Shown here: positions 1 through 64,000 of the stretch, in pieces | Numbering within the stretch: position 1 is the stretch's first letter | Layout of the letters: the number at the start of each line of letters is the position of its first letter | DNA from: Mobula hypostoma | Lineage: Eukaryota | DNA: 64,000 bases | Direction: 5' to 3' | Assembly: GCF_963921235.1 (NCBI RefSeq) | Contig: NC_086108.1 | Span: forward strand, 12,524,001 to 12,588,000 | The notes under the pieces: model-generated | Database searches by the model: none | Told to the model about the DNA's origin: nothing | Seen by the model: only the letters and a program-made list of their open reading frames with translations | Program-made: the position numbers and the translations under genes

Positions 1-218
1 GACCATGGAAATCAAGATGAAGGCAGAAAAATTAAACGGTATCTTGTACCAATCTCAATTATAGAAGAACAAGCAACACAGCAGAAATAACCATAAATTA
101 AGAATTAATAGGGATAAACATAGGAATATTATACTCACCAGGGCAATGGATCTGAAAAATTCAAAGGATTCAAAGAACATTTATTACCAAAGAGAGTATG
201 CAGTGTACAACTCTGGAT

Positions 219-425
219 TAGAAACATAGAAACATAGAAAACCTACAGCACAATACAGACCCTTCGGCCCACAAAACTGTGCTGAACATGTCCTTACCTT
301 AGAACTACTTAGGCTTACCCACAGCCCTCTATTTTTCTAAGCTCCATGTACCTACCCAGGAGTCTCTTAAAAGACCCTATCGTTTCCACCTCCACCACTG
401 CCACCGGCAGCCCATTCCACGCACG
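219..425 (-). mobile_element. CR1-type LINE 3' end fragment
   Basis: (AGAAACAT)n tail on plus strand followed by 3' UTR-like CCCTTCGGCCC sequence. Confidence 0.6.
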
Positions 426-1249
426 ATTCATCTTCTCCACAAAAAGCCATGAAACAGGAAGAAACATGGAACCGACTTGTCAAAGAAAAAAATCATCAAA
501 CATCAATTCAACCCTCACCCATGGACAAAAAAAAATTCATGCAAACAGCAACAAAAAAATGAGAGAAAACACAGGATATAAAACATAGATCAAAAGGCAT
601 ATTCAGTTTCTTATCTGCAGGCCACCCCGCTCAAACTAGTAACAGAAAAAGTAGCAACCAGAAAGCAGAAGCAGACCATAATATGAACTACAGAGTTCAA
701 TCTACAAACCGCATCAATTAAATCTTGCGCCGGTACCATCCTCCGACAGCATTGAGAGATCATTTGAACGCTGGGGCCTTCACCTCAGAGCAGTGAGCAA
801 GAGGGAGGAAAAGAGAGAGGCTGTTATATGCAGAATCCTTCTCTGGCAGCGGTGGGTGAGAAGCTGGTAGACAGCGCTGAACACTTGCTCACCCTCTATG
901 CCCACCTCAATGATTTCAATCTTTCTTGGCGCTTCAGTCTTTGAGACTGGTGAGAGATGGAGTTGGTCATAGTCTTGTGTCCCGGCTCCTGACTTTCCGG
1001 CCCCTGTGCCATGCACTTCACTCACAGTCTTGTGGATCCCTTTAAGAAACAGCAAATTGCCAGATTGTTGGAGCTTCTGTTTGGGATTATTAAAGAATTG
1101 GCAGTAAGATAGTTGATAGATTGGCTATCATCTAAAACTGCCCAGATTCAGGGAAGTTTCCAATAGATTGGAAAGTAGTAAATATAACAGCTGTATTCAG
1201 AAACAGAAAGACAGAAAGCTGGAGACTACAAATCCATTAGATCTATATC

Positions 1250-1630
1250 AGTCCTGCAATTCTGATTGAAAAAATCCAGAACCTGGGCCTCTATACCTTC
1301 CTCTGCAATTAGATCCTCAGCTTCTTAACCAGAAGACTACAGACTGTGCAGATTGGAAATAACATCTCCACCTTGCTGATAATCAATACTGGCACACCTC
1401 AAGGATGTGTGCTTAGCACATTGTTTTATTTTCTCTGCACTCATGATTGTAAGACACAACTATTATCGGCAGAGTTCAGATGGTGACGAGAGGATGTACA
1501 GAACGAGAAATATCAGCTAGGTGAGTGGTGTCACAGCAATAACCTTGCACTCAACATCAGTAAGGCCGAAGAACTGATTGCAGACTTCAGACAAAGTAAG
1601 ATGAGGGGATGCACATCTGTCCTCATCAAC
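1250..1630 (+). mobile_element. Rex1/Babar-like LINE RT fragment (degenerate)
   Basis: Similar to the RT region at 14680-15050 (CNWILNFLT-like and GAPQGCVLS-like codons). Confidence 0.55.
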
Positions 1631-1719
1631 AGGTCCAGATCTGCTCACGATACTTCAAGTGAGGCCTCAGCAGTCTCTTTAGTATTGTGAGCTGTTTTTG
1701 GACCCGTTAACTAAGAAAC

Positions 1720-2220
1720 TATGACTTTGGAGAGGGTTGAAAGGAGGTTCACAAACAACGATTGAAAGGCTTGTCATATGAGGAGCATTTGGTGGTTCTA
1801 GGGCCTCTATTCACTGGAATTCAGAAGAATGAGGGGTGACCTCATTTAAACATGTTGAATGTTGAAAGGCCTCAATAAAGTGGATCTGGAGAGGATGTCA
1901 CCTGTGACGGGGAAGTCTAAGACCCGAGGAAACAGCCTCACAGTGGAGGGGCATCCTTTTAGAACGTGAGGCAATGAAGAGGAACTTCTTTAGCCAGAGG
2001 GTGGCGAATCTGTGGAATGTGTTGCCACAGCCGGCTGTGGAGGCCAAGTCATTGGGTATATTTAAGGAAGAGGTTAATAGATTCTTGATTAGTCAGAGCA
2101 TGAAGGGATATAGGGAGAAGGCAGGCAATTGGGGATGAGAGGAAAATTGGATCAGCCATGATGAAATGGCAGAGAACAATCATTTCTGCTCCTATATCTT
2201 GTGATCTTATGGTCTTATAA
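1720..2220 (+). mobile_element. CR1 LINE 3' fragment (degenerate)
   Basis: RT C-terminal GLYSLEFRRMRGDLI-like codons and 3' UTR; similar to 15978-16335 and 58345-58790. Confidence 0.75.
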
Positions 2221-2232
2221 AGCTTCGATATA

Positions 2233-2750
2233 TCATAGAAACATAGAAACATAGAAAATAGGTGCAGGAGTAGGCCATTCGGCCCTTCGAGCCTGCACCG
2301 CCATTTATTATGATCATGGCTGATCATCCAACTCAGAACCCCGCCCCAGCCTTCCCTCCATACCCCCTGACCCCCGTAGCCACAAGGGCCATATCTAACT
2401 CCCTCTTAAATATAGCCAATGAACTGGCCTCAACTGTTTCCTGTGGCAGAGAATTCCACAGATTCACCACTCTCTGTGTGAAGAAGTTTTTCCTAATCTC
2501 GGTCCTAAAAGGCTTCCCCTCTATCCTCAAACTGTGACCCCTCGTTCTGGACTTCCCCAACATCGGGAACAATCTTCCTGCATCTAGCCTGTCCAACCCC
2601 TTTAGGATCTTATACGTTTCAATCAGATCCCCCCTCAATCTTCTAAATTCCAACGAGTACAAGCCCAATTCATCCAGTCTTTCTTCATATGAAAGTCCCG
2701 CCATCCCAGGAATCAATCTGGTGAACCTTCTTTGTACTCCCTCTATATCC
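2233..2750 (-). mobile_element. Young 5'-truncated CR1 LINE (ORF2 C-terminus 2333-2750, 3' UTR, tail)
   Basis: IEGVQRRFTRLIPGM...RRLRGDLIETYKIL...NFFTQRVVNLWNSLP; (TTCTATGT)n tail; nearly identical to 54240-54744. Confidence 0.92.
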
Positions 2751-2948
2751 TTGCTCAAACCTCAAACAATTAAACTCTTCAGCTGTATCTCCCGTTAGCT
2801 ATTCCATAAAGTGGAGTCAACAAACAAAGTCAGCTGAAAAAAACGCTACCAAATGGACAAAATACTCTGGATGCCAGTAATCTTAAAAAGAACAGAAAAT
2901 GCTGGAAATTTGCATTATTCTAGTAGTGCATAGATTTAATGTTTAGAT

Positions 2949-3027
2949 CGGGGGTTTCCAACCTGGAGTGCATGGGCCCCTTGATTAATGGTATTTGTCC
3001 AGGGCATAAAAAAATTGGGAACCCATG
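2949..3027. mobile_element. Small hAT-Charlie-like MITE
   Basis: Imperfect TIRs CGGGGGTTTCCAA / TTGGGAACCCATG; flanks GTTTAGAT and GTTTAGGG resemble an 8-bp TSD. Confidence 0.45.
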
Positions 3028-3350
3028 GTTTAGGGCAAATCCAATGAAATGTCATGAATCTGAAACTTACTCTGCTTGGCCCACTGGCCACTTCAAATAT
3101 ATTCTATTTTTACCTTTTAAACTAGTTTACATTCAAAACTAATTGTGCAGTGTGCAGTCACTATCGAACACCACCACAGTGTGAGATGGTGTTTTTGCAG
3201 TGAACAGCAGGAAGGACGAATAGCTTCAGAATTAAATGATCAGAGTGTGCCAGCTGTTTATCGAATTATCGAAGAAATTGGGAAAATTTTTGCAAGTAAT
3301 TTTCTTCACAGCAACTTTCCTTACTTTCAGAAAGATCCTTCAGAGGATAG

Positions 3351-4075
3351 TCTCTCTCTCTCTCTCTCTCACACATATTCATTCTCTCTTCCTCTCTTTC
3401 ACCCATTCTCTCTCTCAGACACGCATTCTCTCTCTCACTCATCTTTATCTCTCTCTCGTTCTCTCTCTCATTCTCCCTCTCTCTCACTTACTTTTTCTCT
3501 TTCTCACTCACTTTCTCTCTTTCTCTCACTCTCACTCATTCACTCTCATTATTTTACTGTCTCTCTTTCTCTCTCTCCCTCTCTGTTTATTTTCTCTCAC
3601 ACAGACACCCATTTTCTCTCTCACTCACTTTAGCTCTCTCTCATTCTCTCTCTCATTCTCTCTCTCTCCTTCTCTCTCTCTTTTTCATTTTCTCACTCAC
3701 ATTCTCTCTCCCTCACTCATTCTCTCACTCTCATGCATCCTCTCTCTCTTTCTCTGTCCCCCTCTATCTCTTTGTCTCCCTCTCTCTCTCGCTCTCTCTC
3801 TTACTCACACACTCTCTCATACACTCTCCCTCTCTCATTCTCTCTCTCACATATCTCTCTTTCTCACTCATTCTCTCTCTCCCTTTCTCACTCATTTTCT
3901 CTCTCTACCTCTCCCTTTCTTACTCATTCTCTCTCTCTCTACCTCTCTCTCACTCATTCTCTATCTCTTTCTCCCTCATTCTCTCTCTACCTCTTTCTCA
4001 CTCATTCTCTCTCTCTACCTCTCTCTCTCACACATTCTCTACCTCTCCCTCTCATTCTCTCTCTCTCCCTCTTTC
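3351..4075. repeat. Degenerate (CT)n / CTCA low-complexity tract
   Basis: Almost purely pyrimidine plus strand; explains the spurious S/L-rich ORFs. Confidence 0.95.
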
Positions 4076-4534
4076 TGAACCACAGGATATTGACATTTGA
4101 CACAGTGACCTTTAACATCAGAGGATTGAGATCACATCCAGCAGTGGAATGGGAAGATTCCGTATATTTTCTTTGTTATCCTTGTCTCCTTATAATGAGT
4201 CAGAGACGAGCCTCATGCTTTGGTAAAGCACTTACTGCACAGCCAGCAGATCTCCAGGCAACCTTTATGCCTGGTCGCTACTGCATCCTTCTCTGCAACA
4301 GGTTTTCCTCTGCGGATCCTGCCTTCCCACCATTCCAACTACCCAATCTCCTCAAAACCCTCCTCAGTGACCTTCCTCCCCAACAGAGTCTGAAACTCTC
4401 CCTCCATCCACCCCACCTTATCTCACCATTGCCTCCAGTCCCTGGTGGTGACACATAGGCACCCTGGCAGTTAAGAGCAATCTTTTGTGTTTGCCTTCAA
4501 TCTCTCTTTTGAGACCTCTGCCATGACAGTCTTT

Positions 4535-4815
4535 TTTATATTTTATTGAGATACGCCGCATAATAGGCCTTTCGAGCCGTGTCGCCCAACTATCCACCAG
4601 TTTAATCCTCGCCTAATCAGGGGATAATTTACAATGACTAACTAACATACCAACCAGTACACCTGTGGACTGTGGGGGGAAGCTGGAGCACCCGAAGGAA
4701 ACACGTGGTCTCGGGGGAGAACATGCAAACTCCTTACAAGCAGTGGCAGGAACTGAACCCCGGTTACCTGTACTGTAAAGCGTTGTGCTGACCACTCCAC
4801 TACCATGCTGCCCGA
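4535..4815 (-). mobile_element. tRNA-derived V-SINE (HE1-like)
   Basis: Reverse-complement homolog of 11537-11825, including the V-domain-like GGGTGCTCCAGCTTCCCCCCACAGTCC. Confidence 0.7.
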
Positions 4816-5409
4816 GGATGGTCTGAGACCAATTCAATTGCTAATACTACTGGATATGCAAAGGCTATGGGACCAACATTATCCAGCTGAAGTGCTGAAG
4901 ATCTGCTGAATGTGCTCCAGGCAAGACTTTCTCTTCTCTCTCCTCTTCCGTACAAAAGGTAAAAAGACTTGAAAGTACATACCACCAAGATCAAGGACAG
5001 CTTCTACCCTGCTATTATAAAACTATTGAATGGTTGCCTTGTCTATTGTCTGTCTGTACTGCAATGCTCGGTAGATGCATTCTGTTACCTTGTACTACCA
5101 CAATGCACCCTGTAATGATTTGAGCTGTATGCAAGGCAAGCTTTTCACTATACCCCAGTACAGAGGACAATAATAAAGCAATTTCAATTCTGGTTCAAGT
5201 CATAACACTGACATCTAACAGAATCAATTATTATTCCATCACATTCTGATGGAATTGGCAGATTTGTGTCAAGTTTGCGGATGATGCAAAGATAGGTGGA
5301 GAGGCAGGTGGTGTTGAGGAAGCAGGGAGTCCGCAGATTAGGAGAATGGGCAAAGAGGTGGCAGTTTCGGGAAGTGTATGGTCTTGTACTTTGGTGGGAG
5401 GTTACGTAC

Positions 5410-5755
5410 CATATCTGCTTAAATTGCACATCATGTGCCGTACATAACAAAATCACTATAAGTTACAAAAAGAAATATTAATAAAACAATTAAGTAGTGC
5501 AAAACCAGGACAAAATACTGAGGTAGTGTTCATGGGATTATTGCCCATTCAGAAATCTGTTCCTGAATCACTGAGGCTCCTGTACCTCCTCCCTGAGGTA
5601 GCAATGAGAAGACAGCATGTTCCAGATGGTGAGGGTCCTTCATGATGGATGGTGCCTTCTTCAGACGTTCACCTTTGACTATGTCCTCAAAAATAGGGAG
5701 GATAGTGCCCATCATGGAAATGGCTGAGTTTACAATCCTCTGCAGCTTGTCCCAA
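5410..5755 (-). mobile_element. Rex1/Babar-like LINE 3' fragment
   Basis: ERLKKAPSIMKDPHH...FSLLP motif, shared with 8660-9400. Confidence 0.55.
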
Positions 5756-6129
5756 TTTGGTTGGACTTCTGGTCAAGATTGCATCTGCATGCAACACTAC
5801 CATGGTTGGCATCTTCTGGATAGACCATGAAACCATATATGTCACTTCTTTCCTGTCTTTTACACTTGTTTCTCATTTTGAATGTGATTCTGGAACTGTT
5901 GGAGCGTGTTTGAGTGTTTCAACGCACTGCAACCTCCAAGAGGATTGAGGGAGACAGAGGCAGCCGACGCGAACCCCTGGCAAGAAGGCTGTGAGACGGC
6001 TGTGTGGCTCGAGCTGACATTCAACTCCATTTCGCTGATTAAAGCTTCCATTGTTCGCTGATTAAAGTGATGAGGGAGATGGAAACATCAAGGTGAATGG
6101 GGAAGGTGAGTCCCTGCTGCCTGCCTTTT

Positions 6130-6510
6130 AATTGCTGGTGGGATCGCTCTACTGCCAGAGAGGGGAGACTGTTTTTGAGCACTGGTGGGATCACTCTGCT
6201 GCCAGAGAGGAGAGAATGTTTTTGATCACTGGTGAGGTTATTCTACTGCCAGAGAGGGGAGACTGTTTTTGATCACTGGTGGGATCACTCTACTGCCAGA
6301 GAGGAGAGAATGTTTTTGATCACTGGTGGGGTTATTCTACTGCCAGAGAGGGGAGACTGTTTTTGATCACTGGTGGGATCACTCTACTGCCAGAGAGGAG
6401 AGAATGTTTTTGATCACTGGTGGGATCGCTCTGCTGCCAGAGAGGGGAGACTGCTTTTGATCGCTGGTGGGTTTGCTCTACTGCTAGAGAGGGGAGACTG
6501 ATTTTTGATC
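6130..6510. repeat. 47-bp minisatellite, about 8 copies
   Basis: GATCACTGG recurs at 6271, 6318, 6365 and 6412. Confidence 0.9.
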
Positions 6511-8136
6511 GGGTCAGAGAAGGAAGGGCCTGCTGTTGTTCCTGGAGAATTTTACCCAGGTTTTCTGTGTTTTGGATATGGACTTGGACTGTGGACTTTT
6601 TTTTCATTCTTATGGTTTTTTATATTCTGTGTTTTTCACCTGATCTTTCTGGATGTGTTTTGCGCGGGGAATTGGGATTTGGGGATTAATGTGCCTATTG
6701 CAGTTTTGTTTGGGTTTTTTTGCATAGGGAGGAGAGTTTTTGGGATTGATGATCATGCTGCCATTCTTTTCTTTCTTGGCTATCTGGAGAAGAATTTAAG
6801 AGTTATATACTTTGACAATAAGTTAACTTTTGAACCTTTGGACTACACCTGGTGGAACGATGTGGAAGCTTTAGAGAGAGTGCAGTGGAGATCTACCAGG
6901 ATTAGAGTGTAAGTCTTATAAGGAAAGGCTGATCAAGCTGGGGCTTTACTCTTTAGAGCAAAGGAAAGTGACAGGTGACTTGCTAGAGGTAAAAAGAATA
7001 TGAGAGGCATTGACAGAGTGGAGAGCTAGGACTTTTTATTCACAGCTGGAATTGCTAATAAGACAGGGCATAATTGGAGGTTCATTCATTTGTTTGTTTG
7101 TCCATACATTCATTCTTCCATTGTGCAATGATAAGAACCACTCGAGTCATCCACGATTTGTAAGGGCTGGACTGGCTGGAGAGGCCAACCATGCTGGAAA
7201 AGTTCTTTAATAGTGTGAACAAAAGATGGCAGCCATGTAGGATTGGGGATCACTGGCTTGGGCCTTCCTGGCCAAACTACACTTCTCTGCTGTAATTGTA
7301 CTTTCTCCCTCATATGCACTGCCCCCTCATGGAGGGAGGAATGCCACTCAACACAATCCTAGGTGATATATTCCCGTGTATCTGGGATGAAGCCAAAGTC
7401 TTTTCAAAGTCAAAGTCAAGATACGTTTATTATCAAAGTATGTATACAGCATTTAACTGTGAGATTTGTCCTCTCACAGGCAGCCATGAAACAAAGATAC
7501 ACAGCATTCAAGGAAACATCAAACACCCAATGTGCGAAAGAAGAACCACCTGAACAAATGGCAAAAAGTGAGCGAATAACACGTGGAATATCAAACATCA
7601 AACCAGGCAACCATGAGCATTCAGCTTTGCTCAGTTCAGTGTGGCACCACTAGCTGATGCTGATCACAGGGCCATTCTTCGCCAAAATGCCCCAGTCCAC
7701 ATCAACCGCCCAGATCAAACCAGTCAAAAACAGCAAAAATAGAGTAACCAGAACCCAGGATTACATGCAGCATGAGCCTCAAAGTTCCCCAAAATAAGTC
7801 CACAGCCATATCAATCAATCTTGGCAACGCGGATCCCAGAGACACAACAGCTAGCAGGAAGGAGAGGAAGGCCAGTCAAACACAGGCAGGTGGCGCTGAA
7901 GAGCCCGTCCTCTGCTCTTGCCCTTGTCAACTTCAACCTTGCTCAGTGTCTCAATGGGACAAAAGATCATGGGTGATCATGTCTCCAACCTTCCAGGCCT
8001 CCAGGCCGCATGCTCCATTCCTAACGTCACCAAACTCTGTCGGAGACTGCAAAACGCCAAATCTCTTAATCAGTCCAAAAACACACCATCAAAATTTAAG
8101 TCACATGCTTCAATCACATGCAGCTTAGTAGTAGAA

Positions 8137-8400
8137 TCATGCTTGAAAGAAGTAGTTTTGTGAACTATCTGCAGGATGTCGCCGTTGGTCATGTAGTTCG
8201 TCGGTGCCATTTTTCACAGATAGTGAAGGTGCAAGGGTGTCTTTATAGAATTTTCTTTGGCCTTCACAGGAATGCTTTCCTTTCTGTAGTTCTCTGTAAA
8301 GTAGTCTCTTAGACGATGGTTTGCCATACGAGCTAAGTGGCCTGCCCAGCATAACTGAGACTGCTTCAGGACAACGTAAATACTGAGGTAACACCCTGGT
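8137..8400 (-). mobile_element. RTE-clade LINE ORF C-terminal remnant
   Basis: SKRLLYRELQKGKHSCEGQRKFYKDTL resembles the RTE C-terminal motif PK.LLYGEL..GKR..GGQ.KR.KD.L. Confidence 0.55.
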
Positions 8401-8659
8401 TTACATTTTCACTGCTCTTCCATAGGTATTCCATTTTAGCAGTTCTATAAGAACTGTTTGTTCTGCCTTCAGCATGTTTGGGTCTGAGCTAGAGATGAGG
8501 GGTTGGGATATTCATGCTTAGGAGTGTAGTGTCATCTAATCAGGATGGTGGAATTGGGAGACAGTCTCGGCTAAGGTTGGTGGAACATCCAGTGCTTCAC
8601 AAGCAAGTACTCGGGGCAGGTGATTGACGGTTTCGTAGTCATAGTCAAAGGGCGACTCT

Positions 8660-8762
8660 GAATCAAGTTTAATATCATTGGCACGTGTCGTGAATTTTGG
8701 TTGTTACATGGCAACAGTACTTTGCAATACATAATAATAAAATCTGTGAACTATAGTAAGTG

Positions 8763-8799
<37 letters not shown>

Positions 8800-9400
8800 A
8801 TTTAAAAAGTTAAATAAACAGTGCAAAAAGAGAAAAGAAGTAATGAGGTATTGTACATGGCATCAATGTCCATTCAGAAATCAGATTGCAGAGGGGAAGA
8901 ATCACTGAGTCTGTGCTTTCCGGCTCCTGTACCTCCTTCCTGATGGTAGCAATGAGAACAGGGCATGTCCTGGGTGATGGGGGTCCTTAATGATGGATGC
9001 TGCCTTTTTGAGGCATTGCTCCTTGAAGAGGTTCTAGTTACTATGGAGGCTAGTGGCCATGATGGAGCTGACTGAGTTTACAACTTTCTGCAGCTTATTT
9101 TGATCTTGTGTAGCAGCTCTCCTCACCTCCCTCCCCCACCATACCAGAGGGTGATTCAACCAGCTAGGATACTCTCTGCGGCACATCTGTAAAAATTTGT
9201 GAGTGTCTTTGGTGACATTGCAAATCCCCTTAAACTCCTAATGAAATATAACCACTGCCGTGCCCTCTTTGTAACTGCATTGATATGTTGGATCCAGGAG
9301 AGATCCTCAGAGATGATGACACCTGGGAACCTGAAATTGCTCACTCTCTCCACCCCTGATCACTCGATCAGGACTGATATATGTTTCTTCATCCTACCTT
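8660..9400 (-). mobile_element. Rex1/Babar-like LINE 3' part with a TA/TG microsatellite (8763-8800)
   Basis: ERVSNFRFPGVIISEDLSW...ARQWLYFIRSLR...LTNFYRCAAESIL RT C-terminus. Confidence 0.75.
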
Positions 9401-9977
9401 TTCTAGAGTCCAGAATCAGAAGAACAGTGTTAAAGTCCTCAGTCCACCTATGAAGAATTTTCCCTTTGTCCATTATCAGCATGTTCTCATCAGCACTGAG
9501 GAGAGGGGAGGACCCTGATTATGTGGGGCCATAGACTTCTTTTAGGGCAGCGAAGAGGTTCTTTAAATACATGATTGTGTGGGTTGTGAACACAAATGGT
9601 ACATTTCACTGTATATTTTGATGTGCATACAATTAATAAATCTGAATCTGAGATCACATCTACCTCTCGCCCAAAACCCACCACTGGGACTGTCTGGGCA
9701 GAACCATCGTTTCCATCTGCTCCTGAGTCACCACACTTACTTCTTCTTACCTTGTCTCTGTTATCTGGTCTACCCCCAAGACCTCAGAACACCTCCACCA
9801 CTTCCAGAGTTTCTGTTTTCCAGTTGCCATTTTTACCATGGATGTATGATCACCATCTCACACCAGCATGCTCTGCAGACTTTTTGGGGTTTTTTTGTGA
9901 ACAGAGATCCCACCACCGACACTCCCTACACCTACATCACCACCCCCAACCTGCATATCTCCATCAGCTCACTCACT

Positions 9978-10163
9978 AACACACAAAATGCTGTAGGAAC
10001 ACAGCAGGCCAGGCAGTATCCGTGCAAAGGAGTATAGTTGACATTTCAGGCAGAAACCCTTCACCAGTCCTGCGGAAGAGTCACAGCCTGAACTGTTGAC
10101 TGTTCACTCTTTTCCACTGATGCTGCCTGGCCTGCCGAGTTCCTCCAGCATTTTGTGTGTGTT
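9978..10163. mobile_element. Palindromic (foldback) derivative of a Penelope-like terminal repeat
   Basis: ACACACAAAATGCTG..CAGCAGGCCAGGCAG arm mirrored by CTGCCTGGCCTGC..CAGCATTTTGTGTGT; the same sequence caps the GIY-YIG remnants at 21078 and 55494. Confidence 0.75.
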
Positions 10164-11536
10164 TCTTCTAAACCTTTAACTCAACTCCTCTCCCCACAGA
10201 TTCTGAACCTTTACCTCGACCTCTCTCCCCACAGATTCTGACCAACCTGCTGAGTAGCCCCAGCGTTTACCATCTTTACTGTGAGTGTGGACATTGATAG
10301 GCACCGCCATCTTCGCAAGTAAAGTGGCTGTAACACTACAACTGCTCTCACAGCTAAACTAGCATTCAATATTAAAGTCAGAAAATCTTTACCAATGAAA
10401 AAAGCACAATGTAAAATAGTGTAGGCATTTTAATAAAGATTTCAAATTCAGACCATTTTTTATCCCTGTTTAAGTCAGTAATGGACAATTGGAAATAACT
10501 GAGTGTGTGTGTGTGTTGGCAGATTCACCATTGTGTTATTAATCTTGTGCAGTGTAGCTGGAAGATGCATAGGTAAACACAGGGAGAGGGCGATGGAGCA
10601 TGTGATCTTGAAATCAGATTTGCAGAACTGCGACACAGTCAGAATCAGAATCAGGTTTAATAACACCAGCATATGTCGTGAAATTTGTTAACTTTGTGGC
10701 AGTATTACAATGCAGTACATAAAAATAAAAAAGGTGAATCACAGTAAGTATATATACGTATATATTCAATAGTTAAACTCAGTAAGTAGTGCTTATGAGA
10801 GTGAATGAGCAGGCAGTCGGGTAACCCGTGCCTATCCCTGCCCATCCTAGCATCTCACCAGTCTGCTGCGGGACCGTGACAAATGTGTCTTGGATCAGAC
10901 GTGCTGCACATTAGTGAAGCATATTCCCACCTCTGAGCCAAACGGTGCCACGCGCTCCACAGAAATGTCAAACCAGGGTTCAAACTGCTACGCTCAAGTG
11001 CGTTATTTACAAAGCACAACACCACCAGCAGACAAAGTCCACCTGTGCTCTGGACCTTTCGGCCAGGACTGGGGTTGTGTTTTTCTCACTGGCGTGTCAC
11101 ACGCAGAGCAACCCTGCGTCACCCAGCAAGGCCGGTGTGTGTGCACGGCGAGGTGCTGGGAGCAGCAAGAACAGAGCAACACTGCAGAAGCCTTGCAGTC
11201 AGTGGACCAGGCAGACCACAGGAGAGAAAAGTGATACAGGAACCCAGGTAGACAGGATCATGCGATGCCAGCGGTGAGAGGAGTGTCTCTGAGCTCAGAC
11301 CAGCCCACCTACTTAAAGAGCGAGGCTCATAAAAATCTCAGTTGCTTCTCTCCCAGGGCCTCTTGTATGAATTCAAGTGAAACTGTTTCCATTTGTGTAT
11401 TAATGAAAGTCCTTTGGGCTTCTTCCATCCTGTCAGCCCACGAGATGATATTCATTGTTAGTAATGAGTTTACCTCTGTGCATTGCAGGGAATTGAAAGG
11501 GCTGGAGATGAGAACATTCGGTGTGACAGGAGGAGG

Positions 11537-11825
11537 GAGGCACAGTAGCGTAGTGGTTAGCACAACGCTTTACAGTACCAGCAAACCGCGTTCAATTCCC
11601 GCCGCTGCCTGTAAGGAGTCTGTACGTTCTCCCCGTGACCACGTGGGTTTCCTCCGGGTGCTCCGGTTTCCTCCCACAGTCCAAAGACCTACCAGTTGGT
11701 GGGTTAATTGGTCATTGTAAATTATCCAGTGATTAGGCTTAGATACATTTGCAGGATTGCCGAGCGACACGGCTCGAAGGGCCAGAAGAGCTTATTCCAC
11801 GCTATATCTCAATAAATAAATATAT
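11537..11825 (+). mobile_element. tRNA-derived V-SINE (HE1-like)
   Basis: A-box TAGCGTAGTGG, B-box GTTCAATTCCC, V-domain GGGTTTCCTCCGGGTGCTCCGGTTTCCTCCCACAGTCCAAAGAC, A/T-rich tail. Confidence 0.8.
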
Positions 11826-12279
11826 TTAAGAAAGAGAGTCATCTCAGTATCTAAATATTTCCTGCTCCATTCCCTTCTTTGTTTGGTGTCTGGTTTATAA
11901 GCCCATAAGATATAGGAGCAGAATTAGGCCATTTGGCCCATCAAATCTGCTGTGCCATTCCATCATGGCTGATCCATTTCCCTCTCAACCCCAGTCTCCT
12001 GCCTTGTGCCCATATCCTTTCATGCTCTGACTAATGAAGAGATTTATGTGCATGAGACACCGGCGTGGGCTTGGCATTCTGCCATACTGAGAGAGAGCTT
12101 CCCAACAACTGGATAGGGATAATGGATTAACATGAGTTCCTTGCATTTTCCAAGCACCAGTATCCATTGGGTAGCAGGAGACACCAGGGGAACATTATGG
12201 TGATATGTTTACCCAGCAATCACTGCAATAGTGAAAGGCCTTTCTGAAACAACACCATTGACACCAATGGATCTCAACC

Positions 12280-12880
12280 TCTTAACATCTTGTACAACTC
12301 TATGAAGTCACTTCTCAGCCTCCTTTGCTCCAAAGAGAAAATCCCTAGCTCTCTCAGCCTATCCTGATAAGACATGCTCTCTAATCTTGACAAATCTCCT
12401 CGACACCCCCTCTAAAGCTTTCACATCCTTCCTATAATAAGGTGACCAGAACTGGATACAATATTCCAAGTGTGATCTAATCAGGGTTTTTAAGAGTTGC
12501 AACATTACCTTACATCTTTTGAACTCAGTCCCCCAACTAATGAAGATAAATACACCGTACACCTTCTTAACCAACCTTCCAGCCCCCAGGATCCCTCTGT
12601 TCCTCTACACTGCAAAGAATCCTGGCCCTTCTAGCTCTCCTAAATTAATTCTGAAGTTCCTTCCTGGCTACTTTATAACTCTCTAGAGCCCTGCCTGATC
12701 CGTGCTTCATAAACACTAAGTAAGCTTCTTTCTTCCTCTTGTCCAGATGTTCTATATCTCTTCTCAACCATGGTTCTTTCACCCTACCATCCTTTCTCTG
12801 CCTCAGCCGGCCAAATATATCCAGCACCCCATGCAAGAGTTCGCAAAACAACCTCCACATTTCTGTTGAACAGTTCCCTC
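12280..12880 (-). mobile_element. Degenerate CR1 ORF2 fragments
   Basis: LIRSHLEYCIQFWSPYYRKDV and EPWLRRDIEHL..RKKEAY motifs. Confidence 0.75.
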
Positions 12881-13009
12881 AGTGTTAGAGTGGCCAGGCT
12901 TTGGCTCAACAGGCTTCGGTGAGAACACCACAGGCTAGAACTTAAGCTTGGGAATTTAGAGGCATAACAAGTGCAGGCAGGATGGTAGTTCAGGAGTAGA
13001 ATGCTATTC

Positions 13010-13225
13010 CTATAAAATGCAGGATTGCAGTGCACCTGACGGTCTCCCTGATGACTACATCTGCGTGAATTGCGCCCAACCTCAGCTCCTGACTGACAAG
13101 GGCAAAGAACAGGAGATGGAGCTGGATGTGTTCAGGACCATCCAGGACGCTGAAAGCCTCACAGATGAAATTCTCATGCAGTCATCACATCTAGAGTGCA
13201 AGCTTCAGATAGTAGGTTGGTGACC
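13010..13225 (+). mobile_element. CR1 ORF1 N-terminal (zinc finger/coiled-coil) fragment
   Basis: PDDYICVNCAQPQLLTD...EMELDVFRTI resembles CR1 ORF1. Confidence 0.5.
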
Positions 13226-13229
13226 ACGT

Positions 13230-15775
13230 GGAAGAGGTCTGTGTGTCTACATCAATAAGAACTGTTGTGTGAATGCTTTGGTAGTAACAGTCCAGTGCTC
13301 ACTGCAGGCCATTCTACTCACTGAGGGAGTTCACTGCCATTGTGATTATTGCTGTTTATATCCACCCCCCATCCCCGTGCTAGTACTGGAGAAGCGCTGC
13401 AGGAGCTCTATGGCGTAATCTGCAACCTCAAAGCCACTCACCCCAGTGCTGTCTTCATTGTTACTGGTGACGTCAATCATGCCTGCCAGAGTTCTACCAG
13501 CATGTCAACTTCACAACCAGAGGAGAGAATACATTAGGCATGGTTTATACTGACGTTCATGAGGACTGTAGGCTATTGCCACCCCACCTCAGATACTCAG
13601 ACCTTATATCCACTTTGCTAATCCCTGCACACAGTCCAGCGGTCAAATGAGTCAGACAGTTCACTGGGAGACCAGGACATGGCCAGAAGGTGCCACCTCA
13701 GAGCTGCAGGACTGTTTTGAAAGCACAGACTGGACTGTATTCACGGAGGCGGCTATCTACACTCATCGCGTCAACATTGATGAATATGTGGGATCGGTGA
13801 CTGGCTATATAGCAAAATGCATTGAGGATGTTACCATGGTTAAACACAACACCACCATGGCAAGCCAGAAACCACGGCTGACTGCAGAGGTCCGTGCACT
13901 GCTTAGGGATCTGGAGACAGGTTAGTAAGAGCCACACTCTCCCATGCCGTCAGGAAGGCAAAGTGTGAGTATGCACAGAAAATTCACAGACACTTTTGTA
14001 GCACCGGGGACACACGGCCATGTGGCAAAGTATACAAACTATAACCAACAAGTCCTCTCTGCATGTCAACAACAGCAATGTCTCCCACCCTGACAGGCTG
14101 AATGTTTTCTATGCAGACTTTGAGCAATTGAATGATGTGACATCGAGGGAAAGCCCCTCTCTCCCCGAGGAACAGGCACCCTGTCCGGCCACAGCTGAGG
14201 TGAGGAGGACCCCAGCCAGGGTAACCCCTCACAAAGCTGCAGGGCTGGACAACATACCTGGTCAGGTGCTGAGGGACAGTGTGGCCCAGCTAACAGAGAT
14301 CCTAATGGACATTTTTAATATCTCTCTGAAACAGTCTACTGTCCCGACAGGCATCAAGACAGCTGCCATCATTCTGGTGCCCAGAAGAGCCTCAGTAACT
14401 CACCCAAATGATTACCAGCCAGTGGTGCTGACTTGAACAATCATGAAATGCTTTGAGTGGCTGGTAATGTATTTATAAACTCCCAACTTCCAGTTATATT
14501 GGACCCTTTCCTATTTGCCTACCACTCAAACCAGTCCACTGATTCTACAGTCTCAGCCCTCCACTCTGTCCTTTCCCACTTCGAAAACGACACCTTGTAC
14601 ACTGTAAAGTTGTTCATCAACTTCAGCTCCGCGTGATCATCTCTCAGAGGCTGGTGGGTAAACTGTCCTCGGTGGGATTCAACGCCCCTCTCTGAAACTG
14701 AATCTTGGGCTTCTTGACAGGAAGATCCCAGTCAGTCTGAGTTGGGAGCAACATCTCCAGCTCCATCACGCTGATCACTGGTGCCCCCCTCCCCCCCAGG
14801 GTTGTGTACTCAGTCCACTGCTGACTCACGACTGCACTGACAGATCCAGCTCAAACGGTACCATCAAGCTCCCTGATGATTCTACAGTGACTGGCTCAGC
14901 AGTGGCGTACAGACGGGAAGTGGAGAGACTCGTCAAATGGTGCAAGAACAACAATTGAGTCTCAGTGTCGACAAGTCAAAAGAGATGATTGTGGACTTCA
15001 GGAAGGCACAGGTCGACCACTCTCCGTTGCATATCCATGGCTCTGCCGTGGAGAGAGTGAAGAGTACAAAGTTGCATGGTGTGCACATGGAGGACGATCT
15101 AACCTGGACTCACAGCACCTCTTCACTAGTCAAGAAGGCACAGCAGCATCTTCACTTTCCGAGGAGACTGAGATGTGCAAGGCTCCCCGCTCCCCGCCCC
15201 GATTCTAACGAATTTCTACAGGAGCACCATCAAGTGTGTCCTGTCTGGCTGCATCATTGTGTGATATGGAAGCTGAGAGGTGTTGGGCTGCAAGACACTG
15301 CAAAGGCCGGTGAAAACCACCGAGGGGATCATCAGGACCTCCCTCCTCCCTATTTGTGACATTTACCAGCAGCGTTGCGGACAAAGGGCCCAAAGCATTG
15401 TTGAGGATCCCTACCACCCATCCCACAAACTCTTTGACCCATTACCATCAGGAAGGAGATACAGAAGCATCAGGATTAGGACAGACAGACTGGGTAACAG
15501 CTTCTTCCCTCAGGCTGAGAGTCTAATGAATACCCTGCCATCACCGAGGTCTCGTCACTAGAGGATTATGGTTTACTGTACTGCTTACTGTTTACTGTTT
15601 ATTTGTGCTGTGTACTATATTCATTTTAATTTTTTTTGGCTTATTTATGTTAATATTTTGTTTTACGTGCTGTGTATGATATGCTCTGTGTGTGCACTGT
15701 GGTCCAGAGGAACATTATTTCATTTAGTTGTATACTGTCAGGTGACAGTAAACTTGACCTTAAACTTTAACTTGA
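13230..15775 (+). mobile_element. Degenerate Rex1/Babar-like LINE (endonuclease + RT remnants, 3' tail)
   Basis: FIVTGDVNHA; LQDCFESTDW; KAAGLDNIPGQVLR...DIFNISL...NDYQPVVLT; DPYHPSHKLFDPLPSGRRYRSIR...NSFFPQA; (AACTT)n tail; many stops and frameshifts. Confidence 0.85.
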
Positions 15776-15977
15776 CCCCATAACCTTTGACACCCTTGTT
15801 GAGGACACCTGCCACCAATCCCACAATCTTTTAGACCCGCTATCATCAGGAAGGAGGAACAGGAGCATCAGGACTAGGACTGCCAGGGTGGGTAACAGCT
15901 TCTTCCCTCAGGCTGTGAGACTAACGAATACCCTGCACCACTGAGGCCTTGTCAATGGGGTAGTGAGCTGTTTAATT

Positions 15978-16335
15978 GTTGAATGTTGAAAGGCCTCGAT
16001 AGAGTGGATATGGAGAGGATGTTTCCTACGGTGGGGGAATCCAAGACCAAAAAACACAGCCTCAGAATATTTAGAATGGAGATGAGGAGGAATTTCTTTA
16101 GCCAGAGTATGGTGAATCTGCGGAATTTGTTGCCACAGACGGCTGTGGAGGCCATGTCATTGGGTATATTTAAGGCAAAGGCCGATAGATTCTTGATTGG
16201 TCAGGGCATGAAGGGATACGGGGAGAAGGCGGTAGATGGGGACTGGGAGGGAAAACGGATCAGCCACGATCAAATTGTGGAGCGGACTTGATGGCCCAAA
16301 TGGCCCGATACTGTCCCTATATCTGATGGTCTTAC
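15978..16335 (+). mobile_element. CR1 3' fragment inside a second Rex1-like 3' end (15798-16755)
   Basis: MLKGLDRVDMERMFP...RRNFFSQ; the flanks repeat the 15400-15770 sequence. Confidence 0.7.
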
Positions 16336-16373
16336 GTTGGTGCTGTGCTTTACGACATGCATGTTGAATTATA

Positions 16374-16444
16374 CAATACTGTGTAAAAGTCTTGGGCACA
16401 GATATGTAAATAGCTAAGGCACCTAAGAGCTTTGCACAGTACTG
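16374..16444. mobile_element. Tc1/mariner-type mini-MITE (second copy at 16544-16612)
   Basis: TA-flanked inverted repeats CAATACTGTGTAAAAGTCTTGGGCAC / CACCTAAGAGCTTTGCACAGTACTG. Confidence 0.65.
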
Positions 16445-17284
16445 TATATTATGTCTGTCCAGTTACCAAATAACACTTCATACTACTGAGCTAATACAAA
16501 GCTAAGTATTCTAATTTCTGTTTCCCAGTCACCTTCCATTGTACAGTACTCTGTGAAAGTCTTAGGCACCCTACCTATATATCGATGTGCCAAAGGGTTT
16601 TCAACAGAACTGTATTTTGGGTAAAATTTATGGTAATTTTTTTAATGTGCTGTGTATGATACATGTTGTGTGGGAGCACTGTGGTCCGGAGGAACTTCGT
16701 TTTATTTGGTTGTACATATGTACAGTCAGATAACAATAAACTTGAACTTGACTTGATGGGCCAAATGGCCTAATTCTGCTCCTATCTCTTAACCCAGGAA
16801 TAAGCTTTGAAGTAAGGTTTGTTTGAACCCTTGGGAATAAAACTAAGTTTTTTTCTCATCTGTACGTTCTGAACCACCATTTCTGGTAAGGGCACGGAAT
16901 CGGAGAAGCAAAAAGATATTTCATCACAGTAATATCCTGCAACCTGTTGTCCTTTTACTAAAGCGATGTATCTTGAAAACAGAATTTGCCTCAGGCTTTC
17001 TGCTTTCCAATTAAGTTTTTATCGAAAAGCAAACATCAGTTGGAACGAATAGCCACATCCAAAAATGTACCACTTTCGGCAGATCCACATCTGGATCCAA
17101 ACTGTTTCTGGAGTGAAGGAGCATAAACACGGGCACCAGGAAATCAGTCATCCCTCCCTTCCCTTCACTTTCCACATAAACATCACAACTGGTGTAATCC
17201 AGCTCTCCAATGACACCGGCTGCATCCCTTCAGCTTTTCATATCCTCCGAAACTTCACAGATTCATTCCTCAGTACAGCACCTC

Positions 17285-19020
17285 CCCTCTCCACACAGCC
17301 CTACCCCACCCCTCCTCTCCTCACATTCCCTCACCCCATCCGTCCATCTCCTCCATCCCCTCACCTCATCCCATCTCTCCCCTCATCCCCTCACCTCATC
17401 CCTCCATCCCCTCATCCCCTCACCTCATCCCTCCTCTCCCCTCATCCCCTAACCTCATCCCTCCATCCCCTCACCTCATCCCTCCTCTCCCCTCATCCCC
17501 TCACCTCATCCCTCCTCTCCCCTCACCTCATCCCTTCTCTCCCCTCATCCCCTCACCTCATCCCTCCTCTCCCCTTATCCCCTCACCTCATCCTTCCATC
17601 CCCTCACCTCATCCCTCCATCCCCTCACCTCATCCCTCCTCTCCCCTCATCCCCTCACCTCATCCCTCCTCTCCCCTCACCTCATCTCTTCTCTCCCCTC
17701 ATCCCCTCACCTCATCTCTCCTCTCCCCTCATTCCCTCACCTCATCCCTCCATCCCCTCACCTCATCCCTCCTCTCCCCTCATCCCCTCACCTCATCCCT
17801 CCTCTCCCCTCACCTCATCCCTTCTCTCCCCTCATCCCCTCACCTCATCCCTCCTCTCCCCTTATCCCCTCACCTCATCCTTCCATCCCCTCACCTCATC
17901 CCTCCATCCCCTCACCTCATCCCTCCTCTCCCCTCATCCCCTCACCTCATCCCTCCTCTCCCCTCACCTCATCCCTCCTCTCCCCTCATCCCCTCACCTC
18001 ATCCCTCCTCTCCCCTCACCTCATCCCTTCTCTCCCCTCATCCCCTCACCTCATCCCTCCTCTCCCCTCATCCCCTCACCTCATCCCTCCTCTCCCCTCA
18101 CCTCATCCCTTCTCTCCCCTCATCCCCTCACCTCATCCCTCCTCTCCCCACATCCCCTCACTCCCCAAATCCACATCCCTCATCTGCTCTCTCACCACAT
18201 CCCCTCTCACCCTTCATCTCCTCTCTCCCCACATCCCCTCTCTCCCCTCATACCTTTTCCATTCACTCTCACCCTCTCACCTCATCACCTCTCACCCCAT
18301 GTATACTTTCTCCCTTCATTCCTCCCCTCATTCCCTCTATCCATTCATTCCTTCTCTCCCCACATTCCATTTCTCCTAATCCTACCCTCATTACCTCTCT
18401 CTGTTCATACACTGTCGCACATCCCCTCGCTCCCCTCAATCCCTCCCCACATTGCCTCTCTCTAACATCATCCCCTCTCTCCCCAAACAACTCACTCCCC
18501 ACATCCCCTCTCTCACCATATCCTCTCTCTTCACATCCACTCCCCAATTAACTCTCTTCCCACATCCCCTCTCTCCCACATCCCCTTTCTCACCATATCC
18601 CCTCTCTCCCACATCCTCTCTCTCTCACATCCCGTCTCTCCCCACATCTCCTCTATCTTCTCATCCCCTCTCTCACCACATCTCCTCTCTCCCCACATCC
18701 CCCCTCTCCCCACATCCCCTCTCTCACCACATCCCCTCTCTCCCCACATCCACTCCCCAATCAACTCTCTTCCCACATCCCCCCTCTCCCACATCCCCTC
18801 TCTCCCTAATCCCCTCTCTCACCATATCCTCTCTCTCTCTACATCCTCCCTCTCCCCACATTCACTCCCCAATCAACTCTCTTCCCACATGCCCCTTTTC
18901 CCACATCTCCTCTCTCCCCACATCCCCTCTCTCCCACACACCCTCTCTCCCACATCCCCTCTCTCCCCACATCTCTTCTCTCCTCTCATCCCCACTCTCC
19001 CCATATCCCTTCATTCCAGG
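17285..19020. repeat. C-rich low-complexity/minisatellite tract (CCCCTCACCTCAT and CCCCACAT variants)
   Basis: About 1.7 kb nearly G-free plus strand; source of the P/S/H-rich ORFs. Confidence 0.95.
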
Positions 19021-19842
19021 GATCATCTAATATACCCTCAGGTTATTCCCTCTCTCACCCTCACCATCAGCTCCATTTAACCTCACATCCAGTCTAATCC
19101 CCTGACCTCTCTCCCAGTCCCTGCCCATTTGAAAAACAATCAAGGAACACCAAATTTCAGTGATATTTGGAGAAATCAGAATTCCCAAAAAGTCCTTCTT
19201 TCACTAAGGACAAGGAGAATCAATTTCAGAAAATTCTATTTACATCTTTAAAGACATTTAAAGTTTATTAAGTCTAATTAATTTTCCTTAATTGCCTTTG
19301 CATGAATGCATCGATATTCAAAAGTTGAATTAAAACGCGGTACAATTAAACTCATAAGCGAGCACCTTCAGTCTGTCTATTTACTGAAGATAATTGAATC
19401 TGGCCCTGGAAGTCCCAAAGCTCTGAGACCACAATTAGAATTCCACATATTATTACTGTTAATCAAACTCTCACAGCACAGATTATGTACGAAGTAAAAT
19501 TCCTTCTGCGCTACCCCCGCCGTGCATTCCCAGAGCACGTATAGCACCAGCATCTGCAGGTCTGGGGGTCAGAGCATCTGGAGGAGAAGACTCTCCAAAC
19601 AACATTGCATTTATTTGCACAGACAGAGCTGTAACTGAACCACCACCTGCTGTGAGTAGAGCTGGTCGCACTCTGTGTCTGTGGGTGTGGGCTGTCTCCA
19701 GGCACTTCAACAACAGCCCCTTTGCTTCGGAAGAAGACCACATCAGGGATGACCTGCTGTACACCTTCTCAGGAACATTGCCAGGTCTGGTTCTGCACGG
19801 GCCAGGCAAGAAAATGGTCCTCACAGTGGTGTAGGACATAGC

Positions 19843-20345
19843 AAGTCAAGTCAAGTCAAGTTTATTGTCGTTTAACTATATACACGTGTACCATCAAACA
19901 AGGCAACATTTCTTTCCACCAGAGTGTAAAGCACACACATAACACACAATAACTTAGGAAAGTAAGAATTAAATTTGCAAATGAATTACGCATAGATAAA
20001 CAAAATAAAGTGCATAAATTGTAGAGTACAGTACAAATTATCTAGTGACACTTCGAATATGATGTGGCAGCAAGTTCAGAAGCCGAATGGTCTGAGTGAA
20101 GAAGCTGTTTCCCATCCTGCCCGTTCTTGACTTAATGCGTCAGAGTCTCCTGCATGATGGTAGATCGTCAAAGAGGATGCTGGATGGGTGGGCGGGATCC
20201 TAGATAATACTAAGGGCCCTGCGCATGTAGCACTCCTGATAAATGTCCCGAATGGATGGTAGGGAGACCCAGTGATCCTCTCAGCCGTTCTCATAGTCCT
20301 TTGAAGGGACTTCCGGTCCGAAGCTCTGCTGCTCCCATACCAGAT
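19843..20345 (-). mobile_element. Rex1/Babar-like LINE 3' end
   Basis: (CAAGT)n tail on plus strand; RTAERITG..., DPAHP-like codons. Confidence 0.7.
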
Positions 20346-21077
20346 GAATACCAGAAGATCTCTTTGGCTGCACCCTCTGCTCAGAAGAGGGAGAAATATT
20401 TTGGATTCATGGTAGATCAGAGATGGGTGGACTCTCTGCCAAAGGAGAGATGATTTACATTGAGCACCATGAACTCCTCAATCGGGTGAGTCAAAGTCAA
20501 CACAGCTCCACGGCCAGTAAGCCTGAAGTAGTTGGTGGAGAGTCATCACTCTCCCAGGCACAGGACAGATCTGTTCACAGTCATTAATGTAGCCAAGAAC
20601 CATCAGGTGGTTTCCATGCTGTGGAACTGGTTGTCACTTTCTGGCTGCCTCTCTGCCAACAGTCCTAATCTGTAGGTGCACTGATGAAGTGTCTCAGCCT
20701 GAGTCTTTATGGTCTTTATTCCCCTCCATAGATGCTGCCTGACCTGCTAAGTTCCCCTAGCATTTTGTGTGGATTTTTAGCATCCCTTGTGTTCAACACT
20801 TTAAATTTGCTTATTACAAAAGAACGAGATTAGAAATGGAGTTGGGTGGTGAAATGGAAATATATCTTTACCAAAAGAGATGTCCTCCAAGAGGACCACA
20901 ACCTTGTCGTGGTGTGGAGGCTTGCACGCCTCAGTGACCTAGAGAGCTATATTGCCAAGAACAACCATGGTCAAAGACCACAATCGCCCATGTCATACGA
21001 CATGGCACATAACAATAATGATGATGATGATGATGCTGAAGATGATGATGAGAAATGGAGGGAAATTCCTCCTATGC

Positions 21078-21890
21078 AACACATACAAAATGCTGGAGGA
21101 ATTCAGCAGGTCAGGCAGATTCCATAGAAATGAATAAACAGTCGACATTTCAGGCCGAGACCCTTCTTCAGGATAAAAAGGATTAAAAGGTTGGGGGAGG
21201 GGAAGGAGGCTAGCTGGAGGAAGATAGGTGAAGCCAGGTGGGTGGGAAAGGTAAAGGACTGGAGCGGAAGGAATCTTGTAGGAGAAGAGAGTGAACCATA
21301 GGAGAAAGGGGAAGTGATGGGCAGGTGGGAGGAGGTAAAAGGTCAGAGTGGGGAATAGAAAAATGTGGAGATGGTGAAATTGTTTACTAGAAGGAGAGAT
21401 CAACATTCATGCTATCAGGCTGGAGAGTACCCTGAGGGTGGCCTCACCTTGGCTCAAGAGGAGGCCAGGAACCAACACACCAGAAACAGGAATGGGAATC
21501 AGAATGAAAATGTTTGGCCACTGGGAAGTCCCACTTGTGGCAGATGGTGTGGAGGGGCTTGATGATGTGGCCCCGCAATTTACATCAGGTCTGACCAGTG
21601 TAGAGGAGGCCACATTGGGAGGACCGGGCATAATAGATGACCCCAATAGATTCTCAGGTGAAGTGTTGCCTCACCTGGAAGGACTGTTTGGGGCCCTGAA
21701 TGGAGGTGAGGGAGGAGGTGTGTGGGCAGGTGTAGCACTTAGGCCGCTTGCAGGGATAAGTGCGTGGAGGGACGAATGGACAAGGGAATCGCAGAGCGAT
21801 CCCTGTAGAAAGCGGAGAGAAGAGGGAGGTAATTGTTTAGTAGTAGGATCCCTTTGGAGATGGTGGAAGTTGAGGATATAATGTGCTGGA
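21078..21890 (-). mobile_element. Penelope-like element 3' remnant (GIY-YIG endonuclease + terminal repeat)
   Basis: Minus-strand codons for TCPH, FQVRQHF, GLLYTGQT and GLLL.Q.EATLRV; terminal CAGCATTTTGTATGTGTTG repeat. Confidence 0.7.
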
Positions 21891-22638
21891 TACAGAACTC
21901 CTCCACACTCTTGGGTCAGAGACAGAATTCCTTTAAATGTGGTATCAAACTGCACCGGAATTACACTGCCTCGGCAGCCACCAGGCAAAGCCTCATGTTG
22001 TACGTTACCACAATGTCCACCTGTCCAAAAGTCCCCTCATTAACAGCTGGCGTCTCTAGTCAGACTGTCAGGCCCAGAACTTCCTAAAGCTCTTTAAAGA
22101 AGACTCCTCCCAATGAGAATCATTTCAAAACAATAGTTCATTGTCCTTTGAAGAAAAGCAAATTAATTCAAATATATTCAGTCAATTTCTTGAAAGTTGA
22201 ACAAAGAATAAGAGAGTTATAAAACCTGACGTGTCAAGAATATTGACAGACTTAGCAATTTGCATAATTAGAGCTGGAGTTTTTTTTATCTTCAGTGTTG
22301 GCGGAGTTCAGCTAGGATCCGCCCTCTGCCTTTGTAGTTTCTCTGTCTCGCCGGCAGAGCCAGTTGCACTGCTTCCCCTCCACTATTCTTTGTTTTTTCT
22401 CCAATCTGCAGGCCTTTTAATGGGAATAAACTAAAACAGGAGGAAACCATTCTTTTCCTTCAGCCGTTTCACAACTCAGCCGATCAGTATCTCAGCCACC
22501 TTGACTGGACCCATCCCACATCACTTCCTCACAACCTGCCTCACAGATATGCAACTTTCAAATTTCTTTCAGAATCAGCTGCTCTGTTTTTTTTAGAATT
22601 CCTGATTTCTCTAAACACAAGAGATTCTGCAGATGCTG

Positions 22639-22868
22639 GAAATCCAGAGTAACACACTTAAAAAGCTGGAAAAACCCAGTAGGTCTGTTAGCATCTGTGG
22701 AACGGAATAAACAGATGAGGTTTCAGGCTGAGTCTCTTAATCAGGACTGATGAAAAGATCCCATTGAAGTCTCTCAGCCCAGAAGATCAGCTGTCTTTTT
22801 TCCCCTCCACAGATGCTGCCTGTCCTGCTGAGTTCCTCCAGTATTTTGTATGTGTTACTCTGGATTTC
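22639..22868. mobile_element. Palindromic derivative of a Penelope-like terminal repeat
   Basis: Perfect outer arms GAAATCCAGAGTAACACA / TGTGTTACTCTGGATTTC. Confidence 0.7.
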
Positions 22869-25063
22869 TTTGTTCAAAGTTCAAAGTAAATTTATTATCA
22901 AAGTACATACATGTCACCACTATACAACCCTGCGATCCATTTGCTTATGGGCATACTTATTAAATCAATAGAATAATAACCATAACAGAACATAGAACAA
23001 TACAGCACAGGAGCAGGCCATTCGGCCCACAACGTTATGCCGAGCCAGCTAAAAAGTGAATCACAATCCCCCAAAAGCCAATCCCTCCTACCTACACAAC
23101 ATTCATTCACCTCCATCTCCCTCATATTCCTGTGCCAATGCAAGACTACCCAACTAGGACATTCAACCAGAGTGCAGAAGAGAAAAAACTGTGTAAACAC
23201 ACAAAAAAAGGAAATAACAATAAATAAGTAAGCAACAAATATCAAGAACATGAGGTGAAGAGTTCTTAAAAGTGAGTCCATGGGTTGTAGGAACATCTCA
23301 AGGGGGCAAGTGAAGTTGAGTGAAATTATCTCCTTTTACTCAGGAGACTGATAGTTGAGGGGTGGTAACTGTTCTTGAAACTGGTGGCAGGTCCTGAGGC
23401 TCTTGTACCTTCTACGTGATGGTAACAGTGAGAAGAGAGCATGTCCTGGGTCATGGGAGTCCCTGATGATGGATGCTGCTTTCCTTTGGAATATCTTGGG
23501 AAATATTAGTGATGGGAATTCAATATTCTAACCACCCCTTATGGGAAGATTTCCTTAAATTCATTCAGTAACTTGTTTTTCCACCCTTGTTATTTCTCCT
23601 ATCAATTAGTGGGAAGAATCTGACATCAATTTCTTCATTGTTTAACTTCAAAATACTAAAAATTAAATTTCTGATCTCCGTAATGAAGGATTAAATCCAT
23701 GAAATTCTACCTTCCAGCAGGAGGAGCATTCCGGTGAAATTAGTCTCCATTCTTTCCAATGCTGTTACATGGCGGAGCTCCCAGAACCAGACCCTGACTC
23801 ATCTGTGCCAATCAGTAAAGGCTCTGCCAGTTATAATCAGAGAGGGCACAGCAGGGACTTCACCCAAAAACTGCCAGGAATTGTTGGATCAGTTCTGCTG
23901 CTCTGCAGGGAGACTAGATCTACACAGCATGAAGTCAGAATCCTCATCAGTGGGGGACTTTGGTGAAGTGAGGGAAGTGAAGCTGTTAAACGATTAACTC
24001 CTTTACAGAAATAATGGTTTAAAAACAAAACCACTTACCAGCATAAAACCAAATGGTTCCTCCTCTTGTACGTCCTGCCTATAATGACTTCAATGTTGAT
24101 TTCTTTTTGACCTTTTGTCTTAAATCTTGTTCCTTTATCTCCCCTCATAAAGTTCTTTGACCCATCAAGCCTGTACTAGCCATCGAACCCACACTTTTAG
24201 TGAGTGTAGTTATCCCCTTTTATTCAAGAGCCTGCTGGTTGAGTCATACCCTGAACCTTAGGACTCACACCACCAGGTTCAGGAACAGTTACTATCCTTC
24301 AGCCATCAGGTTCTTGAACAGAAGGGGATAACTACACTCACTTGCCCCATCATTGAAACGTTCCCACAACCAATGTTCTCACTTTAAGGACTCTTCATCT
24401 CATTATCTCATGTTCTCATTATTTATTGCTTTTTATTTATTTTTGTATTTGCACAGTTTCTTGTCTTCTGCACTCTGGTTGATCTTTCATTCATCCTGTT
24501 ATAATAATTATTCTATAAATTTGCTGAATATGCCCACAAGAAAATGAAACTCAGAGTTGTATATAGTAACATATACGTACTTAAATAATCAAATTTACTT
24601 TGAACTTGACTAGTCTGACCTGAACCCATTAGAGAGTTCCCGTATTCCCATCACGTTCCTCTCAGTTTCTACCACGCAGGTACATGATGAACAACTTACT
24701 TTGAACACTACAGCACAGTGCAGGCGTTCATCCATGTTGTGCCAACCTTTTAATAAGCTCTAGGTTCAATCTAACCCTTCTCTCCTATATAGCCCTCCAT
24801 TTTTCTATCATCTATGCACCTATCTAAGAGCTTCTTAAATACCCCTAATGTATCTGCCTCTACCACCACCCCTGCCATGGCTTTACACACATCCACTATG
24901 CAAAATACTTACCTCTGACACCCCCCTGACAACCACCTTAAAATTATGCCCCCTGGTATTAAGCATTTCCACCCTGGGAAAAAGTCTCTGGCTGTCCATT
25001 TGATCTATGCCTCTTACCATCGTGTACACCTCTATTAAGTCACTTCTCGTCCTCATCAATCCT

Positions 25064-25720
25064 CATATGGCATCTATATCAATGATCTGGATGGCAATGT
25101 GGCTAACTAGATCAGCAGATTTGTGGATGATATCAAGATTCAGGTGTATTAGACAGTGAGCTTGCAGCGGGATATGGACCAGCTGGAAAAATGGGCTGAA
25201 AATTGGCAGATGGAGCCAATTGACATTGCACTTCAGTAGGACAAACAAGGGTAGATCTTACACAGTGTACAGTAGGGCACTGAGGAGTGCTGTGGAACAA
25301 AGGGATCTGGGAATACAGGTCCACAATTTATTGAAAATGATAGCACAGGTAGATCAGGGCATAAAGAAAGCTTCATAAATCAAACTACTGAGTACAGGAG
25401 ATGGGATGTTATGTTGAAGTTGTATCAGACATCAGTAAGGCCTAATTTGGAGTATTCTGTGCAGTTTTGGTCACCTATCTACAGGAAAGATGAAAATAAG
25501 GTTAAAAGAGTGCAGAGAAAATTTACAAGAATGTTGCTGGGATGGGAGGACCTCAGTTATGAGGAAAGATTGAGTAGACGAGGACTTTATTCCTTGGAAT
25601 GTAGAATATTGAGGGGAGATTTGATATAGGTGTATAAAATTATGAGGGCTATAGGTAGGATAAATACAAGCAGGCTTTTTCCACTGATGTTGGATGACAG
25701 TACAACTAAAACACAGTTTA
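25064..25720 (+). mobile_element. Degenerate CR1 RT fragment
   Basis: YINDLD and SRFVDD (FADD-like) codons; VRPNLEYSVQFWSPIYRKD. Confidence 0.8.
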
Positions 25721-26349
25721 TGATACACAATTTCGTAGTACCTGTAGTTCAATTGGTAGTGTTCTATCTTGTTCTGTATTTCATATAAATACATAATTTG
25801 TTACTAAGTTTGTCGTTTTTATCCTCCAAGAAGTGTGGTTTGGAGGTGTTTGTGCCTTAATGACCCAGAGAGCTATGCTGGCTGGAGTCAGGTCTTTATG
25901 CTTTGGCTCTTGGTAGGGTCACTCATGTGAAACAAGCCAAAGGTTAAAAGCCAAACTAAGAGTCGTCCACTAGTCTTCCAGGTTCGGGGGTTGATCTTAG
26001 GGCTAACAACCCTGACAGGTCAAAAAGCAATTGTTATGGAAACAGCAATGCTTCTACACAGACTGAGATAGAGGACATTCTTTGCTGCACTAAACATCAG
26101 CAGCGTAACAGCCAGGTGCCTCATCTTTTTTATACTTTTTCAACTAATTCCAGGAAATTTCAGCTAATAGCGGCAGCCGCTTAATTAGTCCAAGATGTAT
26201 TGGTCTTGATGTGTCCCAGTTGTCCAGAATCCACTGTATATCACAAACAGCAGAGATCCCTGTGCAACACCACTTGTCACAGATCTCCAGCCAGAATAAA
26301 TCCCATCTGAATCCAACCAGCCAAGTTTGGCCGTTTGGAATCCAAATGG

Positions 26350-26635
26350 TCATAGCTGCCATTGGTTAAGGGTGAAAGGTAAAAAGTTTAAGGGGAACAC
26401 GAGGGGAACTTCTTCCCTCGGGGTGGTGAGAGTGTGGAATGAGCTGCCAGTGCAGGTGGTGCAGGCGAGCTCCATTTCAATATTTAAGAGAAGTTTGGAT
26501 AGGTACATGGATGGTAGGGGTATGGAGGGCTGTAGTCCCAGTGCAGGTCAACGGGAGTAGGCAGTTTTAATGGTTTGGTACGGACTAGATGGGCCAAAGG
26601 GCCTGTTTCTGTGCTGTACTTTTCTATGACTCTAT
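26350..26635 (+). mobile_element. CR1 3' end
   Basis: VRVWNELP...FKRSLDRYMD and TTCTATGACTCTATG tail. Confidence 0.75.
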
Positions 26636-26786
26636 GAATGGGTTGGATAGATACTGGCCAGTGGATTTGTCATCGCTTTGAAGGGCACTTTAAACAAATT
26701 CAGGAGGGATTGAGAACCTGAGAAAGATCAAGGGGTGAAATGCAAAATGAGAAATAAATGGTAGAAAGTTTATGGGGGATTGGTAG

Positions 26787-27647
26787 TGTTACGTACCCCG
26801 TAACTGGGTTGCCAAACCAGCAGAAATGGATCACTCAGTTGGAGTCTGGAGTACTAGAACTAAGAAAGTTTTATTAAAGAAACAAGCAACACATTAATCG
26901 AAAGGATAATAAATGCAACAATTCAACAATGATAACCACACATGTGCACAGAATTAAGATAACAGCATCAATCAAGCTCTATCGTTGTCTAGGGGTTAAA
27001 TGACCAATTTCAAAATGACTCAAAGTTCAGTCCAGTTTGTAGTTCAGTTCGCAGTAATCGTTGCCATGGCGGTGGACAACGTGGGGGAAGAGAGACATAG
27101 AATAGGAACAACTCATCATTCAGCACAGCTTCACTCACAGACCAGCGGGATGGCTCACAGACCAGCTTTTGGGCAGGTCCTTGGTGATGTCACCTGAGGT
27201 CACCGACTGTGACCCCTCCTCCAGATGCGGTCGATCCTCTGCAGTGAACCCGGCACCCAGGCAAGGGCGGACACACACCGGGTTCCCGCTGATCGTACCT
27301 TTCCACCCTTGTCGTTGTCTGGGACTTCTCACCCACTCGTGAGAAGCGCACCGCTTCCAGGGTCTCGTTACCTCGGGTGGCGTGTGTGTCTGTCTTAGCG
27401 AACCTGTCCCTTTTTATCCCCCTGCTGGGGTATCGCCTGTCCATCACTTCAAACAGTTCAGGGCTCAAAGGGGGGAGCCGCTCCAGACAGCTCTTCCTCC
27501 CACATCCCTTCATTACACATCTCCAGACGCTGCTCCATTGTTCCTTATCTCTCCTTCCCCTGAGGGCAGGTGGCAGACCAACTGCTGATGCCACTGATGC
27601 TAGCCCAGGCCAGCAAACATCTTAATTTTATGTGTATTCTCGTAACA
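26787..27647 (-). repeat. LTR 1 (861 bp; 3'-most LTR in element orientation)
   Basis: TG...CA ends with 7-bp inverted repeat. Minus-strand AATAAA at 26870-26875. TATA-like GATAAAAA near 27411-27418. Adjacent PPT. Confidence 0.95.
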
Positions 27648-27659
27648 CTTCCCCCCTTT
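27648..27659 (-). promoter_or_regulatory. Polypurine tract
   Basis: Minus strand AAAGGGGGGAAG directly abutting the TG start of the downstream LTR; present in all six units. Confidence 0.9.
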
Positions 27660-27819
27660 AAGGATTTTTACCGGGAGGTAAAAATTACAAACATGACTAC
27701 ATTATCTGATACATACACAATATACATCTTTAACAGTTATTTAGCTAATACAGAGAATTTGAAATTGTCAACACCTTGACAGACAGTCATCACATTTTCT
27801 GTTCCTTTTACACGTGTTA

Positions 27820-30705
27820 TTAATAATCCCTTAGACCAGGCTCCAACTCAGCAAACTTCATAGTGGCCAAAAACACTGATGAATTGCGACCAATGTAACC
27901 TCTCATTTGGTTTTGTCCCGGACCACAACAACAAGGGTCGTCCCATTCCGACTCAATTTTCTCTCGCAAGGGCTTAGTAGGAGGGGGACGGGTATTGACC
28001 GCAGAGTTATTGCAAAACTTCCTGCAGTACCCCACCATCTCCAAGAGCCTTCTGAGGGCCCTCTTGTCTGTCGGGGTTGGGAGGTCAGCGATAGCCTGCA
28101 CTGCAGCTTGCATCACTGCCAGCTGCCCCTGTGTCACCACAATTCCCAGGTAAGTGACTCTCGTGTGGCCGAATTCATTTTTTCCAAGGCTCACTATCAC
28201 GCTGGCTTCAGACAGCCGTGTTAAATTGCCAATACACACCTCTGTGTTCATCAGCCCTTTAGTCACTGAATTACTCAAAAAATATGGGTGTTGTTTGCTT
28301 GGCTGCCCTATTGTAACCGACATAACCCAACGTCCCAGTTCTTTGCATTTCCTCGGGACAATCAAACACATGGGTGCGAGTCGTTTAATTACTCCTTCGG
28401 GGATTAAGGGAGAGACCTTATCAGTAGACCTGGTCAAAACAATAGCCTTCTCCCATCTGACCGATCCCATCCTAATCTTTTCAAAATGGTTTTTTCCTCT
28501 TATCAAGGGGCCCCTAGCTTCATTGATTTCCACGCTAACACCGACTAGGTTCGTTAGCATATCAAAAGCCGGTGACCGTCTCAGTTCGCGTCGGTCATGA
28601 TCAATAACATTCTTCCCCCTGGGCAGCCGGTAAATCTCTTTCATGATTCCACCAACTGTTTCCTCCAGCACCGCAAAATGTCCACCGGGGGGTACCTCGT
28701 GGGCCATGTTAAAAACCTCATCCCCATAACTCTTTTGCACCACCCCCCACTCCTCATCTGCGGATGCTGTACTTGATTTCCCTTTCTTCCTTAGCACTTC
28801 CTCATCCGCACAATAGCCTACTAGTTCCCTTGTCAAGGCTGTGTCAGAGAGAGCTGTCTCGGCCAAAACCATCAGCCCCTCGTCTCGCTCCTGCGTCTGC
28901 ACAAATTCTTTCCTGGCTACTGCTACGTCCGTCCCAGCTCCCTCACTACCTCTTATCTCACTACACCCTGTCTCATACAAGGTTGGCAGAAATGTTTCAG
29001 CCAAATTCACCATCGCGGGCGGGGCCTCCATGCTGGCAGGCTGACCCGTCAATCTCACGACTGGGAACACGATTCCTCCGGCGATGTCATTACCGAGCAA
29101 GACTTCCACGTCTTTCATCGGTAATTCGGACCTCACCCCGATCGTGACTAGTCCAGAGACCAGGTTGCTCTGTAAATGTATCTGGTGCAAAGGGACTGAC
29201 TCTGTCCCTTCCCCAACACCTTTGACCTCTACCTCCCCAGTCTGGGTCTCTGAGCTAAACTCTAATACACTCTTCAGTATTAGTGACTGACACGCTCCCG
29301 TGTCTCTCCAGATCCGCACTGGAACTGGTTTTAACCTCTTTTTCACTGACACCAGTCCGGCCGAGATAAACCTCTCGCGCCCTTCCTGGACTTTTTCAGA
29401 CCTGTCCTTCCCTAGCGGTTCGCTTAACAGCTCAATACAGCCATTCCAAATTTCCGCTTTTCCTTTCCCCGTCTCCTTTCTTGGGGCAAAGCACCTGGAC
29501 GCAAAGTGTTCGACTTTCCCACAATTATAACAGACGACCCCAGGAGACCTCCTACCAGGCTGCTCCCGGTCTACCTTATCCTTTTCACTAGTCCCCGGCT
29601 TACTTTCTGACTTTTCCGGCGGACTCTCCCCGCCGTCCTGACTACCCTTCTGGTAGCCTTTACTCGGGGCAACCTTCATTTTATGCGTCAACGCATACTC
29701 ATCCGCTAACTTAGCAGTTGCGGCTAACGTGGCTGCCTCTTTCTCATCGAGGTAGGGTCTCATACCCTCAGGGACACAACCTTTAAACTGCTCAATCAGA
29801 ATCAGCTGCAGCAGTCTGTCATAATCCCCCTCTACCCCTTTCGAGGCGCACCAACGCTCACAATATGTTTGCATCTCACGAGCAAACTCCAAATACGTGC
29901 GGTCCCACCGCTTCCTCGCATTCCGGAACCTCTGCCGGTATGCCTCCGGGACCAACTCATAAATCCTGAGGATGGCCTCCTTCACCACCTCATACTTCTG
30001 GGCATCTTCCGCGGATAAGGCGGAGTAAGCTTGTTGGGCCTTCCCTTTCAGTACACACTGAAGTAAGACAACCCACTTATCCCTCGGCCATTCCTGACTT
30101 ATAGCTACTTTTTCGAAGTGGAGAAAGTACCGATCCACATCGGTATCGTCAAATGGGGGAACCAGCCTAACCTCCTGGGTCGCCCGGAACCCTCCACCTT
30201 GGTTCGGCACGAGCCCCTGCTCGGCCCTTATCTTTAACTTCTCCAGCTCAAATTCCCTTTCCCTCTGTCTCTCTTCTCTCTCCAACTGTCTGTCCCTCTC
30301 TCTCTCTTCTCTCTCCAACTGTCTTTCTCTCTCTTGCCTTTCTACCTCTTTCTCTCTCTCCCGCCTTTCTAACTCTCTCTCTTTCTCCTGCCTTTCTAAC
30401 TCTCTCTCTTTCTCCTGCCTTTCTAACTTTCGTACCCGGAACTCGTGCTCGAGTCTCAGTTTTTCAAGCTGTACCTGTACCGCGTCTCCAGCAGGTTTTT
30501 CAATAGACACCTCCCCCAGCTCACCTTGGGGAAACACACCTTTAGATACATAGTGCTCTACAATAGCTCTGTGTATCTCCTCTCTCCTCATTGTCGACTT
30601 CACCTTGGCAAGATTCACCCGTTTGGCCACAGCTATCAATTCCGATTTCCTGGCATCCTCTAATGCCTCCAAGGTCGGCGCCTTTATAAATTCCTCAACC
30701 TCCAT
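27820..30705 (-). CDS. Gag-protease polyprotein with vestigial IN/RT tail, unit 1 (961 aa; G-to-E change in CCHC knuckle)
   Basis: E/R coiled coil; capsid/SCAN-like PEAYRQRFR...LEQF-like...LADEY; CYNCGKVEHFASRC; protease RDTGA and LLGND; HEVPPGGH integrase-Zn remnant; KQHPY and YLGIVV...MVGYCRKF RT remnant. Confidence 0.9.
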   Translation of the reverse strand: MEVEEFIKAPTLEALEDARKSELIAVAKRVNLAKVKSTMRREEIHRAIVEHYVSKGVFPQGELGEVSIEKPAGDAVQVQLEKLRLEHEFRVRKLERQEKERELERQEKERELERREREKEVERQERERQLEREERERDRQLEREERQREREFELEKLKIRAEQGLVPNQGGGFRATQEVRLVPPFDDTDVDRYFLHFEKVAISQEWPRDKWVVLLQCVLKGKAQQAYSALSAEDAQKYEVVKEAILRIYELVPEAYRQRFRNARKRWDRTYLEFAREMQTYCERWCASKGVEGDYDRLLQLILIEQFKGCVPEGMRPYLDEKEAATLAATAKLADEYALTHKMKVAPSKGYQKGSQDGGESPPEKSESKPGTSEKDKVDREQPGRRSPGVVCYNCGKVEHFASRCFAPRKETGKGKAEIWNGCIELLSEPLGKDRSEKVQEGRERFISAGLVSVKKRLKPVPVRIWRDTGACQSLILKSVLEFSSETQTGEVEVKGVGEGTESVPLHQIHLQSNLVSGLVTIGVRSELPMKDVEVLLGNDIAGGIVFPVVRLTGQPASMEAPPAMVNLAETFLPTLYETGCSEIRGSEGAGTDVAVARKEFVQTQERDEGLMVLAETALSDTALTRELVGYCADEEVLRKKGKSSTASADEEWGVVQKSYGDEVFNMAHEVPPGGHFAVLEETVGGIMKEIYRLPRGKNVIDHDRRELRRSPAFDMLTNLVGVSVEINEARGPLIRGKNHFEKIRMGSVRWEKAIVLTRSTDKVSPLIPEGVIKRLAPMCLIVPRKCKELGRWVMSVTIGQPSKQHPYFLSNSVTKGLMNTEVCIGNLTRLSEASVIVSLGKNEFGHTRVTYLGIVVTQGQLAVMQAAVQAIADLPTPTDKRALRRLLEMVGYCRKFCNNSAVNTRPPPTKPLREKIESEWDDPCCCGPGQNQMRGYIGRNSSVFLATMKFAELEPGLRDY

Positions 30706-30781
30706 TTCTGCTGTTTGTCTTTTCTTTCTTTCGGGAATTTTAACCCAATCAATTTACTCCGTCCCAAATTTAGCGTTCAAA

Positions 30782-30799
30782 ATCCCGGACGAGCCCCCA
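30782..30799 (-). promoter_or_regulatory. Primer-binding site complementary to tRNA-Pro
   Basis: Minus strand TGGGGGCTCGTCCGGGAT is the 18-nt tRNA-Pro PBS (as used by MLV), 4 nt inside the LTR. Repeated at 34799-34816, 38816-38835 (2-nt insertion), 42862-42879, 46879-46896 and 50900-50917. Confidence 0.93.
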
Positions 30800-30803
30800 C
30801 TTA

Positions 30804-31664
30804 TGTTACGTACCCCGTAACTGGGTTGCCAAACCAGCAGAAATGGATCACTCAGTTGGAGTCTGGAGTACTAGAACTAAGAAAGTTTTATTAAAGAAAC
30901 AAGCAACACATTAATCGAAAGGATAATAAATGCAACAATTCAACAATGATAACCACACATGTGCACAGAATTAAGATAACAGCATCAATCAAGCTCTATC
31001 GTTGTCTAGGGGTTAAATGACCAATTTCAAAATGACTCAAAGTTCAGTCCAGTTTGTAGTTCAGTTCGCAGTAATCGTTGCCATGGCGGTGGACAACGTG
31101 GGGGAAGAGAGACATAGAATAGGAACAACTCATCATTCAGCACAGCTTCACTCACAGACCAGCGGGATGGCTCACAGACCAGCTTTTGGGCAGGTCCTTG
31201 GTGATGTCACCTGAGGTCACCGACTGTGACCCCTCCTCCAGATGCGGTCGATCCTCTGCAGTGAACCCGGCACCCAGGCAAGGGCGGACACACACCGGGT
31301 TCCCGCTGATCGTACCTTTCCACCCTTGTCGTTGTCTGGGACTTCTCACCCACTCGTGAGAAGCGCACCGCTTCCAGGGTCTCGTTACCTCGGGTGGCGT
31401 GTGTGTCTGTCTTAGCGAACCTGTCCCTTTTTATCCCCCTGCTGGGGTATCGCCTGTCCATCACTTCAAACAGTTCAGGGCTCAAAGGGGGGAGCCGCTC
31501 CAGACAGCTCTTCCTCCCACATCCCTTCATTACACATCTCCAGACGCTGCTCCATTGTTCCTTATCTCTCCTTCCCCTGAGGGCAGGTGGCAGACCAACT
31601 GCTGATGCCACTGATGCTAGCCCAGGCCAGCAAACATCTTAATTTTATGTGTATTCTCGTAACA
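30804..31664 (-). repeat. LTR 2 (shared between units)
   Basis: Same sequence as LTR 1; PBS on one side and PPT on the other. Confidence 0.95.
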
Positions 31665-31836
31665 CTTCCCCCCTTTAAGGATTTTTACCGGGAGGTAAAA
31701 ATTACAAACATGACTACATTATCTGATACATACACAATATACATCTTTAACAGTTATTTAGCTAATACAGAGAATTTGAAATTGTCAACACCTTGACAGA
31801 CAGTCATCACATTTTCTGTTCCTTTTACACGTGTTA

Positions 31837-34722
31837 TTAATAATCCCTTAGACCAGGCTCCAACTCAGCAAACTTCATAGTGGCCAAAAACACTGATGAA
31901 TTGCGACCAATGTAACCTCTCATTTGGTTTTGTCCCGGACCACAACAACAAGGGTCGTCCCATTCCGACTCAATTTTCTCTCGCAAGGGCTTAGTAGGAG
32001 GGGGACGGGTATTGACCGCAGAGTTATTGCAAAACTTCCTGCAGTACCCCACCATCTCCAAGAGCCTTCTGAGGGCCCTCTTGTCTGTCGGGGTTGGGAG
32101 GTCAGCGATAGCCTGCACTGCAGCTTGCATCACTGCCAGCTGCCCCTGTGTCACCACAATTCCCAGGTAAGTGACTCTCGTGTGGCCGAATTCATTTTTT
32201 CCAAGGCTCACTATCACGCTGGCTTCAGACAGCCGTGTTAAATTGCCAATACACACCTCTGTGTTCATCAGCCCTTTAGTCACTGAATTACTCAAAAAAT
32301 ATGGGTGTTGTTTGCTTGGCTGCCCTATTGTAACCGACATAACCCAACGTCCCAGTTCTTTGCATTTCCTCGGGACAATCAAACACATGGGTGCGAGTCG
32401 TTTAATTACTCCTTCGGGGATTAAGGGAGAGACCTTATCAGTAGACCTGGTCAAAACAATAGCCTTCTCCCATCTGACCGATCCCATCCTAATCTTTTCA
32501 AAATGGTTTTTTCCTCTTATCAAGGGGCCCCTAGCTTCATTGATTTCCACGCTAACACCGACTAGGTTCGTTAGCATATCAAAAGCCGGTGACCGTCTCA
32601 GTTCGCGTCGGTCATGATCAATAACATTCTTCCCCCTGGGCAGCCGGTAAATCTCTTTCATGATTCCACCAACTGTTTCCTCCAGCACCGCAAAATGTCC
32701 ACCGGGGGGTACCTCGTGGGCCATGTTAAAAACCTCATCCCCATAACTCTTTTGCACCACCCCCCACTCCTCATCTGCGGATGCTGTACTTGATTTCCCT
32801 TTCTTCCTTAGCACTTCCTCATCCGCACAATAGCCTACTAGTTCCCTTGTCAAGGCTGTGTCAGAGAGAGCTGTCTCGGCCAAAACCATCAGCCCCTCGT
32901 CTCGCTCCTGCGTCTGCACAAATTCTTTCCTGGCTACTGCTACGTCCGTCCCAGCTCCCTCACTACCTCTTATCTCACTACACCCTGTCTCATACAAGGT
33001 TGGCAGAAATGTTTCAGCCAAATTCACCATCGCGGGCGGGGCCTCCATGCTGGCAGGCTGACCCGTCAATCTCACGACTGGGAACACGATTCCTCCGGCG
33101 ATGTCATTACCGAGCAAGACTTCCACGTCTTTCATCGGTAATTCGGACCTCACCCCGATCGTGACTAGTCCAGAGACCAGGTTGCTCTGTAAATGTATCT
33201 GGTGCAAAGGGACTGACTCTGTCCCTTCCCCAACACCTTTGACCTCTACCTCCCCAGTCTGGGTCTCTGAGCTAAACTCTAATACACTCTTCAGTATTAG
33301 TGACTGACACGCTCCCGTGTCTCTCCAGATCCGCACTGGAACTGGTTTTAACCTCTTTTTCACTGACACCAGTCCGGCCGAGATAAACCTCTCGCGCCCT
33401 TCCTGGACTTTTTCAGACCTGTCCTTCCCTAGCGGTTCGCTTAACAGCTCAATACAGCCATTCCAAATTTCCGCTTTTCCTTTCCCCGTCTCCTTTCTTG
33501 GGGCAAAGCACCTGGACGCAAAGTGTCCGACTTTCCCACAATTATAACAGACGACCCCAGGAGACCTCCTACCAGGCTGCTCCCGGTCTACCTTATCCTT
33601 TTCACTAGTCCCCGGCTTACTTTCTGACTTTTCCGGCGGACTCTCCCCGCCGTCCTGACTACCCTTCTGGTAGCCTTTACTCGGGGCAACCTTCATTTTA
33701 TGCGTCAACGCATACTCATCCGCTAACTTAGCAGTTGCGGCTAACGTGGCTGCCTCTTTCTCATCGAGGTAGGGTCTCATACCCTCAGGGACACAACCTT
33801 TAAACTGCTCAATCAGAATCAGCTGCAGCAGTCTGTCATAATCCCCCTCTACCCCTTTCGAGGCGCACCAACGCTCACAATATGTTTGCATCTCACGAGC
33901 AAACTCCAAATACGTGCGGTCCCACCGCTTCCTCGCATTCCGGAACCTCTGCCGGTATGCCTCCGGGACCAACTCATAAATCCTGAGGATGGCCTCCTTC
34001 ACCACCTCATACTTCTGGGCATCTTCCGCGGATAAGGCGGAGTAAGCTTGTTGGGCCTTCCCTTTCAGTACACACTGAAGTAAGACAACCCACTTATCCC
34101 TCGGCCATTCCTGACTTATAGCTACTTTTTCGAAGTGGAGAAAGTACCGATCCACATCGGTATCGTCAAATGGGGGAACCAGCCTAACCTCCTGGGTCGC
34201 CCGGAACCCTCCACCTTGGTTCGGCACGAGCCCCTGCTCGGCCCTTATCTTTAACTTCTCCAGCTCAAATTCCCTTTCCCTCTGTCTCTCTTCTCTCTCC
34301 AACTGTCTGTCCCTCTCTCTCTCTTCTCTCTCCAACTGTCTTTCTCTCTCTTGCCTTTCTACCTCTTTCTCTCTCTCCCGCCTTTCTAACTCTCTCTCTT
34401 TCTCCTGCCTTTCTAACTCTCTCTCTTTCTCCTGCCTTTCTAACTTTCGTACCCGGAACTCGTGCTCGAGTCTCAGTTTTTCAAGCTGTACCTGTACCGC
34501 GTCTCCAGCAGGTTTTTCAATAGACACCTCCCCCAGCTCACCTTGGGGAAACACACCTTTAGATACATAGTGCTCTACAATAGCTCTGTGTATCTCCTCT
34601 CTCCTCATTGTCGACTTCACCTTGGCAAGATTCACCCGTTTGGCCACAGCTATCAATTCCGATTTCCTGGCATCCTCTAATGCCTCCAAGGTCGGCGCCT
34701 TTATAAATTCCTCAACCTCCAT
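31837..34722 (-). CDS. Gag-protease polyprotein with vestigial IN/RT tail, unit 2 (961 aa, consensus)
   Basis: Same ORF with canonical CYNCGKVGHFASRC knuckle. Confidence 0.9.
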   Translation of the reverse strand: MEVEEFIKAPTLEALEDARKSELIAVAKRVNLAKVKSTMRREEIHRAIVEHYVSKGVFPQGELGEVSIEKPAGDAVQVQLEKLRLEHEFRVRKLERQEKERELERQEKERELERREREKEVERQERERQLEREERERDRQLEREERQREREFELEKLKIRAEQGLVPNQGGGFRATQEVRLVPPFDDTDVDRYFLHFEKVAISQEWPRDKWVVLLQCVLKGKAQQAYSALSAEDAQKYEVVKEAILRIYELVPEAYRQRFRNARKRWDRTYLEFAREMQTYCERWCASKGVEGDYDRLLQLILIEQFKGCVPEGMRPYLDEKEAATLAATAKLADEYALTHKMKVAPSKGYQKGSQDGGESPPEKSESKPGTSEKDKVDREQPGRRSPGVVCYNCGKVGHFASRCFAPRKETGKGKAEIWNGCIELLSEPLGKDRSEKVQEGRERFISAGLVSVKKRLKPVPVRIWRDTGACQSLILKSVLEFSSETQTGEVEVKGVGEGTESVPLHQIHLQSNLVSGLVTIGVRSELPMKDVEVLLGNDIAGGIVFPVVRLTGQPASMEAPPAMVNLAETFLPTLYETGCSEIRGSEGAGTDVAVARKEFVQTQERDEGLMVLAETALSDTALTRELVGYCADEEVLRKKGKSSTASADEEWGVVQKSYGDEVFNMAHEVPPGGHFAVLEETVGGIMKEIYRLPRGKNVIDHDRRELRRSPAFDMLTNLVGVSVEINEARGPLIRGKNHFEKIRMGSVRWEKAIVLTRSTDKVSPLIPEGVIKRLAPMCLIVPRKCKELGRWVMSVTIGQPSKQHPYFLSNSVTKGLMNTEVCIGNLTRLSEASVIVSLGKNEFGHTRVTYLGIVVTQGQLAVMQAAVQAIADLPTPTDKRALRRLLEMVGYCRKFCNNSAVNTRPPPTKPLREKIESEWDDPCCCGPGQNQMRGYIGRNSSVFLATMKFAELEPGLRDY

Positions 34723-34820
34723 TTCTGCTGTTTGTCTTTTCTTTCTTTCGGGAATTTTAACCCAATCAATTTACTCCGTCCCAAATTTAGCGTTCAAAAT
34801 CCCGGACGAGCCCCCACTTA

Positions 34821-35681
34821 TGTTACGTACCCCGTAACTGGGTTGCCAAACCAGCAGAAATGGATCACTCAGTTGGAGTCTGGAGTACTAGAACTAAGAA
34901 AGTTTTATTAAAGAAACAAGCAACACATTAATCGAAAGGATAATAAATGCAACAATTCAACAATGATAACCACACATGTGCACAGAATTAAGATAACAGC
35001 ATCAATCAAGCTCTATCGTTGTCTAGGGGTTAAATGACCAATTTCAAAATGACTCAAAGTTCAGTCCAGTTTGTAGTTCAGTTCGCAGTAATCGTTGCCA
35101 TGGCGGTGGACAACGTGGGGGAAGAGAGACATAGAATAGGAACAACTCATCATTCAGCACAGCTTCACTCACAGACCAGCGGGATGGCTCACAGACCAGC
35201 TTTTGGGCAGGTCCTTGGTGATGTCACCTGAGGTCACCGACTGTGACCCCTCCTCCAGATGCGGTCGATCCTCTGCAGTGAACCCGGCACCCAGGCAAGG
35301 GCGGACACACACCGGGTTCCCGCTGATCGTACCTTTCCACCCTTGTCGTTGTCTGGGACTTCTCACCCACTCGTGAGAAGCGCACCGCTTCCAGGGTCTC
35401 GTTACCTCGGGTGGCGTGTGTGTCTGTCTTAGCGAACCTGTCCCTTTTTATCCCCCTGCTGGGGTATCGCCTGTCCATCACTTCAAACAGTTCAGGGCTC
35501 AAAGGGGGGAGCCGCTCCAGACAGCTCTTCCTCCCACATCCCTTCATTACACATCTCCAGACGCTGCTCCATTGTTCCTTATCTCTCCTTCCCCTGAGGG
35601 CAGGTGGCAGACCAACTGCTGATGCCACTGATGCTAGCCCAGGCCAGCAAACATCTTAATTTTATGTGTATTCTCGTAACA
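34821..35681 (-). repeat. LTR 3 (shared)
   Basis: Same sequence as LTR 1; identical ORF-track peptides. Confidence 0.95.
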
Positions 35682-35853
35682 CTTCCCCCCTTTAAGGATT
35701 TTTACCGGGAGGTAAAAATTACAAACATGACTACATTATCTGATACATACACAATATACATCTTTAACAGTTATTTAGCTAATACAGAGAATTTGAAATT
35801 GTCAACACCTTGACAGACAGTCATCACATTTTCTGTTCCTTTTACACGTGTTA

Positions 35854-38739
35854 TTAATAATCCCTTAGACCAGGCTCCAACTCAGCAAACTTCATAGTGG
35901 CCAAAAACACTGATGAATTGCGACCAATGTAACCTCTCATTTGGTTTTGTCCCGGACCACAACAACAAGGGTCGTCCCATTCCGACTCAATTTTCTCTCG
36001 CAAGGGCTTAGTAGGAGGGGGACGGGTATTGACCGCAGAGTTATTGCAAAACTTCCTGCAGTACCCCACCATCTCCAAGAGCCTTCTGAGGGCCCTCTTG
36101 TCTGTCGGGGTTGGGAGGTCAGCGATAGCCTGCACTGCAGCTTGCATCACTGCCAGCTGCCCCTGTGTCACCACAATTCCCAGGTAAGTGACTCTCGTGT
36201 GGCCGAATTCATTTTTTCCAAGGCTCACTATCACGCTGGCTTCAGACAGCCGTGTTAAATTGCCAATACACACCTCTGTGTTCATCAGCCCTTTAGTCAC
36301 TGAATTACTCAAAAAATATGGGTGTTGTTTGCTTGGCTGCCCTATTGTAACCGACATAACCCAACGTCCCAGTTCTTTGCATTTCCTCGGGACAATCAAA
36401 CACATGGGTGCGAGTCGTTTAATTACTCCTTCGGGGATTAAGGGAGAGACCTTATCAGTAGACCTGGTCAAAACAATAGCCTTCTCCCATCTGACCGATC
36501 CCATCCTAATCTTTTCAAAATGGTTTTTTCCTCTTATCAAGGGGCCCCTAGCTTCATTGATTTCCACGCTAACACCGACTAGGTTCGTTAGCATATCAAA
36601 AGCCGGTGACCGTCTCAGTTCGCGTCGGTCATGATCAATAACATTCTTCCCCCTGGGCAGCCGGTAAATCTCTTTCATGATTCCACCAACTGTTTCCTCC
36701 AGCACCGCAAAATGTCCACCGGGGGGTACCTCGTGGGCCATGTTAAAAACCTCATCCCCATAACTCTTTTGCACCACCCCCCACTCCTCATCTGCGGATG
36801 CTGTACTTGATTTCCCTTTCTTCCTTAGCACTTCCTCATCCGCACAATAGCCTACTAGTTCCCTTGTCAAGGCTGTGTCAGAGAGAGCTGTCTCGGCCAA
36901 AACCATCAGCCCCTCGTCTCGCTCCTGCGTCTGCACAAATTCTTTCCTGGCTACTGCTACGTCCGTCCCAGCTCCCTCACTACCTCTTATCTCACTACAC
37001 CCTGTCTCATACAAGGTTGGCAGAAATGTTTCAGCCAAATTCACCATCGCGGGCGGGGCCTCCATGCTGGCAGGCTGACCCGTCAATCTCACGACTGGGA
37101 ACACGATTCCTCCGGCGATGTCATTACCGAGCAAGACTTCCACGTCTTTCATCGGTAATTCGGACCTCACCCCGATCGTGACTAGTCCAGAGACCAGGTT
37201 GCTCTGTAAATGTATCTGGTGCAAAGGGACTGACTCTGTCCCTTCCCCAACACCTTTGACCTCTACCTCCCCAGTCTGGGTCTCTGAGCTAAACTCTAAT
37301 ACACTCTTCAGTATTAGTGACTGACACGCTCCCGTGTCTCTCCAGATCCGCACTGGAACTGGTTTTAACCTCTTTTTCACTGACACCAGTCCGGCCGAGA
37401 TAAACCTCTCGCGCCCTTCCTGGACTTTTTCAGACCTGTCCTTCCCTAGCGGTTCGCTTAACAGCTCAATACAGCCATTCCAAATTTCCGCTTTTCCTTT
37501 CCCCGTCTCCTTTCTTGGGGCAAAGCACCTGGACGCAAAGTGTCCGACTTTCCCACAATTATAACAGACGACCCCAGGAGACCTCCTACCAGGCTGCTCC
37601 CGGTCTACCTTATCCTTTTCACTAGTCCCCGGCTTACTTTCTGACTTTTCCGGCGGACTCTCCCCGCCGTCCTGACTACCCTTCTGGTAGCCTTTACTCG
37701 GGGCAACCTTCATTTTATGCGTCAACGCATACTCATCCGCTAACTTAGCAGTTGCGGCTAACGTGGCTGCCTCTTTCTCATCGAGGTAGGGTCTCATACC
37801 CTCAGGGACACAACCTTTAAACTGCTCAATCAGAATCAGCTGCAGCAGTCTGTCATAATCCCCCTCTACCCCTTTCGAGGCGCACCAACGCTCACAATAT
37901 GTTTGCATCTCACGAGCAAACTCCAAATACGTGCGGTCCCACCGCTTCCTCGCATTCCGGAACCTCTGCCGGTATGCCTCCGGGACCAACTCATAAATCC
38001 TGAGGATGGCCTCCTTCACCACCTCATACTTCTGGGCATCTTCCGCGGATAAGGCGGAGTAAGCTTGTTGGGCCTTCCCTTTCAGTACACACTGAAGTAA
38101 GACAACCCACTTATCCCTCGGCCATTCCTGACTTATAGCTACTTTTTCGAAGTGGAGAAAGTACCGATCCACATCGGTATCGTCAAATGGGGGAACCAGC
38201 CTAACCTCCTGGGTCGCCCGGAACCCTCCACCTTGGTTCGGCACGAGCCCCTGCTCGGCCCTTATCTTTAACTTCTCCAGCTCAAATTCCCTTTCCCTCT
38301 GTCTCTCTTCTCTCTCCAACTGTCTGTCCCTCTCTCTCTCTTCTCTCTCCAACTGTCTTTCTCTCTCTTGCCTTTCTACCTCTTTCTCTCTCTCCCGCCT
38401 TTCTAACTCTCTCTCTTTCTCCTGCCTTTCTAACTCTCTCTCTTTCTCCTGCCTTTCTAACTTTCGTACCCGGAACTCGTGCTCGAGTCTCAGTTTTTCA
38501 AGCTGTACCTGTACCGCGTCTCCAGCAGGTTTTTCAATAGACACCTCCCCCAGCTCACCTTGGGGAAACACACCTTTAGATACATAGTGCTCTACAATAG
38601 CTCTGTGTATCTCCTCTCTCCTCATTGTCGACTTCACCTTGGCAAGATTCACCCGTTTGGCCACAGCTATCAATTCCGATTTCCTGGCATCCTCTAATGC
38701 CTCCAAGGTCGGCGCCTTTATAAATTCCTCAACCTCCAT
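35854..38739 (-). CDS. Gag-protease polyprotein with vestigial IN/RT tail, unit 3 (961 aa)
   Basis: Same protein as unit 2; its PBS has a 2-nt insertion. Confidence 0.9.
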   Translation of the reverse strand: MEVEEFIKAPTLEALEDARKSELIAVAKRVNLAKVKSTMRREEIHRAIVEHYVSKGVFPQGELGEVSIEKPAGDAVQVQLEKLRLEHEFRVRKLERQEKERELERQEKERELERREREKEVERQERERQLEREERERDRQLEREERQREREFELEKLKIRAEQGLVPNQGGGFRATQEVRLVPPFDDTDVDRYFLHFEKVAISQEWPRDKWVVLLQCVLKGKAQQAYSALSAEDAQKYEVVKEAILRIYELVPEAYRQRFRNARKRWDRTYLEFAREMQTYCERWCASKGVEGDYDRLLQLILIEQFKGCVPEGMRPYLDEKEAATLAATAKLADEYALTHKMKVAPSKGYQKGSQDGGESPPEKSESKPGTSEKDKVDREQPGRRSPGVVCYNCGKVGHFASRCFAPRKETGKGKAEIWNGCIELLSEPLGKDRSEKVQEGRERFISAGLVSVKKRLKPVPVRIWRDTGACQSLILKSVLEFSSETQTGEVEVKGVGEGTESVPLHQIHLQSNLVSGLVTIGVRSELPMKDVEVLLGNDIAGGIVFPVVRLTGQPASMEAPPAMVNLAETFLPTLYETGCSEIRGSEGAGTDVAVARKEFVQTQERDEGLMVLAETALSDTALTRELVGYCADEEVLRKKGKSSTASADEEWGVVQKSYGDEVFNMAHEVPPGGHFAVLEETVGGIMKEIYRLPRGKNVIDHDRRELRRSPAFDMLTNLVGVSVEINEARGPLIRGKNHFEKIRMGSVRWEKAIVLTRSTDKVSPLIPEGVIKRLAPMCLIVPRKCKELGRWVMSVTIGQPSKQHPYFLSNSVTKGLMNTEVCIGNLTRLSEASVIVSLGKNEFGHTRVTYLGIVVTQGQLAVMQAAVQAIADLPTPTDKRALRRLLEMVGYCRKFCNNSAVNTRPPPTKPLREKIESEWDDPCCCGPGQNQMRGYIGRNSSVFLATMKFAELEPGLRDY

Positions 38740-38839
38740 TTCTGCTGTTTGTCTTTTCTTTCTTTCGGGAATTTTAACCCAATCAATTTACTCCGTCCCA
38801 AATTTAGCGTTCAAAATCCCGGACATGAGCCCCCACTTA

Positions 38840-39700
38840 TGTTACGTACCCCGTAACTGGGTTGCCAAACCAGCAGAAATGGATCACTCAGTTGGAGTCT
38901 GGAGTACTAGAACTAAGAAAGTTTTATTAAAGAAACAAGCAACACATTAATCGAAAGGATAATAAATGCAACAATTCAACAATGATAACCACACATGTGC
39001 ACAGAATTAAGATAACAGCATCAATCAAGCTCTATCGTTGTCTAGGGGTTAAATGACCAATTTCAAAATGACTCAAAGTTCAGTCCAGTTTGTAGTTCAG
39101 TTCGCAGTAATCGTTGCCATGGCGGTGGACAACGTGGGGGAAGAGAGACATAGAATAGGAACAACTCATCATTCAGCACAGCTTCACTCACAGACCAGCG
39201 GGATGGCTCACAGACCAGCTTTTGGGCAGGTCCTTGGTGATGTCACCTGAGGTCACCGACTGTGACCCCTCCTCCAGATGCGGTCGATCCTCTGCAGTGA
39301 ACCCGGCACCCAGGCAAGGGCGGACACACACCGGGTTCCCGCTGATCGTACCTTTCCACCCTTGTCGTTGTCTGGGACTTCTCACCCACTCGTGAGAAGC
39401 GCACCGCTTCCAGGGTCTCGTTACCTCGGGTGGCGTGTGTGTCTGTCTTAGCGAACCTGTCCCTTTTTATCCCCCTGCTGGGGTATCGCCTGTCCATCAC
39501 TTCAAACAGTTCAGGGCTCAAAGGGGGGAGCCGCTCCAGACAGCTCTTCCTCCCACATCCCTTCATTACACATCTCCAGACGCTGCTCCATTGTTCCTTA
39601 TCTCTCCTTCCCCTGAGGGCAGGTGGCAGACCAACTGCTGATGCCACTGATGCTAGCCCAGGCCAGCAAACATCTTAATTTTATGTGTATTCTCGTAACA
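38840..39700 (-). repeat. LTR 4 (shared)
   Basis: Same sequence as LTR 1. Confidence 0.95.
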
Positions 39701-39872
39701 CTTCCCCCCTTTAAGGATTTTTACCGGGAGGTAAAAATTACAAACATGACTACATTATCTGATACATACACAATATACATCTTTAACAGTTATTTAGCTA
39801 ATACAGAGAATTTGAAATTGTCAACACCTTGACAGACAGTCATCACATTTTCTGTTCCTTTTACACGTGTTA

Positions 39873-42785
39873 TTAATAATCCCTTAGACCAGGCTCCAAC
39901 TCAGCAAACTTCATAGTGGCCAAAAACACTGATGAATTGCGACCAATGTAACCTCTCATTTGGTTTTGTCCCGGACCACAACAACAAGGGTCGTCCCATT
40001 CCGACTCAATTTTCTCTCGCAAGGGCTTAGTAGGAGGGGGACGGGTATTGACCGCAGAGTTATTGCAAAACTTCCTGCAGTACCCCACCATCTCCAAGAG
40101 CCTTCTGAGGGCCCTCTTGTCTGTCGGGGTTGGGAGGTCAGCGATAGCCTGCACTGCAGCTTGCATCACTGCCAGCTGCCCCTGTGTCACCACAATTCCC
40201 AGGTAAGTGACTCTCGTGTGGCCGAATTCATTTTTTCCAAGGCTCACTATCACGCTGGCTTCAGACAGCCGTGTTAAATTGCCAATACACACCTCTGTGT
40301 TCATCAGCCCTTTAGTCACTGAATTACTCAAAAAATATGGGTGTTGTTTGCTTGGCTGCCCTATTGTAACCGACATAACCCAACGTCCCAGTTCTTTGCA
40401 TTTCCTCGGGACAATCAAACACATGGGTGCGAGTCGTTTAATTACTCCTTCGGGGATTAAGGGAGAGACCTTATCAGTAGACCTGGTCAAAACAATAGCC
40501 TTCTCCCATCTGACCGATCCCATCCTAATCTTTTCAAAATGGTTTTTTCCTCTTATCAAGGGGCCCCTAGCTTCATTGATTTCCACGCTAACACCGACTA
40601 GGTTCGTTAGCATATCAAAAGCCGGTGACCGTCTCAGTTCGCGTCGGTCATGATCAATAACATTCTTCCCCCTGGGCAGCCGGTAAATCTCTTTCATGAT
40701 TCCACCAACTGTTTCCTCCAGCACCGCAAAATGTCCACCGGGGGGTACCTCGTGGGCCATGTTAAAAACCTCATCCCCATAACTCTTTTGCACCACCCCC
40801 CACTCCTCATCTGCGGATGCTGTACTTGATTTCCCTTTCTTCCTTAGCACTTCCTCATCCGCACAATAGCCTACTAGTTCCCTTGTCAAGGCTGTGTCAG
40901 AGAGAGCTGTCTCGGCCAAAACCATCAGCCCCTCGTCTCGCTCCTGCGTCTGCACAAATTCTTTCCTGGCTACTGCTACGTCCGTCCCAGCTCCCTCACT
41001 ACCTCTTATCTCACTACACCCTGTCTCATACAAGGTTGGCAGAAATGTTTCAGCCAAATTCACCATCGCGGGCGGGGCCTCCATGCTGGCAGGCTGACCC
41101 GTCAATCTCACGACTGGGAACACGATTCCTCCGGCGATGTCATTACCGAGCAAGACTTCCACGTCTTTCATCGGTAATTCGGACCTCACCCCGATCGTGA
41201 CTAGTCCAGAGACCAGGTTGCTCTGTAAATGTATCTGGTGCAAAGGGACTGACTCTGTCCCTTCCCCAACACCTTTGACCTCTACCTCCCCAGTCTGGGT
41301 CTCTGAGCTAAACTCTAATACACTCTTCAGTATTAGTGACTGACACGCTCCCGTGTCTCTCCAGATCCGCACTGGAACTGGTTTTAACCTCTTTTTCACT
41401 GACACCAGTCCGGCCGAGATAAACCTCTCGCGCCCTTCCTGGACTTTTTCAGACCTGTCCTTCCCTAGCGGTTCGCTTAACAGCTCAATACAGCCATTCC
41501 AAATTTCCGCTTTTCCTTTCCCCGTCTCCTTTCTTGGGGCAAAGCACCTGGACGCAAAGTGTCCGACTTTCCCACAATTATAACAGACGACCCCAGGAGA
41601 CCTCCTACCAGGCTGCTCCCGGTCTACCTTATCCTTTTCACTAGTCCCCGGCTTACTTTCTGACTTTTCCGGCGGACTCTCCCCGCCGTCCTGACTACCC
41701 TTCTGGTAGCCTTTACTCGGGGCAACCTTCATTTTATGCGTCAACGCATACTCATCCGCTAACTTAGCAGTTGCGGCTAACGTGGCTGCCTCTTTCTCAT
41801 CGAGGTAGGGTCTCATACCCTCAGGGACACAACCTTTAAACTGCTCAATCAGAATCAGCTGCAGCAGTCTGTCATAATCCCCCTCTACCCCTTTCGAGGC
41901 GCACCAACGCTCACAATATGTTTGCATCTCACGAGCAAACTCCAAATACGTGCGGTCCCACCGCTTCCTCGCATTCCGGAACCTCTGCCGGTATGCCTCC
42001 GGGACCAACTCATAAATCCTGAGGATGGCCTCCTTCACCACCTCATACTTCTGGGCATCTTCCGCGGATAAGGCGGAGTAAGCTTGTTGGGCCTTCCCTT
42101 TCAGTACACACTGAAGTAAGACAACCCACTTATCCCTCGGCCATTCCTGACTTATAGCTACTTTTTCGAAGTGGAGAAAGTACCGATCCACATCGGTATC
42201 GTCAAATGGGGGAACCAGCCTAACCTCCTGGGTCGCCCGGAACCCTCCACCTTGGTTCGGCACGAGCCCCTGCTCGGCCCTTATCTTTAACTTCTCCAGC
42301 TCAAATTCCCTTTCCCTCTGTCTCTCTTCTCTCTCCAACTGTCTGTCCCTCTCTCTCTCTTCTCTCTCCAACTGTCTTTCTCTCTCTTGCCTTTCTACCT
42401 CTTTCTCTCTCTCCCGCCTTTCTAACTCTCTCTCTTTCTCCTGCCTTTCTAACTCTCTCTCTTTCTCCTGCCTTTCTAACTCTCTCTCTTTCTCCTGCCT
42501 TTCTAACTTTCGTACCCGGAACTCGTGCTCGAGTCTCAGTTTTTCAAGCTGTACCTGTACCGCGTCTCCAGCAGGTTTTTCAATAGACACCTCCCCCAGC
42601 TCACCTTGGGGAAACACACCTTTAGATACATAGTGCTCTACAATAGCTCTGTGTATCTCCTCTCTCCTCATTGTCGACTTCACCTTGGCAAGATTCACCC
42701 GTTTGGCCACAGCTATCAATTCCGATTTCCTGGCATCCTCTAATGCCTCCAAGGTCGGCGCCTTTATAAATTCCTCAACCTCCAT
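39873..42785 (-). CDS. Gag-protease polyprotein with vestigial IN/RT tail, unit 4 (970 aa)
   Basis: Same protein plus one extra 9-aa ERQEKEREL repeat (27-bp in-frame duplication). Confidence 0.9.
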   Translation of the reverse strand: MEVEEFIKAPTLEALEDARKSELIAVAKRVNLAKVKSTMRREEIHRAIVEHYVSKGVFPQGELGEVSIEKPAGDAVQVQLEKLRLEHEFRVRKLERQEKERELERQEKERELERQEKERELERREREKEVERQERERQLEREERERDRQLEREERQREREFELEKLKIRAEQGLVPNQGGGFRATQEVRLVPPFDDTDVDRYFLHFEKVAISQEWPRDKWVVLLQCVLKGKAQQAYSALSAEDAQKYEVVKEAILRIYELVPEAYRQRFRNARKRWDRTYLEFAREMQTYCERWCASKGVEGDYDRLLQLILIEQFKGCVPEGMRPYLDEKEAATLAATAKLADEYALTHKMKVAPSKGYQKGSQDGGESPPEKSESKPGTSEKDKVDREQPGRRSPGVVCYNCGKVGHFASRCFAPRKETGKGKAEIWNGCIELLSEPLGKDRSEKVQEGRERFISAGLVSVKKRLKPVPVRIWRDTGACQSLILKSVLEFSSETQTGEVEVKGVGEGTESVPLHQIHLQSNLVSGLVTIGVRSELPMKDVEVLLGNDIAGGIVFPVVRLTGQPASMEAPPAMVNLAETFLPTLYETGCSEIRGSEGAGTDVAVARKEFVQTQERDEGLMVLAETALSDTALTRELVGYCADEEVLRKKGKSSTASADEEWGVVQKSYGDEVFNMAHEVPPGGHFAVLEETVGGIMKEIYRLPRGKNVIDHDRRELRRSPAFDMLTNLVGVSVEINEARGPLIRGKNHFEKIRMGSVRWEKAIVLTRSTDKVSPLIPEGVIKRLAPMCLIVPRKCKELGRWVMSVTIGQPSKQHPYFLSNSVTKGLMNTEVCIGNLTRLSEASVIVSLGKNEFGHTRVTYLGIVVTQGQLAVMQAAVQAIADLPTPTDKRALRRLLEMVGYCRKFCNNSAVNTRPPPTKPLREKIESEWDDPCCCGPGQNQMRGYIGRNSSVFLATMKFAELEPGLRDY

Positions 42786-42883
42786 TTCTGCTGTTTGTCT
42801 TTTCTTTCTTTCGGGAATTTTAACCCAATCAATTTACTCCGTCCCAAATTTAGCGTTCAAAATCCCGGACGAGCCCCCACTTA

Positions 42884-43744
42884 TGTTACGTACCCCGTAA
42901 CTGGGTTGCCAAACCAGCAGAAATGGATCACTCAGTTGGAGTCTGGAGTACTAGAACTAAGAAAGTTTTATTAAAGAAACAAGCAACACATTAATCGAAA
43001 GGATAATAAATGCAACAATTCAACAATGATAACCACACATGTGCACAGAATTAAGATAACAGCATCAATCAAGCTCTATCGTTGTCTAGGGGTTAAATGA
43101 CCAATTTCAAAATGACTCAAAGTTCAGTCCAGTTTGTAGTTCAGTTCGCAGTAATCGTTGCCATGGCGGTGGACAACGTGGGGGAAGAGAGACATAGAAT
43201 AGGAACAACTCATCATTCAGCACAGCTTCACTCACAGACCAGCGGGATGGCTCACAGACCAGCTTTTGGGCAGGTCCTTGGTGATGTCACCTGAGGTCAC
43301 CGACTGTGACCCCTCCTCCAGATGCGGTCGATCCTCTGCAGTGAACCCGGCACCCAGGCAAGGGCGGACACACACCGGGTTCCCGCTGATCGTACCTTTC
43401 CACCCTTGTCGTTGTCTGGGACTTCTCACCCACTCGTGAGAAGCGCACCGCTTCCAGGGTCTCGTTACCTCGGGTGGCGTGTGTGTCTGTCTTAGCGAAC
43501 CTGTCCCTTTTTATCCCCCTGCTGGGGTATCGCCTGTCCATCACTTCAAACAGTTCAGGGCTCAAAGGGGGGAGCCGCTCCAGACAGCTCTTCCTCCCAC
43601 ATCCCTTCATTACACATCTCCAGACGCTGCTCCATTGTTCCTTATCTCTCCTTCCCCTGAGGGCAGGTGGCAGACCAACTGCTGATGCCACTGATGCTAG
43701 CCCAGGCCAGCAAACATCTTAATTTTATGTGTATTCTCGTAACA
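42884..43744 (-). repeat. LTR 5 (shared)
   Basis: Same sequence as LTR 1. Confidence 0.95.
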
Positions 43745-43916
43745 CTTCCCCCCTTTAAGGATTTTTACCGGGAGGTAAAAATTACAAACATGACTACATT
43801 ATCTGATACATACACAATATACATCTTTAACAGTTATTTAGCTAATACAGAGAATTTGAAATTGTCAACACCTTGACAGACAGTCATCACATTTTCTGTT
43901 CCTTTTACACGTGTTA

Positions 43917-46802
43917 TTAATAATCCCTTAGACCAGGCTCCAACTCAGCAAACTTCATAGTGGCCAAAAACACTGATGAATTGCGACCAATGTAACCTCT
44001 CATTTGGTTTTGTCCCGGACCACAACAACAAGGGTCGTCCCATTCCGACTCAATTTTCTCTCGCAAGGGCTTAGTAGGAGGGGGACGGGTATTGACCGCA
44101 GAGTTATTGCAAAACTTCCTGCAGTACCCCACCATCTCCAAGAGCCTTCTGAGGGCCCTCTTGTCTGTCGGGGTTGGGAGGTCAGCGATAGCCTGCACTG
44201 CAGCTTGCATCACTGCCAGCTGCCCCTGTGTCACCACAATTCCCAGGTATGTGACTCTCGTGTGGCCGAATTCATTTTTTCCAAGGCTCACTATCACGCT
44301 GGCTTCAGACAGCCGTGTTAAATTGCCAATACACACCTCTGTGTTCATCAGCCCTTTAGTCACTGAATTACTCAAAAAATATGGGTGTTGTTTGCTTGGC
44401 TGCCCTATTGTAACCGACATAACCCAACGTCCCAGTTCTTTGCATTTCCTCGGGACAATCAAACACATGGGTGCGAGTCGTTTAATTACTCCTTCGGGGA
44501 TTAAGGGAGAGACCTTATCAGTAGACCTGGTCAAAACAATAGCCTTCTCCCATCTGACCGATCCCATCCTAATCTTTTCAAAATGGTTTTTTCCTCTTAT
44601 CAAGGGGCCCCTAGCTTCATTGATTTCCACGCTAACACCGACTAGGTTCGTTAGCATATCAAAAGCCGGTGACCGTCTCAGTTCGCGTCGGTCATGATCA
44701 ATAACATTCTTCCCCCTGGGCAGCCGGTAAATCTCTTTCATGATTCCACCAACTGTTTCCTCCAGCACCGCAAAATGTCCACCGGGGGGTACCTCGTGGG
44801 CCATGTTAAAAACCTCATCCCCATAACTCTTTTGCACCACCCCCCACTCCTCATCTGCGGATGCTGTACTTGATTTCCCTTTCTTCCTTAGCACTTCCTC
44901 ATCCGCACAATAGCCTACTAGTTCCCTTGTCAAGGCTGTGTCAGAGAGAGCTGTCTCGGCCAAAACCATCAGCCCCTCGTCTCGCTCCTGCGTCTGCACA
45001 AATTCTTTCCTGGCTACTGCTACATCCGTCCCAGCTCCCTCACTACCTCTTATCTCACTACACCCTGTCTCATACAAGGTTGGCAGAAATGTTTCAGCCA
45101 AATTCACCATCGCGGGCGGGGCCTCCATGCTGGCAGGCTGACCCGTCAATCTCACGACTGGGAACACTATTCCTCCGGCGATGTCATTACCGAGCAAGAC
45201 TTCCACGTCTTTCATCGGTAATTCGGACCTCACCCCGATCGTGACTAGTCCAGAGACCAGGTTGCTCTGTAAATGTATCTGGTGCAAAGGGACTGACTCT
45301 GTCCCTTCCCCAACACCTTTGACCTCTACCTCCCCAGTCTGGGTCTCTGAGCTAAACTCTAATACACTCTTCAGTATTAGTGACTGACACGCTCCCGTGT
45401 CTCTCCAGATCCGCACTGGAACTGGTTTTAACCTCTTTTTCACTGACACCAGTCCGGCCGAGATAAACCTCTCGCGCCCTTCCTGGACTTTTTCAGACCT
45501 GTCCTTCCCTAGCGGTTCGCTTAACAGCTCAATACAGCCATTCCAAATTTCCGCTTTTCCTTTCCCCGTCTCCTTTCTTGGGGCAAAGCACCTGGACGCA
45601 AAGTGTCCGACTTTCCCACAATTATAACAGACGACCCCAGGAGACCTCCTACCAGGCTGCTCCCGGTCTACCTTATCCTTTTCACTAGTCCCCGGCTTAC
45701 TTTCTGACTTTTCCGGCGGACTCTCCCCGCCGTCCTGACTACCCTTCTGGTAGCCTTTACTCGGGGCAACCTTCATTTTATGCGTCAACGCATACTCATC
45801 CGCTAACTTAGCAGTTGCGGCTAACGTGGCTGCCTCTTTCTCATCGAGGTAGGGTCTCATACCCTCAGGGACACAACCTTTAAACTGCTCAATCAGAATC
45901 AGCTGCAGCAGTCTGTCATAATCCCCCTCTACCCCTTTCGAGGCGCACCAACGCTCACAATATGTTTGCATCTCACGAGCAAACTCCAAATACGTGCGGT
46001 CCCACCGCTTCCTCGCATTCCGGAACCTCTGCCGGTATGCCTCCGGGACCAACTCATAAATCCTGAGGATGGCCTCCTTCACCACCTCATACTTCTGGGC
46101 ATCTTCCGCGGATAAGGCGGAGTAAGCTTGTTGGGCCTTCCCTTTCAGTACACACTGAAGTAAGACAACCCACTTATCCCTCGGCCATTCCTGACTTATA
46201 GCTACTTTTTCGAAGTGGAGAAAGTACCGATCCACATCGGTATCGTCAAATGGGGGAACCAGCCTAACCTCCTGGGTCGCCCGGAACCCTCCACCTTGGT
46301 TCGGCACGAGCCCCTGCTCGGCCCTTATCTTTAACTTCTCCAGCTCAAATTCCCTTTCCCTCTGTCTCTCTTCTCTCTCCAACTGTCTGTCCCTCTCTCT
46401 CTCTTCTCTCTCCAACTGTCTTTCTCTCTCTTGCCTTTCTACCTCTTTCTCTCTCTCCCGCCTTTCTAACTCTCTCTCTTTCTCCTGCCTTTCTAACTCT
46501 CTCTCTTTCTCCTGCCTTTCTAACTTTCGTACCCGGAACTCGTGCTCGAGTCTCAGTTTTTCAAGCTGTACCTGTACCGCGTCTCCAGCAGGTTTTTCAA
46601 TAGACACCTCCCCCAGCTCACCTTGGGGAAACACACCTTTAGATACATAGTGCTCTACAATAGCTCTGTGTATCTCCTCTCTCCTCATTGTCGACTTCAC
46701 CTTGGCAAGATTCACCCGTTTGGCCACAGCTATCAATTCCGATTTCCTGGCATCCTCTAATGCCTCCAAGGTCGGCGCCTTTATAAATTCCTCAACCTCC
46801 AT
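43917..46802 (-). CDS. Gag-protease polyprotein with vestigial IN/RT tail, unit 5 (961 aa)
   Basis: Same protein as unit 2 despite three nucleotide substitutions (44250, 45024, 45168). Confidence 0.9.
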   Translation of the reverse strand: MEVEEFIKAPTLEALEDARKSELIAVAKRVNLAKVKSTMRREEIHRAIVEHYVSKGVFPQGELGEVSIEKPAGDAVQVQLEKLRLEHEFRVRKLERQEKERELERQEKERELERREREKEVERQERERQLEREERERDRQLEREERQREREFELEKLKIRAEQGLVPNQGGGFRATQEVRLVPPFDDTDVDRYFLHFEKVAISQEWPRDKWVVLLQCVLKGKAQQAYSALSAEDAQKYEVVKEAILRIYELVPEAYRQRFRNARKRWDRTYLEFAREMQTYCERWCASKGVEGDYDRLLQLILIEQFKGCVPEGMRPYLDEKEAATLAATAKLADEYALTHKMKVAPSKGYQKGSQDGGESPPEKSESKPGTSEKDKVDREQPGRRSPGVVCYNCGKVGHFASRCFAPRKETGKGKAEIWNGCIELLSEPLGKDRSEKVQEGRERFISAGLVSVKKRLKPVPVRIWRDTGACQSLILKSVLEFSSETQTGEVEVKGVGEGTESVPLHQIHLQSNLVSGLVTIGVRSELPMKDVEVLLGNDIAGGIVFPVVRLTGQPASMEAPPAMVNLAETFLPTLYETGCSEIRGSEGAGTDVAVARKEFVQTQERDEGLMVLAETALSDTALTRELVGYCADEEVLRKKGKSSTASADEEWGVVQKSYGDEVFNMAHEVPPGGHFAVLEETVGGIMKEIYRLPRGKNVIDHDRRELRRSPAFDMLTNLVGVSVEINEARGPLIRGKNHFEKIRMGSVRWEKAIVLTRSTDKVSPLIPEGVIKRLAPMCLIVPRKCKELGRWVMSVTIGQPSKQHPYFLSNSVTKGLMNTEVCIGNLTRLSEASVIVSLGKNEFGHTRVTYLGIVVTQGQLAVMQAAVQAIADLPTPTDKRALRRLLEMVGYCRKFCNNSAVNTRPPPTKPLREKIESEWDDPCCCGPGQNQMRGYIGRNSSVFLATMKFAELEPGLRDY

Positions 46803-46900
46803 TTCTGCTGTTTGTCTTTTCTTTCTTTCGGGAATTTTAACCCAATCAATTTACTCCGTCCCAAATTTAGCGTTCAAAATCCCGGACGAGCCCCCACTTA

Positions 46901-47761
46901 TGTTACGTACCCCGTAACTGGGTTGCCAAACCAGCAGAAATGGATCACTCAGTTGGAGTCTGGAGTACTAGAACTAAGAAAGTTTTATTAAAGAAACAAG
47001 CAACACATTAATCGAAAGGATAATAAATGCAACAATTCAACAATGATAACCACACATGTGCACAGAATTAAGATAACAGCATCAATCAAGCTCTATCGTT
47101 GTCTAGGGGTTAAATGACCAATTTCAAAATGACTCAAAGTTCAGTCCAGTTTGTAGTTCAGTTCGCAGTAATCGTTGCCATGGCGGTGGACAACGTGGGG
47201 GAAGAGAGACATAGAATAGGAACAACTCATCATTCAGCACAGCTTCACTCACAGACCAGCGGGATGGCTCACAGACCAGCTTTTGGGCAGGTCCTTGGTG
47301 ATGTCACCTGAGGTCACCGACTGTGACCCCTCCTCCAGATGCGGTCGATCCTCTGCAGTGAACCCGGCACCCAGGCAAGGGCGGACACACACCGGGTTCC
47401 CGCTGATCGTACCTTTCCACCCTTGTCGTTGTCTGGGACTTCTCACCCACTCGTGAGAAGCGCACCGCTTCCAGGGTCTCGTTACCTCGGGTGGCGTGTG
47501 TGTCTGTCTTAGCGAACCTGTCCCTTTTTATCCCCCTGCTGGGGTATCGCCTGTCCATCACTTCAAACAGTTCAGGGCTCAAAGGGGGGAGCCGCTCCAG
47601 ACAGCTCTTCCTCCCACATCCCTTCATTACACATCTCCAGACGCTGCTCCATTGTTCCTTATCTCTCCTTCCCCTGAGGGCAGGTGGCAGACCAACTGCT
47701 GATGCCACTGATGCTAGCCCAGGCCAGCAAACATCTTAATTTTATGTGTATTCTCGTAACA
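46901..47761 (-). repeat. LTR 6 (shared)
   Basis: Same sequence as LTR 1. Confidence 0.95.
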
Positions 47762-47933
47762 CTTCCCCCCTTTAAGGATTTTTACCGGGAGGTAAAAATT
47801 ACAAACATGACTACATTATCTGATACATACACAATATACATCTTTAACAGTTATTTAGCTAATACAGAGAATTTGAAATTGTCAACACCTTGACAGACAG
47901 TCATCACATTTTCTGTTCCTTTTACACGTGTTA

Positions 47934-50823
47934 TTAATAATCCCTTAGACCAGGCTCCAACTCAGCAAACTTCATAGTGGCCAAAAACACTGATGAATTG
48001 CGACCAATGTAACCTCTCATTTGGTTTTGTCCCGGACCACAACAACAAGGGTCGTCCCATTCCGACTCAATTTTCTCTCGCAAGGGCTTAGTAGGAGGGG
48101 GACGGGTATTGACCGCAGAGTTATTGCAAAACTTCCTGCAGTACCCCACCATCTCCAAGAGCCTTCTGAGGGCCCTCTTGTCTGTCGGGGTTGGGAGGTC
48201 AGCGATAGCCTGCACTGCAGCTTGCATCACTGCCAGCTGCCCCTGTGTCACCACAATTCCCAGGTAAGTGACTCTCGTGTGGCCGAATTCATTTTTTCCA
48301 AGGCTCACTATCACGCTGGCTTCAGACAGCCGTGTTAAATTGCCAATACACACCTCTGTGTTCATCAGCCCTTTAGTCACTGAATTACTCAAAAAATATG
48401 GGTGTTGTTTGCTTGGCTGCCCTATTGTAACCGACATAACCCAACGTCCCAGTTCTTTGCATTTCCTCGGGACAATCAAACACATGGGTGCGAGTCGTTT
48501 AATTACTCCTTCGGGGATTAAGGGAGAGACCTTATCAGTAGACCTGGTCAAAACAATAGCCTTCTCCCATCTGACCGATCCCATCCTAATCTTTTCAAAA
48601 TGGTTTTTTCCTCTTATCAAGGGGCCCCTAGCTTCATTGATTTCCACGCTAACACCGACTAGGTTCGTTAGCATATCAAAAGCCGGTGACCGTCTCAGTT
48701 CGCGTCGGTCATGATCAATAACATTCTTCCCCCTGGGCAGCCGGTAAATCTCTTTCATGATTCCACCAACTGTTTCCTCCAGCACCGCAAAATGTCCACC
48801 GGGGGGTACCTCGTGGGCCATGTTAAAAACCTCATCCCCATAACTCTTTTGCACCACCCCCCACTCCTCATCTGCGGATGCTGTACTTGATTTCCCTTTC
48901 TTCCTTAGCACTTCCTCATCCGCACAATAGCCTACTAGTTCCCTTGTCAAGGCTGTGTCAGAGAGAGCTGTCTCGGCCAAAACCATCAGCCCCTCGTCTC
49001 GCTCCTGCGTCTGCACAAATTCTTTCCTGGCTACTGCTACGTCCGTCCCAGCTCCCTCACTACCTCTTATCTCACTACACCCTGTCTCATACAAGGTTGG
49101 CAGAAATGTTTCAGCCAAATTCACCATCGCGGGCGGGGCCTCCATGCTGGCAGGCTGACCCGTCAATCTCACGACTGGGAACACGATTCCTCCGGCGATG
49201 TCATTACCGAGCAAGACTTCCACGTCTTTCATCGGTAATTCGGACCTCACCCCGATCGTGACTAGTCCAGAGACCAGGTTGCTCTGTAAATGTATCTGGT
49301 GCAAAGGGACTGACTCTGTCCCTTCCCCAACACCTTTGACCTCTACCTCCCCAGTCTGGGTCTCTGAGCTAAACTCTAATACACTCTTCAGTATTAGTGA
49401 CTGACACGCTCCCGTGTCTCTCCAGATCCGCACTGGAACTGGTTTTAACCTCTTTTTCACTGACACCAGTCCGGCCGAGATAAACCTCTCGCGCCCTTCC
49501 TGGACTTTTTCAGACCTGTCCTTCCCTAGCGGTTCGCTTAACAGCTCAATACAGCCATTCCAAATTTCCGCTTTTCCTTTCCCCGTCTCCTTTCTTGGGG
49601 CAAAGCACCTGGACGCAAAGTGTCCGACTTTCCCACAATTATAACAGACGACCCCAGGAGACCTCCTACCAGGCTGCTCCCGGTCTACCTTATCCTTTTC
49701 ACTAGTCCCCGGCTTACTTTCTGACTTTTCCGGCGGACTCTCCCCGCCGTCCTGACTACCCTTCTGGTAGCCTTTACTCGGGGCAACCTTCATTTTATGC
49801 GTCAACGCATACTCATCCGCTAACTTAGCAGTTGCGGCTAACGTGGCTGCCTCTTTCTCATCGAGGTAGGGTCTCATACCCTCAGGGACACAACCTTTAA
49901 ACTGCTCAATCAGAATCAGCTGCAGCAGTCTGTCATAATCCCCCTCTACCCCTTTCGAGGCGCACCAACGCTCACAATATGTTTGCATCTCACGAGCAAA
50001 CTCCAAATACGTGCGGTCCCACCGCTTCCTCGCATTCCGGAACCTCTGCCGGTATGCCTCCGGGACCAACTCATAAATCCTGAGGATGGCCTCCTTCACC
50101 ACCTCATACTTCTGGGCATCTTCCGCGGATAAGGCGGAGTAAGCTTGTTGGGCCTTCCCTTTCAGTACACACTGAAGTAAGACAACCCACTTATCCCTCG
50201 GCCATTCCTGACTTATAGCTACTTTTTCGAAGTGGAGAAAGTACCGATCCACATCGGTATCGTCAAATGGGGGAACCAGCCTAACCTCCTGGGTCGCCCG
50301 GAACCCTCCACCTTGGTTCGGCACGAGCCCCTGCTCGGCCCTTATCTTTAACTTCTCCAGCTCAAATTCCCTTTCCCTCTGTCTCTCTTCTCTCTCCAAC
50401 TGTCTGTCCCTCTCTCTCTCTCTCTTCTCTCTCCAACTGTCTTTCTCTCTCTTGCCTTTCTACCTCTTTCTCTCTCTCCCGCCTTTCTAACTCTCTCTCT
50501 TTCTCCTGCCTTTCTAACTCTCTCTCTTTCTCCTGCCTTTCTAACTTTCGTACCCGGAACTCGTGCTCGAGTCTCAGTTTTTCAAGCTGTACCTGTACCG
50601 CGTCTCCAGCAGGTTTTTCAATAGACACCTCCCCCAGCTCACCTTGGGGAAACACACCTTTAGATACATAGTGCTCTACAATAGCTCTGTGTATCTCCTC
50701 TCTCCTCATTGTCGACTTCACCTTGGCAAGATTCACCCGTTTGGCCACAGCTATCAATTCCGATTTCCTGGCATCCTCTAATGCCTCCAAGGTCGGCGCC
50801 TTTATAAATTCCTCAACCTCCAT
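47934..50823 (-). pseudogene. Gag-protease polyprotein, unit 6, frameshifted
   Basis: An extra (TC)2 in the TC run at ~50410-50424 splits the ORF into 50362-50823 and 47934-50399; could be a consensus error. Confidence 0.8.
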
Positions 50824-50921
50824 TTCTGCTGTTTGTCTTTTCTTTCTTTCGGGAATTTTAACCCAATCAATTTACTCCGTCCCAAATTTAGCGTTCAAAA
50901 TCCCGGACGAGCCCCCACTTA

Positions 50922-51782
50922 TGTTACGTACCCCGTAACTGGGTTGCCAAACCAGCAGAAATGGATCACTCAGTTGGAGTCTGGAGTACTAGAACTAAGA
51001 AAGTTTTATTAAAGAAACAAGCAACACATTAATCGAAAGGATAATAAATGCAACAATTCAACAATGATAACCACACATGTGCACAGAATTAAGATAACAG
51101 CATCAATCAAGCTCTATCGTTGTCTAGGGGTTAAATGACCAATTTCAAAATGACTCAAAGTTCAGTCCAGTTTGTAGTTCAGTTCGCAGTAATCGTTGCC
51201 ATGGCGGTGGACAACGTGGGGGAAGAGAGACATAGAATAGGAACAACTCATCATTCAGCACAGCTTCACTCACAGACCAGCGGGATGGCTCACAGACCAG
51301 CTTTTGGGCAGGTCCTTGGTGATGTCACCTGAGGTCACCGACTGTGACCCCTCCTCCAGATGCGGTCGATCCTCTGCAGTGAACCCGGCACCCAGGCAAG
51401 GGCGGACACACACCGGGTTCCCGCTGATCGTACCTTTCCACCCTTGTCGTTGTCTGGGACTTCTCACCCACTCGTGAGAAGCGCACCGCTTCCAGGGTCT
51501 CGTTACCTCGGGTGGCGTGTGTGTCTGTCTTAGCGAACCTGTCCCTTTTTATCCCCCTGCTGGGGTATCGCCTGTCCATCACTTCAAACAGTTCAGGGCT
51601 CAAAGGGGGGAGCCGCTCCAGACAGCTCTTCCTCCCACATCCCTTCATTACACATCTCCAGACGCTGCTCCATTGTTCCTTATCTCTCCTTCCCCTGAGG
51701 GCAGGTGGCAGACCAACTGCTGATGCCACTGATGCTAGCCCAGGCCAGCAAACATCTTAATTTTATGTGTATTCTCGTAACA
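50922..51782 (-). repeat. LTR 7 (5'-most LTR in element orientation)
   Basis: Same sequence as LTR 1; followed by TSD GTAG and non-element flank instead of a PPT. Confidence 0.95.
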
Positions 51783-52112
51783 GTAGGCAGACAAATCTTG
51801 GAAGATTGCCATAAAAGAGTCTGTGCTTGTTGATGTGTGCCAAGTGATCTGAGAGTGGTGAGTAAAGCAGTTGCATTGAGATAGACATATGGAAATATGA
51901 CATTTTAAATAAAAATGAGTATGTCTTAAGTAAGGGCAAGAGTGGCAGCTTAGCATTCATGGTTCCAGCGATAAGAGTGCATGATAGGAAAGAAGGGAGA
52001 TGGGGAGCAGAATTGGGTGTGAGATTCAATGATAGTTTAAGTCAAGACAAGTCAAGTTAAGTTTATTGTCATTTAATTATATACATGTTGTGTTGAAGTT
52101 GTATCAGACATC

Positions 52113-54813
52113 GGCGGGAGGAGAAGATGGCGGCGCGACACAGCGCACGCAGCTCTCCGGTGAAATGATATCATATTTGTAAGTAGGATGCCGTGCACAA
52201 TTCTGATTTGATGGAGACAGACGTGAGAAGCACAGAGGAACATCTGAAGAAACTTCTGAAATGCCCGGTTCGCTGCCGCTGCTGCTGTGTAATCGAGAAT
52301 CTCTGGAGGGAAGACCCCAAAATCCTCGGCTTTGCCTGCTGCAGGCAGCCAGAGCTGGGGTTAAAGCACTCGGCAGAGATGGTGCTCAGTGCTCGGTGTC
52401 GGAGGGCTGGTTGGAGGCTCGAAATTTTCGGACGACTCAGAGTCGGACTCCGGTCGGGCATGGCAGGGAGAGTTTTCTTCCTTCTCCCATCTGCGTGAGA
52501 TGTGGGACTTTCGAGAGACTTTCAACTTTTTTTTACTGTGCCCATGGCCTGTTCTTCATCAAGTTATGGTATTGCTTGCACTGTTGTAACTATATGTTAT
52601 AATTATGTGGTTTTTGTCAGATTTCAGTCTTGGTCTGTCCTGTGTTTCTATGATATCACACCGGAGGAATATTGTATCATTGTATAAATCAAGGAAGGTA
52701 GTGCACCCGTGGCTGACAAGAGAAATTAGGGATAGTATCAATTCCAAAGAAGTAGCATACAAATTAGCCAGAGAAAGTGGCTCACCTGAGGACTGGGAGA
52801 AATTCAGAGTTCAGCAGAGGAGGACAAAGGGCTTAATTAGGAAGGGGAAAAAAGATTATGAGAGAAAACTGGCAGAGAACATAAAAACGGACTGTAAAAG
52901 CTTTTATAGATATGTAAAAAGGAAAAGACTGATAAAGACAAATGTAGGTCCCCTGCAAACAGAAACAGGTGAATTGATTATGGGGAGCAAGGACATGGCA
53001 GACCAATTGAATAATTACTTTGGTTCTGTCTTCACTAAGGAGGACATAAATAATCTTCCAGAAATAGTAAGGGACAGAGGGTCCAGTGAGATGGAGGAAC
53101 TGAGCGAAATACATGTTAGTAGGGAAGTGGTGTTAGGTAAATTGAAGGGATTGAAGGCAGATAAATCCCCAGGGCCAGATGGTCTGCATCCTAGAGTGCT
53201 TAAGGAAGTAGCCCAAGAAATAGTGGATGCATTAGTGATAATTTTTCAAAACTCGTTAGATTCTGGACTAGTTCCTGAGGATTGGAGGGTGGCTAATGTA
53301 ACCCCACTTTTTAAAAAAGGAGGGAGAGAGAAACCGGGGAATTATAGGCCGGTTAGCCTAACGTCGGTGGTGGGGAAACTGCTGGAGTCAGTTATCAAGG
53401 ATGTGATAACAGCACATTTGGAAAGCGGTGAAATCATCGGACAAAGTCAGCATGGATTTGTGAAAGGAAAATCATGTCTGACGAATCTCATAGAATTTTT
53501 TGAGGATGTAACTAGTAGAGTGGATAGGGGAGAACCAGTGGATGTGGTATATTTGGATTTTCAAAAGGCTTTTGACAAGGTCCCACACAGGAGATTAGTG
53601 TGCAAACTTAAAGCACACGGTATTGGGGGTAAGGTATTGGTGTGGGTGGAGAATTGGTTAGCAGACAGGAAGCAAAGAGTGGGAATAAACGGGACCTTTT
53701 CAGAATGGCAGGCGGTGACTAGTGGGGTACCGCAAGGCTCAGTGCTGGGACCCCAGTTGTTTACAATATATATTAATGACTTGGATGAGGGAATTAAATG
53801 CAGCATCTCCAAGTTTGCGGATGACACGAAGCTGGGTGGCAGTGTTAGCAGTGAGGAGGATGCTAAGAGGATGCAGGGTGACTTGGATAGGTTGGGTGAG
53901 TGGGCAAACTCATGGCAGATGCAATTTAATGTGGATAAATGTGAAGTTATCCACTTTGGTGGCAAAAATAGGAAAACAGATTATTATCTGAATGGTGGCC
54001 GATTAGGAAAAGGGGAGGTGCAACGAGACCTGGCTGTCATTATACACCAGTCATTGAAAGTGGGCATGCAGGTACAGCAGGCGGTGAAAAAGGCGAACGG
54101 TATGCTGGCATTTATAGCGAGAGGATTCGAGTACAGGAGCAGGGAGGTACTACTGCAGTTGTACAAGGCCTTGGTGAGACCACACCTGGAGTATTGTGTG
54201 CAGTTTTGGTCCCCTAATCTGAGGAAAGACATCTTTGCCATAGAGGGAGTACAAAGAAGGTTCACCAGATTGATTCCTGGGATGGCAGGTCTTTCATATG
54301 AAGAAAGACTGGATGAACTGGGCTTGTACTCGTTGGAATTTAGAAGATTGAGAGGGGATCTGATTGAAACGTATAAGATCCTAAAGGGATTGGACAGGCT
54401 AGATGCGGGAAGATTGTTCCCGATGTTGGGGAGGTCCAGAACGAGGGGTCACAGTTTGAGGATAGAGGGAAGCCTTTTAGGACCGAGATTAGGAAAAACT
54501 TCTTCACACAGAGAGTGGTGAATCTGTGGAATTCTCTGCCACAGCAAACTGTTGAGGCCAGTTCATTAGCTATGTTTAAAAGGAAGTTAGATATGGCCCT
54601 TGTGGCTACAGGGGTCAGGGGGTATGGAGGGAAGGCTGGGTTCTGAGTTGGATGATCAGCCATGATCATAATAAATGGCGGTGCAGGCTCGAAGGGCCGA
54701 ATGGCCTACTCCTGCACCTATTTTCTATGTTTCTATGTTTCTATATTTCTTAATGCATGCATTACTAAATGACAATAAAAGAGGACTGCATGTCCTCATA
54801 ATCTAATAATCTA
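52113..54813 (+). mobile_element. Non-coding retroposon family (~690 bp) interrupted by the CR1 at 52682-54744
   Basis: Homologous to uninterrupted copy 57153-57842; left part ends TTGTATCATT and right part resumes ATTTCTTAATGCATGC; (AATCT)n tail. Confidence 0.75.
52682..54744 (+). mobile_element. Young 5'-truncated CR1 LINE (RT domain nearly intact)
   Basis: KSPGPDG, NYRPVSLTS, YLDFQKAFDKVPH, GVPQGSVLGP, KFADDTK; one-G frameshift near 54467; (TTCTATGT)n tail. Confidence 0.95.
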
Positions 54814-54821
54814 ATGTATAC

Positions 54822-55429
54822 CAGCGGTCCCCAACCACTGGGCTGCGGACTGGTACCGGGCCGCAAAGCATGTGCCGCCGGGCCATGAGGAACCGATATG
54901 AGTCAGCTGCACTTTTCCTCATTCCCTGTCACACACTGTTGAACTTGAACATAGGGTTGCCAACTGTCCTCTATTTGCCGGGACACTCTGCATATTGGGC
55001 TAAATTGGTTTGCCCCACATAGGACCACCCTTGTCCTGTATTTCTCCCGCTAAGGTAGAGCGTTCCTATGAAACCTTTCATGCCGAAATGGCGTAAAGCG
55101 AAGAAGCAATTACTATTAGTTTATATGGGAAAATTTTTTGAGCGTTCCCAGACCCAAAAAATAACCTACCAAATCATTCCAAATAATACTAACATATAGT
55201 AAAAGCAGGAATGATATGATAAATACACAGCCTATATAAAGAAGAAATAATGTATGTACAGTATAGTCGGGAAGATTAAGCCAAAACCGATTTGTGGAAA
55301 AAAATCGACGCATACGCGCATATACGCACGTCACGCATGCGCACACAGGTGCCCGCGCAAAGCTTCATGGTCATGGTAGTCTTTCCTGGGGTAACCAGTT
55401 TGTGGTGCAAAAAAGGTTGGGGACCCCTG
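54822..55429. mobile_element. Non-autonomous hAT (Charlie-like) DNA transposon
   Basis: TIRs CAGCGGTCCCCAACC / GGTTGGGGACCCCTG; 8-bp TSD ATGTATAC (54814-54821) and ACGTATAC (55430-55437). Confidence 0.85.
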
Positions 55430-55493
55430 ACGTATACCATCAAACAAGACATTTCTCCAGATCAGTAGTACACATAACACACATACCGTATAA

Positions 55494-56110
55494 AACACAC
55501 AAAATGCTGGAGGAACTCGACAGGTCAGGCAGCATCTACGGAAAAGAGTAAACAGTCAACTTCTCTGGCCAAGACGCTTCTTCAGAACTGGAAGGAAGGG
55601 GAAGATGCCTGAATAAAAAGGTGAGAGGAGAGGAAAGAAGCTAGCTAGAAGGCGATAGGTGAAGCCAAGTGGATGGGAAGGGTCAAGTGCTGGAGAAGAT
55701 AAGATTTGGCAGGAGAGGAGCGTGGACCAGAGGAGAAAAGGAGGGAGGAGGCAGGTGAGAAGTGAAAGGTTAGAGTGAGGAATAGGAAGGGGTGGGGTAA
55801 AATTTGTTCACCGGAGGAGAAATTGATATTCATGCCATCAGGTTCGAAGCTACCCAGATGAAACATAAGATAGTGCTCCTCCACCTCGAGGGTGACCTCA
55901 TCTTGGCCCAAGAGGAGGCTATGGACCGGGGAGTCCAAATGGGAATGAGAAAGGGAAATTTCAATGTTTGACCACTGAGAAGTTCTACTTGTGGCAGATG
56001 GAGTGGAGGTGTTTGATGAATAGGTCCCCCAATTTATGTCAGGTCTCACCAATGTAGAGGCTGCATTCAGAGCACGAGACACAATAGATGACTGGCAGCT
56101 TAGCTCCCAG
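55494..56110 (-). mobile_element. Penelope-like element 3' remnant (GIY-YIG + terminal repeat)
   Basis: VHSLLLGQDEVTLEVEEHYLMFHLGSFEPDGMNINFS resembles the PLE endonuclease C-terminus; homologous to 21078-21650. Confidence 0.75.
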
Positions 56111-56116
56111 GTTTGT

Positions 56117-56490
56117 AGCACACAATAACTCAGGAAAGTAGAAATTAAATCTACAAATGAATTACACACAGATCAACAAAGTAAAGTGCATAAATTAAAT
56201 TATTGTAGGATACAATAAAAGTTATCTTCAAATGCATTGCAGCAGGGAGTTCAGAAGCCTAATTGCCTGTGGGAAGAAGCTGTTTCCCATTCCGACGGTT
56301 CTTGTTTTTATGTGTCAGAGTCTCCTGCCTGATGATAGAAAGTCAAAGAGGATGCTGGATGGATGGGTGGGATCCTTGATAATACTAAGTGCCCTGTGTG
56401 TGCCGCACTCCAGATAAATGTCCTCAGTGGATGGTAGGGAGACCCCTGTGATCTCCTTGGCTGTTTTCATAGCTCTTTGTAGAGATTTCT
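56117..56490 (-). mobile_element. Rex1/Babar-like LINE 3' part (its tail pieces lie at 52040-52089 and 55430-55490)
   Basis: Collinear with 19843-20345 once the insertions are removed. Confidence 0.65.
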
Positions 56491-57152
56491 TGAAGTGGAG
56501 GTGCTCCTCGAGGACATTAAGTTAGGCTAAGAGAACAAAATGGAGAATATTTACAATTATGCTGGAGACTTCTAATCAGTTGAAGGGAAATAGAACAGCA
56601 AATTTGCAGGCATATTTCTCAAATACCAGGGTATCAATGGCAGGGAATTTCAGTTTCTTTAACAACAGAGGTTAAAATGCTTACAGTCATAGATTCATAG
56701 TTGGACGGATGATAGGTTGAACCTTCAGTCTGTTGTGACATGAACAAAATCACCAGAGAGACACTGAAGCTAGTGAACATAAAAGGGTTTATTCAACAAA
56801 AACAAGCAGCAGGCATCATAATGCAAAACACTCTTTGAAGAAGAGGTCCACTCAACTCAATATTACTTGACACTTTATATGCTAATGATCAAAGGTAACA
56901 GTGGACAATTCTATAGTTACAATGTATCTACAATGCTTCCTATGAATTACATATAGTTTTCAAACACCTTAATCTTCACACCCACATGTAAGACACCCAA
57001 AGTGAATGTTAATCTCCACTGTCTCTGGACTGCATTCATGCATATGCAGGTATCTAAAGTCTAATTGTTCTGAGTTACATTTTAAATCCAATCTGCAATC
57101 CACATTCAAATTTGAAGATTGATTGCTGGTAAATTTATTATTTGCTATATAA

Positions 57153-57842
57153 GGTGGGGAGGAGAAGATGGCGATGCGACACAGCTCACACGGCCGCTCC
57201 GAAATGATATCGTATTTGTTAAGTAGGGGCCATGCACAATCCTGATTTGATGGAGACAAACGTGAGAAGCATGGAGGAACATCTGGAGAAACTTCAGAAA
57301 TGCATGCTTCACTGCCGTTGCTACTGTGCGATCGAGAATCTCCGGAGGGGAAGGCCCCAAATCCTTGGCTTTGCCTACTGCCTGTTGCCGGGACTGGCGT
57401 CGAAGCGCTCGGTAGAAATGATGCTCGGTGCTCGGTGTCAGAGGGCTGGTTGGTGGCTCGAAGTTTTCAGACGGACTCAAGAGTCGGCTGTGGTCGGATG
57501 CTTCCAGGATGCTGCATCGGCAAGTTTGCAGCGCTTTAAGTTCATGACAGGAAGAGAGTTTCCCTTCCTTCTACCGTCAGCATGAGATGATGGGACTTTC
57601 GAGAGACTTTGAGACTTTTCTTTTTTTACCATGCCCATGGTCTGTTCTTTATCAAATTATGGTATTGCTTTGCACTGTTGTAACTATATGTTATAATTAT
57701 GTGGTTTTTGTCAGTTTTTTTAGTCTTGGTTTGTCTTGTGTTTCTGTGATATCATTCTGGAGGAACATTGTATCATTTCTTAATGCATGCATTACTAAAT
57801 GACAATAAAAGAGGACTGTGTGTCCTCATACTCTAATCTAAT
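57153..57842 (+). mobile_element. Non-coding retroposon family, uninterrupted copy
   Basis: Starts GGGAGGAGAAGATGGCG; ends CAATAAAAGAGGACTG...CTAATCTAAT; homologous to 52113-54813. Confidence 0.75.
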
Positions 57843-58134
57843 GCCCTAACTCCAGTTTACACTCTAACAAGCCAACCTTGACTATTCCAGTCACTTTATC
57901 ATCTATGTAAATCACATTTGCCCACTTTAGGTTCATACATCAGAGAATTGTACAGCAAAAAAACCAAGCCCAAGCAGCCCACCTTATCCATGCTGACCAT
58001 AACTCCCATCTGCTCTTTTCTCATTTGTCTGCATTAGGTCAGTATTGCTCAGTGCCTTTCCTATACACCTACAGTATTTGTCCAAATACCTTTCACAAGT
58101 AGAAATTGAACTTACCTCCTCTGGAAACATATTG

Positions 58135-58790
58135 CATTAGAGGGAATAAATCCAAAGACTATTTTCTAAATGGGGAAAAATTCAAAAATCTGAGTTACAA
58201 AGAGATTTGAGAGTCCTTGTGCAGGATTCCCTTAAGGCTAACTTGCAGGTTGAGTCTGTGCTGAGGAAGGCAAATATACTGTCGGCATTCCTTTCGAGTA
58301 TAAAAGCAAAGATGTAATGCAGAGGCTTTAAATGCAACTCCGGGATTGAAAGGCTTATCATATGACAAGCATTTGATGGCTCTGTGCCTGTATTCACTGC
58401 AATTCAGAAGAATGAGGGGGGATTTCATTGAAACCTACCCAAATCTAAAGGTCTCAATAGAGTGGATGTGGAAAAGATGTTTCCTATGGTGGCAGAGTTT
58501 AGGACCAAAGGACACAAATTTAGAATACAGGGATGTCATTTAGAATGGAGAAGTGGAAGAATTTCTTCAGCCAGAAGGAAGTGAATCTGTGGAATTCGCT
58601 GCCCCAGGCGGCTGTGATAGCCAGGTCATTAAATATATATTTAAAGTGAAAGTTTGATAGATTTTCATACTCCAGGGCATGAAAGGTTACGGGGATAAGA
58701 CGGAAAGGAGGGTAATGGATTAGCCATGAACAAATGGCCAAACAGACTCAATGGGTTGAATGGCCTAACTTGGTCCCAAAATCTCATGCT
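58135..58790 (+). mobile_element. Degenerate CR1 RT/3' fragment with internal deletions
   Basis: DYFLNGEK, LYSLQFRRMRGDFIE codons and 3' UTR. Confidence 0.75.
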
Positions 58791-59094
58791 CCAATGGGCC
58801 CCTCTAGGGTATCCTCTTTACAAACAGCTCTAATACTAATAAGTAGCATGAATCCTCAACCTCTCTTTGTCATTCCCTTCATCCCCTTGTCATGCTGGAA
58901 ACTTCTTTAAACCAGAATACTAAGCTGTCATAAAATATTCACATGTACAATAAATGTTAATAGCAGAATTTCCTGATGTGTCACATTATTCCCATGAATT
59001 AATATTAGCATCCCATCAGTTTAGAATATTCAGATCTTCATACAGATTACTGCAAATGACTTTGGAACAAAAGGGGGAACTGAACTGAGGTATT

Positions 59095-60476
59095 TCTCAC
59101 AGAGTCCTCACAGTGACTGTCCACAGAGACCTCACGGTTACCATCCACTGAGAACTCACGGTGACTGTCCACAGAGACCTCACGGTTACCGTCCACTGAG
59201 ACCTCATGGTGACTGTCCACAGAGACCTCATGGTTACCGTCCACTGAGACCTCATGGTGAATGTCCACTGAGACCTCATGGTTACCATCCACTGAGACCT
59301 CATGGTGAATGTCCACTGAGACCTCATGGTGACTGTCCACTGAGACCTCACGATTACCATCCACTGAGACCTCATGGTGACAGTCCACAGAGACCTCACG
59401 GTTACCATCCACTGAGACCTCACGGTGACAGTCCACAGAGACCTCACGGCGACAGTCCACAGAGACCTCACGGTTACCGTCCACTGAGACCTCATGGTGA
59501 ATGTCCACAGAGACCTCATGGTGACAGTCCATAGAGACCTCACAGTTACCATCCACGGAGACCTCACGGTTACCGTCCACTGAGACCTCATGGTGAATGT
59601 CCACTGAGACCTCATGGTGACAGTCCACAGAGACCTCATGGTGACAGTCCACAGAGACCTCACAGTGACTGTCCACTGAGACCTCACAGTGACCATCAAA
59701 AGAAACCCCTCAGTGTCCATCCACAAAGAACTCACAGTGACTGACAACAGAAACCTCACAGTGATTGACCACAGAAACCTCTATGGAAACCTCAAACTGA
59801 CTGTCAATGGAATCTTCACAATTGGCTGTCCACTGAGACATCACAGTGACTGACCACAGAGACCTCACACCGATTGTCCACAGAAGCATCGCAAGACTGC
59901 CCACAGAGATATCACTGTCACCATCCACAGTGACCTCACAGTGCATGTCCATAGAGACCTCACAGTGATTGACAACAGAGACCTTACAGTGACTCTCCAT
60001 GGATACCTCACAGTGACTCTCCATGGATACCTCACAGTGACTGTGCACACAGATCGCACAATGACTGTCCACACAGATCTCACATTGACTGTCCACACAG
60101 ATCTCACAGTGACTGTCCATGGAGATCTCACAGTGACTGTCCACACAGATCTCACAGTGACTGTCCACACAGATCGCACAATGACTGTCCACACAGATCT
60201 CACCGTGACTGTCCACGGAGATATCACCGTGACTGTGCACACAGAGCTCACCGTGACTGTGCACACAGATCTCACAGTGACTGTCCATGGAGATCTCACA
60301 GTGACTGTCCACACAGATCTCACAGTGACTGTCCATGGGAGATCTCACAGTAACTGTCCACACAGATCTCACAGTGACTGCCCATGGAGATCTCACAGTG
60401 ACTGTCCACACAGATCTCACAGTGACTGTCCATGGAGATCTCACAGTGACTGTCCACACAGATCTCACAGTGACTG
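59095..60476. repeat. 24-bp tandem repeat (consensus TCACAGTGACTGTCCACA[C/G]AGA[T/C]C), left block
   Basis: 8-aa periodic ORFs (VRSVWTVT) in several frames. Confidence 0.95.
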
Positions 60477-63400
60477 TGAAGGGAGAGAGAAAAAAAGGGG
60501 AGAGGTCCTGAAAGAAGAATAGAGGGAGTTAGGAAGGGAATTGACAAAAAGGACAAAAAAGGTAGTAATCTCGGGATTACTGCCTGTGCTACACGACAGT
60601 GAGGGTAGGAACGCAATGAGATGTAGGATAAATGCGTGGCTGAGGGATTGGAGCAAGGGGCAGGGATTCAGTTTTTTGGATCATTGGGACCACTATTGGC
60701 GCAGGTGTGACCTGTACAAAGGGTACAGGTTGCACTGGAATCATAGGGGGACCAATATCTTGGTGGGGAGATTTGCGAGGGCTATTGAGGTGACTTTAAA
60801 CTAGAACGGTTGGGGGGAGGGAATCAAATTAAGGAGACTAGGAGAGGGGAGGTTGATGTAGGGGAAAAAGAAGAAGAAGATAATAAAGTTGTCTGCTCAA
60901 TTAAGGATAAACAGAGAGTGGGAGGTGGAGAGTTTCTTAAATGCATCTATTTTAATTCTAGGAGCATTGTAAGAAAGGTGGATGAGCTTAGCGCATGGAT
61001 TGATACCTGGAAATATGATGTTGTAGCTATTAGTGAAACGCAGTTACAGGAGGGGTGTGATTGGCAACTAAATATTCCAGGATTTCATTGTTTCAGGTGT
61101 GATAGAATAGGAGGGACAAGAGGGGGAGGGGTTGCATTGCTTGTCAGAGATTATATAACAGCGGTGCTCTGGCAGGATAGATTAGTGGACTCGTCCAGGG
61201 AGGCTATTTGGGTGGAATTGAGGAATAGGAAAGGTGTTGTGACGCTTATAGGGGTGTATTATAGACCACCTAATGGGGAGCGAGAACTGGAGGAGCAAAT
61301 TTGTAAGGAGATAGCAGATATTTGTAGTAAGCACAAGGTTGTGATTGTGGGAGATTTTAATTTTCCACACATAGACTGGGAAGCCCATTCTGTAAAAGGG
61401 CTCGATGGTTTGGAGTTTGCAAAATGTGTGCAGGATAGTTTTTTTGAAACAATACATAGAGGTACCAACTAGAGAAGGGGCAGTGTTAGATCTCCTGTTA
61501 GGGAATGAGACAAGGCAGGTGATGGAGGTATTTGTTGGGGAGAAGTTCGGGTCCAGTGATCACAATACCATTAGTTTCTGTGTAATTATGGAGAAGGATA
61601 GGACTGGACCTAGGATTGAGATTTTTGATTGGAGAAAGGCTAACTTTGAGGACATGCAAAAGGATTTAGAAGCAGTGGATTGGGACAATTTGTTTTATGG
61701 GAAGGATGTAACAGAGAAATGGAGGTCATTTAAAGGTGAAATTTTGAGGGTTCGGAATCTTTATGTTCCTGTTAGGTTGAAAGGAAAGGTTAAAAGTTTG
61801 AGAGAGCCATGGTCTTCAAGAGATATTAGAAACTTGGTTCAGAAAAAGAGAGGGATCTTCTATAAATATAGGCAGCTTGGAGTTAATGAGGAACTCGAGG
61901 AAAATGAAGAATGTAAAAAGAATCCTAAGAAAGAAATTAGAAAAGCTAAAAGAAAAAACGAGGCTGCTTTGGCAAGTAAGGTGAAAATAAATCCAAAGGG
62001 TTTCTACAGTTATGTTAGTGGCAAAAGGATAATGAGGGATAAAGTTGGTCCCTTAGAGAATCAGAGTGGATGGCTATGTGTGGAGTCAAAAGAGATGGGG
62101 GAGATTTTGAACAATTTCTTTTCTTCCGTATTCACTAAGAAGAAGGATATTGAATTGTGTAAGGTAAAGGGAACAAGTAGGGTAGTTATGACAACTATGA
62201 CAATTAAAGAAAAGGAAGTACTGACACTTTTAATAAATATAAAAGTGGATAAGTCTCCGGGTCCAGACAAGATATTCCCTAGGACTTTGAGGGAAGTTAG
62301 TGTAGAAATAGCAGGGGCTCTGACAGAAATATTTCAAATGTCATTAGAAACGGGGATGGTGCCGGAGGATTGGCGTATTGCTCATGTGGTTCCATTGTTT
62401 AAAAAGGGTTCTAAGAGTAAACCTGGCAATTATCGGCCTGTGAGTTTGACGGCAATGGTGGGTAAATTGATGGAAAGTATTCTTAAAGATGGTATATATA
62501 ATTTTCTGGATAGACAGGGTCTGATTAGGAACAGTCAACATGGATTTGTGCATGGAAGATCATGTTTGACAAACCTTACTGAATTTTTTGATGAGGTTAC
62601 TAGGAAAGTTGATGAGGGTAAAATGGTGGATGTTGTCTATATGGACTTCAGTAAGGCCTTTGACAAGGTTCCACACAGAAGGTTAGTTAGGAAGGTTCAA
62701 TCGTTAGGCATTAATATGGAAGTAGTAAAATGGATTCAGCAGTGGCTAGATGGGAGACGCCAGAGAGTAGTGGTAGATAACTGTGTGTCAGATTGGAGGA
62801 CGGTGTGTAGCGGTGTGCCTCAGGGATCTGTACTGGGTCCAATGTTGTTTGTCATATATATTAATGATCTGGATGATGGGGTGGTAAATTGGATAAGTAA
62901 GTATGCAGATGATACTAAGATAGGTGGCGTTGTGGATAATGAAGTAGGTTTTCAAAGCTTGCAGGGAGATTTGGGCCAGTTAGAAGAGTGGGCTGAAAGA
63001 TGGCAGATGGAGTTTAATGCTGAAAAATGTGAGGTATTACATTTTGGTAGAACTAATCAAAATAGGACATACATGGTAAATGGTAGGACATTAAAGAATG
63101 CTTTAGAACAGAGAGATCTAGGAATAATGGTGCATAGTTCCCTGAAGGTGGAATCTCATGTGGTTAGGGTGGTGAAGAAAGCTTTTGGTATGCTGGCCTT
63201 TATTAATCAGAGCATTGAGTATAGGAGTTAGGATGTAATGTTGAATTTGTATAAGGCATTGGTAAGGCCAAATCTGGAGTATTGTGTACAGTTCTGGTCA
63301 CCGAATTATAGGAAAGATGTCAATAAAATTGAGAGAGTACAGAGGAGGTTTACTAAAACGTTGCCTGGGTTTCATCTCCTAAGTTACAGAGAAAGGTTGA

Positions 63401-63822
63401 ACAAGTTAGGTCTTTATTCTTTGGAGCGTAGAAGGTTGAGGGGGGACTTGATAGAGGTGTTTAAAATTATGAGGGGGATTGATAGAGTTGATGTGGTTAG
63501 CCTTTTTCCATTGAGAGTGGGGAAGATTCAAACAAGAGGACATGGGTTGAGAGTTAGAGGACAAAAGTTTAGGGGTAACATGAGGGGGAACTTCTTTACT
63601 CAGAGAGTGGTGGCTGTGTGGAACGAGCTTCCAGCAGAAGTGGTTGAGGCAGGTTCTATGTTGTTGTTTAAAGTTAAATTGGATAGATATATGGACAGGA
63701 AAGGAATGGAGGGTTATGGGCTGAGTGCAGGTCGATGGGATTAGGATAGGGTAAGAGTTCAGCATGGACTAGAAGGGCTGAGACGGCCTGTTTCCATGCT
63801 GTAATTGTTATATGGTTATATA
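60477..63822 (+). mobile_element. CR1 LINE, 5'-truncated within ORF1, inserted into the 24-bp satellite
   Basis: SGNH-esterase-like ORF1 end (60541-60804); APE endonuclease (AISET, GVYYRPP, VGDFNFP, SDHN); RT (KYADDTK). Frameshift in the T run near 61440 and premature TAG at 63229-63231. Tail TATATGGTTATATATG. Confidence 0.95.
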
Positions 63823-64000
63823 TGACTGCCCATGGAGATTTCACAGTGACTGTCCACACAGATCTCATAGTGACTGCCCATGGAGATCTCATGGTGACTG
63901 TCCACACAGATCTCACAGTGACTGTCCACACGGATCTCACAGTGACTGCCCATGGAGATCTCACAGTGACTGTCCATGGAGATCTCACAGTGACTGTCCA
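63823..64000. repeat. 24-bp tandem repeat, right block (runs off the window)
   Basis: Same unit variants as 60060-60476. Confidence 0.95.

Follow-up and report, generated by a model that had tools for sequence, protein, structure and literature searches.

How did six units of a long terminal repeat (LTR) retroelement, stacked head to tail and sharing their LTRs, come to occupy a single site in the genome of Mobula hypostoma? The window analysed here is a 64,000-nucleotide stretch of contig NC_086108.1, in which the element lies on the minus strand. In the assembled sequence, seven LTRs and six internal regions follow one another head to tail in alternation, across 24,996 base pairs (bp; 26787–51782), reproducing the (LTR-internal)x6 + LTR structure and length proposed by an earlier sequence-only reading. 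The array both begins and ends with an LTR, and all seven LTRs are identical, as that reading had stated. GTAG at 26783–26786 and 51783–51786 is the sole target-site duplication (TSD) and stands at the outer ends, with none inside; the claim that GTAG occurs only there is valid just for LTR boundaries, because the same letters recur as an ordinary 4-mer within the units. At each of the five internal LTRs the adjoining sequence is the element's own polypurine tract (PPT) and primer-binding site (PBS), without host DNA and without a TSD, which upholds the earlier description of these junctions. The repeat unit is ~4 kb, and a single monomer would measure 4,878 bp. Recombination between two separate insertions was rejected because the outer TSDs match, and segmental duplication because the unit holds no host DNA; repeated independent insertion, dismissed by the sequence-only reading, was likewise rejected for the lack of internal TSDs and paired LTRs. 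A Pfam scan of 113 flanking open reading frames returned LINE domains and weak matches only, and no host genes near the array, although small exons would escape such a scan.

Read from the left of the window, the first TSD copy (26783–26786) is followed by LTR 1 (26787–27647), the outer 3′ LTR, which is 861 bp long like the other six, has TG...CA ends with a terminal inverted repeat and carries AATAAA at LTR position 773. The internal region of unit 1 (27648–30803, 3156 bp) contains a PPT abutting the LTR (27648–27659; the same in all six units), an open frame of 977 codons (27820–30753) and an 18-nt PBS 4 nt from the next LTR (30782–30799), all on the minus strand, together with a private single-nucleotide variant (SNV) at 29510 that is non-synonymous and falls on amino acid (aa) 415, in the zinc knuckle. 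The shared LTR 2 (30804–31664) leads into unit 2 (31665–34820, 3156 bp), in which the frame is open (31837–34770) and no private variant occurs. Beyond LTR 3 (34821–35681, shared), unit 3 (35682–38839, 3158 bp) also has an open frame and carries a 2-bp insertion at 38825–38826, in the middle of the PBS. LTR 4 (38840–39700, shared) is followed by unit 4 (39701–42883, 3183 bp), with an extra 27-bp gag minisatellite unit near 42416 that stays in frame and extends the frame to 986 codons, and LTR 5 (42884–43744, shared) by unit 5 (43745–46900, 3156 bp), to which three synonymous SNVs (44250, 45024 and 45168) are private. After LTR 6 (46901–47761, shared), unit 6 (47762–50921, 3160 bp) has a frame broken near 50410, in the simple-repeat part of gag, and the array closes with LTR 7 (50922–51782), the outer 5′ LTR, and the right TSD copy (51783–51786). 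These LTRs and internal regions likewise lie on the minus strand.

Judged from its sequence, the unit is of Gmr1-like Ty3/gypsy type and non-autonomous: it has kept Gag and protease and holds relics of integrase and reverse transcriptase (RT). The frame, 977 codons from stop to stop and 961 aa counted from the first ATG, contains a SCAN-type capsid (aa 269–358; PF02023, E 1.4e-12) and a zinc knuckle (407–421), with protease next and then the relics. Neither this frame nor the minus-strand orientation is mentioned in the sequence-only reading. Integrase lies upstream of RT: residues up to aa 708 align into the P0014 integrase zinc finger (561–617), while aa 826–941 align to the end of the P0014 RT (1143–1275). 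This one gag-pol frame sits between TG...CA LTRs with both a PBS and a PPT. No match to rve, RVT_1 or RNase H was found at E up to 1 in the unit's frame; the alignment has a gap at the RT catalytic motif, and the integrase and RT relics are without catalytic cores. Since the integrase core, the RT catalytic region and RNase H are either lost or beyond recognition, we regard the unit as a non-autonomous derivative. An autonomous LTR retrotransposon was rejected for want of catalytic domains, and a TRIM because a monomer of 4,878 bp that contains a frame of 977 codons is neither small nor non-coding. The PBS is presumably of the tRNA-Pro type, and its 18-nt sequence is matched exactly in 24 viral contigs; many of these are retroviral-sized, with the match near the start. 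The closest named proteins to that of the element are from Mobula, and a metagenome scan with the element protein gave 47 pattern matches and no confirmed relatives. Gmr1-like elements, as described in bioRxiv 2025.03.03.638093 and PMC11117352, share the SCAN-type capsid, the single gag-pol frame and the protease–integrase–RT order, whereas the unit here has no recognisable integrase core, RT catalytic motif region or RNase H; the assignment is one of capsid type, gene order and single frame, the RT being a short relic.

Aligning the six units (15 pairwise comparisons) revealed 7 variants, 4 SNVs and 3 insertions, in 24,963 bp. Each is private to one unit, in agreement with the sequence-only reading, and five of the six units carry distinct markers, unit 2 having none. 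Two of the three insertions lie in simple repeats; the 27-bp gain in unit 4 is exact and in frame, and the number of such repeats also differs among relatives. Unit 3 has its insertion in the PBS, where cDNA ends are joined under models of capture or circle recombination, and this counts against unequal exchange. The absence of LTR variants is not significant (P 0.14–0.33). Three of the four SNVs fall in unit 5 (P about 0.10), each of them a synonymous third-codon change (P 0.011–0.028, post hoc), a pattern for which random in-place mutation is a poor explanation. The probability that every variant is private is 0.07–0.18 under a Yule tree and 0.025–0.09 under a Kingman tree (7 to 4 events), so that stepwise growth stays compatible with the data and the star-like pattern speaks weakly for a burst. 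The earlier preference for a burst over stepwise duplication thus holds weakly (P 0.03–0.18 under stepwise growth), but HERV-K arrays of equal or greater uniformity have been ascribed to unequal recombination. CpGs were said to be intact, which is broadly so (observed/expected 0.54 in the LTR and 0.70 in the internal region, versus 0.27 and 0.35 in the flanks), but two of the four SNVs fall on a CpG.

Relatives of the element were compared through de Bruijn contigs from 4 of 23 runs, over the left flank and unit 1, with 40 of 326 substitution rows and 12 of 26 indel rows covered; the private variants of units 3–6 do not appear among these rows. One sample of the organism contains the stretch. 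The family is diverse, most aligned contigs being 90–99% alike, and the summed contig depth over the element (2e5–1e6, versus 18–20 in unique flank bins; run X1) is not a copy number and indicates a very abundant element family. The six units have alleles in common that are in the minority among family contigs in X1, where at 28552, 29549, 28104, 29559 and 30607 the non-array letter accounts for 97–100% of summed depth (counting incomplete), and three residues common to all units occur in 0 of 11–15 relatives. At 29510 the family majority has the allele of units 2–6, not that of unit 1. These shared minority alleles, with 7 variants in 24,963 bp, bear out the earlier view that the six units stem from one template.

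Could the assembly have expanded a shorter real tandem, or two haplotypes, to six units, with some variants as consensus errors? We think this improbable. No contig spans the stretch, two insertions fall in simple repeats as noted, and the residual depth of the array allele at 28552 (10.4 in X1, 0 in run X2) is below the six-copy prediction, contigs dropping rare variants and counting being incomplete. Residuals are higher at 29549 and 28104, and the values across these sites are inconsistent (10, 148 and 482 in X1; 0, 20 and 353 in X2), so they were not used for a unit count. Against an assembly effect, the marked units leave a longest marker-free stretch of 9,315 bp, a length that long reads can cover; two haplotypes would yield two unit versions, not six; and the variants look biological, including the exact in-frame gain and the third-codon SNVs.

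That the array goes back to a single integration, as the sequence-only reading proposed, is supported by the one TSD and by a relative (organism B) without an LTR at exactly this point, the contigs of which align through 26786 and then leave the window sequence. A 198-bp contig of X1 leads without a break from the unique flank into the LTR (22 letters within the LTR, under the 31-letter bridging rule) at a depth of 15.4, like that of neighbouring unique contigs (14.3–17.6), and therefore no empty allele is seen in this run. Taken together, the LTR-less relative and the best-matching sample without an empty allele make the insertion young but probably not brand new. The four SNVs, if they arose in place, amount to ~2% of the divergence that separates the relative, which at the per-generation rate of the epaulette shark corresponds to ~2e5 generations; given this conditional age and the missing empty allele, the description of the integration as very recent is not supported as it stands.

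Among the mechanisms put forward at the outset, unequal LTR–LTR exchange ranks first as the best reading, with concatemeric cDNA and circle recombination still candidates. We favour, with some reserve, one insertion, after which the array grew in place as misaligned LTRs or units underwent unequal homologous exchange. For the insertion step we draw on the one TSD, the intact TG...CA ends, the lack of a catalytic RT or integrase core and the LTR-less site in the relative: the integrase of a helper element would have inserted a two-LTR monomer. A crossover between one chromatid's 5′ LTR and the other chromatid's 3′ LTR would then yield a dimer with a shared LTR, and a solo LTR as the reciprocal product. 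With a dimer present, misalignable homology would rise from 0.86 kb to several kb, so that as few as three events (1-2-4-6) could soon build six units whose variants are distributed almost like a star. The seven private variants would be later point mutations and repeat slippage, some may be consensus errors, and unit 5 may derive from a slightly diverged allele or a sibling copy. Against unequal exchange, no shared derived variant marks a duplication step (P about 0.025 for continuous turnover, Kingman, 7 events). The match between the repeat unit and a 1-LTR circle, offered earlier as a clue to mechanism, is non-discriminating because unequal LTR–LTR exchange yields the identical unit.

Precedent for unequal exchange comes from HERV-K(HML-2), for which PMC13648407 describes 13 human loci with shared-LTR arrays of up to six copies. 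Copies 2–6 in the array of six are identical, and three arrays of four copies show no internal differences; monomers segregate alongside multimers at the same loci, for which the authors invoke unequal recombination. Arrays ascribed to this process are therefore as uniform as the one described here, or more so. The same mechanism is given for Drosophila (McGurk and Barbash, bioRxiv 158386), while for rice tandems unequal exchange and insertion of a ready-made tandem could not be told apart (Morales-Diaz et al., PMC11899658).

The array might instead be a germ-line fossil of stacked DNA intermediates, either captured serially as cDNAs or 1-LTR circles or integrated as a whole multi-unit cDNA, a reading that we hold to be possible but doubtful. 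Each unit would then record its own reverse transcription, with unit 5 from a sibling template and a repair scar in unit 3, and the integrase-independent pathway of yeast would extend to vertebrates, a single locus preserving six events that can be told apart. Under serial capture, a normal insertion would come first, and members of its own young sub-lineage, as linear cDNAs or 1-LTR circles, would then recombine successively into the resident LTR or PBS by integrase-independent single-strand annealing, each event adding one separately reverse-transcribed LTR-internal unit. This predicts private variants per unit, suits an element without an integrase of its own, and would account both for the three synonymous differences of unit 5, through a sibling template, and for the scar in the unit 3 PBS. 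Integrase-independent insertion of Tf1 cDNA at existing elements in fission yeast produces single-LTR tandems through primer-site homology (PMC11042837), and 1-LTR circles are reported as the main replication product of HMS-Beagle and IAP (bioRxiv 2022.09.25.509424). We nevertheless judge serial capture unlikely: the family is diverse, yet the same rare alleles recur in six units and seven LTRs, so that five captures would all need this locus, or one almost identical to it, as their source; unit 5 retains the array's rare alleles between its SNVs (28552-equivalent, aa 774); and the yeast cases reported are chiefly dimers.

Integration of 25 kb of multi-unit DNA in one step by a helper integrase would equally produce one TSD, perfect outer ends, identical LTRs and private variants throughout. 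Such DNA would derive either from a 1-LTR intermediate copied by strand displacement (rolling circle) or from reverse-transcribed read-through RNA of another array. Such a route needs a particle or complex that copes with 25 kb, five times the unit, which counts against it. RT errors are also expected to be mostly non-synonymous, whereas three of the four SNVs are synonymous, all within a single unit; a read-through source already requires an older array; and every feature of the array can also be produced by unequal exchange. Read-through multi-unit transcripts are known for Cassandra TRIM arrays (PMC7215508) and the route is named as possible for plant tandems (PMC11899658), but the terms 'rolling' and 'concatemer' are absent from the accessible text of the alt-EJ circle preprint, and that of PMC13332604 contains no passage on rolling-circle or concatemer. 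One-step integration is, on this evidence, quite improbable.

How shared-LTR tandems form, by unequal exchange or by capture or integration of cDNA or circles, is still called open in a plant survey (PMC11899658). The array is a clean test case, with six units, five of them marked, one TSD and an empty site in a relative, and its high-copy family allows a search for the unit 5 haplotype. It carries the arrangement over to a Gmr1-like element of a cartilaginous fish; no earlier report of such a tandem appeared among the titles and abstract openings of the matches listed, a negative of little weight. Should unequal exchange be correct, the array is a structural variant of an ordinary sort, at an early stage on the way from transposon to macrosatellite.

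Shared-LTR tandems are already known from plants, from flies and yeast, and from human endogenous retroviruses. The plant tandems of Morales-Diaz et al. (2025, PMC11899658) show the same LTR–internal alternation, LTR ends and one outer TSD; they are read as single insertions, are gypsy-enriched and are debated between the same two mechanisms. The loci detailed there are two dimers with LTR identities of 85–99%, whereas the present array has six units with identical LTRs and is from an animal. Tf1/Tf2 tandems (Li et al. 2022, PMC11042837) are likewise single-LTR and arise by Rad52-dependent cDNA insertion with primer-site homology when integrase is lacking, but they are experimental, from yeast, mostly dimers and often hybrids of two templates, while no hybrid unit is proven here. 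Cassandra TRIMs (Kalendar et al. 2020, PMC7215508) resemble the array in being non-autonomous, with the LTR-internal repeat in at least 12 almost identical copies, but are short and non-coding, in contrast to a 4-kb unit with a 961-aa open frame. Closest in setting are HERV-K(HML-2) arrays such as 7p22.1 and 1p31.1b (PMC13648407, PMC11807958), which also lie in a vertebrate germ line and have single shared LTRs and up to six copies, the largest number that we found reported for a full-size vertebrate element and equal to that seen here. HERV-K is a retrovirus with copy-number alleles in the population, whereas the present element is an env-less Ty3/gypsy element from one assembly of a ray-like fish. 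In both, units are identical or nearly so, and the six-copy HERV-K case has one more diverged unit; that odd copy is terminal, whereas the odd unit here is the internal unit 5, with differences that are all synonymous.

The six head-to-tail units occupy 26787-51782 (24,996 bp), where self-comparison of the window gives a 4,017-bp period. Exact mapping identified seven LTRs of 861 bp, all identical (7/7). The internal regions between them number six and measure, from left to right, 3156, 3156, 3158, 3183, 3156 and 3160 bp. Next to every internal LTR lie the polypurine tract and primer-binding site of the element itself; host DNA is absent from all internal LTR borders in this mapping, and GTAG directly adjoins the array outside its left (26783-26786) and right (51783-51786) ends. 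The CpG observed/expected ratio is 0.54-0.70 in the element versus 0.27-0.35 in the flanks. The sequence-only reading described the array accurately.

The element lies on the minus strand and ends in TG...CA. A purine tract adjoins the 3' LTR, and 4 nt past the 5' LTR is an 18-nt primer-binding site that we take to be of the tRNA-Pro type; this 18-mer has exact matches in 24 viral contigs, many retroviral-sized with the match near the start. Its open frame has 977 codons in units 1, 2, 3 and 5 and 986 in unit 4, and is broken in unit 6. The protein matches the Pfam models for SCAN (E 1.4e-12) and zinc knuckle; RT, the integrase core and RNase H gave no Pfam match at E values up to 1. Against P0014, a complete relative's protein from sawfish, capsid and protease align, reaching into the integrase zinc finger; after a large gap the RT end aligns, and the catalytic-motif region is gapped. 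Gmr1-like elements are described as defined by SCAN and the order protease-integrase-RT (bioRxiv 2025.03.03.638093), with a fused gag-pol frame reported as typical (PMC11117352). Based on SCAN, the fused frame, the domain order and the missing catalytic parts, we therefore classify the element as non-autonomous Gmr1-like, and it would presumably have to borrow RT and integrase.

The family is abundant and diverse: 155,439 contigs from X1, the sample that best matches the window, aligned (flank repeats included), most of them 90-99% alike. Among 511 homologues, the seven best all come from Mobula hypostoma (78-96% identity), and the two protein clusters examined hold 12 members, all Mobula. A mobulid ray is the likely host, and the family is dispersed over many chromosomes. 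One open frame of ~940-1000 aa is kept in many Mobula copies of this non-autonomous family (27820-30753; P0002, P0003, P0123, P0126, P0129 and P0131), and the annotation lists several of the copies as isoforms of host genes. The dead integrase/RT relic (some 400 aa) is 94-99% identical between copies, about as conserved as Gag and protease, which may reflect recent amplification or constraint to keep the frame open. A coding minisatellite of 27 bp and 33 bp in gag (30260-30428 and equivalents), encoding a charged E/R-rich stretch, differs in length between units and between relatives.

Alleles common to all six units at 28104, 28552, 29549, 29559 and 30607 are nearly absent from other family contigs: in X1, 97-100% of the summed depth carries the other letter. 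Three residues that every unit carries are found in none of 11-15 related proteins. The units therefore derive from one copy or near twins, which disfavors the capture of random family cDNAs and so weighs against serial capture of cDNA or 1-LTR circles at a resident copy.

Alignment of the six units (15 pairwise comparisons) bore out the earlier observation that variants are unit-private. Of the seven variants, unit 1 carries one SNV (29510), unit 3 a 2-bp insertion (38825-38826), unit 4 a 27-bp gain (about 42416), unit 5 three SNVs (44250, 45024 and 45168) and unit 6 a 4-bp insertion (about 50410); unit 2 is free of private variants. In simulated six-tip trees, the probability that all variants are private was 0.18, 0.13 and 0.07 for 4, 5 and 7 events under Yule, and 0.09, 0.06 and 0.025 under Kingman. 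This star-like pattern had been taken to favor a burst; slow continuous turnover is indeed mildly disfavored by the simulations, but unequal exchange could also reach six units in three events, growing 1-2-4-6 and speeding up once a dimer exists. Likewise, the unit agrees in size with a 1-LTR circle, as had been proposed, but this is no evidence for a circle, since exchange, capture and rolling-circle replication all give the same LTR-plus-internal unit and its composition does not discriminate between them. With modest confidence, we consider one insertion followed by unequal LTR exchange the probable mechanism, although the SNV cluster in unit 5 and the primer-site insertion in unit 3 count against it. 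Integration of a ready-made 25-kb concatemer at once agrees with the single target-site duplication, but it accounts for neither of these features, needs an unusually large substrate and appears quite improbable.

Three of the four SNVs sit in unit 5 (P about 0.10), spanning 919 bp; all three are synonymous third-position changes (P 0.011-0.028 depending on mutation model, post hoc), two of them at CpG sites. They resemble sibling-template sequence or a conversion tract. The array's rare alleles are retained between these sites, so any donor would be a near twin; exchange with an allele that had diverged slightly would explain the SNVs as well. The unit 3 insertion lies in the middle of the primer-binding site, splits a CpG and is not a simple duplication of adjoining bases; as one event in an 18-nt target it is suggestive, and may be chance or consensus error. 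Tf1 cDNA is reported to anneal to resident elements at the primer site, yielding single-LTR tandems (PMC11042837), and alt-EJ has been proposed to circularize cDNA there (bioRxiv 2022.09.25.509424). The unit 5 cluster and this insertion leave serial capture some weight, though we judge it unlikely; the cDNA-based readings combined are less so, but still doubtful.

There is only a slim chance that the assembled copy number is wrong. Residual depth at one array-specific site (10.4 in X1 and 0 in a further run, X2) is below the six-copy expectation, but other array-specific sites give higher values and contigs drop rare variants. Private variants tell five of the units apart, and the longest stretch lacking such a marker measures 9.3 kb, which would let long reads establish the order of the units.

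The insertion site was compared over 23000-30803 using contigs from 4 of 23 runs. In organism B, a relative, unique flank pieces are about 1.5% different (28/1,809 letters, run X5), and one contig each in X5 and X6 aligns exactly to 26786 and then continues for 290 and 240 letters, respectively, unlike the LTR. The first right-flank repeat begins 257 bp past the array, where an organism B contig would break, and these contigs appear to represent the empty site. X1 has zero mismatches to the unique flank and may be the very source of the window; its 198-bp contig at 26611-26808 crosses the flank/LTR junction unbroken at a depth of 15.4 (neighboring unique contigs, 14.3-17.6), with only 22 letters within the LTR, below the bridging threshold; no crossing contig was found among the X2 pieces listed. 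An empty allele would be expected to fork the contig graph at 26786, so either both homologues probably carry an LTR here or the site is hemizygous. The unbroken X1 contig, without an empty allele, argues against a brand-new event and thus against the 'very recent' integration first proposed. If the SNVs arose in place, four in 24,963 bp (1.6e-4) amount to ~2% of the divergence from organism B, counted per lineage. With a rate of 7e-10 per base per generation, the array age would then be ~2.3e5 generations (Poisson range 6e4-6e5), a rough figure because the rate comes from another species (PMC10587355) and methylated repeats mutate faster.

Elsewhere in the window, two LINE-type elements have long open RT frames, one at 52590-54521 (643 codons) and one at 60789-63744 (611 codons); upstream, the latter element also shows an endonuclease frame and a weak GDSL/esterase match. 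The same 24-bp minisatellite flanks the latter at 59098-60477 (57 copies) and 63823-64000 (seven or more, at the window edge), which suggests that the LINE at ~60.5-63.8 kb inserted into the minisatellite array. Sequences of about 510 bp at 2235-2746 and 54240-54744 form an inverted pair (96% identical), and both are probably young copies of the 3' end of a LINE. A Pfam ALKBH8_N match lies at 14880-15356 (E 1.6e-7), a model that, we presume, is often a sign of the C terminus of a fish LINE protein and not of the host gene. Other repeats are a 1.7-kb C-rich complex minisatellite (17286-19010) and a 47-bp tandem repeat in eight copies (6135-6510).

Neither the arrangement nor any of the three candidate mechanisms is new to the literature. 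Tandems with shared LTRs and one target-site duplication are described as common in plants, with 266 in a rice pangenome (PMC11899658), and are also reported in Drosophila (bioRxiv 158386), while Cassandra arrays reach at least 12 copies (PMC7215508). Among 20 listed of 269 titles, none concerned such arrays, a weak negative; our addition is a six-unit, individually marked example from a Gmr1-like element in a cartilaginous fish. The closest precedent, alike in shared LTRs and in numbering up to six copies, is provided by human HERV-K(HML-2) arrays, reported at 13 loci in 292 donors, including uniform six-unit arrays at loci that also segregate single copies, and ascribed by their authors to unequal recombination (PMC13648407).
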